IMG/VR virus record: IMGVR_UViG_3300010429_000409
Coordinates: 30,540 to 94,539 of that record
Length of the DNA stretch: 64,000 nt
DNA from: a virus
Lineage: Duplodnaviria; Caudoviricetes
Direction: 5' to 3' (one strand)
The position numbers and the translations under genes are program-made. Below are positions 1-64,000 of this stretch, piece after piece. Below the pieces are notes generated by a model. That model was not told where the DNA came from, searched no databases, and saw nothing but the letters and a program-made list of their open reading frames with translations. Positions within the stretch are counted from its first letter, which is position 1. Every line of letters begins with the position of its first letter.

Positions 1-375
1 CAGCTGAGCAGAAGTAGCGATGAGGCGCCGCAGAGCCAAGTTGTCCATCTGGTCTGTGATGTGACTCAGCTGTTTGGTCCACCCAACGATGTTCTTGAAA
101 TACTGGAGCATGGCATCGGGGCAGCCAATCATGTCCCACAGCTCAGGAATGCGCAGGATGGTGTCTTGGATTTCACGCCAAAGCAGCTGTGGCCCTTCCA
201 GGAATCGCTTGACGAACAGCCGCCCTTCGGTCTGGTCTGCATCCCTGATAGGCTTGATCAGGAAATTGTAGATTTCCAGCTCCAACCCTTCGGTTGTTGC
301 TGCGGCCGAGTAACCCAGCACTGAGCCTCCCGAACCAGAGGCCAACGGGTTGAATGCTAGGTCACAGATCGCCAT
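1..375 (-). CDS. Baseplate wedge protein, P2 gpI-like (truncated by window edge; not in ORF track)
   Basis: Manual translation from ATG 375 (RBS AGGAGG at 381-386): MAICDLAFNPLASG...LEIYNFLIKPIRDADQTEGRLFVKRFLEGPQ...IPELWDMIGCPDAMLQYFKNIVGW...LRRLIATSAQL, open to the edge. Resembles Tail_P2_I-type proteins and lies downstream of the baseplate J gene. Confidence 0.65.
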   Translation of the reverse strand, partial: MAICDLAFNPLASGSGGSVLGYSAAATTEGLELEIYNFLIKPIRDADQTEGRLFVKRFLEGPQLLWREIQDTILRIPELWDMIGCPDAMLQYFKNIVGWTKQLSHITDQMDNLALRRLIATSAQL

Positions 376-387
376 CCCTTCCTCCTG

Positions 388-1620
388 CTATGCGCTCACT
401 GCCAACGTGTACAACAGGCCGGACACCTGCTCAGAGGTCTGAAGCCTGACCCTGGCCCCGTCCACTTCCACCACCGCCAGGACTGACAGCCCGTTGTCGA
501 ACACGTATTTGTCTTTGTTCCGGAGGTCCGCATTGTCACGCATGTTCTCATCAAAGAACACGTCCATCATCGTGGCAGACACAGCCTTCACAGAAGATAC
601 GATTGGGCTGATGCCCAAACCATCGAAAGTCACATGATTGAATTCGGAAGAAATGTGGTTGCCCCAACGGTCCTGAAGGGATGTGCTCACCTCAGCCGTG
701 TATTCGGCCATGTTGGTCATCTCAGAAGTCTCAATGTCCACGTAGTATGGGAACAACTCGTTGGGCGTTCTGATCTGAGCAAAGTACAATGGCGCTGCCC
801 CCGGGGATGGCGTGAAGCTGTAGCTTGCTGGATTGACCAAGTCAGCATTCTTCAGCATGGGCTTGTTGAACCACAGCCGGAGCTTCTTGTTGTTGACGGT
901 GTCCACATGATCCAACTTGGTCTGTTGGGCTACGCCATCAAACACAGCTGAGTTGTATGGCGGATCGTCAATCTCGTTGCCTGCCAGGTCCTTGACGTTC
1001 CACACGCTGACGGTGTATTCCATCCCCACAGACAGCGCGGCGCTCAACCACACTTCCACCCGATCCACACCTTTGATCTGGATGGATTCCGCTGCCACCG
1101 GGTTGGCCCCAACTTCGCCCAAGAAAGTGTAGTTGGCCGGATTGGTGAACTCCGAATTGATGAGCATGGCTTCATCGAAAATGACACGCACCACCACGCC
1201 GTCGATGGCCTCCGCTGACTGCACCCTTGGGCTGTAGCCAAAGCCATCAAACGTCATGCTCTTGTATTCGGGGTCAATCACCTGCATGCCAAAGATGCCT
1301 TTGGCATTCTCAACCGTCAGACGGTACAAGCACCCCTTGGTCATCTCACGGTTGAGCGTGATGTTGACCACGGTCGGAGCTTCCTGGTGTATGGTGATGC
1401 TGACAGCTGATAGGCTCACACCAACTCCGATGGTGGTGAAAGTGTAGTTGGCCGGATTGAGCACATCATCCGCCTCCGCCGGATTCTCGTGCTTCATTTC
1501 CTGGTCAAAATACACCCTGATGGTTGTGTCATCAGGGGCCAAGATCATGGTCATCTTGGGTCGGCCGGGCGCTCCGGTTGAGCCGATCTCAAAGACTGAT
1601 GCTTGCCCTCTTTCAGTCAT
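388..1620 (-). CDS. Virion protein with ~4 tandem Ig-like (Big_5/SbsA-like) repeats
   Basis: Repeated unit: (I/V)RVxFDxxM...NPANYTF...YxLxVxNxKDLAGN, four times. Confidence 0.7.
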   Translation of the reverse strand: MTERGQASVFEIGSTGAPGRPKMTMILAPDDTTIRVYFDQEMKHENPAEADDVLNPANYTFTTIGVGVSLSAVSITIHQEAPTVVNITLNREMTKGCLYRLTVENAKGIFGMQVIDPEYKSMTFDGFGYSPRVQSAEAIDGVVVRVIFDEAMLINSEFTNPANYTFLGEVGANPVAAESIQIKGVDRVEVWLSAALSVGMEYTVSVWNVKDLAGNEIDDPPYNSAVFDGVAQQTKLDHVDTVNNKKLRLWFNKPMLKNADLVNPASYSFTPSPGAAPLYFAQIRTPNELFPYYVDIETSEMTNMAEYTAEVSTSLQDRWGNHISSEFNHVTFDGLGISPIVSSVKAVSATMMDVFFDENMRDNADLRNKDKYVFDNGLSVLAVVEVDGARVRLQTSEQVSGLLYTLAVSA

Positions 1621-1621
1621 A

Positions 1622-2542
1622 TCAACCGCGCCTCCGGACCTTCAAGGTGTTTGCAACACCCTGGTTCAAGCTGGCTGGGGCCACCTCGGGAATCAGAGGC
1701 CCGCAGCACTTGAACCCTTCGGGAACCTCAAAGATGCCAGCCGCTCCAATGGCAATCGAATTGGGCGCCTGCTCAGGTTCCACAGCGCCCGGCAGGCTGA
1801 TTTTGGAAAACAGCTCAACCAACTCTTTTGCAGAGGCAACGCCCCTGTCCAAATTCTCGTATGACAACCCGCCTCCAGCTGCAAACAGGTCCAGCACCTC
1901 GGCATCTGACAGCGCCCGCTTCCAAATGCCAACTTCATCCAGCGTGCCATAGAACCAGTCTGCGCCCGGAGTCAGAACGCCATTGGCACATCGTGCTCCA
2001 AACAACACAGGCATCGCTGCGCTGGAATCTATTGTCCCCGAGGCTGCCACAGGTGTCGCCGCAGGCGCCCCATCCTTGTACAACCGAAGGTATGAGCCAT
2101 CAAATGTTGCCACATAGTGGTGCCAAGCGGATGCCCCGGAGGCATCTTCAGTGATGGTGTACACAACTCCGCCAACCTTGGCCACAAACTGCATCTTGTA
2201 TGGGGAAGATGATGACAGTTCCAATGACCATTGGATTGTTGTGTTATTGCGCTTGGCAATCACCTTCCTGGAAGCATAGCTGGGGTTGAACTTCACCCAC
2301 GCTGAAATGCTGAGCAGCGTCATCTCGAAATCAACATGGGTTCCCAAGGTGATGTAGTCATTCGATGAGTCAAAGGTGTAACCCTGGCCAATCTTCCCGT
2401 CGTTGGTGACAGTTGGACCATTCACGGTTCCGTTGTGGCCATCATGGGCATCATTGCCATCTCCATCCAGCCTCCAATATGAGACCAGATCGGTTGGCAG
2501 CGTTGCATGATTCTTGATGTCCACCGGGCTTCCTCCCGCCAC
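1622..2542 (-). CDS. LamG/concanavalin-A-like jelly-roll domain protein
   Basis: LVSYWRLDG...GKIGQGYTFD...SISAWVK...WHHYVATFDG...LYKDG...GTLDEVGIWKRALS motifs. GTG start. Confidence 0.85.
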   Translation of the reverse strand: MAGGSPVDIKNHATLPTDLVSYWRLDGDGNDAHDGHNGTVNGPTVTNDGKIGQGYTFDSSNDYITLGTHVDFEMTLLSISAWVKFNPSYASRKVIAKRNNTTIQWSLELSSSSPYKMQFVAKVGGVVYTITEDASGASAWHHYVATFDGSYLRLYKDGAPAATPVAASGTIDSSAAMPVLFGARCANGVLTPGADWFYGTLDEVGIWKRALSDAEVLDLFAAGGGLSYENLDRGVASAKELVELFSKISLPGAVEPEQAPNSIAIGAAGIFEVPEGFKCCGPLIPEVAPASLNQGVANTLKVRRRG

Positions 2543-2556
2543 TTCTCAGTTCATCA

Positions 2557-4386
2557 TCACGGCCAAATCTCAGGCCCCATCAGGATGTGCGTGGGTGCAG
2601 ACGCCTGCGTCAGCACTCTGAAGGTCTTGTAGGCGCCCTCCCACACAGCTTTCATCGTGTCCTCCATCACAGCGCCTCCCGGAGCAGCCGCAGGGAATGC
2701 CCAAATCAGCGGCACCACACCCTTCAGCGTGTAGAACCTTCCAAACACGCTGTATGTCGGTTCAGACCCAGAGGCTTGGGCAAAACCAATGCACCACCGC
2801 TTCAGCGGGAATTGGTCTGTCTGCCTGTTCTTGTTGGTCAAGGTGCACGAGTCGTCACCCATGTCGAGGTCTGGCGTGCCTTGCTCGTACAGATAGCTGT
2901 TCCAATAGTAGTTGTATGGTGTCTGAGGCGCACCGTTTGTGTGGTATGCACGAGCAAACTGCCGGAAGGAAGCGTGGCTGCCCAAATCTTCCTTCTTGCA
3001 CGGGAGGTAGCACTGCACCCACACCTGGCTGTGCAGCATTGCCACCGGAGCACCGCTATTGTATCCCATGCGAATGGCTGGTCTTGGATCTTCCCCGATC
3101 ACAGCCCCGCTCTTGAAGCTGTACTTCAGCACAGGCGAGAATGTGATCGTGCCTGTGCCGATGGTCTCCACGATGATTTCCTGCGTCGGGATTTCCTCTG
3201 CATCCAATACAGGGAATGGTGCATCAGGCGTCTTGTTGGGGTCCCAATCCAGGTGTGACTGGCTGATGACCCTGTATTTCTGCCCAACACAGAACAGGTC
3301 TGTGTTGTTGACGCTGAACTCGTCATCACCCTTGGCCGCATCGGCCGTGGTCACCGCATTCAGCGGATTGGCATATGGGATGACGTTGCCAAAGTAAAAG
3401 GGCACGCTGTTGGTCTGCTTCACGTACAGCGCCACGCCATCCTTGCAGCCATACATGTACACCACCATCCCGGCTGATGGCGTGTAGTTGTCCATGTACA
3501 AGGTGCCCAGATTCCGGGTTGAGCTGGTGCCAGGAACAAAGCGCCTGCTGAAGCCAGGCAGGAAGCCTCCGCCCAATACACGCACGTGTTTGGCGCCCGG
3601 GGTGTTCTTGAAAGGCTGGAAGGTGAGTGAACCGCTGGCCCCGCCATCGCTGTAGTCGATGCACCAACGCATCTTGGCGTGCTCAGGCCCAGGAACACTC
3701 GGGCCACCACCGTCCGGGTCCCACACCTGGACCAGCGTGTGCCAGTTGAACCTGTCGTTGGTGTATCCACCAAGGCCACTCACTCCGCTGGTGGAAGTCT
3801 TGCCAACGCTCCAGGTCACCGTTCCGCTGGAGGCTGCGATGGGGTGGCTGTCCTCTGGGTCACCCATGTCCCGCACCGCAAACACTTCGGCACAGAACGG
3901 ATAGACCACATTGCCAGTTACCTTGTAGCAGTGCTGCACCACCTTCCCGGAATCGTGCGCCACCTTGGTCGTGCCGCAAGCGCCTCGGGTGCACGCATTC
4001 AGGCTGTTCCCCGGGATGTCCACAGTGCCCACAATGATCATCTCATTTTGGACACGGACATAATCACCAGCCGTGTAAGCGGAGGCATCCTGGACAGGCA
4101 GCGAGGTGTCCGTGTCCGTGACTCCGGCTGACAGGTAGGTGCAATCAGCAAACTCCTGGCCATCTCTTCCTGTGTTCAGCCCGAGGTGGACCTTGATGTC
4201 ATCCGTCCCATTCTCGCCAGTTGACTTCAAGAACCAACCCAGCATCAGTCCATCATCGTCATCCTGGGCAGCCGGGTCTGTGGATGGCCCTTCCAGAGTC
4301 CATCCGCACGCCAACATGAAGTCCTTGACTTCGGTGACCAGATGGCTCGCTGAAGCCACCGTCACTGCCTTGCCCTTGTATGCCAT
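2557..4386 (-). CDS. Putative tail fibre/baseplate-attached structural protein
   Basis: 609 aa, beta-rich, RBS GGAGG, directly after baseplate J. Confidence 0.5.
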   Translation of the reverse strand: MAYKGKAVTVASASHLVTEVKDFMLACGWTLEGPSTDPAAQDDDDGLMLGWFLKSTGENGTDDIKVHLGLNTGRDGQEFADCTYLSAGVTDTDTSLPVQDASAYTAGDYVRVQNEMIIVGTVDIPGNSLNACTRGACGTTKVAHDSGKVVQHCYKVTGNVVYPFCAEVFAVRDMGDPEDSHPIAASSGTVTWSVGKTSTSGVSGLGGYTNDRFNWHTLVQVWDPDGGGPSVPGPEHAKMRWCIDYSDGGASGSLTFQPFKNTPGAKHVRVLGGGFLPGFSRRFVPGTSSTRNLGTLYMDNYTPSAGMVVYMYGCKDGVALYVKQTNSVPFYFGNVIPYANPLNAVTTADAAKGDDEFSVNNTDLFCVGQKYRVISQSHLDWDPNKTPDAPFPVLDAEEIPTQEIIVETIGTGTITFSPVLKYSFKSGAVIGEDPRPAIRMGYNSGAPVAMLHSQVWVQCYLPCKKEDLGSHASFRQFARAYHTNGAPQTPYNYYWNSYLYEQGTPDLDMGDDSCTLTNKNRQTDQFPLKRWCIGFAQASGSEPTYSVFGRFYTLKGVVPLIWAFPAAAPGGAVMEDTMKAVWEGAYKTFRVLTQASAPTHILMGPEIWP

Positions 4387-4400
4387 GACTTGTTCCTCCG

Positions 4401-6557
4401 CTAGATTTCGATGATGTTCAGGCTCACAGTGCCCAGCGCAGGCAACTCCCGCGCTGCCAACCCAACATCCGCACTGGGAGCAGTGAGTTCAACCTTGGTG
4501 ATGGCGTCCGATACACTGAAAATCTCGTGGATGATTCTGGACAGCGGCACCTCGCCGCCAAAATCCCATTCCCACGTCACGCCATCTTCTTGCAGCGCCT
4601 CCGGCTGGATGACAGCCGCCAACTGATTCTCCACGCTTTCAGTCTCCACCGTCTGGGTCACATAGATGGTAGCCTGGATGTCAATCACCTTCTTGGTGTA
4701 ATTGGTCGGGATGACCTCTTGGTTGGCCACAACCCGTTTGGGCTCCGGAGGGTGCGCATTCTGATCCCCATTGAAGTACAACTCCAGCGCCTGCAACTGG
4801 TCAGCTGTTGCCGCGTTGCCGCCCTTGGCCACCACGCACAACTCCATGGTCTTGGGGCCATAGCCCTCTTCAAACACCCTGCTGCGGGCGAATGGTTTGG
4901 AGCCGTTGTCATCGGTGAACTCGGCCGTCATGATCTCCAGATCGGCCGGGCCAATGGCTGTCTCACGGGTGCGCAGCGAAGCAGGCCCTGCGATCTTGGC
5001 CCGTTCCAGGCTTTCTTCTGTGGCACCCTCGGCCTCCGCCCATCCGGCTGCTGCCCGAGGGTTCCACAGCCGGTTGATGTAGGTCAGGCCCGTCTTGTCC
5101 AACATGATGGTGTTGGCACCCAGGTTCCCGTCGTTGTCGCCGCCATATCTGTACACGATGGCGATGTTGTTCAATGCCGCAGGCGGAATCTTCCCGGCCG
5201 TGCCATCACCGAAAACGATTGAGGCCCGGTCAGACTGTCCAAGCACCACCCGATAGTGGCGGTCAGTTGGCTTGGATTCCAGGAAGTTGGACACCCTGAG
5301 CCACTCATCGCCATCAACCGTCAAGGTCTCAGATTCAGCAATGAAATAGTCCTTGGCCGTGATGAACTCTTGGTTGGGGCTGCCATCGGATGATCCAAGC
5401 ACCTCCCGAAAAGTCCTGCCCTGAACCGCTGTGGCAAACACGTACTGTTTGCCTTGATCCATGCGCCCGTATTCCATTGTGGGTGCGGTCGGTGACAGCG
5501 CCTCGGTGATACGATAGCGCAGCCAATAGGCTTCCACCCCGTTCACAGCGCCCTTGATCCAGTTCCGGGTGACCGACTGCGGCAGGGCAAACTCCACACC
5601 GCCAGTCTGCTGAAGCTGATTGGTCCCATCAGTGCACTCCAACTCTTCCCAATCGCTTCCGATGGTGTAGTCAGTCTCAACCAATGATGGGGAGGTCTGC
5701 CCGAGGTAGCCTGTGGTCAGGATGTAGTTGTCTGTGCCATCCCACAGGCTGACCAAGTCCTCATAGGCAGTTGTTTCGTTGTACTGCGCCCTGATCCTGG
5801 TTCCCTGCCTGTTGGTGTTCCCGAGGTAGTTGTTGAGGTTCATCCGCAGCTTGCCGCCGGTCGCCAATTCCACAGTCTCAGGATTGGTCTTGCGCCACTC
5901 ACCATCATAGTATTCCCACACCCCGATGATGTTGGCTGCGGCCACGGTGAGCCACACCCCCAGCTTGTTCCACATCACATCCTGGTGCCCCCAGTACAAC
6001 TCATCACCAGCAGCCGGAGTCGCCCATGGTTGGAAGGTTCCGCCCGGGGTGTTCATGTCCACAGTGCGATCTGTGAACGCCCCATCTTCCTTTGAAAATG
6101 CCTTGCTGAATTGGTCAGTCCTGATGATGTCCAATGCCTCCAACACCTCAAAGTACACCACAGGGTTGGAGCCTTCCCGCCGATTGGACATTTGGGCACG
6201 TTCTGGAATCAGAGCCTCATAGGGTGCCGTGAACACCTTGGCCAGCTCAAACACCATCTCAGCGGAGGATGGGCTGGCAGGGCTCATTTCGTACCCAATC
6301 AGCCGCAGCATGTTGCGCACAGTCTCAGTCAATTTGGCCGTGGGCAGTGTGCACTCATTGGCCACCAGGTCGATGAGCACGTTGTTCTCGTGCCCGACCA
6401 AGGCAAACGCTCTCAACAGCTGGATGAAAGGGTCATAGGCGCTCTCATCGGTGTGCTCAGGCACATTCTGCCGCTTGTACTCAATCAGCCGCTCCAACAG
6501 CTGAGGGTAGTAAAAGCCTGAGAAATCAAAATCCGGGATGGTGATGCGCGTGGCCAT
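4401..6557 (-). CDS. Baseplate wedge protein (baseplate J / T4 gp6-like)
   Basis: N-terminal PDFDF..YPQL, LGSSDGSPNQEF, IVFGDGTAGKIP, YRYGG..GNLGANTI motifs; follows the gp25-like gene. Start moved to ATG 6557 (GAGG upstream). Confidence 0.85.
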   Translation of the reverse strand: MATRITIPDFDFSGFYYPQLLERLIEYKRQNVPEHTDESAYDPFIQLLRAFALVGHENNVLIDLVANECTLPTAKLTETVRNMLRLIGYEMSPASPSSAEMVFELAKVFTAPYEALIPERAQMSNRREGSNPVVYFEVLEALDIIRTDQFSKAFSKEDGAFTDRTVDMNTPGGTFQPWATPAAGDELYWGHQDVMWNKLGVWLTVAAANIIGVWEYYDGEWRKTNPETVELATGGKLRMNLNNYLGNTNRQGTRIRAQYNETTAYEDLVSLWDGTDNYILTTGYLGQTSPSLVETDYTIGSDWEELECTDGTNQLQQTGGVEFALPQSVTRNWIKGAVNGVEAYWLRYRITEALSPTAPTMEYGRMDQGKQYVFATAVQGRTFREVLGSSDGSPNQEFITAKDYFIAESETLTVDGDEWLRVSNFLESKPTDRHYRVVLGQSDRASIVFGDGTAGKIPPAALNNIAIVYRYGGDNDGNLGANTIMLDKTGLTYINRLWNPRAAAGWAEAEGATEESLERAKIAGPASLRTRETAIGPADLEIMTAEFTDDNGSKPFARSRVFEEGYGPKTMELCVVAKGGNAATADQLQALELYFNGDQNAHPPEPKRVVANQEVIPTNYTKKVIDIQATIYVTQTVETESVENQLAAVIQPEALQEDGVTWEWDFGGEVPLSRIIHEIFSVSDAITKVELTAPSADVGLAARELPALGTVSLNIIEI

Positions 6558-6568
6558 CTCAACCTCGT

Positions 6569-6937
6569 TCAAAACACCCGTTTGAACTCGGATGTCTCAT
6601 CAGTCTCAAGGTCCAAATACTTGAATTCCAACGCCATGGAGCCTTCCTCTGGGCTCTCAGTCCACTTGATGGTGTCGCGCATCAGCTTGTATTTGTGGTT
6701 GGCCTCGAAATCATCAAAGATGGCGTACAGCTTGCGCAGCACCTTCTGCCTGCTCCTGCTGTCGTTGATGTCAAACACGATGTCACTGCCCAACCCGAGG
6801 TCCTGCTGAAAGGCATTCTCGTTGTCGCAGTCAGATAGGGCAACAGAGATCAACTTGCGGTCGTTGTCTTCACCATCGACCAGCGCCGCTCCGCCGCTCC
6901 CATCAACACCCACAGGTATTGCAATGCCTTTCGTCAT
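6569..6937 (-). CDS. Baseplate sheath initiator, gp25/gpW-like
   Basis: Size, position before baseplate J, and ENAFQQDLGLGSDIVFDIN similar to the gp25 ER...P.FG..L.F pattern. Confidence 0.6.
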   Translation of the reverse strand: MTKGIAIPVGVDGSGGAALVDGEDNDRKLISVALSDCDNENAFQQDLGLGSDIVFDINDSRSRQKVLRKLYAIFDDFEANHKYKLMRDTIKWTESPEEGSMALEFKYLDLETDETSEFKRVF

Positions 6938-6985
6938 GGTGGCCCCGAGTATAACCCTTTCACCGTTCCCACAAAACTTCTCCAA

Positions 6986-7465
6986 TCACACGATGGGCTG
7001 TGGTCCAGGCCCGGGAGGTGGCGGCCAGTTGGCCAAGCCTCCCAGCGTGTTGGCATGAAGCACAGCTGCGATTGCCGTCATGGCATCCTCTTTGCTGGCT
7101 TCTGCTGCGATGTTTGCGGCAAAAACAGCTTCCAGCGCCGCTTGGATTGCTGCCAAAGTCGTTGGCGGAACAGCAGCCAGCGTTCCGGCCCAAATGCTGG
7201 ATGCGGCAGATGCCACAACGCCCCAGTATGCTGTGATGCCGGTCATGATGGCTGCCGCTCCTGCCGTCGAAAGGCCCACCAGCCCGGCCTGCATGGCGCT
7301 CTTTGCAGCTGCAGTTGAACCTGGAGCAACTGGCACTCCCATGGTTGCTGCGTCCTGGAAATAGTTGTCAAATGCCACAGCCCAGGCTTCCGCCGCTTCA
7401 GCCTCGGTTCCATACAGCCCCAAGGCCATCAACTCATCTTTCATCTTGGCTTCTGTCAGCGCCAT
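6986..7465 (-). CDS. Ala-rich hypothetical baseplate-region protein
   Basis: 159-aa ORF tiling exactly between its neighbours. Confidence 0.55.
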   Translation of the reverse strand: MALTEAKMKDELMALGLYGTEAEAAEAWAVAFDNYFQDAATMGVPVAPGSTAAAKSAMQAGLVGLSTAGAAAIMTGITAYWGVVASAASSIWAGTLAAVPPTTLAAIQAALEAVFAANIAAEASKEDAMTAIAAVLHANTLGGLANWPPPPGPGPQPIV

Positions 7466-7468
7466 TTG

Positions 7469-7690
7469 TCAGATCACACCTTTCCAAAAATCTTTTTCCA
7501 TTTTCTCTTTGAATCCATGCTCTCCACCCGGAGGCCCCATGGAGGCGCCGCATTCAGGGCACTTGAGTTGATTGCAAGGGTTGCCACGTGGATGTTCAAC
7601 AATTTGTCCACACTTTGGGCACTCGCATGTCGCTTTTCCGCCTTGCTGCTCAGCCCCTCCGCCTTGGCCTTGTTCCTTCTTGATTTCCAC
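7469..7690 (-). CDS. 73-aa Cys-rich (Zn-ribbon-like) protein with scaffold-type C-terminal tag
   Basis: GTG at 7690 with GAGGAG RBS just after the stop of the Pro-rich gene. MEIKKEQGQ...CECPKCGQIVEHPRGNPCNQLKCPECGASM...KMEKDFWKGVI*. Confidence 0.7.
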   Translation of the reverse strand: MEIKKEQGQGGGAEQQGGKATCECPKCGQIVEHPRGNPCNQLKCPECGASMGPPGGEHGFKEKMEKDFWKGVI

Positions 7691-7701
7691 TTTATCACTC
7701 C

Positions 7702-8049
7702 TCAATCCAATGGGCACGGAATCATGATTGGAAGAGTCGGCAATGCCGGAATCACAGGCAACGCCGGAGGCATTGGGATGGGCAAGGCCAACGGTGGCAA
7801 GGGTGGCAATGGCATCCCTGGAAGCATCATGGGGATGGGCGGCAACGCCGGAATCGCTGGCAGCACCGGGATGGCCGGTGGCATCGGGATGGGAAGTGCC
7901 AAGGGTGGCAACGGTGGCAATGGCATCCCTGGGAATGGAGGGATGGGTGGGACTGGCAGCACGGGCAGCACCGGCAGCACAGGAATGGCAGGAGGCACCG
8001 GAATAGGCAGCGCAAGCGGAGGCAACGGTGGTGTCAGGCACTTGCTCAT
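7702..8049 (-). CDS. Proline-rich repeat protein (115 aa)
   Basis: ATG overlaps the spike gene stop. PLPPLALPIP(V/M)PPA repeated three times. Ends CPLD. Confidence 0.6.
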   Translation of the reverse strand: MSKCLTPPLPPLALPIPVPPAIPVLPVLPVLPVPPIPPFPGMPLPPLPPLALPIPMPPAIPVLPAIPALPPIPMMLPGMPLPPLPPLALPIPMPPALPVIPALPTLPIMIPCPLD

Positions 8050-8921
8050 TCCAAAAACACCTTCTGGCTCAGGATCTGTGCTGTTGGGATTGGAGTGCCT
8101 GCGGTCGGAGGTCCGCTTGGCCCGGTTCCGGTCGGATGAATGTGGCCGTCATGCAGCATCACCATCTTGTTCCCAAGCACAGCCGGTTCCACCTCAGAGG
8201 CCAGGATCACTTTCCCGCCTTCCACCTTGGCTGTCTTGCAGCTGATGACCACATTGCTCTGCCCCAGCACCTGGATCAACCCATCCTTCATCTCGATGAT
8301 GCCGCCGCTCTTGTCAATCATCTTCAGCGAGGTATCATCAGCGCTGATGACGTTCCCGTTGGCCTCCATCAGCGTGAAGCACTTGTTTTTGGCATCCAAG
8401 GACAGCACTGTGCCCAACATGTTCGCCAACGACACAGAGCCCTCGTTGTCAAAGGCGATGAATGACCACTTGTCCTCACCCTCAGCGGTTTTCTTGTGCC
8501 AGCTCAAACGGACAGTTTCTTGCCCCTCGGTGTCATCAAACATCAGCATGTGCCCCATAGGGGTCATGAACCCGCGCCGCTTCCCGTAGTTGGTTTTGAG
8601 GTCATCAGGAATCGGCCGTGGCGCTGGTGTGGATTCATCTGTTCCACCCCACCAACGCTTCCCTCGCCAGTTGATGACCGGGTTGAACACTGCCGATTCC
8701 ATGAAGCTGACATCCCGGTCGGATGACGTCACAATCTCGATTTCCACAGCCTCATCGACATCTGGCACCAAGAAGAATCCCCACTCAAACACAGGCTCAA
8801 TCCAATGGCTGATTGGCTTCTTGTCAGTCCCAGTCCAATCGGGGCAGACCACCTTGATGCGGCCACGTTGCTCTGGGTCCTGGTTGTCCACAACCCTGGC
8901 GTTGTACCTCTGCGTGCCCAT
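8046..8921 (-). CDS. Baseplate central spike (P2 gpV / T4 gp5 OB-fold type)
   Basis: ARVVDNQDPEQRGRIKV OB-fold start, beta-helix region, and HDGHIHPTGTGPSGPP metal-binding tip. ATG 8921 overlaps the upstream TGA. Confidence 0.88.
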   Translation of the reverse strand: MGTQRYNARVVDNQDPEQRGRIKVVCPDWTGTDKKPISHWIEPVFEWGFFLVPDVDEAVEIEIVTSSDRDVSFMESAVFNPVINWRGKRWWGGTDESTPAPRPIPDDLKTNYGKRRGFMTPMGHMLMFDDTEGQETVRLSWHKKTAEGEDKWSFIAFDNEGSVSLANMLGTVLSLDAKNKCFTLMEANGNVISADDTSLKMIDKSGGIIEMKDGLIQVLGQSNVVISCKTAKVEGGKVILASEVEPAVLGNKMVMLHDGHIHPTGTGPSGPPTAGTPIPTAQILSQKVFLE

Positions 8922-10120
8922 CACACAACCTTCCTGGCAGAAAAGTCGCAGGTGTAACCGGCCTCCGAACCGAACAGATGGCGCACACGGCTGAAATACC
9001 ACTTGCCATCGTATGGCGGACCAAGCCCTTCAATGTCATGCTCTTGGCGTGACATCAGATTCTCGATGCCAATGACCACCCCATTCCCGGTCATGAAGTT
9101 TTCCCGGTTCCGGGCAAACCATGACTTGGCCCAGCGTTTGATCTTGGCCATGCTGTTCATGTTTCCAGCAGCTGAGAAGGCAAACGAGAAATCGCCCACG
9201 TACAATTTCACAGCTTCAGCTGAGGTGAACTGCTTCACATCTTCCTTTGGGTCACCAGCATACAACGGGTCCTCAGCTTGCGGGGAATCATCCACCTCGA
9301 TGGTGTCCTCACCAAGAGTGCCCCACCTGATTCCCTCTGATGTCTGGTAGTATCCCAACGCCTGGACTCTGAGCTTGGTGAACTTCTCCGTGAAATTCAT
9401 CTCAGGCTCGAATCGCATCAGGGTGCTCAATTCCTTGGCCCCATATTTGAACTTGTAGCGTTTGACCTGATTCTTGAGGATGTTGGCTGGGTCCTTGAAG
9501 TGCAGGGTCCACACGCCTTTGACATCAGCATCCACCCACATGTAGAACCCTGTCAGGTTGGACAAACCACGCAGATACTCAGCCGCTGTCATCCCGGCTG
9601 GCCAATCTAGGTTGCCCACCTCATCAAGGTCGATGGGGTCAACATCCGTCTGCAGCCCAAGGTCAGAACCGATCTTGGCCACAGCATCCCCGATGGTGAT
9701 GTCACCAAAAGTTGTCAGGATCTTTTTCTTCTGGCCCTTGGCCTTTTCAACTGTCCCTTCCTCATCAGGGTCCGGCTGCTTGTGAGCAAACACCCAGTCT
9801 TTTGAATAGCCCATGATCTCCAGGGATGGCACGCCATCCTCCGGGAAATTGATCTTGGGCCGCACAATCACCACCCGGCCGATGTGGGACAGCTTCTGCC
9901 CCCAACCCAGCCACAACGACACCTCGTTGTATGGTTGAAAGATTTTGGATGAAGAAAGCACCATGTCCGGATTGGACACCACAATCTTCATCACATCAGC
10001 GATTGAATCGCTGCTCTCATACTCGATTGATTGGATGAAGTCAGACACATTGGCAGTAACATCCTGCCCTTCCACATGGACCGCAAACCCAGCTGCCACG
10101 TTGTCAGGGAATTCAGCCAT
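8921..10120 (-). CDS. Baseplate hub protein (P2 gpD/late control D-like)
   Basis: C-terminal IEGLGPPYDGKWYFSRVRHLFGSEAGYTCDF; lies between tube initiator and spike. Confidence 0.8.
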   Translation of the reverse strand: MAEFPDNVAAGFAVHVEGQDVTANVSDFIQSIEYESSDSIADVMKIVVSNPDMVLSSSKIFQPYNEVSLWLGWGQKLSHIGRVVIVRPKINFPEDGVPSLEIMGYSKDWVFAHKQPDPDEEGTVEKAKGQKKKILTTFGDITIGDAVAKIGSDLGLQTDVDPIDLDEVGNLDWPAGMTAAEYLRGLSNLTGFYMWVDADVKGVWTLHFKDPANILKNQVKRYKFKYGAKELSTLMRFEPEMNFTEKFTKLRVQALGYYQTSEGIRWGTLGEDTIEVDDSPQAEDPLYAGDPKEDVKQFTSAEAVKLYVGDFSFAFSAAGNMNSMAKIKRWAKSWFARNRENFMTGNGVVIGIENLMSRQEHDIEGLGPPYDGKWYFSRVRHLFGSEAGYTCDFSARKVV

Positions 10121-10123
10121 CAG

Positions 10124-10891
10124 CTACCCCAACACCACATGCGATAGGAAGCTGCGATTGCGCTTGTCGAACATGTCCAGCCGGAGCCTCCGCTGCGGTG
10201 TGTCCTTGGGGGTGTATCCATTCCCCAACTGGATGCTCTTCTGCTCCACCACCTCAGTCCTCAGCGCCCCGATGGAAGGCAGCTTGATGACATCGCCCGT
10301 GATCAGATTGGGCATCGATGGGTTGCGCTTCCGGATGATGTCACCCATGAGCGGGTCACCGTATTCACGGTGGCAAATCAGCTCATAGTAGTCACCGAAT
10401 TTGGCGTGGTGATACCTGGACTCACCGGGCGCCACTGTCTCCAGCGACCAGGGGACAAACTCCTTGAGGGTGACTTCAAACGACACCTCGTGGAGTGAAC
10501 CATCACCCCTTGGCTCACCGTATGCGATGTTGCTGATGGACTCGATGAAACACTTGCGCAGCCGGAGGTGCGAGTCACCAACCCAGAACGCCAAGATGGG
10601 TGGCCGCTTGAGGTCCGGGTCCATCTTGGCCCATGACACCAGCAGATCCAACTTTTTGAGCACGGTGTCAAAAATGGTCTCAGCAAAGAATCGCCCCCGG
10701 AATGAGACCACCTCCGCATTGCCTCTGATGAACTGATGGATGGGATTGGGCCTGGTTGGGGTGGAAGCCTCCGCCCAGGATGCAGTGACTGTCCTGGTCA
10801 CGTCCTCGGCCGGGAATTGTCCGCTCAATTCCTCGCCAGTGATTTCATAGTCCGCCAGCACCCAAGTTTTCAGCGGATTGCCCATGGCCAC
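10124..10891 (-). CDS. Tail tube initiator with LysM-like domain (gpU/gpX-like)
   Basis: PIHQFIRGNAEVVSF...RPPILAFWVG, and C-terminal GDYYELICHREYGDP..GDII...NP...LITGDVIKLP. Follows the tape measure gene. Confidence 0.75.
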   Translation of the reverse strand: MAMGNPLKTWVLADYEITGEELSGQFPAEDVTRTVTASWAEASTPTRPNPIHQFIRGNAEVVSFRGRFFAETIFDTVLKKLDLLVSWAKMDPDLKRPPILAFWVGDSHLRLRKCFIESISNIAYGEPRGDGSLHEVSFEVTLKEFVPWSLETVAPGESRYHHAKFGDYYELICHREYGDPLMGDIIRKRNPSMPNLITGDVIKLPSIGALRTEVVEQKSIQLGNGYTPKDTPQRRLRLDMFDKRNRSFLSHVVLG

Positions 10892-10897
10892 CTCTCA

Positions 10898-13321
10898 TCA
10901 CGGACGGGTCGGCAACGCGGCATACTCGGCCGCTGCTCTGCGTTGCCACCAGTTGGCCTTGAATCCGGCCCGCTCCTGGATTTCCTTGTTCTGGTTGGCA
11001 ACAGCAAAGGCCACCTCTTTGCCGTTCACACACATGGAGTTTTTGATTTCCAGCTGGCGCTTGTCCTCCAGCTTCACATCCACATTGACTTGGGGGCGCT
11101 TTTCACGCTTCCCGCCAACCTCCATCTCAGCTTCCCGGCTTGCTTCCTCTTGCAGCTTGACCCACTTTTCAGCCTCCGCCTTCAGTTCTTTCTGGTGCTG
11201 CTTGCTCTGCTCAGCAATCATGTTCCTGATGCGGTTGATGCGTCTGGCTTCCTTCCTGTATTCATCCTCGCCAATGATGCCGAGGTCCTGCTTGATTCCA
11301 ATCCACACAGACTCCACATCTGCAAAAAAGTCCTCAAGGCTGTCTCTGGACTCAATGATCCACTTGCCGATTGCATCAAAGAATCCGGCAATGACATTCA
11401 TCACCTTGAGGAAGGTGGAGCCAATGAACTTCCCAGCATCATGGAATCCGGCCTTCATGTGCCCAGTGGTTTCAGTTGTGTCTCTGAACAGCCAGCCAAA
11501 GAGTGAATCAAAAATCCTCCCGATGGCTGAGAAGATTTGCTTGATGGTCACCCACACCTGGCCCCACATGGACATGAAGCCTCTGATGAACTCCCCGATG
11601 GTGTCATCCAGGAAGGTGAAGATTTTGGCGAATACATCCATGATGCCTTCGCCTTCCTTCTTGGTTGCTATGAGCATCCCAATCAGCAACGCAAAAGCAA
11701 TCCCAAGCGGGGACAGGAAAGCAGCCTTGATGAACAGCGCCATCCCCTTCAAGAGGTGCAGGATTCCAACCAAAGCTGGCCACAGGATCTTCTTGGCAAT
11801 CAGCCCGATGATTGCCATGGCCCCGCCAACAGGAATCAAGATGGTGCTGAAGGCAGCAAACTTGGCCACAAACTCTGAAATCTTCCCGTACACCTTTGGG
11901 CCAAATGCACTCTTCAGGCTGTTCCCGAAGTTGGACACCGTCTCAATCAACCCAGCCCAGGCATCCTTCATCCACTTGGCAGCGTTCACCAGCCCCATGG
12001 CAATCGACGGGATGGCCTCGCCGTGCTTCTCAGCCAACTCGCCCAGAATCCGCTCCTGCTCGTTGGCATCCCCCTGGGCAGCTGACAATGCTCGGAAGGA
12101 AGCCACGATGGCCTCCACTCCCAAGAATGCGCTCTTGATCATGTCGCTCAAAGGCTCCAACACCGGAGCCATGAACAGCTTGGCGCCTTCCTCGATTCCA
12201 CCCTTGAGTCTGCCCCAATAGTCCAGGATGTTCTTGTGGCGCTCATCGGCCATCCGCTCCGCAGCGCCGGTCACGTCATCCAATGACTCCATCGTTTTTT
12301 GGTATGTCTCAGCCTGCCTGTTCAAGGCGTTGTACACGCGGGAACCTTTGATGCCAAACAACTCCTGGATCAATGCCGTCCGCTTGTACTGGTTGGGGAT
12401 GGCATCCAATCGCTTTTGAAACTGTCCAACAATCTTGTTCAGCGGCAGCATCTTTCCTGACGCATCCGTCATGGAAATGCCCCACTGCTGTATGGTCTGT
12501 TGGGCAATTGCGCTTGGCTTCATCAGCCGATTGAACATGTCACCCAGAGCCAGCCCGGCCCGCTTGCCACGCTCCCCTTCCCTCGACATGATGCCAAAGA
12601 TGGCCGCTGTATCCTCGACACTGAGCCCCAGGTCCCTGGCAACAACTCCGCCCTCCTTGAAAGTCGTGGCCAGTTCCTTCATGTTGATTCCGGACTGCTG
12701 CGAGACAACGGTGAAAACATCGACCGTCTTGGACAGATCGCTGAAATCCATCCCCATCCTGCGTACCACAGGCATCAGGACATCAGCCGCCTCGCCCATG
12801 TCGATGGCCATGGCAGCTGCAAAGTTTGAAACACCTCCGATGCCCTTCATGATCTCTTCATATCGGGCTCCGGCCACAGCCATCCGGTTCATTCCCCGGA
12901 TTGCCTCTTCAGTTCCTTGCCAGCCGGAGGTGCCGATGTCTTTGGCACGCTCTGTGATGACCTTCAACTGCTCGGCCGTGAGGTTGGCTTCAGCCGATAG
13001 GTTGGACAGGCTTTTTTGCTCTTGCGCTGCGCCCTTCAGCGCCTTCATCATGCCATATGCCATGGGCAAGGCGGCAACAAACAACCCCATGGCAGCTGCT
13101 TTGAGCTTCCCTAGCCCAAGCCCGATTGCAGCAAATGCAGGGCCAAAATTGGTGATGAGGTGGGCCTTGACTCTCATGGCAGCAGCGCCAACCGTGGTTG
13201 CCATGGTCTGCGCTGCTACAGAAAGCCTCCGGAATCCTGCTTGAGCGGTCTGGAGCCCCACCATTGCTGGGTTGGAGTTGAAGGTGAGCACCCCGCCAAG
13301 TCCGATGCTCTCAAAAGCCAT
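10898..13321 (-). CDS. Tail tape measure protein (TP901-type core)
   Basis: 807-aa helical Ala/Gly-rich protein with G.RGKRAG.AL, D.SGKMLPL..IV and ELFG motifs; follows the chaperone. Confidence 0.9.
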   Translation of the reverse strand: MAFESIGLGGVLTFNSNPAMVGLQTAQAGFRRLSVAAQTMATTVGAAAMRVKAHLITNFGPAFAAIGLGLGKLKAAAMGLFVAALPMAYGMMKALKGAAQEQKSLSNLSAEANLTAEQLKVITERAKDIGTSGWQGTEEAIRGMNRMAVAGARYEEIMKGIGGVSNFAAAMAIDMGEAADVLMPVVRRMGMDFSDLSKTVDVFTVVSQQSGINMKELATTFKEGGVVARDLGLSVEDTAAIFGIMSREGERGKRAGLALGDMFNRLMKPSAIAQQTIQQWGISMTDASGKMLPLNKIVGQFQKRLDAIPNQYKRTALIQELFGIKGSRVYNALNRQAETYQKTMESLDDVTGAAERMADERHKNILDYWGRLKGGIEEGAKLFMAPVLEPLSDMIKSAFLGVEAIVASFRALSAAQGDANEQERILGELAEKHGEAIPSIAMGLVNAAKWMKDAWAGLIETVSNFGNSLKSAFGPKVYGKISEFVAKFAAFSTILIPVGGAMAIIGLIAKKILWPALVGILHLLKGMALFIKAAFLSPLGIAFALLIGMLIATKKEGEGIMDVFAKIFTFLDDTIGEFIRGFMSMWGQVWVTIKQIFSAIGRIFDSLFGWLFRDTTETTGHMKAGFHDAGKFIGSTFLKVMNVIAGFFDAIGKWIIESRDSLEDFFADVESVWIGIKQDLGIIGEDEYRKEARRINRIRNMIAEQSKQHQKELKAEAEKWVKLQEEASREAEMEVGGKREKRPQVNVDVKLEDKRQLEIKNSMCVNGKEVAFAVANQNKEIQERAGFKANWWQRRAAAEYAALPTRP

Positions 13322-13330
13322 TGCCCAGCC

Positions 13331-13480
13331 TCACTTCTTGTTGTACGCCTTCCACTCTTTTCGCTTCTGCTTCAGCATCCGCTCCAAGTACCACTCCCGG
13401 TCAGCCGAAGGCATTTCTTCAATGTCCCTGTATGTCAAACCCTTCATGTTGTACATCAACATGAACACCTCTTCCCGCAT
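13331..13480 (-). CDS. Second tail-assembly chaperone segment (frameshift extension or coupled 49-aa ORF; not in ORF track)
   Basis: MREEVFMLMYNMKGLTYRDIEEMPSADREWYLERMLKQKRKEWKAYNKK*, in the -1 frame of the upstream chaperone. Confidence 0.75.
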   Translation of the reverse strand: MREEVFMLMYNMKGLTYRDIEEMPSADREWYLERMLKQKRKEWKAYNKK

Positions 13481-14331
13481 CAAGTCCCTGCTCTTGATCG
13501 GGAAGAGACACCGAAAAAACCCTCACCCGTCCAGTCGATGGATGCCTTGAAGTCCTGCTTGCACTTCTTGCACCTGGCATCCACGGACAAATCGGCCCCA
13601 ACCGCGTTGAGGTCGATGAGAGCAGCCAGGCGCTCGAAATCCAGCTTGTGCATCATGTCCAGTTCTGTCGGTGCCAACACCACCTGCCCCTCGATGCCTT
13701 CGATGCCGATGACAGAGCCATGGATCATGGCAGCCTTGATCTCGCCCGGGTTCCGCCCCATGTTGTCGGTGACAGCTTCCAGGGTTGCCCAACGCGGAGG
13801 TCCGATGAGCAGCTTGGTGGCCTTCTTGGACCTCACATCAAACGGCCTGCGAGGCTCGAACCACCACTGGGCTTCCTCCGCCTTTGCCACAGCCCTGATC
13901 ACCGTCGTGCCTAGATCGGCCTCAAAAGGCACTTCTGCCAGGCAGGCTGGACACCGGAGGTCCATGCCCACATTCTCCCCCATGGTCTGCACCCGCAGCC
14001 AGATATAGGCAAAGAACACGTCAGCCATCCACATCTGGCCGATGGCCGCCTGCCGCTCCGGTTCCTTCATGGTGGTGAAGTCATATGGCCCCAACTTGGT
14101 GCACATCACGGACAGCACGCTGGGGACATATTGGCTGACCTTGGCGCCCTTCAGCCGGTCGATGAGCGCCCCCACCTCCCGTTCCTCTTTCATGCGCCAC
14201 TCACGCACCTCGATGGTGCGGTTGGGCGCCCCAGACTTGTCGATGATCCCCACTGGAAGGGTGGGGCCATTGTCAACCAAGGACTTGTCCGTGGTGACGA
14301 TGGTTCGCTTGATCTCAGGAATCTGGTTCAC
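13480..14331 (-). CDS. Tail assembly chaperone (T4 gp26-like, two CxxC-containing halves)
   Basis: Between tube and tape measure; VREWRMKEER, CPAC and CKKC motifs; ends near a slippery GGGTTTTTTC. Confidence 0.75.
   Translation of the reverse strand: MNQIPEIKRTIVTTDKSLVDNGPTLPVGIIDKSGAPNRTIEVREWRMKEEREVGALIDRLKGAKVSQYVPSVLSVMCTKLGPYDFTTMKEPERQAAIGQMWMADVFFAYIWLRVQTMGENVGMDLRCPACLAEVPFEADLGTTVIRAVAKAEEAQWWFEPRRPFDVRSKKATKLLIGPPRWATLEAVTDNMGRNPGEIKAAMIHGSVIGIEGIEGQVVLAPTELDMMHKLDFERLAALIDLNAVGADLSVDARCKKCKQDFKASIDWTGEGFFGVSSRSRAGT
13513..13522 (-). promoter_or_regulatory. Programmed -1 ribosomal frameshift slippery site GGGTTTTTTC
   Basis: In-frame heptamers G GGT TTT and T TTT TTC; the -1 frame is open to 13331. 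Confidence 0.7.
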
Positions 14332-14411
14332 GGTTCACCTCCAGTTGGCACAACCTCCGGCTGCGCCTTGTTAGGTCCAACCGTTCAGGAAGGCTTGACA
14401 CCTCCGCCAGG

Positions 14412-14849
14412 TCAGATGGGCAGGATGTCGTCCGCTCTGAACGTCCACTCCACAGCCGCCATCTCACCCTCGTTGGCCATCTCCAGGTCCGGCAGCGCCC
14501 GCTTGCTGGGGAACAGCCCCAACAGGCTGTAGGTGCGCAGCACGTTGCCCGTGATGGACTGGTGCACGAGGGTCGCAGGCAACTTGTAGGTCGGCAGCAC
14601 CGGGTCCTGCGCTGAACTGAACCACAGCTCCATGGCGGCCTGTTCCGCAAGGTGGTGCATCGGCAGCTTGCCGGTGAACTCGATGGCCTTGGTGTTGCCG
14701 CCCGAGGCCACGGTGCGGTCAGGCAGTTCCGCCACCTCCAACTCTTCCTCGATGCCGCTCACCTCCGTGAAGGTCAACGGAGGCATCCCAAGCACCAGCA
14801 GCTGGTACTTGTTCACTGGGATGTGGTCACCCTGAATCGCGCCTTTCAT
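14412..14849 (-). CDS. Tail tube protein (T4 gp19-like)
   Basis: 145 aa directly after sheath; FTEVSGIEEE...YSLLGLFPSK..LPDL......MAAVEWTF. Confidence 0.88.
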   Translation of the reverse strand: MKGAIQGDHIPVNKYQLLVLGMPPLTFTEVSGIEEELEVAELPDRTVASGGNTKAIEFTGKLPMHHLAEQAAMELWFSSAQDPVLPTYKLPATLVHQSITGNVLRTYSLLGLFPSKRALPDLEMANEGEMAAVEWTFRADDILPI

Positions 14850-14883
14850 GGTATCACCTCGCCCTTTCCCTTGTCAGCGTTGG

Positions 14884-17163
14884 TCACGCCACCGACTCAA
14901 AGATGCCCATCTTGCCGATCATGATGTTGAACCGCTCCACGGTGTCGGCCAGACGCAGGCTGATCTTGGCGTTCATGTCGCCAGCCGCCCGAGTGGCGTC
15001 GGTGTTGATCTCGCTGTCCACCTTGATGATGGCAGCATCCTCGAACGTCTTGCCACGGATGGCCCGCTTGCGCCACTCGGGCAGGAAGAAATCCTTGAGC
15101 GAGGTGACAGCCTTCTTGTCGGTGATGGGGTCATTCAACTGGAAGATGATCCAGTCAAAGTTTTCCTGGAGCACGTGCTCATAGTAGCTCATCAACTCCC
15201 GCTGGTGCTTGAACTTCCAGTTGGAGTCCACCCACAGGGTCCGATCACCCCAGATGATGAAGTTGCCCTTGACTTTCTTCACCACGTTGATGCCCAGCGG
15301 GTTCAGGTATTCCTCGTTGAGGATGGCATCCCCGGTCGGCAGCTTCAACACCTTGGGCAGGGTGGCAGTGATGCCTGCCTCGGCCATGTGGTAGCCCAGG
15401 TTGTCCTGAGCCATCCGCGCCTCCCGGCCGTGGATCTGGCCGGTGAGGGTGACCAGCTTGAGCTTGCCGGTGGTGCTGGCCTCGGGGTCAGCCACATAGC
15501 CATAGGACGGGAACGCCACCACAGCGAAGTCATTGCGCCCCAGGGTGTCGTTGATGTAGGCGTCCGCATCCGCCTCCGTCACCTTGTTGTCGGGCACCTC
15601 GTACCTGTACTGGTGGTTTTTGCCCTCAGCATAGGCAGCGCCCGCCTTCTGGACAGCGGTGGAGGTCACACCCGGGGTGGCAAACTTGATCAGCCCCATG
15701 TTCTTGCCAGCGATGCGGTTGAACGGGCTGTTGGACGTGTCCCAGGCCTGGCTGTTGTAGTCGCTGTCCAAGATGCTGGCATGGCCATCCCGGCCTCCGG
15801 CCATCTCCAGCGGGGCAACCACCATGAACTGATCATCGGCAGCCGCCACGCTGGTCATGTCGGAACCATCCGCCACGGTGATGGTCTTGTGGTCGTTGTC
15901 CACGATGCGATAGAAGGTGCGTGCCGAATTGGCCTTGTCGGGGTACACCACGCCATCGATCAGAGAATCCGGGGTGAGTGGCTTGTACACCAGCTTCATC
16001 ACATCCCCGGCCTCCAACACGGTGGTGCCGTTGGTGATGGTAAACGGAGGGGTCCACTTGTTGTTGGGAGCGAACAGCGTGCCCACGGTGACCTCGCCCA
16101 GGGCACCGTACTTGTCCGACACAGCATCACCCAAGGTGGGCGCGGTCATGGTGATGGTGATGATCTGCTCATCATGGTTGTCGGTGGTGGTGCCCAGCGC
16201 CACGGTCGGATCGGCATCCCCGGTCGTCACGCTGAACTCGTGGATGACAGGCGTCAGCACGGTGGCGGTGACCGTTCCGATCTTGCCCCACACATTGGCC
16301 GGGCGAACATCGGCCGCATGGGCGCCAGTCCAGAGGTCCACAGCCTCCACCTCATCGTTGTTGCCATCGTTGTTGATGACGTTCACCCAGTACCTGGGAT
16401 CAGTCGGGTTGGTGGACAGGTTGGGCCACTTGTTCGCCAACTCGCCGTTGACGTACACGTACAACCCAAACTCCGTGGTGGGCTTGTCCTCGCCGTCCCG
16501 CACCTCATAGGACAGCGCCTTGTCGCCGTTCTCCAGGTACAGATAGAACCGGAGATTGGTGGGATCGGCCGCAGCCGTCCAATCATCCTTCATGGTGGCA
16601 TCGGCCGCCACGGTGATGACTCCGGCAACGGTGTTGCTCACCACCTCATACCGCTTGTTGGACACGGCATCCAACTCCACCCAACCGCCCTTCAGCTCAT
16701 CCTTCTTGAGGGTGAGGCCCGTGGTGAGGGTGACGTTGGTGATGTCGCCCGAGGCAGACACATCGCCCGTCCGCTTCTGCGCCGCGCCGCCCCACCTGCC
16801 GCCGTTCTTGGCCTTGAGGGTGCCCATGGGCGTCTTGATGATCTTGCGGCAGTACAGGGTGGCCTGGGCCTGCAGCTCATCCCCATCGGTGACTCGCACC
16901 AGGAAGATTCCGCCTGCGCCAAGGGCGCCATCATAGAAGTCGATGGCGGCATCAGGCACCTGGGACTCGGGGATGTATCCGCCGCACTTCTTGATGAAGG
17001 CGCTCTTGGAAGAGCACTGGATCAACTCCCCAACAGGCCCACGCTCCAGCATGCCAGCATAGCCAACCCAACCAAGCGCACCTGGCGTGATGGGCTTGTC
17101 ACCTTCCAGCTCCGTGACGCTCACACCAGCCCCGCGCACTGGTCCATATCTCCGCTGTGCCAT
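14884..17163 (-). CDS. Contractile tail sheath protein
   Basis: GVSVTEL N-terminus; ERGPVG; LNPLGINVV...IIWGDRTL...W..F..ND C-terminal sheath motifs. Confidence 0.93.
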   Translation of the reverse strand: MAQRRYGPVRGAGVSVTELEGDKPITPGALGWVGYAGMLERGPVGELIQCSSKSAFIKKCGGYIPESQVPDAAIDFYDGALGAGGIFLVRVTDGDELQAQATLYCRKIIKTPMGTLKAKNGGRWGGAAQKRTGDVSASGDITNVTLTTGLTLKKDELKGGWVELDAVSNKRYEVVSNTVAGVITVAADATMKDDWTAAADPTNLRFYLYLENGDKALSYEVRDGEDKPTTEFGLYVYVNGELANKWPNLSTNPTDPRYWVNVINNDGNNDEVEAVDLWTGAHAADVRPANVWGKIGTVTATVLTPVIHEFSVTTGDADPTVALGTTTDNHDEQIITITMTAPTLGDAVSDKYGALGEVTVGTLFAPNNKWTPPFTITNGTTVLEAGDVMKLVYKPLTPDSLIDGVVYPDKANSARTFYRIVDNDHKTITVADGSDMTSVAAADDQFMVVAPLEMAGGRDGHASILDSDYNSQAWDTSNSPFNRIAGKNMGLIKFATPGVTSTAVQKAGAAYAEGKNHQYRYEVPDNKVTEADADAYINDTLGRNDFAVVAFPSYGYVADPEASTTGKLKLVTLTGQIHGREARMAQDNLGYHMAEAGITATLPKVLKLPTGDAILNEEYLNPLGINVVKKVKGNFIIWGDRTLWVDSNWKFKHQRELMSYYEHVLQENFDWIIFQLNDPITDKKAVTSLKDFFLPEWRKRAIRGKTFEDAAIIKVDSEINTDATRAAGDMNAKISLRLADTVERFNIMIGKMGIFESVA

Positions 17164-17169
17164 TTGTAT

Positions 17170-18414
17170 TTACCTCCCAAGTTCAAGGTTTGAATCGCCA
17201 GTCGTTTTCAGCGTTTTCACAGCGTATCCTGCCTTGCTGTCACGCAAGTAGAATACTGCTCCCGCTATGGTGAAGCGAATCCTGCCCGTGTTGAGGTCGG
17301 CCACATTGGGTGCGTTGCTTGATTCATACTCCCCGACCATCCACAGTCTGAATTCCTCATCCAAACCTGTGGATTTCAGCAACGGGTTATTCAGGAAAAA
17401 TCGCTTGAATTCATCCGCCATCCGGGCTTGGTCTGTCGCTTTGTCAGTCACCAAAATAGCAGTGAAGTCAAAGTTGCCCTGAACAGGCGGAGGCAGCGTG
17501 ACACCAATTCCGCTCGTTGGATCAATCACTGAATCTTGGCACCCGCGCTCCGTTCCGTTGAGAACAAAATCTTGGAGCAGAATGCATGGGACTTTTTTGA
17601 TCTCAGTGTACGATTGGGATGTGGTGACTGCAACCTCGGGCTCGTATTGGAACCTGACCCACACAGTTTTCCCAGCGTCCACAGAACCAGTCAGTGTGAT
17701 CGTCTTGTTCGCAGGGTTCCATGAAGAGTAGATGTCCACCCAATGATTCGGGTCATCGGTGTGATTGAACACAGCGTCGATGGCAGCGATGTTGTAGGGT
17801 GTCTCCAACTTGTAGGCCACCCCGAGGTCCAGAGTGCTTGTGGCAGCCGTCAGCTTGATGGGATAATCAGCAATGGGCCTGATTCCGGAGCGCATCAGCG
17901 GGATCAACGATCTGAAGATCAAATCCTCCTGGAACTCAATCGTTGAATCCCAAAGCACCTTGGCCCTGTACAACTTGGGCGTGTATGCCTTGTTGTTCGT
18001 CTTGAGATTGATGATGACCTGCAGCTTCCGGGAAGTCACAGGGAAGGATGCGATGTGCGCTGACACTTCTGCTCCTGTGTTCCAGTGCGCAGTATCAACC
18101 ACCCACGCAGAACCATTCCACCAACGCTCATTTGTCCCATCGCCCAATCGGAAGCCAAGGGCAGATTGGGCAACCCCATCAACCTTCGCATGCACTGCAT
18201 CAACCTGGAAGAGCAGCCATTGGCGGAGGCTGGTTGGATCTGTCACCCAAGTCTTGGCATACAAATCGTTGTCTGTGGGGTATTCCCCATTGATGTCAGC
18301 AATCAATTCCAAGCAGTGCTCTTCCTCGCTCAACCGAACGCTTGGCCCAAGAGTCATGCGTGGGCGCCGGTCGGAGGTGAACTCAAACAGCTTGATCATT
18401 TTCCGGGTGCGCAT
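17170..18414 (-). CDS. Putative tail terminator/completion protein with N-terminal extra domains
   Basis: Immediately precedes sheath; C-terminal PCILLQDF...PPPVQGNFDF..IL segment like tail-terminator proteins. Confidence 0.5.
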   Translation of the reverse strand: MRTRKMIKLFEFTSDRRPRMTLGPSVRLSEEEHCLELIADINGEYPTDNDLYAKTWVTDPTSLRQWLLFQVDAVHAKVDGVAQSALGFRLGDGTNERWWNGSAWVVDTAHWNTGAEVSAHIASFPVTSRKLQVIINLKTNNKAYTPKLYRAKVLWDSTIEFQEDLIFRSLIPLMRSGIRPIADYPIKLTAATSTLDLGVAYKLETPYNIAAIDAVFNHTDDPNHWVDIYSSWNPANKTITLTGSVDAGKTVWVRFQYEPEVAVTTSQSYTEIKKVPCILLQDFVLNGTERGCQDSVIDPTSGIGVTLPPPVQGNFDFTAILVTDKATDQARMADEFKRFFLNNPLLKSTGLDEEFRLWMVGEYESSNAPNVADLNTGRIRFTIAGAVFYLRDSKAGYAVKTLKTTGDSNLELGR

Positions 18415-19022
18415 CAGGCAGCACCTCGTTGAGCTTTGGACAGCGCATCAGTCCAAATCTTCTGCGCTCTGACTTGAAGGCTGGCCTTCTCAAACGTCAT
18501 CTTGGCAAACGGTCGGGAGGGGATGATGATGTGCGTGGTGCCATCGCCCAGTGGCAACCATCCGCCTGGCATCCTGCTCCACAACTCAGCAGCCCGGCCT
18601 TCCAGGTCAGTTGGATCAACCGAACCTTCGGAGGCCAGCCACAAGATGAAGAACAGCCCACGCATCTTTGATGTCACAGCAATCTCAGCGCCCTCGTGCA
18701 GCGTCATGGCGATGTCATACACACCCGATGACCGGAGCACACCAACAAATACGCTGTAGTCACGCTGGTACTGCGATGTGATGGCTTTGAACAGATACCC
18801 TTTGTCAACCAAAGGCTTGGTGGACTTCTTGATTGAAGTGGTCAGGTCCGCATTGGCTTCCATTTTGCCATCACGGATGGTTTCACGCATCTCTTTTTCA
18901 GCCAGTTTGCCGACCACCTTGGTGGCCTTGCGCATGGCCATCCTGATGCGCTTCTGGAACAGTTTGCCGTTCCACGTCCGTTCCAACTTTCCCCATCCTG
19001 CATCCTTCTTGAAAGCCATCAT
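18414..19022 (-). CDS. Neck/virion morphogenesis protein (HK97 gp10 / P2 gpS-like)
   Basis: KKSTKPLVDKGYL..AIT, HEGA, IIIPSRPF motifs. Confidence 0.75.
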   Translation of the reverse strand: MMAFKKDAGWGKLERTWNGKLFQKRIRMAMRKATKVVGKLAEKEMRETIRDGKMEANADLTTSIKKSTKPLVDKGYLFKAITSQYQRDYSVFVGVLRSSGVYDIAMTLHEGAEIAVTSKMRGLFFILWLASEGSVDPTDLEGRAAELWSRMPGGWLPLGDGTTHIIIPSRPFAKMTFEKASLQVRAQKIWTDALSKAQRGAA

Positions 19023-19426
19023 GCCCTCCCCTGCCTGGAAGGCTCCATGTCTCTGAAGTGCGCTTTCAGAAGGCTGGGACCGTCTTGATCTGGGTAGTGT
19101 CCACACCATTCAATCTTGTGAACATACACATCCGTCAGGACATGCCCCATTTGGATGAACCGATCATCCAATTGGATTGTCACGCTTGCGGCATCCAAAT
19201 CAACTTTCCTGAACAGGATGTAGCCAGTTGACCTGACAACGATGCCGGCAAGGTCAGCTTCCATCCCGAGGTCCTGCGACCAATTGGGCTGTCCAACAAC
19301 AGTGACCACTGTGTTCCTGGTGACCTTCTGGACAGGTTCACGGGTGTCATCATCCATGACGGTTTCGGTCTTGTTGATCTGTTCGATCTTGACCGCAACC
19401 GGGTGTATGAGGCGAGGCAGGACCAT
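19019..19426 (-). CDS. Head-closure (stopper) protein
   Basis: 135-aa beta-rich ORF between adaptor and neck gene. Confidence 0.55.
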   Translation of the reverse strand: MVLPRLIHPVAVKIEQINKTETVMDDDTREPVQKVTRNTVVTVVGQPNWSQDLGMEADLAGIVVRSTGYILFRKVDLDAASVTIQLDDRFIQMGHVLTDVYVHKIEWCGHYPDQDGPSLLKAHFRDMEPSRQGRA

Positions 19427-20508
19427 CAGTCATAGCTCCAATTGGCCGGAGTCGCCAACCCAATCGGTGCCCTGTACATCCTGATGATGTCCAGAACCTC
19501 GGGGTCATCTATGGCCCCGCTGAAGGCGCCGCTCGTGAGCAGGCTGTCGCTGAACCCGTAGCCAATCGAATGGCTGTCTGTGGTCTCAGAGGTCACAGGC
19601 CCAGCAATCCAACCAGGTGCCGTGGGATCAAAAATCTTCTCAGTCACCTTGGTGCACACCATCTTCAACAGCGCCCGCTTGATCAACTCCGGGGTGGAAC
19701 CATCGGCCTCGGTGAATCCAAAGATGCCCTTGACTTCTTGGTTCTGGTATCCACGCCTGAACTTCAGCCTCCCGCCAGTCATCGGTGCTGTGAAAATGCT
19801 CTGTTGATAGTCAGGCCCGATGAGCTTGATTCGAGGGTTCCGCCTGTCATCAGGGTATCCTCGGGAATTGTACACCTTGTAGTACGCTGTGTCCAACACC
19901 TCAGATGAACCATTCAGCTTCAGATGGTCAACCTGGATGATGGGCACACCAAAAAACAGCGTGTCGCTGTCATTCCCATCCGCCATGACTGTGATCTGCT
20001 TGGGGATGAACCACTGGCGGCACGCCCGTTCCAACAGCTGCTGGAACATGGTGATGTAGGACAACACCTTGACATCGCTGGCCATGGCCTCGGTGATTCC
20101 TTCGGCCCGAACATCTGCCACCTGGATGTAGGTGTCAGCCGTTCCGCCTCCGGACTCCACCAAAATCTCAACATCCTCTTCCCCAAGCTGGTAGGGTGCC
20201 GCGCTGGAAATCTTCCAGCGCCACTTCACACGATGCGTTCCGATGGGCTCTGCAACGCCAGGGGTCCACCCCTTTGCTGCCGCGTTGTCATATGCATAGT
20301 ATGCACCCACACTGAAGTGCCCGACACCATCCGTGACATCTTCCCACTCATCCGGTGTGGCAGGGAAAACTTGGGTGCCCGGCAACCCTCCCGTGATGTC
20401 CCAGATTTGGAACTCAACCTTGAAGGCATCCGTCAGGACTCCGTTGACGGTGATGAACCAATTGATGATGGACGGGGTGTTTTCCTGTCCACGTGCTAGT
20501 GCTGGCAT
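19426..20508 (-). CDS. Head-tail adaptor protein with N-terminal extra domain
   Basis: YIQVADVRAEG...LERACRQWF...RGYQNQEVKGIFGF...PELIKRA...SETTDSHSIGY pattern of gp15/gp6-like adaptors. Confidence 0.7.
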   Translation of the reverse strand: MPALARGQENTPSIINWFITVNGVLTDAFKVEFQIWDITGGLPGTQVFPATPDEWEDVTDGVGHFSVGAYYAYDNAAAKGWTPGVAEPIGTHRVKWRWKISSAAPYQLGEEDVEILVESGGGTADTYIQVADVRAEGITEAMASDVKVLSYITMFQQLLERACRQWFIPKQITVMADGNDSDTLFFGVPIIQVDHLKLNGSSEVLDTAYYKVYNSRGYPDDRRNPRIKLIGPDYQQSIFTAPMTGGRLKFRRGYQNQEVKGIFGFTEADGSTPELIKRALLKMVCTKVTEKIFDPTAPGWIAGPVTSETTDSHSIGYGFSDSLLTSGAFSGAIDDPEVLDIIRMYRAPIGLATPANWSYD

Positions 20509-20558
20509 TGGTCCACCACCCTTTCAACAGGCCTGATCTTGACTTGCTTCTGCGCCAC

Positions 20559-20945
20559 CTACAGGATGCCGCCCCAAAAACCCTTCTTCACCTCGGCCTT
20601 GACCTTGGGAACATACACCGTCCTACGCTCCACCTCGGTGGGGTCGCCCTTGAAGGTGTAGGCTCCGGTGCCCGTGTCGCGCTTGAACTGCAACTCGTAC
20701 ACCACAGGCTCCGGATAGGGCGAGTCATCATCCATGGGGCCACGGACGTTCCGCATCACCTCCACCATGATCTTGTCGGTGAACACCTGGGCCGGATAGG
20801 CCATGTCCTTGTCCTTGCTGAACAGCCCTTTCTCAGCCAGGTGGCTGAGGCAAGGCTCTTTCAGGCTCTTGACGAACCCATCCAGGTCCTCACCTTCCAT
20901 GAACGGCAGCGCCGCCTTCTCAACCATCACTTGGGTCTGTGCCAT
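20559..20945 (-). CDS. Hypothetical head-associated protein with scaffold-type C-terminal tag
   Basis: ATG 20945 with AGGAGG RBS; ends KAEVKKGFWGGIL*. Confidence 0.65.
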   Translation of the reverse strand: MAQTQVMVEKAALPFMEGEDLDGFVKSLKEPCLSHLAEKGLFSKDKDMAYPAQVFTDKIMVEVMRNVRGPMDDDSPYPEPVVYELQFKRDTGTGAYTFKGDPTEVERRTVYVPKVKAEVKKGFWGGIL

Positions 20946-20968
20946 GACTTCCTCCTGTGAACAAGATT

Positions 20969-21271
20969 TTAGGGCCATCTGCCTTCCGGGTCGAATGGAC
21001 TGCCCTTCACGTCATCCAGCCCGATGATTCCTGCCTTGTCACGATAGAACGCCTGGATGAAGTCCCCCACCTTCGGGGCCACAAACATCTCAATGGCGTT
21101 GGGGGCAACTTCCGCCCAACCCAACCGTTCATCTGCCGCATCTTGGACCTGGCCATTGATCATCACCTTGACGCTTCCGGGCTCGTACTGCGTTGGCGTT
21201 TGGAACGTCCGGTTGTGCCCATCGACACTCCCAGCAAGCTGAACCAGTCTGCTTTCCTTGTACAGACCCAT
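20969..21271 (-). CDS. Small beta-sandwich virion protein
   Basis: GSVDGHNRTFQTPTQYEPGSVKVMINGQVQ, a pattern typical of phage surface domains. Confidence 0.5.
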   Translation of the reverse strand: MGLYKESRLVQLAGSVDGHNRTFQTPTQYEPGSVKVMINGQVQDAADERLGWAEVAPNAIEMFVAPKVGDFIQAFYRDKAGIIGLDDVKGSPFDPEGRWP

Positions 21272-21771
21272 CAGCCCACCTTCTCAAACAGCCCATCGCT
21301 CATCTCACAGAACTTGCGCAGCCCTTCAGGCGTCACATTCTCAGGGTCCCAATCGCTGCCATCCAGATACGGCTGGACAAACCTTGCCATCAACTCAGAA
21401 CACACCTGGGCCTTGGTCGATGACAAGGGCTTTTTCACTTTCATCTTGAGCCAACGCCATGCGATGATGAACCACGCTGTCCAAAACAGGTCCACGTAGT
21501 CATAGGCGTTGCCAAAGTATTCCCGGATTGCTTCGCATCCCTTCTGCGGGTCTGCTTTCAGCCTGTATTCACAGACCACATTGTGCTTTGCCTTGTGGCT
21601 GGGGACCTTCCGAACGCCACCAATCGTTGCCTCTGCAACCCAGCGCCCGCCCCACAGCTTTGAATCATATTCCAGCATGGCATGGCTGACTGTCCCATTG
21701 GTCAGCCATCTGATGACCCGTCCAAACCAGGTCTTTGATGCCGTGAAAATGATTCGCACATCCCTGGACAT
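21271..21771 (-). CDS. Permuted papain-like (NlpC/P60, YiiX/YebB-like) hydrolase
   Basis: His before Cys: SHAML...EA..GGVR...GNAYDY...CSELMA...TPEGL. Confidence 0.8.
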   Translation of the reverse strand: MSRDVRIIFTASKTWFGRVIRWLTNGTVSHAMLEYDSKLWGGRWVAEATIGGVRKVPSHKAKHNVVCEYRLKADPQKGCEAIREYFGNAYDYVDLFWTAWFIIAWRWLKMKVKKPLSSTKAQVCSELMARFVQPYLDGSDWDPENVTPEGLRKFCEMSDGLFEKVG

Positions 21772-22829
21772 CACGCAACTTCCTCGCTGTAGCTTGTACA
21801 ATAGAAAGTGGCCGTGCCATATTCACCTTCATATGGCACATCACCTTCCAACCACACCCTGATTTCCAATCCAATGGATGATAACAACTCTTTGACCGTT
21901 GCGTACTTGAACGGGAAGGTGATGCGATCCTGTGCGAATCCTCGGGCGCCACCCATCGCAGGGATCAACGGATATGCCCCATTGGCTTCCTCGATGTAGT
22001 TGTCCAATGTTTTGTAAGTGGTTGGGGCTGCAACCGGAACCTTGTTGGGAGGGTCTGCCGGGTTGTATGCCCATGGTTGAAAGTGCGTGCTGGCCTTGAG
22101 CAGAATGTCCTTGCTGAACTGCACTTCGCTGTATTCCACCCACAGCCGCTTTCCCGCCTCCGGCCTGATGATGAACAGGCTTCCAGCCGCCCGGCTGTAA
22201 CTGGCTGTCACTGTGCGTCCGGCAACAGAAGCAAAGAAAGTCACCCGGCCGGTCTTGTAGTCAATCTGGAACAATCCGCCTTCTGTGGCCCACGGTGCGC
22301 GCTCTGTCTTTACCACGCCATCCACCTTCACAACAGGCAGATAGCCAGCAGAGATCAAATCCTCACGATAGACCTTGCCGTGTTTCATGTCAATCCAATT
22401 TGGAAAGGCAGAAACAAACGTCAACCCATCACCGCTGTCCACCAGATTTTCATTCTCCACTCGAACAGACTGGGTGTACCATGTGGTTGGGTCGCACCAG
22501 TTGTGCGTTACCACGACCAGTCCAGAACCAGCCTTGCGAGGCTCATGGCTGACCCGGAGCCGCCCATCATCGTCCTTTTCGGGCTGCACTCCTTGGTAGC
22601 CTCGAATCAGATCAATGGCCTCTCCAGCAGCATAGTCTCGCACCCCATCATTGAGCTGGTAGTTGGCCTCTCCCTGCCCAAGCAAAAGCAATAGGGTCTC
22701 AGATGTGGCCAGCTCATAGTTCGCAAAGCACACTGAGAGATCTGCTTGGTCATTCGCTGGGATCTCCACGGTGCGCCGCCCGCACGTCACCTCACAGGTT
22801 TCAGCCGTCTTGTTCTTCAAGATTCTCAT
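21771..22829 (-). CDS. Hypothetical virion protein
   Basis: Coupled ORF in the late cluster; IDYKTGRVTF..V.G.TVTASY beta-domain. Confidence 0.5.
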   Translation of the reverse strand: MRILKNKTAETCEVTCGRRTVEIPANDQADLSVCFANYELATSETLLLLLGQGEANYQLNDGVRDYAAGEAIDLIRGYQGVQPEKDDDGRLRVSHEPRKAGSGLVVVTHNWCDPTTWYTQSVRVENENLVDSGDGLTFVSAFPNWIDMKHGKVYREDLISAGYLPVVKVDGVVKTERAPWATEGGLFQIDYKTGRVTFFASVAGRTVTASYSRAAGSLFIIRPEAGKRLWVEYSEVQFSKDILLKASTHFQPWAYNPADPPNKVPVAAPTTYKTLDNYIEEANGAYPLIPAMGGARGFAQDRITFPFKYATVKELLSSIGLEIRVWLEGDVPYEGEYGTATFYCTSYSEEVA

Positions 22830-24016
22830 GTGGGCCTCGCTGAACAATAGAAGAATCCGTCAATCAACAGATTCTTCTGCCCGCCAATTCCGGTGGCGCT
22901 CACGTACACGGACACGGTGCCACTGACCGTTGGGATGTTGGTCGTGCTGGTCGCCCGGAGTATGCCATCAATGTAGGCAGTGACCTCGGTTGGGCTGGAC
23001 CGCACCTCCAGCACATGCCAGGCGTTGTCCAAAGCGATGCCAGTGTCCACGTTGGTCGAGACACCGCCAGACCGTGTTTCTAGGACCCAGTTGCCACCCC
23101 AGTTGGCCCGCAGGAACACGTAGTTGTTGGCGTCGGCGTACTGGACCTCAAACTCGATGTGGCCGTTGCTGGTCCCGTCGTACTTGGCCCGCATCGCAAT
23201 GCGGGGGTTCAAGTTCAACGCCTGCCAGGCAACCCCGCCTCCGAAGTACAGTTCAGCGTAACGTCCTGCCGCATTCCCGGCCCGGACAAGTACCTGCCCA
23301 CCAGGAAGCAATCCAACCTCCACCAGGCTTCCGGTGCCGCTCACTGAAGTGGTCCACATGTCATCCAAGGTTGGTGGGAAAAATTCGTCATAAAACCGAA
23401 CTTCACCCGCAAAATAATCAGGCTCCGCTGCCAACAGCTTATTGACCAACACCCGCTTCTTGGCGTTGCTGGCCTCGCTGTCTTCAATCACCAGCAGGTC
23501 ATGGCGATGAATCGCTGTCTTTTCTGTGATGGTGCTGATCTCAGCTGCCACGTTCTTGTGGATGGCGTTGGCATCGGTTCCACCACCTCCAGGCAAATTC
23601 CCAACCTGGATTTTCTTCTTGGCACCTGCCGCTGCACTGTCCTCGATGAGCACCAGATCCGCACTCGCCGGAGTCGTTTTCTCAGTGAAGGTGGCGAAGT
23701 CCCCCGCTGCCCGCTTCAACTGGGCGTCATCGGTCACGTTGCCCAGTCCAACTTGGGAGCTTGCCCCGATGGTCCCGCTGTGCGCCGAACTTCCATGCAC
23801 TGCTACCGCCGACACCACCGCATCCCAGGCCGTGTTCCCCGCATCCCGCTTGTAGAGTTTGACTTCATCATCCCGCCAGAACATTTCATTGGCAGCAGGT
23901 GAATCCGGGAAGCTGGTGCCGTGTGGAATGGCCAGCTTGCCTGTGCCCTCGAACATCCACACACCCGTGATGACTTTGTTTGCGCTGTCATCAATGATGA
24001 CTTGGACTATGCTCAT
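22826..24016 (-). CDS. Fibre-like virion protein with C-terminal lectin-like domain
   Basis: QVGLGNVTDDAQLKR fibre motif, duplicated TEKT...DL.(L/V)IEDS.A..AKK unit, and WHVLEV...AYIDG C-terminal jelly roll. Confidence 0.6.
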   Translation of the reverse strand: MSIVQVIIDDSANKVITGVWMFEGTGKLAIPHGTSFPDSPAANEMFWRDDEVKLYKRDAGNTAWDAVVSAVAVHGSSAHSGTIGASSQVGLGNVTDDAQLKRAAGDFATFTEKTTPASADLVLIEDSAAAGAKKKIQVGNLPGGGGTDANAIHKNVAAEISTITEKTAIHRHDLLVIEDSEASNAKKRVLVNKLLAAEPDYFAGEVRFYDEFFPPTLDDMWTTSVSGTGSLVEVGLLPGGQVLVRAGNAAGRYAELYFGGGVAWQALNLNPRIAMRAKYDGTSNGHIEFEVQYADANNYVFLRANWGGNWVLETRSGGVSTNVDTGIALDNAWHVLEVRSSPTEVTAYIDGILRATSTTNIPTVSGTVSVYVSATGIGGQKNLLIDGFFYCSARPT

Positions 24017-24474
24017 GGGGTGGCCCTCACAGCCGTCACGCTGGTCACCTTGCTTCCCAAGTATGCGTATGACTCCGTCACCCGTTCCACTTCATTCCCG
24101 CTCCCATCGTACTGGATGGTGACAACTTGGGATACCTTCCCGCTGGAATAGGCATACTGCTCTTCCCGGACCTTTTTCAACTTGCCGGATGTCTCCCAAG
24201 TCGTGACGTTGGTCACCTTCCCGCCTGTGTAGGTGTATTCTTCAAAAAAGTTTTCGGCCAGTCCGTGAACAAGTTGATCGAGGTTGCGGTGTTCTTCGGC
24301 TGTGATGCCGCTTCCACCTGTGCGAGGATTGAAAACACCAGCAGAATCTCGCAGCCTGAAGTCGCCACCAACCAGACGCATCCCGCCAACAGTTGTTGGA
24401 TCTGAGCCTGCCTCTTCAAGCAGCAGGCCCTCCTCATCTGCCTCCCCAGGGAATCTGTCTGGCGTCTTGGGCAT
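24013..24474 (-). CDS. Hypothetical virion protein with Y-x-x-G-K-V repeats
   Basis: EEYTYTGGKVT / EEQYAYSSGKVS / ESYAYLGSKVT. Confidence 0.5.
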   Translation of the reverse strand: MPKTPDRFPGEADEEGLLLEEAGSDPTTVGGMRLVGGDFRLRDSAGVFNPRTGGSGITAEEHRNLDQLVHGLAENFFEEYTYTGGKVTNVTTWETSGKLKKVREEQYAYSSGKVSQVVTIQYDGSGNEVERVTESYAYLGSKVTSVTAVRATP

Positions 24475-24477
24475 TGA

Positions 24478-24996
24478 TCACTTTCTTCCCTTGCCCTTGC
24501 CCTTCCCCAGCTTCACCTTGCCTTGGAACATGGTCACAGGCGGAGGCTTGGGCGCTTCCTGCTCGGCATCCTCCGCCTCCATGCGCTGATGCCGCTCATA
24601 CTTGAGCACGGTGTCATCGAATCGCTTGCCGATCTTCAGCGTCAACTGCTCCAACCCCATCAGCTTGCCTTGGGCCTTCAGCGCCTCGGCCCGACACTCC
24701 GCCTCGAATGACTTGATGTTGGTGGTGATGCGTTGGGTCTGCTCCATCCTGATCTTGGCCTCTTCAGGCGCCATGGTTCCCTTGTCCACAGCAGACTGAA
24801 TGGCCTGGGCCTCCCCGAACACCCTGTTGGCAACCTGGTTGATGGCCGTGACCATCATCTTCTTGGTGTCAACATCCTTCCTGGTGCTGGCAATCTCAGC
24901 GTCGATGTCAAACGACACCTCCTGGATGCCTTCCAGCTTGGCACGGGTTCCGGGCTCCTTGATCTCTTGCAGTGACTTGTTGTTCGCAGCTTCCAT
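24478..24996 (-). CDS. Coiled-coil hypothetical protein
   Basis: RBS AAGGAGGAA; heptad-rich 172 aa. Confidence 0.55.
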   Translation of the reverse strand: MEAANNKSLQEIKEPGTRAKLEGIQEVSFDIDAEIASTRKDVDTKKMMVTAINQVANRVFGEAQAIQSAVDKGTMAPEEAKIRMEQTQRITTNIKSFEAECRAEALKAQGKLMGLEQLTLKIGKRFDDTVLKYERHQRMEAEDAEQEAPKPPPVTMFQGKVKLGKGKGKGRK

Positions 24997-25056
24997 GGGT
25001 TCCTCCTTGCTTGAGCCTTCAATACAAGGCCAATCGCAGTTGGTTGTTCGTTCAGC

Positions 25057-26586
25057 TTACTGCGCCAGCACCACGCTGATGATCACATCTCCGGTCTTGA
25101 CACCCTTGGCGAAGTCCACCATGATGTCGCCACTGGCCGGAGTGGTACCAGCATACACGTCGTTTTTGGTCGTGCCGTTGCCACCGTACAGCAGGCGCCC
25201 ATTGAGGAACACCAGCTGCTCCACGGTTCCCGGGGTGTTCATGTCGATGGGATTGGCGCTGATGTCCTGGATGGCCCCAGGGATGTTCACGCCTTGCCCG
25301 TAGTTGGAGCCCATGACGGACACCTTCAGCGACATGTCCGCCCCGCCGTGCTCGCCAGCGTACTTGATGGCAGCAGCGATGGAGGCAAACGATTGGCCAA
25401 AGAGGTCCCCAACGGCCCCTGCGGTGGCATCATCGAGGGGCAGCGCCGTGTCCTGCCGGACGGTGAGGAAGCTGACATCATCGGCAGCCACCAGCTCCAG
25501 GTCCGTGGAGGTGGCGTTCAGCTTCAGCGAAGCAGAATCCACCTGCCCGGCCGTCACGCCCACGTTGATCAGCTGACCGGCCGAGTCCACCTTGATGCCA
25601 TCAGCGAAGTCCACGTCACTGCTGTTCACGTCCAGCTTGTCCGTGTCCACCTTCAGCAGATCGCCCGTGCTGTCGTTGCGAGTGACCGTGACCAGCGCAG
25701 AACCACCGGAGCCAGCCCTGAACACCCAGCTCTTGGTGTCGCTCAGGCGGATGTCCACGTCATTCCCGTCCACGGTCATGAACTGGCCGCCATCGTATGC
25801 GGTGTCCAGCGACACCGTCACAGAGGCCAACGGGTCCAGGCTGTCGAGGTCGCCACGGAATGCATCTTCCACGTGGTCATTCAGGCTGTCCCTGAAGGTG
25901 AAGGCCACCACGATGCTCTTGTTCTCGATGTCGGCCACGGGGCAGGCTTCCAGGTCATCGAAAGTGGCATTGGCCCGAACAAAGCTGATCTGGCCCTGGT
26001 CCGCTCCGCTGTCTGCGAAAGCATTGCCATCGGTGGCAGTGCTTCCAACCTGGAGCAGACCATACACCGTCCGGCCGCTGGAGCTGATCTCTTCCCCCGT
26101 GGCGCCATCGAACAGCACCATCAGGTTCTTGGGCTTCAGCGGGTTGGAGCCGCTGATCTCGGTCAGGCTGTGGCTCCCGATGGCCCCAGCCAGCTGGGCC
26201 GTGGCTGCGCCCTTCTGGGCCAGGGCGATGGCGATGACCTTGTCGGGCTTCCCCGCTCCGGTCAGCGCCACCCAGTTCTGGGAGGCAGGCACGGACACAT
26301 CGTTGATGTTCAGCCGGTACAGCAGGATGAGCTTGCCCTCCAGCGTTGCCCGGTTGTACAACGCCTTCAAGCTGGCGTTGCCGCCATGGACATTGGCGAT
26401 GTCATCGAACCAGTTGCCAGAATCGCCACCATGGATGATGCGCTTGAACTGGGACAATTCGCCCTTCAGGAAGTCCAAGCCGTCGATGGCCGATGACTCG
26501 ATGGCCGCGATTGCCGCCGCATCCAGGGTGTCATCAGGGTTGTCGGTTTTCCGAACCTGCTCCAGCCTCAAAAGGGTGACTGACAT
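25057..26586 (-). CDS. Probable structural protein (509 aa)
   Basis: RBS GGAGGAA; G/C-ending codon bias like the capsid and sheath genes; SLDTAYDGG and VFLNGRLL..G....NDVY motifs. Confidence 0.6.
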   Translation of the reverse strand: MSVTLLRLEQVRKTDNPDDTLDAAAIAAIESSAIDGLDFLKGELSQFKRIIHGGDSGNWFDDIANVHGGNASLKALYNRATLEGKLILLYRLNINDVSVPASQNWVALTGAGKPDKVIAIALAQKGAATAQLAGAIGSHSLTEISGSNPLKPKNLMVLFDGATGEEISSSGRTVYGLLQVGSTATDGNAFADSGADQGQISFVRANATFDDLEACPVADIENKSIVVAFTFRDSLNDHVEDAFRGDLDSLDPLASVTVSLDTAYDGGQFMTVDGNDVDIRLSDTKSWVFRAGSGGSALVTVTRNDSTGDLLKVDTDKLDVNSSDVDFADGIKVDSAGQLINVGVTAGQVDSASLKLNATSTDLELVAADDVSFLTVRQDTALPLDDATAGAVGDLFGQSFASIAAAIKYAGEHGGADMSLKVSVMGSNYGQGVNIPGAIQDISANPIDMNTPGTVEQLVFLNGRLLYGGNGTTKNDVYAGTTPASGDIMVDFAKGVKTGDVIISVVLAQ

Positions 26587-26601
26587 GTGTTCCTCCGTTC
26601 T

Positions 26602-26973
26602 TCAGTCATTTGTTCTGTCAAGCAAAGGATTGTACCTCTGCTTTCCCACCTTGCAGACCGCAAAACGCGCTGCCCTCTGGGCCAGGTGCACCATCAAGAT
26701 GATCCTGGTTTCGTCGGCAACGCAGATCAATCTTTCCCCACCTTTGATCTTCCCATCTTCCGTTGGTTTGATGTACTCTGCCTGGAAGAATTGCTGGAGA
26801 AAACCTTGCGGCCTGGGCAGTGAGTATTGCACACCCTTCTGGGCAACAGTCAGCCCGGAAATCTGCGCTTGAAATGCCGGGTCCTTGCAACACTCCAACC
26901 ATGCCTTGGCCTCTTGCTCATCTTCCAAGTTGAACCGAAGGGTCATCCCATCTGCCTTGTGCACCTTCAACAT
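26602..26973 (-). CDS. Hypothetical protein
   Basis: ATG 26973 with GAGGGG upstream; tiles with neighbours. Confidence 0.5.
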   Translation of the reverse strand: MLKVHKADGMTLRFNLEDEQEAKAWLECCKDPAFQAQISGLTVAQKGVQYSLPRPQGFLQQFFQAEYIKPTEDGKIKGGERLICVADETRIILMVHLAQRAARFAVCKVGKQRYNPLLDRTND

Positions 26974-27033
26974 GTGGCCCCTCTTTGAGCAAGATGCCAA
27001 ACAAGGTTGGCCTCAACGCGCCTCTTACTAGGC

Positions 27034-27414
27034 TCACGGTCCCTTGCGCCTGGTCCTGAACCTGCCCAGCGTCTTGCGGGGAGGCTCTGGGGGTCTGTTG
27101 GGTGGCGTGTCCTCCATCGTGGAAGCCTCCTTCAGGTTCACACCAGCCACTTCGGGCTCCTTGGGCGCCTCGGGCGCGGGCTCCTTGGCAGCCACCTTCA
27201 CTTGCTCCGATTCTACCCTGCTGATCACCACACGGCCAAGCAGATCACGCCGTTCCTTCCTGAAGGCTTCCCATTCTTCCTCCGTCAGCATCACTGTGGC
27301 CAACGGGTGGAAGTGGACCGAACCATTGCACGAACGGTCGGTCACGCCTTCAAAGCCCATCTGGAAGGGTCTGATGTCAGCTGGGAGTCGGATGGACACC
27401 CTGCCCATGGTCAC
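27034..27414 (-). CDS. Hypothetical protein with Pro/Glu/Lys tail
   Basis: Overlaps the upstream stop; EPAPEAPKEPE segment like the scaffold linker. Confidence 0.5.
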   Translation of the reverse strand: MTMGRVSIRLPADIRPFQMGFEGVTDRSCNGSVHFHPLATVMLTEEEWEAFRKERRDLLGRVVISRVESEQVKVAAKEPAPEAPKEPEVAGVNLKEASTMEDTPPNRPPEPPRKTLGRFRTRRKGP

Positions 27415-27800
27415 ACCCCTTTCTTCTTGGGGGGTGCCTTCTTGGGCGCCTGAGCAGCAGGCTTGGTCGGAGCAGCAGGCTTTGCCACACCCTTGGCTTC
27501 CTGTGTGGGCTTCCCGGCCGGGATGGCAGGGGCATGCTCCTGCTTGAGCTTGGGCTGAACCTTCGGAGCCTCTGCCTTGGGCTCCACCTCGGGCTTGTCA
27601 GGCGCCTTGGGCGCCTCCACCTTGGGCACCGGAGCCTTCTGCTCAGGTTCCGGAAGCAGCTCAACCCTGAACATCGGATTGCCCTTGAACTGGGCAATCT
27701 CTTCCGCGCTGGACAGCAACACAGGCTGCCCCTTCTTGAACGTCCTGCCGTTCACGGCCAACGACAAACACCCCAACAGTTCCACTTTCGCGCTTGCCAT
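27411..27800 (-). CDS. Post-capsid protein with long Pro/Ala/Lys-rich tail
   Basis: RBS GGAGG; short globular N-terminus followed by PKVEAPK...PTKPAAQAPKK. Confidence 0.6.
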   Translation of the reverse strand: MASAKVELLGCLSLAVNGRTFKKGQPVLLSSAEEIAQFKGNPMFRVELLPEPEQKAPVPKVEAPKAPDKPEVEPKAEAPKVQPKLKQEHAPAIPAGKPTQEAKGVAKPAAPTKPAAQAPKKAPPKKKGV

Positions 27801-27837
27801 CTTGAGCCTCCAATCAATGGCATTTGGACTTGGAATC

Positions 27838-27880
27838 GAGAAATGGCTGCGAGGCCCATCAGAACCTCGCAGCCGTTCTC
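27838..27880 (-). terminator. Stem-loop after major capsid gene (probable terminator/attenuator)
   Basis: GAGAAATGGCTGCGAGG-10 nt-CCTCGCAGCCGTTCTC; weak U tract. Confidence 0.55.
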
Positions 27881-27900
27881 ATTCCTTCATCGCCACGTCA

Positions 27901-29097
27901 TCAGCTGATGCTGGTGCCGATGTTCTTGCCCTTCACCACCGCATCCAGCTCCTCGAAGTTGAAGTCCAGCTTCACGGTGATGGCGTACTGGTTGACACCC
28001 TTGAAGATGTCCCGATCCTTCTCGATGCGGATGTCACGCCCGATGCCCACGATGTAGTTCTGCTGGTGGGTGAGCAGGATCTGCGGGTTGGAGGTGTAGG
28101 TCACCTTCACGGTGGCCCCATCCCCGATGGTCGAGCCGCTGCGCCGCTTGATCTTGCCGGTGGCGGCGGTCAGCTCATAGTCCGTGGATGCGCTGTAGGC
28201 GTCCAGCGGGGTGCCACTCAGGGTGGCCGGGGTGACCACCACGTTGCTCACCGGAGCGTACAGCAGCTGGGTGTCGGTGGTGCCGTTCAGCACCACGTGC
28301 TCGGTGACCGGCGGCATCAGGTCCAGCAGGGGCAACTCCACCGGGGTGATGCCGAAGGGCTTGTGCATGGAACCACCAGCCGCCTCATCGCCCAGCACGG
28401 TGGTCCGGCTGGCCAGCTTCTCCAGATACAGCTGGTACACATCGCTGGAGAGATAGAACCGGAGATCACCCTTGTTGCGCCGGAACTTGGTGGGCAGCGC
28501 CCGCAGCATGGCGCTGAAGGTGCTCAGGCTGATGTTGGCCGCCAGCTGGTCCACCACGTGCGCGCCGTCCGCCAGCTTCATCCAGCCATTGGTCAGGGCC
28601 AGGTAGGTGTCCTTGACGTACTTGGTGGCGCTGCCGCCGTCCACCAGGTCGCCCTCCAGGATGGCCGGGCCGAGGGTGTTGCCGTTGAGGCCCAGCTCCT
28701 CCATGTCGTTGGCCAGCTGCGTGGCCATCATCTTGATGATGTGGTCCTCCACGCTGGCACCCTCGATGTTCACGTCCATGAAGGTGTCGCTGATCTCGAA
28801 CGGCACCATGACCTCCCTGGGCTGCAGGGTGATCTTGCTGGTGCTGATGCCCCTGCGCACGGAGGGGGCAGACGCCTCCGCCTTGGGCACCGCCACGCGC
28901 CGCCCGATGCCGATCTTGTCGATCTCCAGCTGCTCGTTGCGGAAGCGCACGATGCGGGCGTTGTTCTTCAGCACGGACTCGTCCACCACGTAGTCGATGA
29001 ACTTGTCGGACTGGGCCGGGTTCAGCTTGCCTGCGGCCGCCAGCGCGTCCGTGGCGATGATGGCCTTCTGGATCAGTTCCTGATTGGGAATGCTCAT
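27901..29097 (-). CDS. Major capsid protein (HK97 fold, PBSX XkdG-like) with internal beta-domain insertion
   Basis: GKLNPAQSDKFID...EIDKIGIGRR...NIEG...LANDMEELGLNGN...LLTHQQNYIVGIGRDIRIE. ATG 29097 with AGGAGGAA RBS. Confidence 0.93.
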   Translation of the reverse strand: MSIPNQELIQKAIIATDALAAAGKLNPAQSDKFIDYVVDESVLKNNARIVRFRNEQLEIDKIGIGRRVAVPKAEASAPSVRRGISTSKITLQPREVMVPFEISDTFMDVNIEGASVEDHIIKMMATQLANDMEELGLNGNTLGPAILEGDLVDGGSATKYVKDTYLALTNGWMKLADGAHVVDQLAANISLSTFSAMLRALPTKFRRNKGDLRFYLSSDVYQLYLEKLASRTTVLGDEAAGGSMHKPFGITPVELPLLDLMPPVTEHVVLNGTTDTQLLYAPVSNVVVTPATLSGTPLDAYSASTDYELTAATGKIKRRSGSTIGDGATVKVTYTSNPQILLTHQQNYIVGIGRDIRIEKDRDIFKGVNQYAITVKLDFNFEELDAVVKGKNIGTSIS

Positions 29098-29156
29098 CTG
29101 TTCCTCCTGTGGGTTTCTTTCGTCCCTGGGTTCTTTGGTCACGCCATCTGACACAG

Positions 29157-30023
29157 CTAGATCACGCCGTGCCAAAAACTCTTCTGCACGTTCTTGTTCT
29201 TGTCGTCGGTGCCGCCACTCCCCTCGATGGACTGGGAAGGCACACGCGCCTTCTCAATCACCTCCAACCGCCCCATCAGCGCGTCCAGATTCTTCTGGAC
29301 AGCGGTGATCTGCTGCCGCAGCTCATCGGCCGAGGCATCGACCTTCGGAGCCTCCACCTTGGGCTCCGCCTCGGGCGCGGGCTTGGTCACATCCTCGGCC
29401 TTGGTCACGGACACAGGGGCAGGCCCGGCCGGAGGCTGGATGCCACTGGACAGGTCGGGCTTGAAGGCGCCGCCCATCTTGTCGTGAACTTCCTTCAGCA
29501 CGTTGGTATCCACCTCGCCCAGCAGGTCCGCCAGGCTCAGAATCACATCCTTGAGCGCCTGGGTCCGGCTGCCGGTGAACACCTTGGCCTTGCGCAACTC
29601 CGCAAGAGTGCCGTTCACCTTGACATCGCCCTCCGGGGTGACGCTCATGGTGTAGGCATCCGTCTTGGCAACGGGCTCCGCCTCGGGCTTGGGAGCCTCG
29701 GGCGCGGGCTCCGGCTTGGCGTCGGGCACAGGCGCCTCGGGCTTGGGAGCCTCGGGCGCGGGCTCCGGCTTGGCCTCCACCTCGGGCTTGGTCACATCAC
29801 CTTCCGGCTTGCCAGCCTCGGGCTCCGCCTTCTTCACAGCCTCTGGCGCCGTGGCCGCGCTCTTCACTTCCTTGGGAGCTGCCATGGGTTCCTCCTCCAT
29901 TCGTTTGACGATCAAAAACTTGCGTTGAATTGCCGGTTTGTCAACCAGCGACACCTCATTGACCTCCAGGTCAACGATGCGTCTCACACCCTTCATTTCC
30001 TCTTCACTCTTTTTTTGGCTCAT
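29157..30023 (-). CDS. Capsid scaffolding protein
   Basis: Between protease and capsid; disordered PEAPK linker, coiled coil, C-terminal VQKSFWHGVI*. Confidence 0.8.
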   Translation of the reverse strand: MSQKKSEEEMKGVRRIVDLEVNEVSLVDKPAIQRKFLIVKRMEEEPMAAPKEVKSAATAPEAVKKAEPEAGKPEGDVTKPEVEAKPEPAPEAPKPEAPVPDAKPEPAPEAPKPEAEPVAKTDAYTMSVTPEGDVKVNGTLAELRKAKVFTGSRTQALKDVILSLADLLGEVDTNVLKEVHDKMGGAFKPDLSSGIQPPAGPAPVSVTKAEDVTKPAPEAEPKVEAPKVDASADELRQQITAVQKNLDALMGRLEVIEKARVPSQSIEGSGGTDDKNKNVQKSFWHGVI

Positions 30024-30034
30024 AGCAACTCCAG

Positions 30035-30067
30035 ATTTTAGTCCAATGGGGTGGCCAAGGGAAATTT
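30035..30067 (-). promoter_or_regulatory. Candidate late promoter upstream of scaffold/capsid
   Basis: AAATTT-N21-TAAAAT containing TGGCCACC; same layout at 37616-37648. Confidence 0.35.
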
Positions 30068-30644
30068 ACACCAATGTGGCCATCCCACCGATGCTGTATC
30101 CGGTGATCTCCCCTGCCTTGATTTTCTTCCACACACTCTCATCCAGCACTTTGACCACCATGAGCCACGAACCCTTCTTGACCGGCTGGTCCTGCACGGT
30201 CATGTCAACCAGAGAAATGTAGCTTTGCGCCAGTTCAACTCCGATGTTCCCAAACAAGCGGTGCATCAAGCCCAGCTTGGTTTCACGATTATAGCTGGCC
30301 AGGAAGGCATGGGCAGCTTCCTCAATCACATCTGAGTTGATGGTGTCGTTTTGAGCATCCACTTCATCTGGTTCTAAAACAACACCATAAACAAGCCGTT
30401 TTTCTGAATCAATCTTGGCAATAGCTACGTTGCATTTCACCTCCGCGTTGTAGCTCTTGGGTTGCACTTCGCCCTGGGAATCGTGAACGCTGTCCATGTT
30501 GACACCCTCTTGTTTCTTTGGCGCAGCACCCGCTGGTGCTTCGCTTTCAGACTTGGTCACCACAACACGCACACGGTGCAACTGCGTCGCACGCTCCGTT
30601 TTGGAAATTGTGCGTCTTGGCAACCGTTCTCTTTTCATCACCAT
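30066..30644 (-). CDS. Prohead serine protease, XkdF-like
   Basis: EKRLVYGVVLEPDEVDAQND...AAHAFL...LMH...KGSWL...WKKIKAGEITGYSIGG. Start uncertain. Confidence 0.9.
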   Translation of the reverse strand: MVMKRERLPRRTISKTERATQLHRVRVVVTKSESEAPAGAAPKKQEGVNMDSVHDSQGEVQPKSYNAEVKCNVAIAKIDSEKRLVYGVVLEPDEVDAQNDTINSDVIEEAAHAFLASYNRETKLGLMHRLFGNIGVELAQSYISLVDMTVQDQPVKKGSWLMVVKVLDESVWKKIKAGEITGYSIGGMATLV

Positions 30645-30655
30645 GGCGACACCCT

Positions 30656-31693
30656 TCAAACCATGTCCACAGTACACCGACAATTGAGGTGGAATGGAGG
30701 CATGCTGAACCCCTCTGCCATCAGCGCATCGGAATCACTTGCCCCTGAATCCCCAGCCTTTGGCGAAATGTCCAACAGCTTTTCCGGATTCAACCACGGG
30801 TGGATGTCCGCCACGTCATCAGGCGTCTTGGCATCAACCTCTTCCTCCACAGCCTGAATCCCTTTTGAAACAGAGAATGTCTTTCCATCCATGTGCGAAC
30901 ACACCTCGCACGTCCGTTCATCAATCGGATTCACGATGACATACTGTTGGATGTTCAATTCTTCAAAGCTACGCAGTTGCCCCTGGACTCTGCTCACAGT
31001 CACCGCATTGTTCACAACGCCTTCCAGGTAGGATGACGCTGTGCCAACATACCCTTCAGGGCTCTCAACACGCTCCATGACCCGTTCCAGCTTTTCGCGC
31101 AGCTTGTCTCTGCCCATCTCGCCAGCGCCTCCGGCCTCAAGAACTTCTTTGGATGCGCCCCTGATGGCCCGCTGCACCCGGGTCCCATACAGATCGCCAA
31201 TCCAAAAAGTCTCGTGCCTTCTCAGCGCCTCAATGGCCTTCTTGTCTTTCACGCCCAAAACGGGTTTGGCTGTGGCTTTGGCCTTCTGCACATCTTCTTT
31301 TTCAGCAGCTGCTTCCTCCTGGTTGTACTGCAGACTGCGCTTCATCTTCCCCGAGGCTTTCTTGAACCCAGCATCCCGGGCCAGCTTGTAGGTTTGCTCA
31401 ACCCCTTCCAAATAGGTGTCCAGCACTTCATCTGACCAATCGCCAAAGATGCCATCAACAACTTCCATGATGTCGCCCAGGCTGGCATCCTTTTCAAACA
31501 TCGGGAGGGTCTTATCAACAGCTTTTTTGACCCTGGCCATCCATGTGCCACGCATCAGCTTCCGCAGCCTGTTCTCAATCGCAGCAATCCTTGTGATCTC
31601 ATCACTGCGCGCTGCCTTCAAGAGCAAGTCCTCAACACGCTCCAGGCGCTTGTAGATGGCAACCTTGCTGCCGCTGTGGCCCTGGCAGGTCAT
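30656..31693 (-). CDS. Head morphogenesis protein (SPP1 gp7 / Mu gpF-like)
   Basis: DERTCEVCSHMDGK...PPFHLNCRC. Confidence 0.88.
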   Translation of the reverse strand: MTCQGHSGSKVAIYKRLERVEDLLLKAARSDEITRIAAIENRLRKLMRGTWMARVKKAVDKTLPMFEKDASLGDIMEVVDGIFGDWSDEVLDTYLEGVEQTYKLARDAGFKKASGKMKRSLQYNQEEAAAEKEDVQKAKATAKPVLGVKDKKAIEALRRHETFWIGDLYGTRVQRAIRGASKEVLEAGGAGEMGRDKLREKLERVMERVESPEGYVGTASSYLEGVVNNAVTVSRVQGQLRSFEELNIQQYVIVNPIDERTCEVCSHMDGKTFSVSKGIQAVEEEVDAKTPDDVADIHPWLNPEKLLDISPKAGDSGASDSDALMAEGFSMPPFHLNCRCTVDMV

Positions 31694-33396
31694 TTCTTCC
31701 CGCCCTCCGCCTCACCACCCGCTCCGCCTTCCAGCTCATTGATGAGGCCCAGACGCAAATCAATCAATCGCTGGACAGCATCAAATGGGTTGGTGATGGC
31801 ATGCTTCATGGCGGTCACCTGTTGTCCAACCTCATTCGGCATGGCCATGTTCTTCACAGCCTCTGCCATGGTCATGGAGAATGGGATGTCCAACGGCACA
31901 GAGGCATCCATGGATGGGAGGTCCTGCCCCAAAACAGCTTCCAGGATCATCCTGGCTGTGCGCGGAGTCATGCCACCAGACCGCTCCGCACCTGACATGA
32001 TGCTGATGAGGCTTGTGTTGTCCGTGACGTTGGGCGAATTGGACTTGTATTTGTGGTACACGATGCCCATTTCAGGGAACAAGCGCCGATTCATCCAGGC
32101 ATCAAACTCATCCCGCTCCGGAGCAAACACCTGCTCATCTGCTAGCACCCGGCTGGACTCAGCTGTTGCCCGGGTGTAGTCATCGCTCCGACCCACAAAG
32201 ATTGGAGGCAGACGGAATGCCCGCCTGATCTTGTCTTGGTTGTTCTGCGAATACTGTTGGAACAACGCATCCGTGTGCTGAAGCGCCACCAGCGGTTTGA
32301 CATCGATCTTGACCTGGCCACCATCCTCGCCTTCATAGGATGATTCGCCCTCCAAGATCAAAAACTTGCTGTAATTGTCAGAGCCTTGGATCTGGCTTTC
32401 AACAAACTCCTTGATGCGGTCGATTGAAGCTTGGGTCAGCATCCCATTCGACACGGCAATCATCATCGACGGGATGTTGTTGTTCTTGAACGTGGTGAAG
32501 TTGATTTCCTCGGATGCCCGATCACCAAAGATGGACAGCAGATTCCCGATGTACCTGGGGACACCATATGGCGTCCTGGGAGCGTAGTTGCGAAAGTGCA
32601 CCAGCTCAGTCGCACGCTTGGTCACATCCAAAGGCGCTTGCGCCAATTCGCCTGTGGTGCAATCATACACCCTTGGGTCACCAAATTCCTTGTACCACCG
32701 CTTGGCACTGGAACCCACCCACCCAAGGCTTCTCAGCTGCGTCTGCTTGGATTGGACATAGCGCCGAAATCTCTTCCACGTTTTGACCTTGACCACCTTG
32801 ATGGAACCATCCTGCTGCAGCTCCAGCAAGGGCACCTCAACCTCAAAAGGCTGTTCCTCCACAGGTGTCAGGCGCACTTGATAGGATGGGACGTGATTCA
32901 ACCCTTGGATTTTGCCATCCAACCCTCGGACAACTTCCATGCACCCATTCCCATTCAACTCCAAATCCTTCCTGATCTTCCTCCGGGTCATGGTGAAGCT
33001 GTCTTCAATTGATGCATATGCAAAAAAGTTTTCCAGCCGGATGCGCTCTTGATTCACTTCATTCTTCAGCCCATCCGGAGGATTCTTGTCCATGTCAACA
33101 CGCGGGATGAACCTGTGTCCAAACCCGTCAATGTTGATTTCCATGGCCTCGATGCACTGATTCAACTCGGTGCTGTGCTCATTCAGCATCGACAACACAA
33201 GCAGATCAAACGGTGGCTCAACAATTTCACCCTTGGCCACCATCGCACCCAAATCATCTGTGGTGGAACCAGCCGGTTTGACCTCCCCGCCCTGCGCATC
33301 CTGTTTGGTGATTGGAAGCACCAACACACGGACACGGCCCATAGCCTTCTGGTTCCCGGTTGCCGCCTTCTTGTTTGCTTCGCCCAAGCCTTCCAT
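31690..33396 (-). CDS. Portal protein (PBSX-family-like)
   Basis: VEPPFD..L, DLELNGNG.MEV.R, ELVHF......YGVPRYI, FKNNNIP, AFRLPPIFVGRSDDYTRATA. Confidence 0.92.
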   Translation of the reverse strand: MEGLGEANKKAATGNQKAMGRVRVLVLPITKQDAQGGEVKPAGSTTDDLGAMVAKGEIVEPPFDLLVLSMLNEHSTELNQCIEAMEINIDGFGHRFIPRVDMDKNPPDGLKNEVNQERIRLENFFAYASIEDSFTMTRRKIRKDLELNGNGCMEVVRGLDGKIQGLNHVPSYQVRLTPVEEQPFEVEVPLLELQQDGSIKVVKVKTWKRFRRYVQSKQTQLRSLGWVGSSAKRWYKEFGDPRVYDCTTGELAQAPLDVTKRATELVHFRNYAPRTPYGVPRYIGNLLSIFGDRASEEINFTTFKNNNIPSMMIAVSNGMLTQASIDRIKEFVESQIQGSDNYSKFLILEGESSYEGEDGGQVKIDVKPLVALQHTDALFQQYSQNNQDKIRRAFRLPPIFVGRSDDYTRATAESSRVLADEQVFAPERDEFDAWMNRRLFPEMGIVYHKYKSNSPNVTDNTSLISIMSGAERSGGMTPRTARMILEAVLGQDLPSMDASVPLDIPFSMTMAEAVKNMAMPNEVGQQVTAMKHAITNPFDAVQRLIDLRLGLINELEGGAGGEAEGGKK

Positions 33397-33406
33397 GTGC
33401 CACCTC

Positions 33407-34873
33407 TCAGATCAATCCTGGCTCTTTTTCTCTGCGGCGCCGCTTCCCCTTGGATCTGGAAGCCCGGATGGCGTTGTCCAACGCATCAAACAGGTCCTTG
33501 AATCGACCATTCGGGAACCCAACCAATTGGTCAATCAGCCCTTCATTCCCCGGCAGGAAGAACATGCGCTTGTCCTCGAACAAAGATGTCAATTTCCAAG
33601 CCCGGGTGATTTTGTCCTCTTGGGTGTTGATTGGAAGCACCCTGATGTCCTTGTTCCGGTCCTTCAACTCCTGGGCCAATGCCAACTGATATGCATTCGT
33701 CTCAACACCCATGAAGATGGGGTCATGACGCTTGAACCAATCTTCAAGAAAGTGCACCTGTTGTTTGAATCGGAGGTGGCCGGCAAACGATTCCAAGATG
33801 TAATAATTGAGCTGTTGTGTGACTGCCAGGGCCACAGCGGCAAACTGGTCAGCAGAATCCTTCTGTGAGATTGCCAGGTCAACGCCCACGTACAATTTCA
33901 CTCCGGACGGAACATCGGCAGCAACAGCAGGTTGGCAGTCATCGTATTGGAACACCTCGCCCTTCATGGCCTCTGTGTCGCATTGATACTGGGCATTGAA
34001 AATGATGGTCCCTGACTTCTTGCGTTTTTCAATGAACCACTCAGGCGCATATTTCTCAGGCCATGGACTTCGCCCTTGGTCATCCAGCGCCCTGACAATG
34101 TTGTGGTCGTTGGCCAATTCATTTTTGATCAGATGGCCATACAGGTCCTCATAGTGATAGCGCGTCCCAAGTCGGTGGTGCTCCCCTCTGAATTCAACTT
34201 CAGGGTCCGGAGGCTCCAAGCATGGGTCCAGCGTTTGATAATACCACGTCCGGACACGGTCACGCATGTGCTTGGTCCGGCTGTTCTCTTCATCCACCAA
34301 GTCATCTGAGATGATGACATCATAGTGGCGAGAAACAATTGTGGTCTCAACACCCACGCATGTGATGCTTGCTTCCTTGGTGTGCTTCCTCCGGGGCAGT
34401 ATCTCGATTTCACGGTTGTCCCATTTGGTCACTTTCCGTGGATCGTAGTATTCCCCAAAGATTTCAATCAGCTTGTAGTTGCTTTCAAAATGTCCTTTGA
34501 TTTCCTTCAGGAATCCTTCTGCGTTGGCTGAGGTCTTGCTGGCGATCAAGATGCGCAAGTCAGGATTCTTCAAGAGCATGTGGATGGACTTTGCAACGGT
34601 GCACAGAGTGCTTTTCCCCGCGCCTCGGAACACCAACTGCAGGTTGTCACGATGCTCGAATTGATACTTGAGCAAGGCAAGATGGAATGGCCTCACCTGG
34701 TATCCCAAAACGTATTGGGCCAGCAGGTCCACCCGGTTGTTTTCGATGATTTGGCGGCGCAACCATTCTGCCTTCATCTTGTGATAGTGCGCCAAATACT
34801 CTATGAGTTCAGACCGCTCTGCTTCAGCGAGCATGTTTGGATTGGCTGAGATGGTCTGAACTTTGGGCGCCAT
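33407..34873 (-). CDS. terL: Terminase large subunit
   Basis: Walker A RGAGKST, Walker B IISDDL, GTRYH..DLYG, nuclease GVDLA...DLFDAL. ATG 34873 overlaps the upstream TGA. Confidence 0.93.
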   Translation of the reverse strand: MAPKVQTISANPNMLAEAERSELIEYLAHYHKMKAEWLRRQIIENNRVDLLAQYVLGYQVRPFHLALLKYQFEHRDNLQLVFRGAGKSTLCTVAKSIHMLLKNPDLRILIASKTSANAEGFLKEIKGHFESNYKLIEIFGEYYDPRKVTKWDNREIEILPRRKHTKEASITCVGVETTIVSRHYDVIISDDLVDEENSRTKHMRDRVRTWYYQTLDPCLEPPDPEVEFRGEHHRLGTRYHYEDLYGHLIKNELANDHNIVRALDDQGRSPWPEKYAPEWFIEKRKKSGTIIFNAQYQCDTEAMKGEVFQYDDCQPAVAADVPSGVKLYVGVDLAISQKDSADQFAAVALAVTQQLNYYILESFAGHLRFKQQVHFLEDWFKRHDPIFMGVETNAYQLALAQELKDRNKDIRVLPINTQEDKITRAWKLTSLFEDKRMFFLPGNEGLIDQLVGFPNGRFKDLFDALDNAIRASRSKGKRRRREKEPGLI

Positions 34874-35142
34874 CAGATCACACCTTCCCAAAATCCCTTC
34901 TTGACTTCGCCCGCCTCTTCAAGGTCTGCCTTGAGATCATGATCCTTGAGCCACTTTTTGGCCTCGGCCGGTGTCCACTTTTTCTTGTCAAAGCGCAACG
35001 ATTGCAGGCCGGTTGTGCCATCTTCCCTGTATCCAATGATGGCGTCAATGCCATCAGGGTATCCCTTTGGGTGGATGCGAACAAACCGCTCAAACTGTTC
35101 TGGGTCCAACTGCCGGGCGGCATGTTCGCTGGGATACGGCAT
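34873..35142 (-). CDS. 89-aa protein with scaffold-type C-terminal tag
   Basis: ATG 35142 with GAGG; MPYPSEHAARQLDP...LQSLRFDKKKWTPAEAKKWLKDH...EVKKGFWEGVI*. Confidence 0.7.
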   Translation of the reverse strand: MPYPSEHAARQLDPEQFERFVRIHPKGYPDGIDAIIGYREDGTTGLQSLRFDKKKWTPAEAKKWLKDHDLKADLEEAGEVKKGFWEGVI

Positions 35143-35150
35143 AACCAACC

Positions 35151-35504
35151 TCACGCACCAGCAACCAGGATCTTGGTCGAGCCTCCGCCTGTTCCAGCTG
35201 TGACAGCAACCAAGATGATGCAGCTGTCCACATCCAAGGCAAACTGGCTGGGCGTGTTCGCTCCAGCAGCGCCATACGTGGTGGCGCCTGTGGAAATGAA
35301 CTTGCCTGCCTCATCCGACCACGACAACACCTTGAGGGTCGGATTGGCACCTCCAGATGGCACGGCCTGGATCACCGCTCGCTTGTAGCCCTTCATGTTC
35401 ATGCCCTGCGCCTTTTCGGTGATGTCGGCCACATCATCGGCCACAACCACACGGTGCAGGTTGAACTCGGGCGCTTCAGCCGGGCTGCGTTTGGTATCTG
35501 CCAT
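35151..35504 (-). CDS. Small beta-rich hypothetical (possibly virion) protein
   Basis: RBS GGAGGAA; 117 aa. Confidence 0.55.
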   Translation of the reverse strand: MADTKRSPAEAPEFNLHRVVVADDVADITEKAQGMNMKGYKRAVIQAVPSGGANPTLKVLSWSDEAGKFISTGATTYGAAGANTPSQFALDVDSCIILVAVTAGTGGGSTKILVAGA

Positions 35505-35528
35505 GTGACATTCCTCCGAATGAGAAAG

Positions 35529-35590
35529 GTGGCGCCCGGGAAATCACAGCCGATGCGGGGGGTACAACGGCCACGATTCCCGGGCGCCAC
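35529..35590. promoter_or_regulatory. Intergenic GC-rich stem-loop
   Basis: GTGGCGCCCGGGAAATC ... GATTCCCGGGCGCCAC. Confidence 0.5.
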
Positions 35591-35618
35591 TAGCCTTGGA
35601 TCAGCACCCGCCCTGGGA

Positions 35619-35924
35619 TCAACCCTCCACAGCGTAGTGCACCAGCTCACCGGACACGTTGAGGTCCGTGTCGGCACCCAGCCTGAAGCCATCGCTCAGA
35701 GGGGTGATGCCGTTGGTGCTGGCCAGGATGATCTGCGTGGTGTCCGCATTCACCTGCTTGAGGGCGGAGGCATCCGCCATCCCCTCCATCCACTCGCCCA
35801 GGACCAGACCGCCCGCGTTGATGAGCTTCACGTGGACGGGCCGGAAGCCAACCGTGCGGACATCCAGCTGGGCTCCGGTGCCGTAGAACGCCCCACACAC
35901 CTTCCGCATGCTGCCTGACGCCAT
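35619..35924 (-). CDS. Small beta-rich hypothetical (possibly virion) protein
   Basis: RBS AAGGAGG; YGTGA.....VGFRP..V...GF.LG...DLN.SGE..HY. Confidence 0.55.
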   Translation of the reverse strand: MASGSMRKVCGAFYGTGAQLDVRTVGFRPVHVKLINAGGLVLGEWMEGMADASALKQVNADTTQIILASTNGITPLSDGFRLGADTDLNVSGELVHYAVEG

Positions 35925-35938
35925 GACCAACCTCCTTG

Positions 35939-36244
35939 TCACACCCCTTGATGACCGTTCCCAGAACCATTCTGGTCACAGTCTGCGGCATCCCTGCCGC
36001 TTGGGGTCTTGAGAGCATCCATCATTTTGTGGATGCAACTTGGACAGATTCTGATGCCATCAGCCGGAATGGCGATGGCTGTTTCAACGACAGCCGAACA
36101 GAAAGAACAACGCAACACCCACCTCAGACTCTTCCCGTTGATGGCAGGTTGCTCGGCCTCCCGCCACACGTTCCAAGACGGTGTGGAATCTTCTTTGGAG
36201 AAGTTGATCACCACCATGCCCATCTGTCTTTTCCGTCCTTCCAT
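35939..36244 (-). CDS. Protein with ClpX-type C4 zinc finger
   Basis: CSFCS...IRICPSCI. Confidence 0.5.
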   Translation of the reverse strand: MEGRKRQMGMVVINFSKEDSTPSWNVWREAEQPAINGKSLRWVLRCSFCSAVVETAIAIPADGIRICPSCIHKMMDALKTPSGRDAADCDQNGSGNGHQGV

Positions 36245-36678
36245 TGCTCAGGTGGTATCTTTACCTGTTGCCCAGCAGCACGTCTAGCATCCACCTCAAA
36301 TGGGTTGTCATAGTATGAGTGGAGGCTCTTACAAAAAAGCCAAATCCACACACTTGAAAGAATGTATAGAATGGGCTGGAAAACCCCAAACAAGAGTTGC
36401 TGTTTCACGTGCCTTTCTTCATGCGTTACCGTTTGGGCCACAACCTCGTACCCTTCTTTGATCAAGATGAATGGGCCAGATGACCACCCAGCCCAATTCC
36501 CCTTGGACATGTAGTTGAACGTGCGACACCCCTTGGGAACCACCAACAGGATTGCCCACCCTGTGAAGCGCCCCCACTTGAACTGTCCAAACGCCCACAT
36601 CGCCCCGATGTACAGAGCAGAAATCAGCGTGTTCACGATCATCCAGATGTTGCCCAGGATCAGCAGCAGCCACCTCAT
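36208..36678 (-). CDS. Membrane-associated HExxH metallopeptidase-like protein
   Basis: Hydrophobic N-terminus, HEERHVKQ, YYDNPFEVDAR; ATG 36678 with GGAGG. Confidence 0.6.
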   Translation of the reverse strand: MRWLLLILGNIWMIVNTLISALYIGAMWAFGQFKWGRFTGWAILLVVPKGCRTFNYMSKGNWAGWSSGPFILIKEGYEVVAQTVTHEERHVKQQLLFGVFQPILYILSSVWIWLFCKSLHSYYDNPFEVDARRAAGQQVKIPPEQWKDGKDRWAWW

Positions 36679-36879
36679 TGTGCGCCTCCGTTCTTCAGCT
36701 GAAAAGACTGTTGTGCCAAAATTTGTATTCCCCTCTTGTTGCGGGTCCCTGTGCGCATCACCACCCAACCTTCACCGACCATTAGCACTTGGCACTTGGC
36801 AGGGCTTCCGGTTGCATCCAATCCCTGCCTGCCCTTCATTTTGCACTCACGCACAAATGGGCACTGCCCACAGACTATT

Positions 36880-37554
36880 TCATCGCCCGTCGTCATGCGT
36901 TCCATCTTCCAACGGAGGAGCAACCATCTTCCTCCGGCCTCCGCCGATGACCTTGTTGGTCTTGGTTCTGGCACCCTTCCCCTTGGGAACATCCCTGACG
37001 TTGACAACCTCTGGAAGCTGCGGTGCACCCTCGTACAGGTTGCCAGGGTCCAATTCCGTGATGGAGCCCTCGGCCACACCCTTCATCAGCCTGTTCATGT
37101 TCCCCAGTTCACGAACAATGGCTGTTTTCAATTGCTCATTGGACAAGTTTGCCACCAACACACCTGCCACAATCCGCTTTTCCTCGGGCTTGCGGACCAC
37201 CAGGTCAAACTCCTGCCCCCGGTCGATGATGCGATCCAAGATGTCAGCTCGTGCCCGGACTGCTCCCACCATGGCGCTGTACTGGTTGGACCGTCTGAAT
37301 TGGCTGATCATGTCTGACAGATCGTGGATGTTCGCCATCTGGGCCAGGATGTATTCGCAATATACCTGCTCTGGTGGCTTGCGCTTCAGTTCCTCGGCCT
37401 TCACCCGGAACATGGCGCCCTTCAACTCCTGGTATTCATCCCCAGGCAGCCCCAACTCCCGCATCACATCGTTGTCACTCTTCCCCTCGCCCAGTGCCTC
37501 GAACATCCTTTGTGCCAGGGAAGCAATCTCACCTTTGGTCATGGACCGCGACAT
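36880..37554 (-). CDS. Probable terminase small subunit
   Basis: N-terminal HTH-like region plus helical core; first gene of the late operon, after a TATACT box. Confidence 0.45.
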   Translation of the reverse strand: MSRSMTKGEIASLAQRMFEALGEGKSDNDVMRELGLPGDEYQELKGAMFRVKAEELKRKPPEQVYCEYILAQMANIHDLSDMISQFRRSNQYSAMVGAVRARADILDRIIDRGQEFDLVVRKPEEKRIVAGVLVANLSNEQLKTAIVRELGNMNRLMKGVAEGSITELDPGNLYEGAPQLPEVVNVRDVPKGKGARTKTNKVIGGGRRKMVAPPLEDGTHDDGR

Positions 37555-37615
37555 GGCTCACTCCACCCGGTGTCACCTGCCAAGCAAGAATGACAACCGT
37601 CAAGTACACGGGTGG

Positions 37616-37648
37616 AGTATAACGGATGGATTGGTGGCCAGGAAATTT
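37616..37648 (-). promoter_or_regulatory. Candidate late-operon promoter
   Basis: AAATTT-N21-TATACT in the intergenic gap ahead of the packaging genes. Confidence 0.4.
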
Positions 37649-37779
37649 CTGGGGGGTTCAGTGCCGAGTAGGATCTTGGTCTGAGGGCTTCCGCTTTCCT
37701 CCGAACAAGGTTTCAAATACAGCAAGGTACACGGAGATCACCAAGCACAATCCGATGCATCCTGCCACTTCCTCGCAGC

Positions 37780-38496
37780 TCATTTTGCCCTTCCATTCCT
37801 GAGCTTGTCAATCTGCTCTTGGATCACCTTGTGCTGGGCCATGTAGCCATCCAGCTCCGCATCTGACCATCGCTTGACCATCGGGTTCCAATCGCCTGTT
37901 TGGATGTTCATCACAGGCCCGATTGCGTTTTCAATCTCGCTCACAAACCGGATGAACGCTTCATCGAGCCAAGGCGGAGTCCAACAACCACTCCGGCAGA
38001 TGTGCACCGCTCCCAGCTTCACCTTTGGGAGCCGTCCGGCCTCCATGGTGGTCAGCTTCACCCTGCTGTTGAGATCATCTGGAAGAGGGCAATTTTCAAT
38101 CCGCTCTGCCCCAGGATGGACCCACACCATGCGCCGGTTCCGCCTCTGCTCCAACCACACTCTGGCCCAATTGTGACAAGCCACTTCGCCCGGCCGCTCT
38201 GCGTCCCAGCAGTCATGATGCGCATCCACAAGGATAACGCGCTGGGCCTCCGTGGTCACATCATAGGCAAAGCAGTGCGAATCAGACACCACCAAGCAGG
38301 CTCCGGACAAATCAGCCCATGACGACACCCAACGCCAAAACAAACCTTCCCGGCCGTCTGTCTTCATCTCATCGTACAACCACAGCCTGGTGGCCCACAA
38401 CGCTTTCAGGAAGAACAGCGCCTCACGGTGGCCCACGTCCCATTCAATTTTCTCTGGAACAAAAAAGTCCCAATCCACGCTGAGCACAGTTCTCAT
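37780..38496 (-). CDS. Arginase/deacetylase-fold (UPF0489-like) metal-binding protein
   Basis: LSVDWDFF, DSH, VDAHHD, ICRSGCWTP motifs. Confidence 0.5.
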   Translation of the reverse strand: MRTVLSVDWDFFVPEKIEWDVGHREALFFLKALWATRLWLYDEMKTDGREGLFWRWVSSWADLSGACLVVSDSHCFAYDVTTEAQRVILVDAHHDCWDAERPGEVACHNWARVWLEQRRNRRMVWVHPGAERIENCPLPDDLNSRVKLTTMEAGRLPKVKLGAVHICRSGCWTPPWLDEAFIRFVSEIENAIGPVMNIQTGDWNPMVKRWSDAELDGYMAQHKVIQEQIDKLRNGRAK

Positions 38497-38503
38497 CGGA
38501 GCC

Positions 38504-38992
38504 TCACGCCTTCCGAGTCATCATGCTGGCAGGGATGTACCACCTGCTCCCTGCCGAGCACCGAACCACCCAACGCTTCTTGCCAAACCGGATGATGGTG
38601 CCGGTGCGCTTGTAACCGCTGTTGCTATCGGTCCACTCCACCTCGTCACCCACCTGGAAGTCACCATGGCGCTTGTCCAGGTTGTCCTGCCGCTCATTCC
38701 TGAACTGGTGCAGCTTGTTCTTGGCCTCCGTTGCCGCCCTGTGCAGCTCATCCGGGTCGGTGGAGGTGGGCAGCGCCTCCATCATCGAGGGTGGCCCGCT
38801 CCATTCGATGCGCCCGGCCGGAGTCTCGCAGAACACCACCCAACGCTGCTTGCCCATCCGGGCGATCACACCCTCCAGCAGGCCACGTCTGCTCCGGATG
38901 CGCACACGCATCCCAACCCTGAACTTGGAGGTGGAATTGACCATGGCCGCTTCCCGCTCCATCTTGATCATTTCCTTGACGATGTCGTTCAT
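38504..38992 (-). CDS. Tandem SH3/KOW-like domain protein
   Basis: FRVGMRV...GVIARMGKQRWVV and FQVGDEV...GTIIRFGKKRWVV duplicated. Confidence 0.55.
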   Translation of the reverse strand: MNDIVKEMIKMEREAAMVNSTSKFRVGMRVRIRSRRGLLEGVIARMGKQRWVVFCETPAGRIEWSGPPSMMEALPTSTDPDELHRAATEAKNKLHQFRNERQDNLDKRHGDFQVGDEVEWTDSNSGYKRTGTIIRFGKKRWVVRCSAGSRWYIPASMMTRKA

Positions 38993-39237
38993 GGCTTCCT
39001 CCGATTGGTCTATGGTCACAGGCTCTTGCCCAACTCGTAACCGATGTCAGTCACCCACTTCACCGGGGTGATGCGGACCACGTGGGTGAAGGGGTCCACA
39101 GGGGCCACAGCCACCCAACCCGCTCTGCTGCCAGTCCTGGAAGGGGTGACCACCACGCGGGCACTCGGCCCATCCTGCGTCTGCACGATGTACTCTTGGC
39201 GATTGTTCTGGTTCATGACTTCCTCCGGTTCCCCTGG

Positions 39238-39522
39238 TTAGCCTCGGGCCACGTACACATCCGCGCCCTGGGAGCGCAGGACCTTGAGCGCCTGCTGGAA
39301 AAGCTCACCCAGAAGGCTCTTGGTTTTCTCAACCTCAGCAATCTCAACCTCGGAACGCTTGAAGGTCTTGGAACCCTCGTGCTTGGAGTTGGTGCCCTTG
39401 ACCCAGATGCACTCGCCCCACACGTGAACCAACCCCTCCCCGCCCTTCGGGAATTCAAGCTGCTGAACGATGTACTTGCGCCCGGTTGCCTTTTCAGTTG
39501 CGGTGCGGATGGTCTTGTTCAT
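39238..39522 (-). CDS. Hypothetical early protein
   Basis: Leader CAGGAGGAACGCACG-ATG just downstream of promoter module copy 1. Confidence 0.65.
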   Translation of the reverse strand: MNKTIRTATEKATGRKYIVQQLEFPKGGEGLVHVWGECIWVKGTNSKHEGSKTFKRSEVEIAEVEKTKSLLGELFQQALKVLRSQGADVYVARG

Positions 39523-39547
39523 CGTGCGTTCCTCCTGTCCCTCCTGC

Positions 39548-39738
39548 TATGCGAAAACCATACCGTTTCAAACCAAAGTTGGTATGGCCCAGATTGTAAA
39601 TTGAATTTGTGTTTTTTGAATCACGGCACGGTAGGCAAAATTGTAACTTTTTTTCGTACCAATTTCGCCACTTTTGTTTAGATTCAAATACTTCAATGTG
39701 GGAAAACTTTTCGCGGGGTACGAAAAAAGGTTACAATT
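39548..39738 (-). promoter_or_regulatory. Repeated promoter module copy 1 (sigma54-like box plus 22-bp inverted repeats)
   Basis: Minus-strand CGGTATGGTTTTCGCATA; arms at 39639-39660 and 39717-39738. Confidence 0.75.
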
Positions 39739-40813
39739 TCACGCACCCTCCTGGCAAGCCATGGGGCGCAAGGCCACGATCCATCAGATTCCAGCAGCCG
39801 TGACGCAGGTGCGTTCCGCAAATGCCACATGGGTCGTTGCATGCATCATGACAACTGAAGCGCACCTAGTGCACAAAGAGCCACATGCGCGCACAGTCTT
39901 TGAATCTTCCGTGCACCGACCCATCATGTTACTGTGTTTTGTCAGTTCAGGTGATCGCACCGACAACCAAGCGCCCGACCTTGGTGGCAGACTGCCACTC
40001 AATGACGAACATGTTGTTCAGTCCGGTTCTGGCCAGGGCTTCACTCCGGGCTCTGACAGCCTGCTGGGCCTCGATTGCCGTTGGGTGGTCCTCATCCTTC
40101 TGGCCGTCACTCCAGCTGATGCGCCAGCCGCCTTCCGGCCGCTCCTTGATGACAGCTTTGAACTTGGCATAGCGTGGAGTCATCCTCAGCCTCCGTTGCC
40201 ATCCGCCTTCTTGCCCTTCTGCTGCAGGATGTACCACCTGGCAGCATCCAGCACAGCCAAGGCGCTCTCATCATCCAGGTCCTTGACCACCATCACCACC
40301 TGCTGGGCTCTGGCGATGGTCAGCCAGATGTCATCCAACGGGGTGGAAGCACCCTCCGGCCGTGCCCCGTTCCCGTTGTCAACCGCATTGTCCGCCTTGA
40401 TCTCGCCCGCATCCACCTTGTCCTTGTACTGCTTGACCAGGTATCTGATCTGGCAGCCGTTGAGGTTGCGCAACTCAGGGAATCGCTTGGCAGCGATCTG
40501 CTGGGCCTTGGCCACCCAGCGCCTGCCATTGGCATTGGCCGCTATGAACAAGGCAGTCACAGCCTCCAGCCGCACGTCATCGAAGTACAACCGTTTGGCT
40601 CTGCTCTTCACCACACACCTCCTCAGTGACCACACGGTCACGCTCGTTTTCAACCTTGCGCGACACACGCACGTGCTTCAGGCAGATGCCAGAGGCATCC
40701 ACACCCTCGCCCTTGAACTCTTCCAGACGGCAGGTGCCGCTCCTGCCCTGCTTCCAAGTCCACCGCTTGCAATTGATGCAGGCATCCTCGGGAATCTTCA
40801 CCACACACCTCCT

Positions 40814-41479
40814 TCAATCGCACTCGATGCTTTCCACCCAAATGGCGTCCAGCCCAAAGAACTTGGCCATTTCATCCGACCCACGCCTGGCCCAGCCCAC
40901 CCCATTGGGCACCTTCGGCAGCAGCCTGTAGCCCGTCCCAAACCCAGACGGATAGAACATGGCAGGCTTCCCCGAGGCCAACAGCTTGACCAGCTCCGCC
41001 TTCCGCTCCGGTGACACGGTGTAGGGGATGCCAGGCACACCCAGTGCCGTCCGGTAGTATTCCACCCGCTCGTTGATGCGCTTGTCCTGCGCCCGGATGA
41101 CCGTGGCCGGGTCCTCAGTCTCGTTGGTGTGGAAGGAATCATCCACGCCCGTCCTGTCGAAGCTGTACCAGGCCCCATCCCGTGTGAACCGCGTGGTGCC
41201 CGACACCTCCACCCGATGCGCACCCGACCACATCCCATCGCCCCGGCAGATCCTGAAGAACAGCTGGCGCCCTTCGGCCACCTTCTTGACCACCACCGTC
41301 TGCGTTCCCGGCTGCGAGCAGGTGCCGCTGGGATACATCATCCCATCCACCAGCTCCACCTCCCAGCCATCCGCCTCCGCCGCAGCCACCAGGCGCTTCA
41401 GATACTTGCGCTGGTCCGCAGCCGTGCCTTTGGCCGCGCTGTTCTTCCCCAATCGGGTCTTGCTCTGGTACTTGGCCAT
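40814..41479 (-). CDS. Hypothetical early protein
   Basis: RBS AGGAGGG; 221 aa. Confidence 0.65.
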   Translation of the reverse strand: MAKYQSKTRLGKNSAAKGTAADQRKYLKRLVAAAEADGWEVELVDGMMYPSGTCSQPGTQTVVVKKVAEGRQLFFRICRGDGMWSGAHRVEVSGTTRFTRDGAWYSFDRTGVDDSFHTNETEDPATVIRAQDKRINERVEYYRTALGVPGIPYTVSPERKAELVKLLASGKPAMFYPSGFGTGYRLLPKVPNGVGWARRGSDEMAKFFGLDAIWVESIECD

Positions 41480-41973
41480 GATTCCCTCCTGTATTCTTCC
41501 TCAGCCCCTGGCCATCCGCTGAACCAGCCACCCCAGGTGGTCCTGCTCCCCGATCAACTTCACCTCCAGCTCATCCCCTCCGGGCAGGTCCACCCTCACG
41601 ATCAACACGCCCTGCTCCACCCCTCCGATGTCCATCCTGGCCTTGCCCGCGTGCTCCTCATCCAGCGCCTTCAGCGCCTTCAGAGTCCGCTCCAGCCCCG
41701 CCTTCCGCACCACCGGCAGGCCCCGGAACACCTCGTTGCCCATCCGCGCAACCTTGGTCTCCACGATGCTGATCTGACGTCCCATGGCTTCCTCCCGTTC
41801 CAGCATTTCAATTTCCGCTTCCCATCTGGCCTTCACAATCGGCAAACACTTCTCACATGCGGCCGATGTCTCAGGCTCCTTGCTCCCAGTCCACCCAATT
41901 GGGTCCGGCAGCCCTTCCTCGATGACTGCTCCGCATTCAAAACAAGTCTTTTTCAAGTCACCCTCCGCCATCC

Positions 41974-42312
41974 TCAGAAGCTCACCGACCCACCCGCCTG
42001 GAACCGCTCCGCCCACACCTTGTACTGGCTGAGGTGCGCCTTGTAGCTGGCCAGCGCCTTCTCCACCTCCGCCTGGCCTTCCTCCGCCGAACCCACCCGG
42101 GCCACCACCTGGTAGTTGCCACCCAGGATGTCCAGACCGTGCACACCCTTGGTCTCATCCGAGTAGCACTTGAACTCGGAAGCGCCCGGGCAGTGCTCGA
42201 ACCGGGTGATGTCCACGACCACGGCCTGAACCTGCTCCTTGGTTCCGCGCCGCACGAACACCACCGTGTCGCCCACGTTCAGCCTGCCAGCGGAAAAAGC
42301 GGAGTTCAACAT
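41974..42312 (-). CDS. Hypothetical early protein
   Basis: RBS AGGAGG; 112 aa. Confidence 0.6.
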   Translation of the reverse strand: MLNSAFSAGRLNVGDTVVFVRRGTKEQVQAVVVDITRFEHCPGASEFKCYSDETKGVHGLDILGGNYQVVARVGSAEEGQAEVEKALASYKAHLSQYKVWAERFQAGGSVSF

Positions 42313-42338
42313 GGTCTGCCTCCTGGCCTTGTTCTAGG

Positions 42339-42563
42339 TTACTTGGACCGCACGATGCTGACCTGGTATTCCCGGTCACCGATGCGCACGACCAGGCCCG
42401 CATTCCCGCTCATGACCCCGGCCTCGCTGAAGGTCCGGATGCTGACCCGCGCCTCAGTCTCATTCCCCTCGGCATCGCACGCCAGCTTGTCGGCCTCAGC
42501 CTCCAGAATCTCGCGCACGTTCATCTCCACCACCTGAGTCTCGGTCATGTAGCACTTGGTCAT
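42339..42563 (-). CDS. Hypothetical early protein
   Basis: RBS GGAGG; first gene after promoter module copy 2. Confidence 0.6.
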   Translation of the reverse strand: MTKCYMTETQVVEMNVREILEAEADKLACDAEGNETEARVSIRTFSEAGVMSGNAGLVVRIGDREYQVSIVRSK

Positions 42564-42599
42564 GTTAGCCTCCGTTTGTCAACCGCCTGCTCCTGAGAG

Positions 42600-42800
42600 T
42601 ATGCGAAAAGCATACCGCTTCAAACCAAACCACATAACTGTATGTGACATATCTGATTCTTGCGTTTGCGGACAACAGGCAGTCGGGATTGAATTGTAAC
42701 CTTTTTTCGTACCCCACCAGCCATTTGCCACCACTCCTCATATCTTTCAATCGCTTCAATGTGGCTACTCTTTTCTTGGTGGTCCGAAAACTTTTCCTGT
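42600..42800 (-). promoter_or_regulatory. Repeated promoter module copy 2
   Basis: Minus-strand CGGTATGCTTTTCGCATA; 22-mer AATTGTAACCTTTTTTCGTACC at 42692-42713; second arm degenerate. Confidence 0.7.
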
Positions 42801-44700
42801 TTCAATATGTACCAGAATTGTTTTGACTTTACCCTCCGCCACGGCTGGCTGGCAAGCACATCTGACAGCCTGGCAGCCTGACGGCCTGTGGCCTATTATC
42901 CCATGGGCATTTCTAGCTAAGTGCATGGGACAATACAGATATTTCAATTTTTGATATCCTGTATTTTGGCGTGTGCTGTGTAGGTCAGCCACCCACACAC
43001 CAGCGCACCCGCGCACCCCTTCGGTTTTCATCCCAGTGGGGGTGTTGTTCAGCTTCAATCCTCCGCGCCCTGTCTCCAGCTGGCGGCATCGCTCCGGCCT
43101 GGCACCAGGCGCACCCCACACCCCTTCAGCCTAACAGCACAGACATCAATGACAGCACTGTAGACCGATGTCAACGCTGTTAGGCGCTCCGGCTTGCGCA
43201 CGCACCTCGCCTTCCGGGCTGCTACAGCGTGCTACAATGCCAACAGCACCTCCTGCCCTTGTCAGCGCTGTTGCCCCTGTAGCTGTTCTGATTCATCCCA
43301 GCGCCTTGCTCCACAGCCTCGGTTCCAGCCCATCCTCCTGCCTGCACATTGACTTCAAGCCCATTGCACATTCGGGCGCAAGATTGCTGGTTTCAATTCA
43401 TCCCATCCCAGTTCAATGTGCATGGGCCGGGTTCAGCGATGTGCAGCTGGTTCGCACCCATCTGTGCCGATGTGCAGCACTGCAGAGATTTGTCACGTGG
43501 CATCCTTCTGCAGCGACCCCATTGCCTATGGATGATGCACATTGCAATCATGGATGGACATTTCGAGATATGGCACGCTTGCGGCCCACCTGCTTGCGGC
43601 TGGTTCTGTGCATCGCAACTGCGACTGCATACGATTTCCATTGCCTATGGGCGAAGGCACGCTGTCCATCTCCCCCCAGCTTCCATCTGCCCTTGTGCGC
43701 ACAAGCCACCATCTTTGCAGGAGTTTGCCATATGCCATATGCCTGCAGCACACCCAATGTCTATGGGCGATTCACTCCTGCGCCTGGGTTGCTGGCGGGT
43801 GGAGGCCAGGCGCACGCCGGGCTGCTACATTGGTTGACAGCACCTACAGCAGCCGGGCTGATGTCAGCCTTGTAGCCTCGGGCGCTTGGCCGTTTGGCAG
43901 GGCGCTACAGCGCCTGACAGCGTGTACAGCAGCAAACATTGATGCTTGCTTGTAGGCGTGCTGTTGCCCCGGGCCTGGCCTGGGGTGCCTTGGCCGTGTG
44001 GTGTGTGGGCCAGAGGTGCAGTTTCAAGCGCACGCACGCATCCGCGCACCTTGTACCGTGTTTTGAATCCGTCTGCCTTTTGAACCCCAAGACAGACCCT
44101 GAATCCGTCCGATTCCTCCGATTCTCAGGAACACGCGTGTGCGTCCGGGAAGATGTAGGTTGTGTTATGGGCTTTCCATGATTGATGTCTGTGATTTCTT
44201 TGGTGTTCACGTTCTCTGGTTTTTCCTTCCTTTCACAACGGGATTCCGCCTGTCTTTGGTCAATCTCGTGGTTCTCTTCTTGTTCTCTCGTGTGGCTTGG
44301 TTCTTTCCACGCTGCAGGGTGCAGATGGTGTCGGTTGGGTGGTGGATGGTGTGATTGTTATCTTTCATCTAATGGTTGCGCTTTCCATGTGCGCTGTTGG
44401 ATAAACCTAGTTGCAAGGAGTCGCTGGGGCAATGAAACACCCACAACCGTATGGGTAGATGCATCTCATTCTATGACAAGAAATCATAAAGCTGTATAGA
44501 ATGGCGTATGTTTAGCCATGCCCGAATGGATGGTGAGAAAAAATACAACTTAGACTTTGAAGCTTGGTTGTCTTGGCGGTCTTTGAAGTTTTGCTGACAG
44601 GTTAGCTTTCCACAGGCAATCGTGGGAACCTGACCGCCATCCGAAAGATTCTATACAAGATTATCAGTGTTGCTGGGTGATGGAGGCTGGGAGCAAGTCA
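42800..44700. other. Gene-poor region (candidate origin, genome terminus or structured RNA)
   Basis: No ORF with phage-like codon usage and RBS; many ACAGC motifs; strand composition switch. Confidence 0.45.
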
Positions 44701-45057
44701 TTGAATCTTGTGGGTTGCCAGGTTCATCCCCGAGGATGCCTTGTGACAACTCGTTGGCAATGAGCGCACCACATCTGGCCCAAGAGGTTCATCCGGAGGC
44801 CCAGGTGAACTCCGACCCTGCACAGCGTGTTGCGCAGGACCAGATGGATGGCCCTGCTGAGCCAATATGCCTTCATGACTTGCGTTCCCCTTCCTCTGCT
44901 ACCATGTCTGTCAACGTGGACCACACCTGGTCCAAGGTGACGCTTTCCACGTCCACCTCTGCGTTGCTGACCTCTTCCAGCTTGTGACAGAAGTCACAGA
45001 AGGCTCCGGTCAGGTCCTTGGGCATCTGCTTCAGGCATTCCTTCAGCGTCATCTTGT

Positions 45058-45369
45058 TCACCCTTTCTTCAGCGGATATGCCTTGCGGACGGGATTGTTG
45101 GGCATGCAGCACCCTTCCCCTATCGCCAAGGCGCTCCTGAACCGCTCAGCAATCTTGCACCTCCAGCGCCCTTCATCCTTGTTGTACCACAGCCACGGGC
45201 ATCCCTGCTGCTCCCCCATTGCCTCCAGCGGGTCCTTGTACAGCTTGCCCTCGGCCATGTAGCTGGGTTGGCACCTACCTGAGCGGCAGCAATAGCCACA
45301 GCCCACGCACCGTTTTGCTCCGGGCTTGAGCTTGTCCTTGGGCTGGAGCCTTGTGTGGGCCCTGGTCAC
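45058..45369 (-). CDS. Cys-cluster protein (YkgJ/CxxCxxCC-like)
   Basis: CVGCGYCC...CPWL...CKI. Confidence 0.55.
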   Translation of the reverse strand: MTRAHTRLQPKDKLKPGAKRCVGCGYCCRSGRCQPSYMAEGKLYKDPLEAMGEQQGCPWLWYNKDEGRWRCKIAERFRSALAIGEGCCMPNNPVRKAYPLKKG

Positions 45370-45939
45370 CGAACCTTCCTCCGGCCATCTATGCGTGCGT
45401 GCGCTGCAGCGAGGGCAGAGGCTCGCAGGAAGCAGATGACAGCCTCATCTTCCTCTTCACTCTCGAACCCAATGGGTGACTTGATCTTCAGCGCCCTCCG
45501 GAGCACTCCCAACTCCCTGGCGGTCAGGCCAACGCTGTACACGACAATGTCCTTGTTGCCCTTGTGCGGCACTGCCTTGGCCCCTTCTTGCAGCGGTTCA
45601 GAGTTTGGTCTGGGACTCGATTTCAAACGTCTCATCATAATCCTCCCCGCTATTGGGCGTGTTGCTGTACCACCCCTGGATGCACCCCTTGACCATGTAC
45701 TTGCCATCTGCCGGGTGGTCATCCCTGTCCCACAGCATGTCCGCCCCGATGCAGTTCCAGGACTCCCTGAACCACTCCACATCACTCAACCTTCCCTCGC
45801 CTGGGCTGGTCGTGTTCCCCTGCACATCTAGCAGCGTGACCTCACCCTCATCATCTTCCTCCCGACTGATCTGGACCACCACCGTCAGCAGTTGCGTCCA
45901 AACCTTCCGTTGGCCATACAACATGGTGATTCCCTCCTG

Positions 45940-46308
45940 TCATCGCCCCTTCCCAGACTTGCTGGGCGCCTTCTTGGCCTTCTTGTCCTGCTTGGCCGGA
46001 AGCTCAAGCACCCCGGTTCCCTTGCAATGCGGGCAAACCGTCCGGTTGCTCTTGGCCAGGATGGCCGCTTCAATGCCCCTGTATGTCCACGAATTGTCGC
46101 ACTTGTGGCACACCACATTGTCCTCTGACTCGATGATGAATCCCTCGTGCCATTCCATCCCCTCCTCATCATCAGAATCATGCGAACAACCGCACTCGGG
46201 GCAGCGCCAGCAATCCTCACAGATCCTGGGCTCATCTTCCTCGTCAGCCACCACAGGCTTGCCACAGACCAAGCACTCCATTCTTTTCACATCAGCACTT
46301 CTTGTCAT
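45940..46308 (-). CDS. Multi-CxxC zinc-binding protein
   Basis: Five CxxC pairs including CPHCKGTG. Confidence 0.5.
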   Translation of the reverse strand: MTRSADVKRMECLVCGKPVVADEEDEPRICEDCWRCPECGCSHDSDDEEGMEWHEGFIIESEDNVVCHKCDNSWTYRGIEAAILAKSNRTVCPHCKGTGVLELPAKQDKKAKKAPSKSGKGR

Positions 46309-46688
46309 AGCTTTTCCCACCACGGTTGGCGCTCGATGTCGATGAACAGCCTGTTCCAATCACCTTCAAACCTGACGGCCCGGTCATCAACATAGGCCAC
46401 GGCCAGAGGCTTGATGTTGGTCACCGCTGCAATGTACCCTTCCATGTTGTACCTTCGGAGCCAATCCCAAACTCCGCCCTCTGCCCTGGTCGTGAAGATG
46501 ACCAGCCGGAACCGTTTGGCAGCCTCATCCAGAAAGCCTCTGGCACCAGGAACCGGCTGGTTGAAGTTGTCCGGCCCGTGCCAGCCATCATAGTGATGTA
46601 GCACCCCATCGAAGTCCAGCGCAATGGTTGGCTTGGGCTTCTCAACCATCACCACAGGAAGTGCGCTTGATCCGTCTTGTTCGCTCAT
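46305..46688 (-). CDS. HAD-superfamily phosphatase
   Basis: IALDFDGVL, IFTTR, KP....YVDDRA. Confidence 0.8.
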   Translation of the reverse strand: MSEQDGSSALPVVMVEKPKPTIALDFDGVLHHYDGWHGPDNFNQPVPGARGFLDEAAKRFRLVIFTTRAEGGVWDWLRRYNMEGYIAAVTNIKPLAVAYVDDRAVRFEGDWNRLFIDIERQPWWEKL

Positions 46689-47248
46689 TTCCCACCACCT
46701 TTCTCAGCGCCACAGCGTGGGCAGCGTCCGGCCTGTTCACGGGCCATGGCGAGGCAATCTGGGTCATTGACAGCTTCCAACCCTTCCTCCCACTCATGGT
46801 TGGCAATCCTCTGCCCGCACTTGGGGCACACCTCCACCTCCTTGGTGTGGAGCAGGGTGTGCCGAATGACATTGCCCACGATGGCTTCCAGTTCCTTGGC
46901 TATCCTCCCGGCTGTGTTGATCTCGATGGCCCGCCCGCCCGTCACGATGTCAACCAGCCCCTTGGTGTATTCCTGCAACTCCGCATCCACCAATGCCTTG
47001 ATCGCTTCCCCGAGGATGGCATCTGAATCCGTGTTGCGCACCATGTCCGGATTCTTCCCCACCATCAGGCATGCCCATTCACGCACCCCAAACCCACCAC
47101 GCTCTGCCAACCGCTCCAAGGTCTGGCTTGAACCAAACAGCCGGGTGTATGTCTTGTATGCGCGCTCTGCTATGGACCACGGGATGTCCAGCCTGTTACC
47201 TCCGATGGCCCATGGTTGCAGCGGGAATCTTCTGGCACTCATCGTCAT
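46685..47248 (-). CDS. Hypothetical protein
   Basis: IPWSIAERAY..Y......QTLERLAERGGFG N-terminal domain; C-terminal CxxC pairs. Confidence 0.5.
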   Translation of the reverse strand: MTMSARRFPLQPWAIGGNRLDIPWSIAERAYKTYTRLFGSSQTLERLAERGGFGVREWACLMVGKNPDMVRNTDSDAILGEAIKALVDAELQEYTKGLVDIVTGGRAIEINTAGRIAKELEAIVGNVIRHTLLHTKEVEVCPKCGQRIANHEWEEGLEAVNDPDCLAMAREQAGRCPRCGAEKGGGK

Positions 47249-47710
47249 TCCTCACCTTCCACTGGTATCCAAACAGTCAGGATTCCTCCCAGATGGACTT
47301 GGCCTTGTTCTTCCACTTTCAGCCCCGCCCCTCGCAACATCCGGACCACATAAGCCAGCGCCTCGGGAGTCATTTCAAACAGGCACGTGCCGCGTTGGGA
47401 ATCGGCCGTGTATGGAAATGCCATCCCTCGAACATGCCCCCGTCTGCGCTTCCACCACATTTTCAGCGCCTTCAGCCTCATAGCTCAGTCCACCTTTTCC
47501 ACATCTTGGCCACCATCTCATCGGCCTTTTCCAACGCCTTCCGCTCGCACTCATCCCGATCTTTTGACTCTATCCTGACCCAACGGCGCCCTCGGCCTGG
47601 CGGGATGTCGATGCTGTAAGTGCCTCTGTATCTGCAAACTTCCAAAATCCAGCCAGATTTCTGGTGTTTCAAAAACCCAATGCATGTTGAACGGTGATGC
47701 CCCATGGTTC

Positions 47711-49768
47711 TCACCTCAACTGGTACAGGCCAGACGGCAGGCGCTCCAGCTTTCCGGCCTTGACCATCTTTTGGATCAAGACAGTCACCGCATTGGGGTG
47801 GACTTTTCCATCCGCCTCCGCAACTGCCTCTTTCACTTCAGAGGGTGCGTGCGGTGCACCATCCTCAAACACACTACTTGCCAGGGCACGCCAATCCAAG
47901 GCCACCTCCATGCCAGGACCTGGCTGGGGCGCCTCGGGCTCATCCTCGGGCTCCGCTGCCATTTCCTCACGTTCAGGCATCGGTGGCAAGTGCACTGGTT
48001 CCTCTTCCTCATTTTCCTTGTTCGTGGTGGGCTTGAATCGCTTGACAAACCTCAATACATCTTCTGTGATAGGGCATTCCCTTGAATCGCTGACCAACTT
48101 GGCCAGCTTCAGCAGGTTCTTGACATCCCGTCCGGTCAGGTCAGGATACCTCTTCACGATGGCATCAATCACGTCCGGGTCGATGGTGATTTCAGCCGTG
48201 CTCGCCAACACCTTCCAGATGGCCGTCTGATCCTCAGGTGTTGGCGCCTTGTAGTCAATGCGAGCCACGCATCTGGAAGCAATCGCATCATCCACGAGGT
48301 CCGATCTGTTGGTGGTCAAGAACAACACGCCTTTGTAGTATTCCAACACCCGAAGGAACACGCCAACGATGGCATTTTGCTGTAGATCATTTCCACGCGT
48401 GTGGACATAGACATCCGCTTCATCCAACAGCATGATGGCATTCCACCTGGATGCCCTGGCAAACGCTTTCAGCAGCTCATCCTCCAGCGTGTCCGGGTCG
48501 GTTCCCAGCTGGCTGGCCTGCACTGTGTACAACGGCCTGGCCATCACTTCAGCGTACACCTCCGCTGTCAGCGTCTTGCCTGTTCCAGGGATGCCAGCGC
48601 ACAAGATGATTGCGCCTCCGCTCTTGCCTTTCACGATGTCTCTGAATTGGCCTTTGTGGGCCAACAACATCTCAACCAGGTTCCGGGAGTCGCTGGGCAG
48701 AATGAGCTTGCTGCTGAGGTGTGGATCATAGACATATTCCGTCAATTGCCCAACATCAATTCTCAGTCGGAGGTGTCGTTTGAGATCAAAGCATGCCAGA
48801 TATGGGTGCAGCGGTATTTCAGGAAGTGGCACGGAATCATAGTCATCAATTTCATCTTCCAAATCACCACTTTCATCGTTGTCACCATCCCGTTTTCCCC
48901 GCACCTTCCTCCTGTGCCACCACAATTTCTCCAAATGCGTTCTGTTGTTGTGCCTTCGGTCCTCATCCTTGTCATTTTCAAAAAACACGTCAACCACAAC
49001 TCTGGATGGTTCCCCAGCCTTGTCCAGTTGGATGCTCTTTGTCCTGTTCCAATACCATGAGCTGTCACGCTTTTTTTGATTCCCATCACAGTCATCAGTC
49101 CCACACCCGATGGCCATGAATTGTTTTCCAATTTTATCCACCCATTTTTCCCACTTGGCCTGGCGCTCCATCCGCTCCGTGTACAATTGGGCGCTCTCCA
49201 AAACATAGCCCTTTCTGGCAAGGGCTTCCTCAACCGTGATGCCAATGCAATCTTCAGCCTCAAACCCAACAGACAACCCATCCCGTCCACCAAATTCAGT
49301 CCATACCAATTTCATCTCAGCATAGGCTGCATGATAATAATCACGCTCTTTTCGCTCCGGATGGAACTCAGTTGATTTGACATAATAGCAAAGCCAGACG
49401 CCACGTTCATCATCCCTCCTGTACACCCGAGGTTCCCATGTCCTGCCTTCGGCCTTGTTCTTATCAGCAGAACGGATGAGAGTCTGGATGAGCATTGCTT
49501 CAAACTGCTGGACTGAACGTGGCTTGGTCTTGTCCCCTGACAGCGTTGAAAGCCACAACTTGCAATCGGCAAGAACCGTCTTGGCGCCTTTGCAAGCCAA
49601 GTGCGCTCCGACCATTTCCATCAGATGCTGAATCTGTTTTTGGCTGTGGCATGAAAGATCAATCTGCTCATATTTCTTCCATCGGTTCTCAGAATCCTGA
49701 ACACCATAGGCATTCAAATTCTTGCACCCAATGGCCCCAATCAATTCATTCCACAGCTTGATTTGCAT
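47711..49768 (-). CDS. AAA+ ATPase with long N-terminal region
   Basis: Walker A GIPGTGKT, Walker B LLDEAD, sensor-1 LTTNR, DDAIASR arginine finger. Confidence 0.9.
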   Translation of the reverse strand: MQIKLWNELIGAIGCKNLNAYGVQDSENRWKKYEQIDLSCHSQKQIQHLMEMVGAHLACKGAKTVLADCKLWLSTLSGDKTKPRSVQQFEAMLIQTLIRSADKNKAEGRTWEPRVYRRDDERGVWLCYYVKSTEFHPERKERDYYHAAYAEMKLVWTEFGGRDGLSVGFEAEDCIGITVEEALARKGYVLESAQLYTERMERQAKWEKWVDKIGKQFMAIGCGTDDCDGNQKKRDSSWYWNRTKSIQLDKAGEPSRVVVDVFFENDKDEDRRHNNRTHLEKLWWHRRKVRGKRDGDNDESGDLEDEIDDYDSVPLPEIPLHPYLACFDLKRHLRLRIDVGQLTEYVYDPHLSSKLILPSDSRNLVEMLLAHKGQFRDIVKGKSGGAIILCAGIPGTGKTLTAEVYAEVMARPLYTVQASQLGTDPDTLEDELLKAFARASRWNAIMLLDEADVYVHTRGNDLQQNAIVGVFLRVLEYYKGVLFLTTNRSDLVDDAIASRCVARIDYKAPTPEDQTAIWKVLASTAEITIDPDVIDAIVKRYPDLTGRDVKNLLKLAKLVSDSRECPITEDVLRFVKRFKPTTNKENEEEEPVHLPPMPEREEMAAEPEDEPEAPQPGPGMEVALDWRALASSVFEDGAPHAPSEVKEAVAEADGKVHPNAVTVLIQKMVKAGKLERLPSGLYQLR

Positions 49769-50004
49769 CGGTCACCCCGCCTCTTGTATCAATTGCCAAT
49801 CTGTTGGTTCTGTGCGCAGGCGGTCAATCCGGATGGCTCGGCACCCTCCGACCGTCTTGGGATTCCCTGACACCACCTCACAGATGGCCAGCACCCCATT
49901 CCCCAAATCCTGGAACCCCACCACTTTGTACAAGATGGTGTTGCCCTTCCTGTCTTTGTTGGTCCACAACTGACCAATTCTGACGTCTGTTTGAAGGCTG
50001 GTTT

Positions 50005-50349
50005 TCATCGCCCTTCCTTGCCACCATCCTCTTCCTCGGGCTTCCCGCACGCATGCCCTCCGGAGCACTCTTCACAACCACAGGCGTCTTGGGCTGTGTC
50101 CTCAGCCGCTTTGGCCCACGCCATGCGTTCCATGGCATCATGGACCGTTCTGTGATAGCTGAAGATGTCAGCCGCCTTGTTGGCCTTTTTGGCCAATTCT
50201 TCCATCTCAGTCTCGTTTGCTCCACGCCTGACACGCATCCAGTGCATGTATAGGATCTGGGCCAACTCCCTCGCCCTGTCCTGGATGGCGTAGCACTCCT
50301 GAATCGACATGGCGATGTGCGCCTTGACCTTCCCATTACCGTCTGCCAT
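50005..50349 (-). CDS. Hypothetical protein
   Basis: RBS GGAGGAA directly downstream of the palindrome. Confidence 0.55.
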   Translation of the reverse strand: MADGNGKVKAHIAMSIQECYAIQDRARELAQILYMHWMRVRRGANETEMEELAKKANKAADIFSYHRTVHDAMERMAWAKAAEDTAQDACGCEECSGGHACGKPEEEDGGKEGR

Positions 50350-50364
50350 CGGTTCCTCCGTTGA

Positions 50365-50396
50365 TTGGTGGTTAGGTATTTATACCTAACCACCAA
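50365..50396. promoter_or_regulatory. Perfect 15-bp inverted repeat, intergenic
   Basis: TTGGTGGTTAGGTAT-TT-ATACCTAACCACCAA. Confidence 0.65.
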
Positions 50397-50989
50397 AATT
50401 GTCAGATCAAGTCCTTGTCCTTGGCCAACCAGCCAGGAATGGTCATTTCCATCTGATCTTCATCGTGACTCAGCACTTGGCTCTTGGGAATCCACACCTC
50501 AATCCCTTCGATTTCCAAGAGCAACGCCTTGTCCGTCTGCTTGACGATCTGTTCATAGTTGAAGGTGTGCTCAGGAATCTCACTCATGACTTTCCTCCAG
50601 CGCCTTCACGGCGGATTTGCTCCAACGCCCAACCATCCCTTTCTTGTCCCATCCCACAGTATCAAGCGGGTCATCCTGTTCCAACCGCACGATGTATTCA
50701 TTTTTGCACGCACCCACCAGCGTTCCAACAACAAAACGTCTGGAACCTCGGGTGCCAGGCGCCGCGCCACCTCCACGCTCCACCATGACACGGGTTCCAA
50801 ACCTCATCTCACACCTTCCTGCTCCGGAGGTCCGCCAGAATCCTGGTCAGGTCCATGCTCGCCCGTCTGACAGCCCCAGACTCACGACATCCCATCCAGC
50901 TGAAGCCACCTTCCTTGATCCTTTTTTGGGCCTTTCTACAGGCGCCAATGAATCTTTGCGCCTCTGAAATGGCCAGCTTGATGGACTCT

Positions 50990-51301
50990 TCATTGATCAT
51001 TCTCGCCCTCGCCGCGCTTGGTGGAGTGCGTTTGCTTCTCCATCGCCCCAATCGCTTGGTCGGCCGCATAGCTAACCAGGCTGACCGCGCCACCCCACAA
51101 CACAACCCTTCCATCTGCTCCCAATACCAATACACCCCACACCACTCCGACCCAGAACCCAATACACATCGAGCACCCTACCAGCCGCCCGAGGCATTTG
51201 CTGTGCCTCCGGAGCATCGCTCTGGCTGGGGCCATGACTCGGCCTGTGCTGGCAATGATCGCCAACCCCGCAGCACCTATGAGGCTGAACGTGTCCATCA
51301 C
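50990..51301 (-). CDS. Small membrane protein with CxxCxGFW motif (DUF1360-like)
   Basis: Hydrophobic helices; LVGCSMCIGFWVG. Confidence 0.5.
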   Translation of the reverse strand: MMDTFSLIGAAGLAIIASTGRVMAPARAMLRRHSKCLGRLVGCSMCIGFWVGVVWGVLVLGADGRVVLWGGAVSLVSYAADQAIGAMEKQTHSTKRGEGENDQ

Positions 51302-51992
51302 AAGTTGTTGGCAGGCTCCAGCGGGGAGTTGTCGCTGGAATCCGGGAGGATTCCGGCCTTGGACAGGGTGTTGGCCAGCTTCTGAAGATTGTCCTTGCTG
51401 AGGCGCACCCCAACCAGGTCGCCCTCCACCACAGCTTCGCCCTTGGACATCAACCCGGCCAGAAAGGCTCCACCACCATCCGTGAAGCTCAATGCCGGGC
51501 AGCAGCCATCACGACACAGCAGGATCTTGGGTGGGAGAATCATCACTTGTTCCCTTTCTTGGTTTTGGCCTTCCTGAAGTGGACCAACCAAACATTTTCA
51601 ATCTTCTCAGCCCCGATGCACTCCATGTCTGCATGCCGTTCATCTCCAGGCATGTTCTCCATTGCCCAGATTTTGGCATCCGCCTCGGTGCTGGCAGATA
51701 TCACAATCACGCTGATCTCGCCCTTTGCCGGATGGCCTGCCATGGGTGGACGTTTGCTTGCCACTGCCACGGACTTTTTGGCCATCTTTTTGGCCTTATT
51801 CTGCGCCAATGGCTTCAATGCACACCTCGCAGTAAGCCCCATCGCCAGCGGGCATGCACTCTGAACACCCTTCCTGGCCACAACGCGGGCACTTGTACCA
51901 CCTGTGCCCTGTCTCCAACTCATGTTCGTGGAGTTGGGCACAGCTCACTTCGGTCCCACAACCAGGGCAAGGTTCTTTGGCATCGTGGAAGC

Positions 51993-52568
51993 TCATGCCT
52001 GAACCACCTCCGCCTTGGGCGCCTCCGCCTTGGGCGCCTCCGCCTTGGGCGCCTCCGCCTTGGGCGCCTCCGCCTTGGGCGCCTCCGCCTCCGCCTTGGG
52101 CGGAGTGATCTTGATCTCGGGTTTGGGCTTGGGAGCGTACTTGGCTTTGATTGCGTGGATCTCAGCCAGAATCGGCTGGCGCTCCTTGTACGCCTTGGCC
52201 GTCAGGTCCTTGATGGAAGCAGCATGGCGCTCTGCCGCTTCCTCCATCTTCCGCTTCATCCCGATTTCCAGCTGGTCAAGAGCACCACGCCGCTCCGCCT
52301 TGTTCTCATCCTGAAGGATGTTGTGCTTGTCCTCCAACTTCTTGAGCTGGCGCTTGTACTCCTTGGCGATCTTTTCAGCCTTCCTCGTGTAGGACTCAGT
52401 GACCTGCTTGGCCTCTGTGCTGAACTTCTTGGTGGTGGCCCTGTTTTCCTCTTGGAGCGCAGCTGTCAGCTTGAAGTTTTCCTTGCCCTCATCCCGACCG
52501 ATTTCAGCCAGCTTCTTGTCCAGCTGCGCCAGCCGGTCGTGATCCTTCTTGTCCATCCGCACCTTCAT
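51993..52568 (-). CDS. Coiled-coil protein with C-terminal (AEAPK)n repeat
   Basis: RBS GGAGGG; Lys/Glu/Ala heptads. Confidence 0.65.
   Translation of the reverse strand: MKVRMDKKDHDRLAQLDKKLAEIGRDEGKENFKLTAALQEENRATTKKFSTEAKQVTESYTRKAEKIAKEYKRQLKKLEDKHNILQDENKAERRGALDQLEIGMKRKMEEAAERHAASIKDLTAKAYKERQPILAEIHAIKAKYAPKPKPEIKITPPKAEAEAPKAEAPKAEAPKAEAPKAEAPKAEVVQA
52007..52080. repeat. 15-nt coding tandem repeat, ~5 copies
   Basis: GCCTCCGCCTTGGGC units. Confidence 0.9.
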
Positions 52569-53205
52569 GGCATCCCTCCGTGCTGGCCAACAGTTTGTCA
52601 AATTTGGAAAGCAACGCCTTCACAGGGTCAACAGGACCCAACAGGCGCTTCGCTTCCCGCCTCCGGAGCCGTCTGCGCTTGTCTCTGCGCCCCATCACAA
52701 ACCTTCCTTGCTCAGGCCTGGCCTGGGTCCACCAAAGATGACACCTCTGCACTTTTCACACACCCACCTCCCGGAATCCTCCACCAAATTCTGGTCGGAT
52801 TCACAGAATGGGCAGTGCGTCACATCTTGGTGTTCCCTTGTTTCAACGTGGCAAGAACACTCCTGCTTGGCTGTCAATTCATCCAATTCCTTGGTGTGCA
52901 GGTGGCCATCGCCAGAGCAATGCTCGCACACCACAGGCGCCAACGCTCCTGTGTTGAATGCCTGATCCAACCTATTGGCCAACCTCACCCAAAAATTCCA
53001 TGGATATTTCTCAGCCGTGTTAGATTGCGATCCACTTCCTTCGCAGTATGGACACGACAGTGGCCCGGTGACTTTGGCAGGAATCTCCGGGCGCACTGCC
53101 GTGGGCGGAATAGGCTTTTGGGCATCCAATTCCTTCAACAGCCCCTTGGCCCGTTCCAGAATCTCAAACAGTTCATTGATCTTGTCGCTGGACACGTTCA
53201 CACCG

Positions 53206-54168
53206 TCACTCGGTGGGTTCGATGCCAAACTGGTTGGTCAGGTCGAAGTCCTCGATGAGCTGGTTGGCGTGCGCCTGGCTGACTTCCGAGGCCACCTGGG
53301 ACAGGGCCACGGAGCAGATGTTGTGGCTGAACTTGCCACGCTTCTTGATGGCGCCCGCGATCTTGGTCCGCATGGCGTCCAGAGTGGCCTGCTGCTCTTC
53401 CGTCAGCTCACCCTCATCCTCGGCCTCACCCTCACCCTCATCCTCGGCCTCACCCTCACCCTCATCCTCGGCCTCACCCTCATCCTCGGCCTCATCCTCG
53501 GCCTCACCCTCATCCTCGGCCTCACCCTCATCCTCATCCTCGGGCTCATCCTCGGGCTCATCCTCGGGCTCATCCTCGGCCTCGGGCTCATCCTCGGCCT
53601 CGGGCTCATCCTCGGCCTCGGGCTCATCACCCTCTTCACCATCGCCCTCGGAATCAACCCCATCGTCATTCGCTTCCTCGGCCTTGGACGCCTTCTTGCC
53701 CTTCCCCTTGGCCTTGGCCTTGGGCTTGGCCTTGGCCTTGCCACCAGCCGCGCTGAAGCGGCTCTCCCCGCTCTGGTCCTGGTTGAACAACTCGCACTCC
53801 TGGTTGCGACAGAATCCCCACGGGTCGGTGGTCTTGACCACCTCGCCCTTGTTGGGCGTCTTGTACATGGGATGGGAGCACTTGGGGCACCTCGGGTGCA
53901 CCGGGTGCGTCCCACCGTGGCGCCGGTCTGCCTGCGGCTTGGCCACCTTCTTGACCGCCTTGGGCGCGGGCTTGGTCTGGGCCTTGGGCGCGGGCTTGGT
54001 CTGGGCCTTGGGCGCGGGCTTGGTCTGGGCCTTGGGCGCGGGCTTGGTCTGGACCTTGGGCTTGGGCGCGGCCTTGGGCGCGGGCTTGGTCTGGACCTTG
54101 GGCTTGGGCGCGGCCTTGGGCGCCTTCTTGGACACCGGCTTGGCTTCCTTGTTCTTGCGCTTGGACAT
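53206..54168 (-). CDS. Protein with basic PAK repeats, Cys4 finger and acidic repeats
   Basis: RBS AAGGAGG; (AQTKPAPK)n, CPKC...CRNQEC, (EDEPEA/EDEGEA)n. Confidence 0.75.
   Translation of the reverse strand: MSKRKNKEAKPVSKKAPKAAPKPKVQTKPAPKAAPKPKVQTKPAPKAQTKPAPKAQTKPAPKAQTKPAPKAVKKVAKPQADRRHGGTHPVHPRCPKCSHPMYKTPNKGEVVKTTDPWGFCRNQECELFNQDQSGESRFSAAGGKAKAKPKAKAKGKGKKASKAEEANDDGVDSEGDGEEGDEPEAEDEPEAEDEPEAEDEPEDEPEDEPEDEDEGEAEDEGEAEDEAEDEGEAEDEGEGEAEDEGEGEAEDEGELTEEQQATLDAMRTKIAGAIKKRGKFSHNICSVALSQVASEVSQAHANQLIEDFDLTNQFGIEPTE
53408..53630. repeat. Coding tandem repeats (12-24 nt) encoding an acidic tract
   Basis: CTCATCCTCGGC-based units. Confidence 0.85.
53957..54122. repeat. 24/48-nt coding tandem repeats encoding a basic tract
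   Basis: GCCTTGGGCGCGGGCTTGGTCTGG units. Confidence 0.85.
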
Positions 54169-54255
54169 GACATCCTCCTTGGTTTGGGCTTCCGCCCTCG
54201 TTCAATGCCTTCCTCTGGACACTTCCAAAGCAAGGCCAAAACCGCTGAATCAACC

Positions 54256-55212
54256 TCACTCCTCATCGCTGCTGATGGCGTCGTTGATCATCTCAGCTTC
54301 CTCAACAGCCTCCAGGCTGGGGCTCCACCGCTTCACACCCCGGAACCGCTTTTCAGTGATTTCCACCGGAGCCAGGAACCGGACAAAGTTGCCGTTGATT
54401 TCCACAGCCTCGGGCGCGATCAATCCCTTGTCCACCATGTCCTTGATGACCTCGTCCAGCTTGGGCTCAACCTTGGTGGTCTTGGTGATCACGTAGAATC
54501 CGCCCGGGATGCGCTTGCCACAGCCGCGCTTCAACTCCCGCTCCACCACGTGCGTCTCAACAACCTTGATGCCTCTGGCCTTCATCTCATCACGCACTTC
54601 CTTGGTGTCCTCGGGCTTCAGAATGTACTCGATGCCAGCCGGCAGGAACATCCCGAACAGCTTGCCTCTGGGCAGACGGCCAGTGCCACCACACCGCTCG
54701 CACTGGACTTCGCCCTCCAGCTTGTGCTCGGAAGGCTTCCACGCATTGGGCTGGTGCAACCAGTAGTTGTAGCGCCTGTAGTCCCAGCGGGTTCCATCCA
54801 CCTTCACCTCCCCGCCCGTTCCGAGGGTGGCCTTGCCCTTGCCGCCGCAGCAGGCGCAATCGCTGATGGCCTTCTCCAGCCTGGCGATCTTGTCTTGGGT
54901 CCGCTTGAGGTGGTGAGCGGCCAACTTCTTGGCTTTCCCTTCCTCCAGCCGGTCCTTGGAATCTTCCAGCTCCTGGCCATTTTTGCGACACTCGGGGCAC
55001 TCGGCCTCCCCGAGGCAGCTGGGGCACTCGTCATACTCGCCCTCATCGTGGGCGAGGAAGATGACCGTGCCATCTTCCAGCAGCTTCTGGCCAACGTCGA
55101 TGTTGGGGATGCGCTTGGAAATGCCCTGGGTGGCCGCTTCCTCGCTGTAGTCCTTGATGGTCTTGTAGTGCTGGGCTCCGACCCACATGAGGTACGTGTT
55201 CTTGATTTCCAT
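54256..55212 (-). CDS. Hypothetical protein with DnaJ-like CxxCxG zinc motifs
   Basis: CPSCLG, CPEC, CACCGGKG, CERCGGTG; first gene after promoter copy 3. Confidence 0.65.
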   Translation of the reverse strand: MEIKNTYLMWVGAQHYKTIKDYSEEAATQGISKRIPNIDVGQKLLEDGTVIFLAHDEGEYDECPSCLGEAECPECRKNGQELEDSKDRLEEGKAKKLAAHHLKRTQDKIARLEKAISDCACCGGKGKATLGTGGEVKVDGTRWDYRRYNYWLHQPNAWKPSEHKLEGEVQCERCGGTGRLPRGKLFGMFLPAGIEYILKPEDTKEVRDEMKARGIKVVETHVVERELKRGCGKRIPGGFYVITKTTKVEPKLDEVIKDMVDKGLIAPEAVEINGNFVRFLAPVEITEKRFRGVKRWSPSLEAVEEAEMINDAISSDEE

Positions 55213-55237
55213 CGTGCGTTCCTCCTGCCCAGTTCAA

Positions 55238-55429
55238 TATGCGAAAAGCATACCGTTTCAATTCAAAGATTGTAATTGCATGCGGTATTGCTATTTTTGC
55301 ACATTTTGGCAGGAAGCCTCAGAACACAACAATTGTAACCTTTTTTCGTACCATTTTGACAGTATTCAAACATTTCAAAGGTTTCAATCCAGGAAAAGTT
55401 TTCCTGTGGTACGAAAAAAGGTTACAATT
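55238..55429 (-). promoter_or_regulatory. Repeated promoter module copy 3
   Basis: Minus-strand CGGTATGCTTTTCGCATA; perfect 22-bp inverted arms at 55331-55352 and 55408-55429. Confidence 0.75.
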
Positions 55430-55681
55430 GCCAAATCCCAGTTTTTGTTCATCTTTTGAATCAAAAGATGTCCAGCTTGGCGATTTGGTCGAATTTGATG
55501 CAATCGCCCGGGTCACCGTTGATTTCCACAGCCTCGGGCCACTCGTGTTGTTCCCCGTTGATTTTGCAGCGATTCATCCTGATTCCTGTGATCTTCCCTT
55601 CCCGCCTGAATCCGTCTTTGGTCTCAAGATGAAATCGCTTTTGGAGCATCCCACGGAGTTCAATGACCCATTTCCAGCTGT

Positions 55682-56128
55682 TCATACCATCCTCGCAATC
55701 TCCACACCAGCCTCCGATAACATCTCAACAGCCAGCTGATCTGGGTATTCATCCAGGTACACCACACGGAGAATCCCTGCATTGACCATCATCTTGGCAC
55801 AGATGACGCAGGGTGAAATTGTACAATACAATGTCCCACCAGCCATCGAGGCTCCGTCATGGGATGCTGCTTGGAGCATGGCATTCTGCTCAGCGTGAAC
55901 GGCCCGACACCTCTGCTGCTGCTCCCCTGATTTGATTCCTTCCCGATCACGCATGCAACCAATGTCAAGGCAGTGGGCCATCCCTCGGGGCGCTCCGTTG
56001 TAGCCTGTTGCCAACACCATCCCGTTGGGCCTGACGATGACTGCTCCAATCTTGCGCCGGAGGCATGATGAACGGGCACTGACCGCTTGCGCCAATCCCA
56101 TGAAATATGCATCCTTGTTGGGTCTCAT
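55682..56128 (-). CDS. dCMP deaminase
   Basis: SSCLRRKIGAVI, TGYNGAP, HAEQNA, SPCVICAK. Confidence 0.93.
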   Translation of the reverse strand: MRPNKDAYFMGLAQAVSARSSCLRRKIGAVIVRPNGMVLATGYNGAPRGMAHCLDIGCMRDREGIKSGEQQQRCRAVHAEQNAMLQAASHDGASMAGGTLYCTISPCVICAKMMVNAGILRVVYLDEYPDQLAVEMLSEAGVEIARMV

Positions 56129-56497
56129 CTGTCACCTTTCCTCTTGGCCTTGGCTTCCTTGGCCATCTGGGCCAACGTCTTACCAGGCACTCTCATCCCG
56201 GTCTTGCGATTCCAGAACTTGGATGCCAGTTCATCACCAACAACCTTGTGCAACTCCCGTTTGTGGATCAAGGCCACACCCTCCACGCCCACTGACTTCC
56301 CCTCTTTGTTTTCCATGTCATAGCTTCCCCAATAATCCAGCATCCGCTTTCCCACGATGATGACAAAGTCCTTGGGGTTGCCTTTCTTTTTGGTCAGACG
56401 CAGCAGCTCAAAAATCTGACGCCCATTTGGAGTCAGCTTTGCAATGTATTCCGCCTCCGGAGGTGATGACTTCACCACCTTCGGAACCTTGGGTGCC

Positions 56498-57094
56498 TCA
56501 TCCTCGGGCGATGTCTTGGGCAAGTCGGATTGCTGATTTGATTTGTTTTCCGATGCGTTCATTTTTCCCATTCCTCAGATAGTAAGATGGATGCCATGTC
56601 ACAACAACTGGGATCACCTTGGTGGCGCCCTTCCACCACATCTCATACTCATGGACATCATCCAGCAGGTTGCTCACTTTCTTGCTTCCAACCAATCTCC
56701 CGGCTGCTGTTCCGCCAAGGGCCAAGATTGCCTTGGCGTCCAATGCCCAAAGCATTGCATCAAGCCTCGGTGCGCATGCTACAATTTCATCAGGCTCCGG
56801 AACACGATTGCCTGGCGGTCTGCAACAGACCAGGTTGGTGATGAACACCTCATTGTGCGGCACCATCCCGATGGATTTCATCAACTCATCAAGCGCCCTC
56901 CCGGCCGGACCAACAAAGGGATAGCCCTGTTCATCTTCCTCTTGCCCTGGCGCCTCGCCCACAATCACCAGATTCACCTCTGGTGCCCCTCGCCTGAATG
57001 CCTGTTTCTTCCTCTGCTTGGACAATTCGCACCGCTGGCATCCAGTCCAACGGTCCTCAATGCTCTTGAGTTTGGCGTACACGTCCATGTTCAT
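56498..57094 (-). CDS. Uracil-DNA glycosylase, family 4 (Fe-S)
   Basis: CQRCEL, VGEAPG..ED..G.PFVGPAG, CCRPPGNR, WHPSY. Confidence 0.93.
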   Translation of the reverse strand: MNMDVYAKLKSIEDRWTGCQRCELSKQRKKQAFRRGAPEVNLVIVGEAPGQEEDEQGYPFVGPAGRALDELMKSIGMVPHNEVFITNLVCCRPPGNRVPEPDEIVACAPRLDAMLWALDAKAILALGGTAAGRLVGSKKVSNLLDDVHEYEMWWKGATKVIPVVVTWHPSYYLRNGKNERIGKQIKSAIRLAQDIARG

Positions 57095-57996
57095 CCCGCC
57101 ATGGCCTTCATCTGCGCCAACCTGGTGAAGGTTAGCAATGAGGCAAACTTCAGCCGCTTCAACATCTGAATTGTTGCCTTTTTGTCGGGCTCCGGATGTA
57201 TCGGCTTGATGGTGTAACCACGCTTGATTGTGGTCAGCTGGAGATATAGGCGGATGTCAGCGGCAGCTTCCACCACAGCGCAACGCAACTTCTCACCAAC
57301 CGCCCGAGGCCAACCAGGATCAGACCTTTCAGCAGCCGCGATCACGGAATCCACATTGCCATAGATTTGCACCAAGGCAGCAGCCTTCTTGGGTCCAACA
57401 CCTCGTACCCCAGGGATGTTATCGGAAGTGTCCCCGCACAAAGCCTTCAGGTCAGGGATGTATTCCGGGGCAACCCCATGGCGCTCGATGACAGCCGCAA
57501 CATCATACACCTTGTCACCTTTCTTCCCTCCTGGAGCAACCACCACAACCCCTTCCCCTACCAGCTGGCGCAAATCGCTGTCGCCCGAATACACCACGCG
57601 GTTCATCCCTTGGAATCGCTCCACAAGGTGCCCAATCACGTCATCAGCTTCACAGCCGTCGCCCTCGTATTGCCTGACACCTAGCAGTTGCAACAATCTC
57701 TTCAGGATGACTTCTTGCTGGTTCATCCCATCCAAAAATTCTCTCAGTTCCTCCGTTGGAACACCCTTCTGCTTGTATTCAGGATACAACTGGAATCTGA
57801 AATTGCCCTCACCTTCCCAAGCCACAGCCACCAGCCCACCCCACCTTTCGTGGATCAGCAGCATCAAATTCAGGAATCCCCAGATGGCTCCAGTTGGCAC
57901 AACCTGACCATCAACCTCAACTTCCAGTTCCCGGAACACATCAGCAGTCCGGTACAACATGTGGCGCCCGTCGATGATGAGCAAGTCAGCCCTCAA
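57091..57996 (-). CDS. 5'-3' exonuclease (FEN / Pol I N-terminal type)
   Basis: LIIDG, YPEYK, EADDVIG, SGDSDL, GDTSDNIPGVRGVGPKKA. Confidence 0.93.
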   Translation of the reverse strand: MRADLLIIDGRHMLYRTADVFRELEVEVDGQVVPTGAIWGFLNLMLLIHERWGGLVAVAWEGEGNFRFQLYPEYKQKGVPTEELREFLDGMNQQEVILKRLLQLLGVRQYEGDGCEADDVIGHLVERFQGMNRVVYSGDSDLRQLVGEGVVVVAPGGKKGDKVYDVAAVIERHGVAPEYIPDLKALCGDTSDNIPGVRGVGPKKAAALVQIYGNVDSVIAAAERSDPGWPRAVGEKLRCAVVEAAADIRLYLQLTTIKRGYTIKPIHPEPDKKATIQMLKRLKFASLLTFTRLAQMKAMAG

Positions 57997-58264
57997 AATG
58001 GCACCCCATCGTCTTGCGGCCCAATCTCTTCAGGCCACGGCTCATCTCCGGCAAGCACAGCGCATCCATGAACGTGCTCACCCCACAACTGCAACTTGAT
58101 CTCGTGCCACAAGCCCAGGACAGTTCCCCTCCGTTTGTATTTCCAGTCACACGGTTCAGCACTATTTGACCACAGCATATCATGGACATCCTTGTACGTC
58201 AGGCCCGTCCTGACTTCCTTGTATTTCAACCCGCAATAAGGGCACTCAATCTCATCCCAGCTGC

Positions 58265-58945
58265 TCATCCTTTTCGTATCCAGTCACGCCCCAACAGGCT
58301 CACGGGATATGTTTTGGTCACCCGCATGAACACCTGGCGCTCCTTGTCATGTTCCAACTTGTCCATAGTCAGAGCACCGGAGCGCAATTGAACCTCAACC
58401 CAGACCAGCTGGGCCAGCCCGAATGCATCGCACAGGTCCTCAGATGTCTGGTGGTTCCCTTTCTTGCCAGGCTTGGGCGGCACATCATATATCCCAAAGT
58501 TGACTCCCCAACGCTCCAGCACGGATTCACGCATCAGGCCCTTGTCCGCCGTTCCATCGTGGGTTACAAACATCTTGAGGCTGATTGGATCATGCAACCT
58601 GAGATGCGCTCCGGAATGATAGGCCAAGAGCCTTGCCAACCCACCCATTTCCCCGAGGTAGTGTGCACCTTGTTCTGCCCTGATGGCATAGTCTTCAATG
58701 CCTATGCAGTCTGGCTCATTCACCAAGATCACATCCTTGATGAATTCTTCCATGGTCGCCAACCTGTCGATGCCCCGGAGGTGCCGATCTTTGGTGTTGA
58801 GAAGAGGCATCCTGAACCCATGGCTTTTGGACCTTTGCGCACTTCCAGCGATGTCCGTGATGTACCAGAACCCAGTCAGCTTCCCGTCATCAAGTTGAAT
58901 GAAAGCTGCGTGGTTCAACGCCATGTCCCATCCATGGATTCTCAT
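58265..58945 (-). CDS. RuvC-like Holliday junction resolvase
   Basis: GWDMAL, IGIEDY, P.SLKMFVT..G.ADK, DLCDAFGLA. Confidence 0.75.
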   Translation of the reverse strand: MRIHGWDMALNHAAFIQLDDGKLTGFWYITDIAGSAQRSKSHGFRMPLLNTKDRHLRGIDRLATMEEFIKDVILVNEPDCIGIEDYAIRAEQGAHYLGEMGGLARLLAYHSGAHLRLHDPISLKMFVTHDGTADKGLMRESVLERWGVNFGIYDVPPKPGKKGNHQTSEDLCDAFGLAQLVWVEVQLRSGALTMDKLEHDKERQVFMRVTKTYPVSLLGRDWIRKG

Positions 58946-59350
58946 CTGCCCACCTCAACCTCCGCCTCGGACATGAATTCACCACACCTTGGGCACTTCC
59001 ACCCTTGCACACCCTTGGTCACAAGTCGGTTGTCGCCCTTTTCCCCTTCCAAGATGGCGTCCAGCATCACCCATGGTTCCATTCTCCATCCGCACACCCT
59101 ACACACAGGGGCATCGGTGGCTTCAAACCCAACCATCTACACACCCTCACCACCAAACAAAGCGCCCTGTTCGCCAATTCCAATTTGACAGATGCAAATT
59201 CCCACATTTCCTCCGCCGCACAGACCAACAGCATGTTCTGCTCTTCCACCAACTCCACCTTCTGTTTCAAGACGGAATTTTCCAAAACCAAGAGCGTGAT
59301 GGCGAACACCAAGCTGGTGACAACTGCAACAGCGCACATGATTCGCCATT

Positions 59351-61249
59351 TCATTCCACCTCCAACGTGGACATCCCATCACGCTTGGTGACACAAACAA
59401 CTCTGTCAAACTCGTATGCCAGGTCAGCCTCATGGCTCACCAGGAAAATTGAGCCACGCCTGTGCCTGATGTCCGCCAGCAGCTTCATCACCCTATCACA
59501 CCCCTCCCGATCCAACCCATCCAGCACCTCATCAAGCAACAGCAGGTCCAACTCGCCTTCCCGGGATGACACGAGATCCATCAAGGCGAGGTCCGTTGCC
59601 ACTTCCATCTTCTTGCGCTGCCCTCCGGACGGCTGGACGCCATGTTGCCCCTCGATGGTCCAACTGATGTCGATTTCATCCCTCATCTCGCCAACCTTGG
59701 ATTTCAGTTCACGCAAGGTTGAAAACGACATGGTGATGTCGCCATCAGACAAAATCCTGAGATAGTGATTGGCCCGGTCGGTCAGGAAAGGCATGGTCTC
59801 ATCAAGCATCACAGATGGCAAGCCCTGGTTCGAGAATCCATGGGACCAAAAATCATGATACAGCAGCTCATCCCGGCCATTGACCAGCTTTGCCTTCAGT
59901 TCCCTGATTTCAACCTTCAGCATCCTGGCCTTCTTGATGGCTGCATCAAATTGCGCTTGATAGGGGTTGGGCTCGTTGCGCCTTTCCTCCATGTCAGCCA
60001 TCATGCGCTTCAACGCCTTCTTGTCAGCTTCCATTGCCCCGCGCATGCTCAGCAATTCGCCCCGCTCACGCTCCAACCTTCCGATGCGTCCTGCTTGCTT
60101 CGCCAAGGCGTCAATCCCAGCCTGGGCCCTTGCTTGTTCTTGCTCCACCCCTCTTGCTTTTCTGGTTTCCTTCTCAGCTTCAGAAATCAACTTCATTCTG
60201 TTCTTGCCAAGCACATTCGCACGTTCCCGAAGTGCCTGAAGGCGCCCAAGTGCCTCAACCGTATCCATGCTGCTTTCGCACAATGGGCACTTCCCATCCC
60301 CCAACTTGGCCAACACATCCTTGACGTGTTTGATTTCAACATCAATCTTCCCGACCTTCCCAATCAGTTCCGCTGCTTTGGAGTCGTGCTCCCTGATCCT
60401 GTTCCTGAAGCCCATCATGTCAACCGGAGGTGTTGCAGCGATTGCCTCTTTCAACGCTCTGATTTCTTCATCCACTTCCTTCAGCTTCGCAGCATCCCCT
60501 CTGGACCGATTGGCAGACGCCAACAACCCTTCTGCCTCTTTTGCTTTGTTTTTCAACCAGGCATCCCTGGAATCTTCCCAACTTTTCATACGGTCCTGGA
60601 TCAACTCCACAGAAAGCTCACCCAGCTGGCGTTCCCGCTGGGCAATATCAGATTCATTCTGGTGGATGGAAGCCTTCAGCCCTCGGGCTTGGTCTACAAC
60701 CCATTTGGAACACAACCGGAAGATGTCAGTTTTCAACATCCTGTGAAGCATCAACTTCCGGTCGGAGTCCTTGACCCTGGTGTCTGTGAAGCGCAGAGAA
60801 TCGTTTTGACCATACAACACGCTGTTCCGAAATGACATGAAATCCAACCCGAGGATGTCATTGAGATAGGCAAGCAACTCATCCTTGCCCAGCTCAACAG
60901 GCTTCCCCTCCGGCCCGAGCAACATCAGGCTAGGCTTCCCCTTGCTGCGCTTCCTGACGATGGTCCATTCATCCCTGCTTTTGTCCTCCAGCACAACACT
61001 CACAAATGCCTCTTTGCACCCCAACCTGATGACTCCATCGCCCTTGTCTTCATCCACCGTGTCGCCATACAAACACCATGTCAGCGCCTTGAACACGGTT
61101 GACTTCCCGGACCCATTGCTGTTGGATGAGTCTGTGTCTGTGTTGTGGCCAACAAGACACACCAATCCCTGATCAGCGAGGTCCAGGCGGCACTCGCCAA
61201 AACAGCAAAAGTCCTTCATCTCAATGCTTTTCAGCTTCACGCTTTGCAT
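59351..61249 (-). CDS. sbcC: SbcC/Rad50-like (T4 gp46-like) ATPase
   Basis: SNGSGKST, CPLC zinc hook, SGGQ signature, LLLDEV, VSH. Confidence 0.92.
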   Translation of the reverse strand: MQSVKLKSIEMKDFCCFGECRLDLADQGLVCLVGHNTDTDSSNSNGSGKSTVFKALTWCLYGDTVDEDKGDGVIRLGCKEAFVSVVLEDKSRDEWTIVRKRSKGKPSLMLLGPEGKPVELGKDELLAYLNDILGLDFMSFRNSVLYGQNDSLRFTDTRVKDSDRKLMLHRMLKTDIFRLCSKWVVDQARGLKASIHQNESDIAQRERQLGELSVELIQDRMKSWEDSRDAWLKNKAKEAEGLLASANRSRGDAAKLKEVDEEIRALKEAIAATPPVDMMGFRNRIREHDSKAAELIGKVGKIDVEIKHVKDVLAKLGDGKCPLCESSMDTVEALGRLQALRERANVLGKNRMKLISEAEKETRKARGVEQEQARAQAGIDALAKQAGRIGRLERERGELLSMRGAMEADKKALKRMMADMEERRNEPNPYQAQFDAAIKKARMLKVEIRELKAKLVNGRDELLYHDFWSHGFSNQGLPSVMLDETMPFLTDRANHYLRILSDGDITMSFSTLRELKSKVGEMRDEIDISWTIEGQHGVQPSGGQRKKMEVATDLALMDLVSSREGELDLLLLDEVLDGLDREGCDRVMKLLADIRHRRGSIFLVSHEADLAYEFDRVVCVTKRDGMSTLEVE

Positions 61250-62345
61250 TCTCCAGCGCCTTCAGGCCCAACGCCTTCAGCCGCTCCAGGTCGAATCCTC
61301 CGGTGGACTCGCTGATTTCATCCACGTATTTGGTCACCAACTCTTGGAATGTTGCTTTCTTTGGTGTTGCCGCCCGAGTCTGTTTTTGAGGGATATATCT
61401 GTGGATGCATGACGCACGGTATCCATCCCCAACCCACTTCTTGATCACCGATTTGGTCTTTGGCAGCATCTTGACCCAATCGGCCTCCGTTGCTTCCAAC
61501 TCCACCTTGATAAAGTCCCCAGGCTTGGCGCCCTTGGGGAGTGCCAGGTTATTCACTGTCCAGAAGGCACTTCCTGGCAATTTGATTCTAGTTGGCGCTG
61601 CCCCATTCGGTCTGAATTTCCACATGGTGAATTGCGTTGGGTTCCCTGATTCACCAAAATGCAGTTGGAGGGGTGCGCCAACATATTCACCCCGACCTTC
61701 CAGCGATTGGTTGGTGTGGAAGTGACCAGCCAGAACAAGATTGAAAGCAGAGTCAATATCCCTTGTCGGGTCCAACCCGATGTCGCATTTCCATGTCCCT
61801 TGCTTAGCACCCATGATTGATTGATGCAGGAGCAGACAGTTGAATCCCTTGTTCCCCTTGGGCAGTTTTTTGGCATGCTTCTTGATAGCTTCCCTGTTGC
61901 CCTCGATTGACCCAAATGGCACAGGGCAGAACCTAAGCCACCCCCAGTATTCCAAAGCCTCATGTCCCAACACCTTGACGTGTTCCAGCCCAGCCTCGGA
62001 AAACAACTCAACCATGAACCGCTCTCCACGATCATTGTGCGCATCATGGTTGCCGGGCAGGATGTACACCTGGCACGGCATCTTTGCAAGAACGGTCAAT
62101 GACTCCCGGAGGGTCACAGCGTCAATCAATCGCTTGTCGTATAGGTCACCGAGGATGAACAGCCCGCCGCTATCCTTGCACACCTCCCCCATCTGTTCCA
62201 AAGCACAAAGCTGTGATGCGAATCGGTCTGTCACCCCGGGTCTGCCGTGCCAGTCATCAAGAGGCTTGGCGTGTGGCAACATGTTGCTCAAGTGCAGGTC
62301 AGCAGTGAAGCCTGCATCAAATTCCATGTTGGTCAGTTTGCCCAT
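61221..62345 (-). CDS. sbcD: SbcD/Mre11-like (T4 gp47-like) nuclease
   Basis: ADLH, GDLYD, GNHD, LLH, GHFH, YVGAP.Q..FGE. Confidence 0.9.
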   Translation of the reverse strand: MGKLTNMEFDAGFTADLHLSNMLPHAKPLDDWHGRPGVTDRFASQLCALEQMGEVCKDSGGLFILGDLYDKRLIDAVTLRESLTVLAKMPCQVYILPGNHDAHNDRGERFMVELFSEAGLEHVKVLGHEALEYWGWLRFCPVPFGSIEGNREAIKKHAKKLPKGNKGFNCLLLHQSIMGAKQGTWKCDIGLDPTRDIDSAFNLVLAGHFHTNQSLEGRGEYVGAPLQLHFGESGNPTQFTMWKFRPNGAAPTRIKLPGSAFWTVNNLALPKGAKPGDFIKVELEATEADWVKMLPKTKSVIKKWVGDGYRASCIHRYIPQKQTRAATPKKATFQELVTKYVDEISESTGGFDLERLKALGLKALENAKREAEKH

Positions 62346-62423
62346 CTTGGCGGCCTCAACTCCCCAACATCATGGATCACTTCAACCACAGCCCTGATCA
62401 CGCCCGCAGCAGTGGTCTTGCCT

Positions 62424-63635
62424 TCACTCATCATCCGATAATACGCTGCTGGTGGGTCCAGGCTTTCCTCCGCCCTTTCTTTCCACCTTGACAGTATCTC
62501 CAGCGCCAGCTGCCGAATCAGCAGCACATCCCGTTCCCTCAGCGCAATCTCCATTCCCGACCTTGCTGCTGTCAGCAGTTCCTCCACATCCTTGTCCATA
62601 GACACCCTCCACCAATTTCATCGCTGAGTTGTGTTTCTGAGCGAGGATGCGAGCAGCCTTCTTGATTCCAGGGCCATATTTGTGGCCATTCCAAACATAC
62701 CATTGGCCATTCTGCTTCACCAATCCCTTGGCCACTGCCACCTTGATGAGTGATGCAAAATAGTCCACACCCTTGCCGTATACAATATCAAACTCCGCCT
62801 TTCTGAATGGCGGAGCAATTTGATTCTTTGCTATGTAGGCTTGATTGTGATCGCACATCCTGATGTTGGTCTTGGGATCTGTTTCAGACCCAACCCGTTT
62901 GACATTGATGATGAGGCTGGCATAGAACCGTGGCGCCCGGCCTCCGGCCGTGTCCTCTTTGTCCCCGAACATCACGCCAATCTTTTCACGCACCTGACTT
63001 ATGAACACCAACGCAACATCTTCCCTGGACACAAGCGGAATGAGCTTGGGCAATTTCTGGCTGTAGATGCGAGCAACATCTGCCATCTGCTGCTGTTCCC
63101 AGTCGCCCTCGTATGCTGCTTTGCTGATGGCTGCATTCATCGAGTCCAAGACGATCAGAATTGGAATGCGCCGTTTCATCTTGATGCGCATTTCCCTAGC
63201 TGATTCAACGGTTGTTTCAATGACTGCGAACACCCTCTCAAGATATGGTGGTTGGATGATCATCAGCTCATCGAGGTTCACACCCAACTTCTTGGCATAG
63301 TCCGGATCAAGTTTGTATTCAGCATCATTGTACACAGCAATTCCACCTTGGCGTTGGCACTCGGCAACCAAATGCAACGCCAAGGTGGTCTTGCCGCACC
63401 CTTCAGGTCCGGTCAGGATGGTCAACCGGGCAAGCGGGATTCCGCCCCGTCCAATGGCAACATCGACGGCTGGGCACTGAGTTGACAACACCCCTCTGAT
63501 CTTGATTGCCAGCCCTTTGCTGCCAAGCAGTTGGGCAGTTCCCTCGCCCCCGGCTGCAGCTGCCAGCTTGGCCACCATCTTGTTCAACTCGCCCCTGCTG
63601 ACCTGGACAGGTTTGCTGACTTGGATGATGGCCAT
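62424..63635 (-). CDS. recA: RecA recombinase
   Basis: GPEGCGKTTLALH, DAEYKLDPDYAKKLGV, ISQVREKIGVMFG, GGRA..FYAS, KNQIAPPFRKAEFDI. Confidence 0.95.
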   Translation of the reverse strand: MAIIQVSKPVQVSRGELNKMVAKLAAAAGGEGTAQLLGSKGLAIKIRGVLSTQCPAVDVAIGRGGIPLARLTILTGPEGCGKTTLALHLVAECQRQGGIAVYNDAEYKLDPDYAKKLGVNLDELMIIQPPYLERVFAVIETTVESAREMRIKMKRRIPILIVLDSMNAAISKAAYEGDWEQQQMADVARIYSQKLPKLIPLVSREDVALVFISQVREKIGVMFGDKEDTAGGRAPRFYASLIINVKRVGSETDPKTNIRMCDHNQAYIAKNQIAPPFRKAEFDIVYGKGVDYFASLIKVAVAKGLVKQNGQWYVWNGHKYGPGIKKAARILAQKHNSAMKLVEGVYGQGCGGTADSSKVGNGDCAEGTGCAADSAAGAGDTVKVERKGGGKPGPTSSVLSDDE

Positions 63636-63639
63636 TGGA

Positions 63640-64000
63640 TCACTTCCCCTTCTTTTTGGCGCCCATCTTCTTGAGCTGCGCGGCCAACTCATCGAGTTCA
63701 GCATCATCGTTGGCCTTGGGCTTGGCCTTGACGCCAGGCTTCATCGTGGGCTTGGGAACAGGCTTGGGCGCCTGAGCAGCAGGCTTGGTCGGAGGCTTGC
63801 CCGGCACCTTGGCCTGGGGCTTGGCCTGGGGCTTGGGCGCGGGCTTGGCCTGTGGCTTGGCCTGGGGCTTGGGCTTGGGCTTCGGGGCAGGCTCCTCATC
63901 CTCGGCCGCTTCCTCCTCATCCTCGGCCGCTTCCTCATCCTCGGCCGCTTCCTCATCCTCGGCCGCTTCCTCATCCTCGGCCGCTTCCTCCTCATCCTCG
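63640..64000 (-). CDS. C-terminal part of an acidic/Pro-Lys-rich protein, possibly SSB (truncated; not in ORF track)
   Basis: Manual translation ...EEAAEDEEAAEDEEPAPKPKPKPQAK...PTKPAAQAPK...NDDAELDELAAQLKKMGAKKKGK*, directly upstream of recA. Confidence 0.55.
   Translation of the reverse strand, partial: EDEEEAAEDEEAAEDEEAAEDEEAAEDEEEAAEDEEPAPKPKPKPQAKPQAKPAPKPQAKPQAKVPGKPPTKPAAQAPKPVPKPTMKPGVKAKPKANDDAELDELAAQLKKMGAKKKGK

Follow-up and report, generated by a model that had tools for sequence, protein, structure and literature searches.

A C-terminal peptide shared by the scaffolding protein and three unrelated small proteins of an uncultured tailed phage: a candidate prohead address label

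We found that an uncultured tailed phage (Caudoviricetes; IMG/VR record IMGVR_UViG_3300010429_000409, 94,539 bp) ends three small, unrelated late proteins with the same 8 to 10 residues that end its head-scaffolding protein. Comparison with relatives suggests that these residues are a portable label that would dock proteins inside the young capsid, with docking and packaging inferred from sequence alone. The tail ends the scaffolds of most related viral contigs and nearly all homologues of the three small proteins (12/12 for the 89-aa protein, 46/46 including near variants for the 128-aa protein, and 2/2 for the 73-aa protein), always at the extreme C-terminus after a linker of variable length. 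In the family of the 89-aa protein, the tail changes with the phage lineage, and three tail classes each match the tail of the gene at the scaffold position of the same genome.

Four ORFs end in the same peptide

We analyzed a 64,000-nt stretch of the record (positions 30,540 to 94,539, here called the window) and gave all coordinates below relative to its first nucleotide. The genes relevant to this study are as follows.

7469..7690, minus strand: 73-aa tagged Zn-ribbon protein (P0004), with a Gly-rich N-terminus, CxCPxCG...CPECG, a linker, and the tag MEKDFWKGVI; it lies inside the baseplate gene block.
20559..20945, minus strand: 128-aa tagged protein (P0003), predicted as one helix plus a four-stranded sheet (cystatin/NTF2-like roll), with the tag VKKGFWGGIL; it lies upstream of the head-tail adaptor gene.
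27901..29094, minus strand: major capsid protein (397 aa from Met28), the presumed receptor of the tag.
29157..30023, minus strand: scaffolding protein (288 aa), with an N-terminal RRIVDLxVxEVSLVDKPA motif, a Pro/Glu/Ala/Lys-rich low-complexity region, a coiled coil, a Gly/Ser-rich linker, and the terminal tag VQKSFWHGVI (nt 29160-29189).
30066..30683, minus strand: XkdF-type prohead protease (PF14550), untagged, ending GYSIGGMATLV.
30656..34891, minus strand: MuF-like minor head protein (30656-31693), portal (31690-33396), and large terminase (33407-34891).
34873..35142, minus strand: 89-aa tagged protein (P0002), with a conserved domain of about 75 aa (predicted four strands plus one helix, weakly BRX-like), a short linker, and the tag VKKGFWEGVI; its TGA stop overlaps the terminase ATG.

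The initial annotation had reported that the scaffold and these three small proteins end in one motif, and our translations of the four ORFs confirm this observation. Exactly four ORFs in the whole genome end in K-x-F-W-x-G-[VI]-[IL]-stop. A six-frame scan of the window and of the whole genome for FW.G[hydrophobic]2-stop found these four places only. There was one internal FWVGVV, at 51140-51157 in a hydrophobic stretch, and no hit in the 30.5 kb of early genes outside the window, as the initial annotation had stated for early genes. To estimate the chance expectation, we drew random 6-residue tails from each of 811 ORFs; this gave a single hit in 6 of 2000 trials, or about 0.003 expected against 4 observed. 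With the last 10 residues removed, the four proteins show no similarity to each other (best BLASTP E = 0.09 to 6).

The gene models are supported by several lines of evidence. MPYP... is the start of every homologue of P0002, the 73-aa GTG model of the Zn-ribbon gene is supported by a 64%-identical homologue that begins at the same point, and the 128-aa gene has an AGGAGG ribosome-binding site. The scaffold lies between the XkdF protease and the capsid gene and matches the C-terminal part (259-400 of 402) of phrog_3017, a protease-scaffold fusion family. The capsid protein matches phrog_1623 (E = 4.5e-77), and its N-terminal region is highly conserved in an alignment with 11 relatives. The capsid gene starts at Met28 of the listed ORF (29094); therefore, correcting the ORF listing, it does not overlap the stop codon of the scaffold. 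A search by sequence found no solved structure related to the capsid protein.

The tail is conserved in relatives

In 96 related loci, a W-x-[GNSA]-h-h tail (h, hydrophobic) ends 68 of 7141 plus-strand ORFs, compared to 4 of 9129 minus-strand ORFs. In five full records, the DNA pattern gave nine hits on the structural strand and none for the reversed control. We then searched for homologues using queries from which the tag had been removed. In the related loci, the tag was kept in 12/12 homologues of P0002, 1/1 of P0004, and 2/3 of P0003; the P0003 homologue that lacks it is in locus L046. Of 46 database homologues of P0003, 40 end in the tag and 6 in a near variant. Trp is invariant in these tails, while the linker varies by 0 to 80 residues. 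The four tails of this phage differ at synonymous positions, and the tail is kept in homologues at 27 to 68% identity. Although the tail DNA of the 89-aa and 73-aa genes looks alike, these data, the chance expectation, and the three tail classes that each match their own scaffold (see below) contradict the possibility that the shared tail is a functionless by-product of recent recombination or of chance, which we regard as all but ruled out.

The tail is not universal in these families. The P0004 homologue in locus L045 (64% identity) ends KKGFWDGIV but lies near the terminase gene, and most stand-alone homologues of the Zn-ribbon lack any tail. The Zn-ribbon search mostly returned a generic ribbon module, including cellular PDZ/NifX proteins. 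Some family members have no tail, and one of them, in locus L117, sits right next to a scaffold gene with an unrelated tail.

Structure models place the tails after folded domains. The model of P0002 has a pLDDT of 85 with a disordered tail, and in two models the last 9 residues are predicted to be disordered, without a helix. The P0002 domain scores 20 bits against PF08381 (BRX), below the Pfam gathering cutoff of 24.5; a PDB profile match gave E = 0.02, and Foldseek gave a weak match to 6l0v (TMt 0.67, E = 0.13). For P0003, we found no Pfam or PHROG family and no Atlas hit. Its best fold match is a cystatin (Z = 7.7, rmsd 2.9 over 77 residues), a weak match that is tied with NTF2 and VirB8 folds.

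The tail of the P0002 family matches the resident scaffold-position gene

The initial annotation had named co-variation of homologues with their own scaffold C-terminus as a test of its proposal, and we examined this at two levels. Among P0002 homologues, we found three tail classes (FWxGVI, IRKxAGR, and NNFIP), each of which matches the scaffold-position gene of the same genome. Comparing the P0002 homologue with that gene, the tails are NDYIRIMAGRS against NTAIRKMAGRE in locus L098, NTFIRQQAGRG against NANIRKAAGH in L101, and YEDGKKNDFIPA against YEKPENNNFIP in L104. In a blind ranking of all ORF tails, that gene is rank 1 of 136, 139, and 79 in these three genomes, and in the genome of the window the top 3 of 1038 are the other tagged proteins. 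The genes called scaffolds in L098, L101, L103, and L104 are assigned by position, size, and composition only; they are not named by PHROGs, and the best family hit is PF06810 at E = 0.0013, below cutoff. L098, L101, and L103 share one tail class, giving three independent classes rather than five, and the P0002 tail of L103 is truncated and fails the rank test. Within the clade of the phage studied here, we detected no residue-by-residue co-variation between scaffold and cargo tails (permutation p = 0.19).

L098, L101, and L103 are siphovirus loci, and their complete head modules show no S78, ClpP, XkdF, Mu-I, or DUF2213 hit. Because tail sharing occurs in loci without a recognizable prohead protease, the tail does not depend on a protease. 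These data argue against the possibility that the tail is a C-terminal degron, that is, a recognition or docking signal for the prohead protease shared by proteins that must be destroyed at maturation, rather than a coat-binding peptide. Scaffolds in phages that have a protease are normally degraded, and the tagged domains are linked to proteases by fusion in other phages. However, a degron would not need to sit at the extreme C-terminus on a variable linker, and in every system studied the C-terminus of the scaffold is the coat-binding element (PMC5644958); P22 and the herpesviruses are further examples. We consider this explanation unlikely.

Homologous domains are fused to prohead proteases, and a methyltransferase carries the tail

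In other phages, the P0002 domain is fused to XkdF, S78, ClpP, Mu-I, and DUF2213 prohead proteases and to protease-capsid fusions, and in one homologue (P0165) the Zn-ribbon is fused to an XkdF protease. We therefore consider that these modules belong inside proheads. In locus L013, from a relative, the tail ends an intact D12 N6-adenine (Dam-type) methyltransferase (PF02086, 62.8 bits, DPPY present). No protease in the clade carries the tag, and many are the C-terminal part of giant MuF-type ORFs.

The fusions leave open a different purpose for the same docking mechanism, in which the tagged proteins would be assembly cofactors acting only inside the prohead, to be degraded or expelled at maturation. 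They could be auxiliary or competing scaffolds that tune shell geometry, as CpmB does (PMC5644958), or adaptors and regulators of the untagged XkdF protease; for example, P0002 might tether the protease to the shell, and the cystatin-like P0003 might restrain it. By Rosetta-stone logic, the fusions suggest an interaction with the protease. The cystatin match of P0003, its weak BFVD hits to "prohead protease" proteins, and the weak resemblance of P0002 to BRX, a peptide-binding fold, point the same way, but these fold matches are below the level at which they are specific. In addition, tailed P0002 homologues occur in siphovirus head modules with no recognizable protease, and a tagged DNA methyltransferase is hard to explain as an assembly cofactor. 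We regard this alternative as possible but rather unlikely.

Interpretation of the shared tail

We propose that the last 8 to 10 residues, with consensus K-x-[FLIM]-W-x-[GN]-hydrophobic-hydrophobic-COOH, are the docking peptide by which the scaffolding protein of this clade holds on to the inside of the assembling capsid shell. By analogy with 80α, P22, herpesviruses, and encapsulins, the partner is most likely the N-arm region of the capsid protein. In this view, the three small proteins carry a copy of the peptide on a flexible linker and so would be recruited into the prohead as it assembles, as would other proteins in relatives, including the DNA adenine methyltransferase; they may act only during assembly (for example, as protease adaptors or regulators) or may stay in the head and enter the host. 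Our analyses establish that the shared tail is non-random, strictly C-terminal, conserved under selection, and changes class in step with the tail of the resident scaffold (as assigned above) across phage lineages. That it binds the capsid protein, and that the tagged proteins are actually packaged, we infer by comparison and analogy, and we hold this explanation to be more likely than not.

The interpretation in the initial annotation is thus partly supported. Its core idea, that the coat-binding tail of the scaffold is reused as a modular address label on unrelated small proteins, is strongly supported by the comparative evidence as far as reuse of the tail is concerned, whereas coat binding and packaging themselves are inferred. 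Its further suggestion, that a hydrophobic-x-K protease site removes the tag so that cargo stays inside, perhaps for ejection, has no support. The Lys before the tag is well kept in scaffolds but shifts or is absent in cargo tails, no conserved cut-site motif precedes the tag, the same tail sharing occurs in siphoviruses whose head modules have no recognizable protease, and none of our data bear on ejection.

The tail could instead bind the portal or another component of the unique vertex, which would place the scaffold and a few copies of each small protein at the site where assembly starts. Scaffolds also contact portals in several phages, P0002 is translationally coupled to the terminase gene, and the protease in relatives is fused to MuF-type portal-associated proteins. 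However, we found no positive evidence for this explanation, and in the structurally resolved cases the extreme C-terminus of the scaffold contacts the coat protein (PMC5644958). We consider it very unlikely.

More broadly, copying the last few residues of the resident scaffold onto other proteins may be a general, lineage-tuned zip code of tailed phages, given that at least three unrelated tail classes were seen on one cargo family. It would load accessory domains and enzymes such as DNA methyltransferases into proheads without gene fusion, and it would be the viral counterpart, and possibly the evolutionary source, of encapsulin cargo-loading peptides. This reading is tentative, and we consider it slightly less likely than not. 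If the tail is a docking peptide, head-internal proteins of uncultured phages could be predicted from sequence alone, by finding the last residues of the scaffold and listing the other ORFs that end the same way. It would link scaffold-coat recognition, T4-style capsid targeting, and encapsulin cargo loading, which are usually treated apart, and would show that a phage can move a module between a form fused to the protease and a form that is free but tagged. It would also supply a very short, natural tag for loading foreign proteins into HK97-type shells, and the tagged methyltransferase hints that such tags carry counter-defense enzymes.

Comparison with known systems

The closest precedent is the scaffolding protein of phage 80α and the SaPI1 protein CpmB (Dearborn et al. 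2017, PMC5644958). The last 16 residues of the 80α scaffold bind the coat N-arm cleft, and CpmB carries a copy of this peptide and so occupies the same site on the inside of the coat protein; the tails are interchangeable modules. In the phage studied here, non-scaffold proteins likewise end in the same peptide as the resident scaffold. However, CpmB belongs to a parasite (a satellite) and redirects capsid size, whereas here the phage itself tags three to four of its own unrelated proteins. In addition, the 80α tail has a RIIK motif in an amphipathic helix-and-hook, whereas the W-x-G-h-h tail is predicted to be a short peptide on a flexible linker. Binding in 80α is shown by cryo-EM and genetics and is only inferred here. 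Literature searches, in a library lacking most subscription papers, found no description of this tail or of a phage-encoded set of scaffold-tail mimics.

Encapsulin cargo-loading peptides are also short C-terminal peptides that follow a flexible linker on unrelated cargo, are thought to dock on the interior of an HK97-type shell, and differ between shell lineages. Encapsulins are DNA-free cell compartments without portal, scaffold, or protease, whereas portal, terminase, sheath, and tape-measure genes are present here. Their consensus (GSL-type) is unrelated, and here the peptide is also the tail of the scaffold itself. The capsid targeting sequence of phage T4 IPI-III and Alt likewise addresses unrelated proteins to the prohead interior, but it is N-terminal, targets the scaffolding core, and is removed by the S77 protease gp21 at defined sites. 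Here the tag is strictly C-terminal, the protease is XkdF-type, and no cut site is evident.

A C-terminal tail of the HK97 protease gp4 is reported to target it to the capsid (Duda, Oh and Hendrix 2013), and protease and scaffold share a C-terminus through nested genes in lambda (C/Nu3) and herpesviruses (UL26/UL26.5). In those systems, the sharing comes from overlapping in-frame genes or concerns the protease only, whereas the protease here has no tag and the tagged genes are separate, unrelated, and spread over 27 kb. Phage P1 packs enzymes of the Dar system into its head, including the DarB methyltransferase/helicase (PMC12810830), and the tagged Dam-type enzyme in L013 suggests a similar use, with an anti-restriction function remaining hypothetical. 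P1 loading depends on ordered protein-protein recruitment through Hdf and DarA rather than on a shared terminal peptide.

Protease and scaffold genes in relatives

The nearest isolated phages (Streptomyces phage Yaboi and kin, about 30% capsid identity) have only a loose internal K-W-G-G-H-F-L in their protease-scaffold fusion, so no virion proteomics could be borrowed from them. In the phage studied here, protease and scaffold are in frame, separated by an in-frame TAA, which raised the possibility of stop-codon readthrough joining the two. We rejected this as a conserved mechanism because the two genes are in frame in only 7 of 25 relatives, which is at chance level. The long tagged ORFs in relatives are not protease-scaffold fusions; they are longer scaffolds that begin with the same EVSLVD motif.

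Late region and shared C-terminal tail

The window occupies the right-hand 64 kb of a single 94,539-bp viral contig with 56% G+C. Its minus strand carries a complete myovirus-type late region, in the following order:
33407-34891 (minus), large terminase
31690-33396 (minus), portal
30656-31693 (minus), MuF-like protein
30066-30683 (minus), XkdF-type prohead protease (PF14550)
29157-30023 (minus), scaffold
major capsid protein (minus; phrog_1623), with its start at 29094
neck proteins (minus), then sheath (14884-17163), tape measure (10898-13321), and baseplate genes

The listed capsid ORF begins at a TTG 27 codons too early; alignment with relatives places the start at Met28 (29094), so the region 29094-29175 does not represent an overlap with the scaffold gene. 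The nearest isolated phages are only about 30% identical in the capsid protein. About a hundred metagenomic viral contigs are much closer, at 40 to 68% identity. Loci used for comparison are designated with the prefix L.

The initial annotation reported that four unrelated late proteins share one C-terminal peptide, and this observation holds. The scaffold, the 89-aa protein, the 128-aa protein, and the 73-aa Zn-ribbon protein end VQKSFWHGVI, VKKGFWEGVI, VKKGFWGGIL, and MEKDFWKGVI, respectively. In all six frames of the whole genome, F-W-x-G followed by two hydrophobic residues and a stop occurs at these four places and nowhere else, and no early gene has it. To estimate how often such tails arise by chance, we drew random tails from the residues of each of 811 ORFs; a single match was obtained in 6 of 2,000 trials, therefore about 0.003 are expected, compared to the 4 observed. 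Without the last 10 residues, the four proteins have no detectable similarity to each other. The DNA encoding the tails differs at synonymous positions, so the tails are not recent copies.

Conservation of the tail in related viral contigs

We next examined whether the tail is conserved and whether it is restricted to C termini. In 96 related loci, a W-x-[GNSA]-hydrophobic-hydrophobic tail ends 68 of 7,141 ORFs on the structural strand and 4 of 9,129 ORFs on the other strand. In five full-length relatives, the DNA pattern for W-x-G-[VIM]-[ILFV]-stop (TGGNNNGGNRTNHTNTRR) occurs nine times, always on the structural strand, while the reversed control pattern occurs zero times. Of the 14 relatives found through the capsid gene (L001 to L014), 12 have a scaffold ending in the motif; of the other two, L011 has a G-W-N-G-I-L variant and L013 has S-L-F-S-N-I-I-P-I. 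In addition, every scaffold in the clade begins with the same (R)R-x-V-D-L-x-V-x-E-V-S-L-V-D-x-P-A-N motif (window 29925-30000, scaffold residues ~12 to 40), a second conserved terminal element that is possibly the contact with the protease.

All 12 homologues of the 89-aa protein, found with the tag removed from the query, end in W-x-[GN/S]-h-h (h, hydrophobic); Trp is invariant in 16 sequences, and the linker before it varies from about 4 to 21 residues. The 128-aa protein belongs to a family present in many relatives. Of 46 database homologues, 40 end in the tag and 6 end in a near variant such as S-L-F-A-G-V-I, with a linker between domain and tag that ranges from 0 to about 80 residues. 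The Zn-ribbon protein has tagged close homologues in L045 and P0125; however, in L045 the gene lies near the terminase gene rather than in the baseplate block. AlphaFold models of the 89-aa and 128-aa proteins give confident small domains (pLDDT 85 and 82) with the last nine residues predicted to be disordered. The common anatomy is a folded domain, a flexible spacer of free length, and a fixed terminal peptide.

Tail classes and the scaffold in other lineages

The key result comes from comparing lineages, in which the tail follows the scaffold. The conserved 75-aa domain of the 89-aa protein (P0002) occurs in other phage lineages with different tails or with none. We retrieved the contigs that encode these homologues and compared the tail of each with that of the gene in the scaffold position. 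In L098, L101, and L103, this gene is the one just upstream of the capsid gene, and in L104 it is the 389-aa protein between the portal and capsid genes.

Table. C-terminal residues of the scaffold-position gene and of the P0002 homologue in four loci.
Locus; scaffold-position gene ends; P0002 homologue ends
L098 (siphovirus, PF05065 capsid); N-D-Y-I-R-I-M-A-G-R-S; N-T-A-I-R-K-M-A-G-R-E
L101 (siphovirus, PF05065 capsid); N-T-F-I-R-Q-Q-A-G-R-G; N-A-N-I-R-K-A-A-G-H
L103 (siphovirus, PF05065 capsid); N-A-Y-I-R-K-A-A-G-V; V-N-K-E-I-R (cut short)
L104 (different terminase and capsid type); Y-E-D-G-K-K-N-D-F-I-P-A; Y-E-K-P-E-N-N-N-F-I-P

We then ranked every ORF of at least 50 aa, on both strands, by the similarity of its tail to that of the small protein. 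The scaffold-position gene ranked first of 136, 139, and 79 ORFs in L098, L101, and L104, respectively, and in the window's own genome the first three of 1,038 ORFs were the other three tagged proteins. L103 fails this test because of its truncated tail. The siphovirus "scaffolds" are assigned by position, size, and coiled-coil-like composition, with only a sub-threshold PF06810 match, and because L098, L101, and L103 share one tail class, the comparison comprises three independent classes. Within the FW clade, there is no finer residue-by-residue covariation (P = 0.19). Of three tail-less homologues examined, two lie outside the structural module (L105 and L116), and one sits beside a scaffold gene with an unrelated tail (L117). 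The MuF-like minor head proteins of two of the siphoviruses (L098:1406-3997 and L103:3871-6378) contain an intein (PF14890).

Identity of the tagged domains

The 89-aa domain is found, usually at the very N terminus, in proteins that contain every major kind of prohead protease: XkdF (PF14550), HK97-type S78 (PF04586), ClpP (PF00574), Mu-I (PF10123), and DUF2213 (PF09979). It is also inserted between protease and capsid domains in giant fusion proteins. Its best structural matches among viral models are the N-terminal domains of "prohead proteases" (E = 4e-8), and it is weakly BRX-like by Pfam, by PDB profile, and by fold. In one database protein of 421 aa (P0062), an S78 prohead protease has the P0002 domain at its N terminus and ends R-R-L-A-V-M-R-R-R-A-G-S-V-E, which resembles the IRKxAGR scaffold-tail class, placing domain, protease, and tail in one chain.

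The Zn-ribbon is a generic module, which recurs three to five times in large cellular proteins that combine PDZ and NifX-type (PF02579) domains (database proteins P0126 to P0136); however, one homologue is a Zn-ribbon fused to an XkdF protease. The 128-aa domain (P0003) is predicted to form a helix-on-sheet roll closest to cystatins (Z = 7.7), a match that is not specific. In relative L013, the tail K-K-S-V-S-W-K-G-I-I ends an intact D12-class (Dam-type) N6-adenine DNA methyltransferase with its DPPY motif (L013:870-1754; PF02086, 62.8 bits), and the neighboring P0003-family gene (L013:304-870) has a CxxC...CxxC zinc ribbon inserted in its linker. Given these fusions, at least two of the three modules live inside proheads in other phages by covalent linkage, while here they are free-standing and carry the scaffold's tail instead.

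Proposed mechanism

In the systems resolved so far, the scaffold's extreme C terminus holds the coat protein. In 80α, the last 16 residues lie against the N-arm, and the satellite protein CpmB mimics them (PMC5644958). By analogy, the Trp-centered tail would be the coat-docking peptide of this clade, and the tagged proteins would use it to enter the prohead. Our sequence comparisons establish that the tail is nonrandom, strictly C-terminal, conserved, and matched to the resident scaffold in different lineages, whereas binding to the capsid protein and entry into the prohead are inferred. The initial annotation proposed that the scaffold's coat-binding tail is reused as an address label for cargo and that the label may be cleaved off so that cargo stays inside, perhaps for ejection; this interpretation is partly supported, because the comparative data favor reuse of the tail, but we found nothing supporting removal of the tag or ejection of the proteins. 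They may equally be assembly cofactors, for example a tether or a brake for the protease.

A role of the tail in recognition by the protease is unlikely, because tail sharing also occurs in head modules without any recognizable protease (L098, L101, and L103) and because the clade's own protease has no tail. In many relatives, the protease is the C-terminal part of giant MuF-type proteins, a different, portal-linked route into the head. In L002, L005, L014, L063, L079, and L081, the XkdF protease domain is the C-terminal end of ORFs of 865 to about 1,770 aa, while in the window the MuF-like (30656-31693) and protease (30066-30683) genes are separate and overlap by 28 nt. The protease and scaffold ORFs in the window are in the same frame, separated by one TAA and 14 sense codons (window 30024-30068). 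In relatives, the frame relation is at chance level (7 of 25 in frame), so conserved readthrough is unlikely.

Comparison with known systems

As proposed, the system works like an encapsulin cargo-loading peptide and like the 80α/CpmB mimicry, but it is not a member of either, because the motifs and contexts differ. It is not a T4-type targeting sequence, which is N-terminal and removed by an S77 protease, and it is not a nested-gene arrangement. We found no paper describing it in the literature library searched. What is new here is a strictly C-terminal Trp peptide in an XkdF-protease myovirus clade, the finding that one candidate cargo family wears three different lineage-matched tails, and the equivalence of "fused to the protease" with "free but tagged."

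Other genes in and near the neck region

Two other minus-strand genes lie near the tagged 128-aa gene or between the head and neck genes:
21271-21801 (minus), a 176-aa protein in the neck region, just upstream of the tagged 128-aa gene
22826-24016 (minus), a 396-aa protein between the head and neck genes

The 176-aa protein matches phrog_1128 (crotonase/ClpP-like, E = 1.8e-15), has no Pfam hit, and could be a second protease-like protein. The 396-aa protein has weak lectin/SO2946-like C-terminal hits (PF22237 and PF13385).

Follow-up and report, generated by a model that had tools for sequence, protein, structure and literature searches.

The head genes of this virus probably encode a maturation protease made of two pieces, a core specified by its own gene and a hairpin carried by the scaffold protein, which would bind each other in trans and thereby tether the protease to the scaffold. 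Sequence comparisons and structure models, taken together, make it most likely that the N-terminus of the scaffold not only tethers but also completes the protease. It is only partly understood what brings the correct number of such proteases into procapsids and keeps them harmless until assembly. If the two-piece arrangement is true, a protease fold that is finished by the scaffold would explain recruitment without an extra targeting signal, and would offer a simple on-switch. At least 71 distinct uncultivated phage loci, as well as cultured Pakpunavirus-type Pseudomonas phages, share the layout, which makes it directly testable. We found no published description of a split between core and scaffold; our literature searches on XkdF-like proteins, Peptidase_S78_2 and PF14550 yielded genome notes only.

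The head gene locus

Throughout, the window is the 64,000-nucleotide stretch of viral DNA that we analyzed. It belongs to a complete virus record of 94,539 bp with direct terminal repeats and 56% G+C. The head module lies on the minus strand, in the order terminase, portal, Mu F-like protein, protease, scaffold and major capsid protein (Table 1). Translation of the minus strand from 29157 to 30683 bore out the anatomy described in the first-pass annotation, in which the protease ends just past Ser184 and is followed by one TAA, 14 sense codons and the in-frame scaffold ATG (30023).

Table 1. Head genes and smaller features of the protease-scaffold locus, in window coordinates.
Feature	Position	Strand	Evidence or remark
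Large terminase	33407-34891	minus	
Portal	31690-33396	minus	
Mu F-like minor head protein	30656-31693	minus	PF04233, E 4e-7; directly upstream of protease gene
Protease core, 192 aa (P0001)	30066-30644	minus	PF14550, E 1e-31; phrog_3017 positions 35-153 of 402
Protease stop TAA, next base A	30066-30068	minus	Ordinary gene end
Spacer, 42 nt (14 in-frame codons)	30024-30065	minus	GGAG at 30029-30032, 5 nt before scaffold ATG
Long scaffold form, 288 aa	29157-30023	minus	phrog_3017 positions 259-400 of 402, E 2e-11
Proposed docking hairpin, scaffold residues 14-41	29901-29984	minus	Strand HMM, 43 bits
Predicted internal start	29883-29898	minus	GGAGGAGG at 29891-29898, 5-nt spacer, ATG of Met47 at 29883-29885
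Scaffold C-terminal F-W-H-G-V-I tag	29160-29177	minus	Presumed capsid-binding end
Major capsid protein	27901-29175	minus	phrog_1623, E 4.5e-77; directly downstream of scaffold

The protease consists of an N-terminal extension of about 60 residues followed by an XkdF-type core, which scored 109.8 bits against PF14550 (Peptidase_S78_2), where the cut-off is 24, over profile positions 5-123 of 126. The same core was recovered by a search of the whole genome, which has exactly one core and one strand. Asp96, His128 (30261-30263) and Ser184 (30093-30095) did not vary in two alignments, one of 34 and one of 42 sequences, and the ORF ends 8 residues past Ser184 of the G-Y-S-I-G-G motif. The protease alone gave no match to the HK97-type family PF04586 (Peptidase_S78); the read-through product of the two genes reached 15.2 bits over profile positions 99-150 of 165, which is under the cut-off of 21. 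Neither the read-through protein nor the alignment profile found anything relevant in sequence searches of the PDB. A basic motif of the K-R-L-P-R-R type occupies protease residues 1-15 (30600-30644) and is common to the homologues P0002 and P0003, in which the next 40-100 residues are unrelated.

The long form of the scaffold begins with the proposed docking hairpin, continues through a linker rich in Pro, Glu, Ala and Lys and a helical body, and ends in an F-W-x-G tag. The part of phrog_3017 that it matches is the scaffold part of XkdF-type fusions, and the same type of C-terminal motif ends the XkdF-like protein of phage B83 and most of the downstream ORFs of the relatives. Within the genome, a C-terminus of the form F-W-x-G-[VI]-[IL] is found in four ORFs, namely the scaffold and those at 34873-35154, 20559-21011 and 7469-8068, all on the minus strand. 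Judging from this ending, the latter three may be small proteins targeted to the head, with the same presumed capsid-binding tag as the scaffold.

A probable protease element on the scaffold

Strong conservation at the scaffold N-terminus is confined to residues 14-41. Across 66 distinct sequences, Glu23, Ser25, Val27, Asp28, Ala31, Phe36 and Lys40 were each kept in 63 to 66. A strand HMM run on the whole genome matched the scaffold once, and the next best score was 3.7 bits. On the protease ORF itself it reached only 2.2 bits, compared with 43 on the scaffold ORF, so that no strand motif was found within the protease chain. The protease's own N-terminal extension, which bears a weak resemblance at residues 12-33, was considered as a source of the strand and rejected, being disordered in both structure models and without a match to the strand HMM.

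The same parts occur in other linkages. In the XkdF-like proteins of Bacillus phage B83 and Lactococcus phage 56701, strand, core and scaffold form one chain with the strand first. The N-terminal strand that the first-pass annotation ascribed to PBSX XkdF is thus borne out on the XkdF-like proteins of these two phages. In loci L010-L016, the strand is separated from the core by more than 300 inserted residues. The order core, linker, strand and scaffold, again in one chain, is seen in psiM100 ORF12 and in Halorubrum tailed virus gpB, and fusions of this kind also occur inside the window's own clade (L077, P0125, P0175 and P0206). Because the hairpin accompanies the core whatever the linkage, and is well conserved on an otherwise fast-evolving scaffold, it is best read, from these comparisons, as a part of the protease that is carried by the scaffold. 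The earlier proposal that a strand of the protease fold here resides on the scaffold is thus upheld by fusions in two orders, by adjacency in 71 loci, by the near-invariant residues of the hairpin, by a model pLDDT of 94 and by alignment to a strand of T4 gp21. Its conserved Glu was a narrower matter, holding within the clade (65 of 66) but not in the family at large: XkdF-like proteins have His at this position, and psiM100 has Thr.

Scaffold N-termini have functions in other phages, and the conserved segment could in principle serve the scaffold, in oligomerization or in binding to portal or capsid, with its likeness to a protease strand reflecting ancestry only. Against this, in nearly all of the 93 loci examined the motif is found together with a PF14550 core, either in the same chain or in the neighbouring gene; it is also N-terminal in proteases whose core is preceded by large inserts, and AlphaFold docks the hairpin on the core. 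We consider a role confined to the scaffold quite improbable.

Conservation of the split and the meaning of the stop codon

A scan of IMG/VR with the core alignment yielded 263 candidate relatives, and we examined 93 loci, made up of the best 80 of the 263 and 13 from a single-protein scan. A search with the scaffold protein as query recovered no relatives, as its body has diverged too far. The split was present in at least 71 distinct related loci, in which the core ORF ends 1-13 residues past the core and the strand motif, with 14-45 bits against the strand HMM, lies close to the N-terminus of the ORF that follows, usually preceded by 4-20 residues; in each of these loci it was the sole qualifying match. 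The few of the 93 loci that lacked an adjacent strand either had it 325-727 nt further downstream or were truncated contigs. Cultured phages show the same split, including Pakpunavirus JG004 (gp61/gp62), Pseudomonas phage vB_PseuGesM_254 and Rhodobacter phage RcKickapoo (gp34/gp35).

The length and frame of the spacer vary among these relatives. Counted from the core ORF, the frame of the downstream ORF is +2 in 31 of the 71 loci, +1 in 27 and 0 in 13, and the core ORF ends in TGA (29), TAA (24) or TAG (18). These counts lend no support to a significance of the shared frame or the single TAA; as the downstream ORFs of relatives lie in all three frames, the shared frame in the window is incidental. 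Conservation of frame, which had been suggested as a check, was likewise not seen, and the in-frame layout was in fact under-represented (13 loci, compared with about 24 expected; binomial P(≤13) = 0.004, for loci that are not phylogenetically independent). Accidental read-through fusions may have been selected against, or the rarity may simply result from the shared ancestry of the loci.

These data bear directly on the possibility that the TAA is read through or recoded, giving a low level of a protease-scaffold fusion and making the shared frame functional. The common frame and single stop of the window would allow this, and naturally fused forms are present in the clade. However, several of the 13 in-frame loci have two or three intervening stops, all three stop codons are used among relatives, and the scaffold has a GGAG and ATG of its own. 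TAA is the least leaky stop codon, and in the window it is followed by A. Although TAA is the rarest stop in the genome (6 of 92 long ORFs, with 70 TGA and 16 TAG), it closes other long genes, which argues against recoding. Read-through and a recent gene split, both raised earlier as alternatives, are very unlikely given that relatives use all frames and all stops.

Still less probable, to the point of being negligible, is that the stop arose through misassembly, or through a nonsense mutation that struck a once-fused gene very recently. Fused relatives do exist, but the identical 192-aa protease is on record from three sequences on two contigs, and the stop is therefore reproducible; homologues with 57-77% identity (P0002-P0005 and P0010) end at the same residue, and the split is the norm in the 71 loci and the cultured phages. 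The concern that the TAA might be an artifact can accordingly be set aside.

Structure models

For modeling with AlphaFold2 we used a 257-aa read-through construct with Gln in place of the TAA; natural fusions and relatives with the in-frame layout were part of the alignment. In this model, which joins two chains through an artificial linker and had a paired alignment of only about 12 rows, the scaffold strand was placed as a β-strand at model residues 221-234 with high confidence, and the artificial linker was poorly defined. The core modeled alone formed the same barrel, but the pLDDT of its Ser-bearing strand was 66, compared with 92 when the scaffold strand was present. The first 60 residues of the core were disordered in both models. 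The only stretch of low confidence inside the core was the loop with the invariant His128 (model residues 124-128, pLDDT below 50), and this loop, as modeled, could be mobile at the active site.

The top structural matches of the predicted model in the PDB were T4 gp21 (5JBL, Z 9.7) and the proteases of VZV (1VZV, Z 6.9) and HCMV (1NKK/8J3S, Z 5.6-5.7), and the next, unrelated chain had a Z of 3.9. Foldseek alone gave gp21 at an E value of only 5e-3, and VIA-align was needed. The read-through model superimposed on gp21 with an rmsd of 3.2 over 120 residues, matching model residues 77-236 to residues 24-172 of the chain. The core alone aligned only up to gp21 residue 148, with a Z of 9.4; because the score barely changes with the strand, the core by itself is already recognizable as this fold. 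His85 and Ser140 are catalytic in gp21 (bioRxiv 10.64898/2026.03.04.709575), and a His-Ser-Asp catalytic triad has been reported for it (PMC5694885). The gp21 chain goes on past Ser140 with a strand that contains Asp168 and a hairpin-like Pro-x-Ala motif. Taken from the ends of the alignment ranges rather than residue by residue, scaffold residues 23-29 lie opposite gp21 166-172, around Asp168. Either Glu23 or Ser25 might take the place of this Asp. In the present protease, the invariant Asp96 of the core could also act as the third catalytic residue instead of the hairpin Glu.

The recognizable fold of the isolated core leaves room for a different interpretation, in which the core is a complete enzyme alone and the hairpin, lying outside the fold and the active site, is a pseudo-substrate, an inhibitor or a plain edge-strand tether. 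It is in keeping with this that the core alone still matches gp21, that the invariant Lys40 beside the hairpin looks like a cleavage site, and that a terminal segment of T4 gp21 blocks the active site before activation (PMC9958956). On the other hand, gp21 and the herpesvirus proteases have an integral strand to which that of the hairpin aligns, the same element occurs in cis in all other family members, and the confidence with which the Ser strand is modeled depends on the hairpin. We regard a purely external role as unlikely, and favor completion of the protease by the scaffold hairpin.

Two predicted forms of the scaffold

Met47 of the scaffold is conserved in many relatives; its ATG in the window follows GGAGGAGG after a spacer of 5 nt. 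An in-frame ATG lies no more than 16 codons past the hairpin in 54 of 66 relatives. A Shine-Dalgarno match of at least 5 nt, at a distance of 4-9 nt, precedes 36 of these 54 ATGs, compared with 38 of the 350 other in-frame ATGs of the same ORFs (Fisher p 6e-18, for sequences that are not independent). The GGAGG is kept although the residues that it encodes differ (Glu-Glu, Arg-Arg, Gly-Gly or Lys-Glu), which points to selection on the RNA. The conserved Shine-Dalgarno sequence and ATG after the hairpin thus predict a 242-aa scaffold that lacks the hairpin (29157-29885), and this form is probably more abundant than the long one.

Proposed mechanism

In the mechanism that we propose, the core, with His128 and Ser184 and a gp21/assemblin fold, would lack the β-hairpin that adjoins its Ser-bearing strand, and residues 14-41 of the scaffold would supply it. 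The hairpin of the long scaffold form would bind the core in trans by strand complementation, completing the barrel by the Ser strand and placing the near-invariant face of Glu23 and Ser25 beside the active site. Such binding would tether the protease to the scaffold, whose C-terminal tag would carry the complex inside the procapsid. The short, hairpin-less scaffold that starts at Met47 would build the bulk of the scaffold, and only the long form would act as an adaptor for the protease. HK97-type proteases cut after Lys, and the invariant Lys40 just past the hairpin is a candidate cleavage point, at which the complex of core and hairpin could be freed from the scaffold body.

The wider family

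A HMMER scan identified 5,882 related proteins, and among the best 150 of these the core stands at the very C-terminus of proteins 128-2,049 residues long. Many relatives have other enzyme domains fused in front of the core, in place of the upstream Mu F-like gene; these include 2H phosphoesterase (LigT-like), ATP-dependent ligase, intein/LAGLIDADG and methylase domains (for example P0071, P0077, P0076 and P0068). Such large proteins may be RNA-repair or anti-defence enzymes that are delivered with the head.

Since the core is the C-terminal module of large enzymes, the pair of core and hairpin may also load cargo enzymes into heads. A tentative and rather doubtful extension of this idea is that the pair is a general dock for capsid loading and, at the same time, a split enzyme gated by assembly, with the cargo cut loose inside the head. 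Proteins fused before the XkdF core, of up to about 2,000 residues, would then be recruited to the long scaffold by strand complementation, and the protease would become competent only on docking because the scaffold supplies the Glu23/Ser25 face. Protein loading into phage heads might also make use of the 28-residue hairpin and the core as a natural pair of tags.

Genes for XkdF-type proteases are widely labelled 'DNA methyltransferase', 'capsid and scaffold protein' or 'portal protein' (for example JG004 gp61, L099:3405-3875, and 56701 gp35, L102:2878-3927), and these labels probably spread from the fused relatives. Identification of the split core corrects a common annotation, as many such cores carry the name 'DNA methyltransferase'.

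Comparison with known systems

The protease of the window resembles T4 gp21 (5JBL) and the herpesvirus assemblins (1VZV, 1NKK/8J3S) in its fold, in the order of His and Ser, and in having a strand after the Ser strand. Those enzymes, however, are single chains, and identity to them is only 12-14%, without a match at the level of sequence. HK97 gp4-type prohead proteases (PF04586) also have a Ser motif followed by a strand of the E-V-S type, and the read-through product matches PF04586 faintly, below the cut-off. In those proteases, however, the strand belongs to the protease chain itself, and a separate scaffold is absent.

Closer likenesses are found among the XkdF-type fusions (PF14550, PHROG 3017; vB_BtS_B83 gp09 and 56701 gp35), which share the core with its invariant His and Ser, the strand motif, a scaffold tail with an aromatic-Trp-x-Gly end, and a site between the portal/MuF and major capsid genes. 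Whereas these are single chains with an N-terminal strand, the window has a separate core gene and a strand that heads the scaffold gene. Methanothermobacter psiM100 ORF12 and Halorubrum tailed virus gpB have the same order of core, linker, strand and scaffold as the window; they are continuous ORFs, while in the window and its clade a gene boundary falls inside the linker.

New here are the conserved Shine-Dalgarno sequence and ATG directly past the hairpin, which predict a shorter scaffold that makes up the bulk. Nested scaffold starts are known from herpesvirus UL26/UL26.5 (PMC11565193) and from the archaeal virus HFTV1, where that of gp17/gp17.5 was shown by ribosome profiling (bioRxiv 10.64898/2026.09.13.751334). 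As in these systems and in lambda C/Nu3, the two forms predicted in the window would be a long one with a protease element and a shorter, abundant scaffold in the same frame. In lambda, the herpesviruses and HFTV1 the long form holds the whole protease, whereas here it carries one hairpin and the core is encoded by a separate gene.
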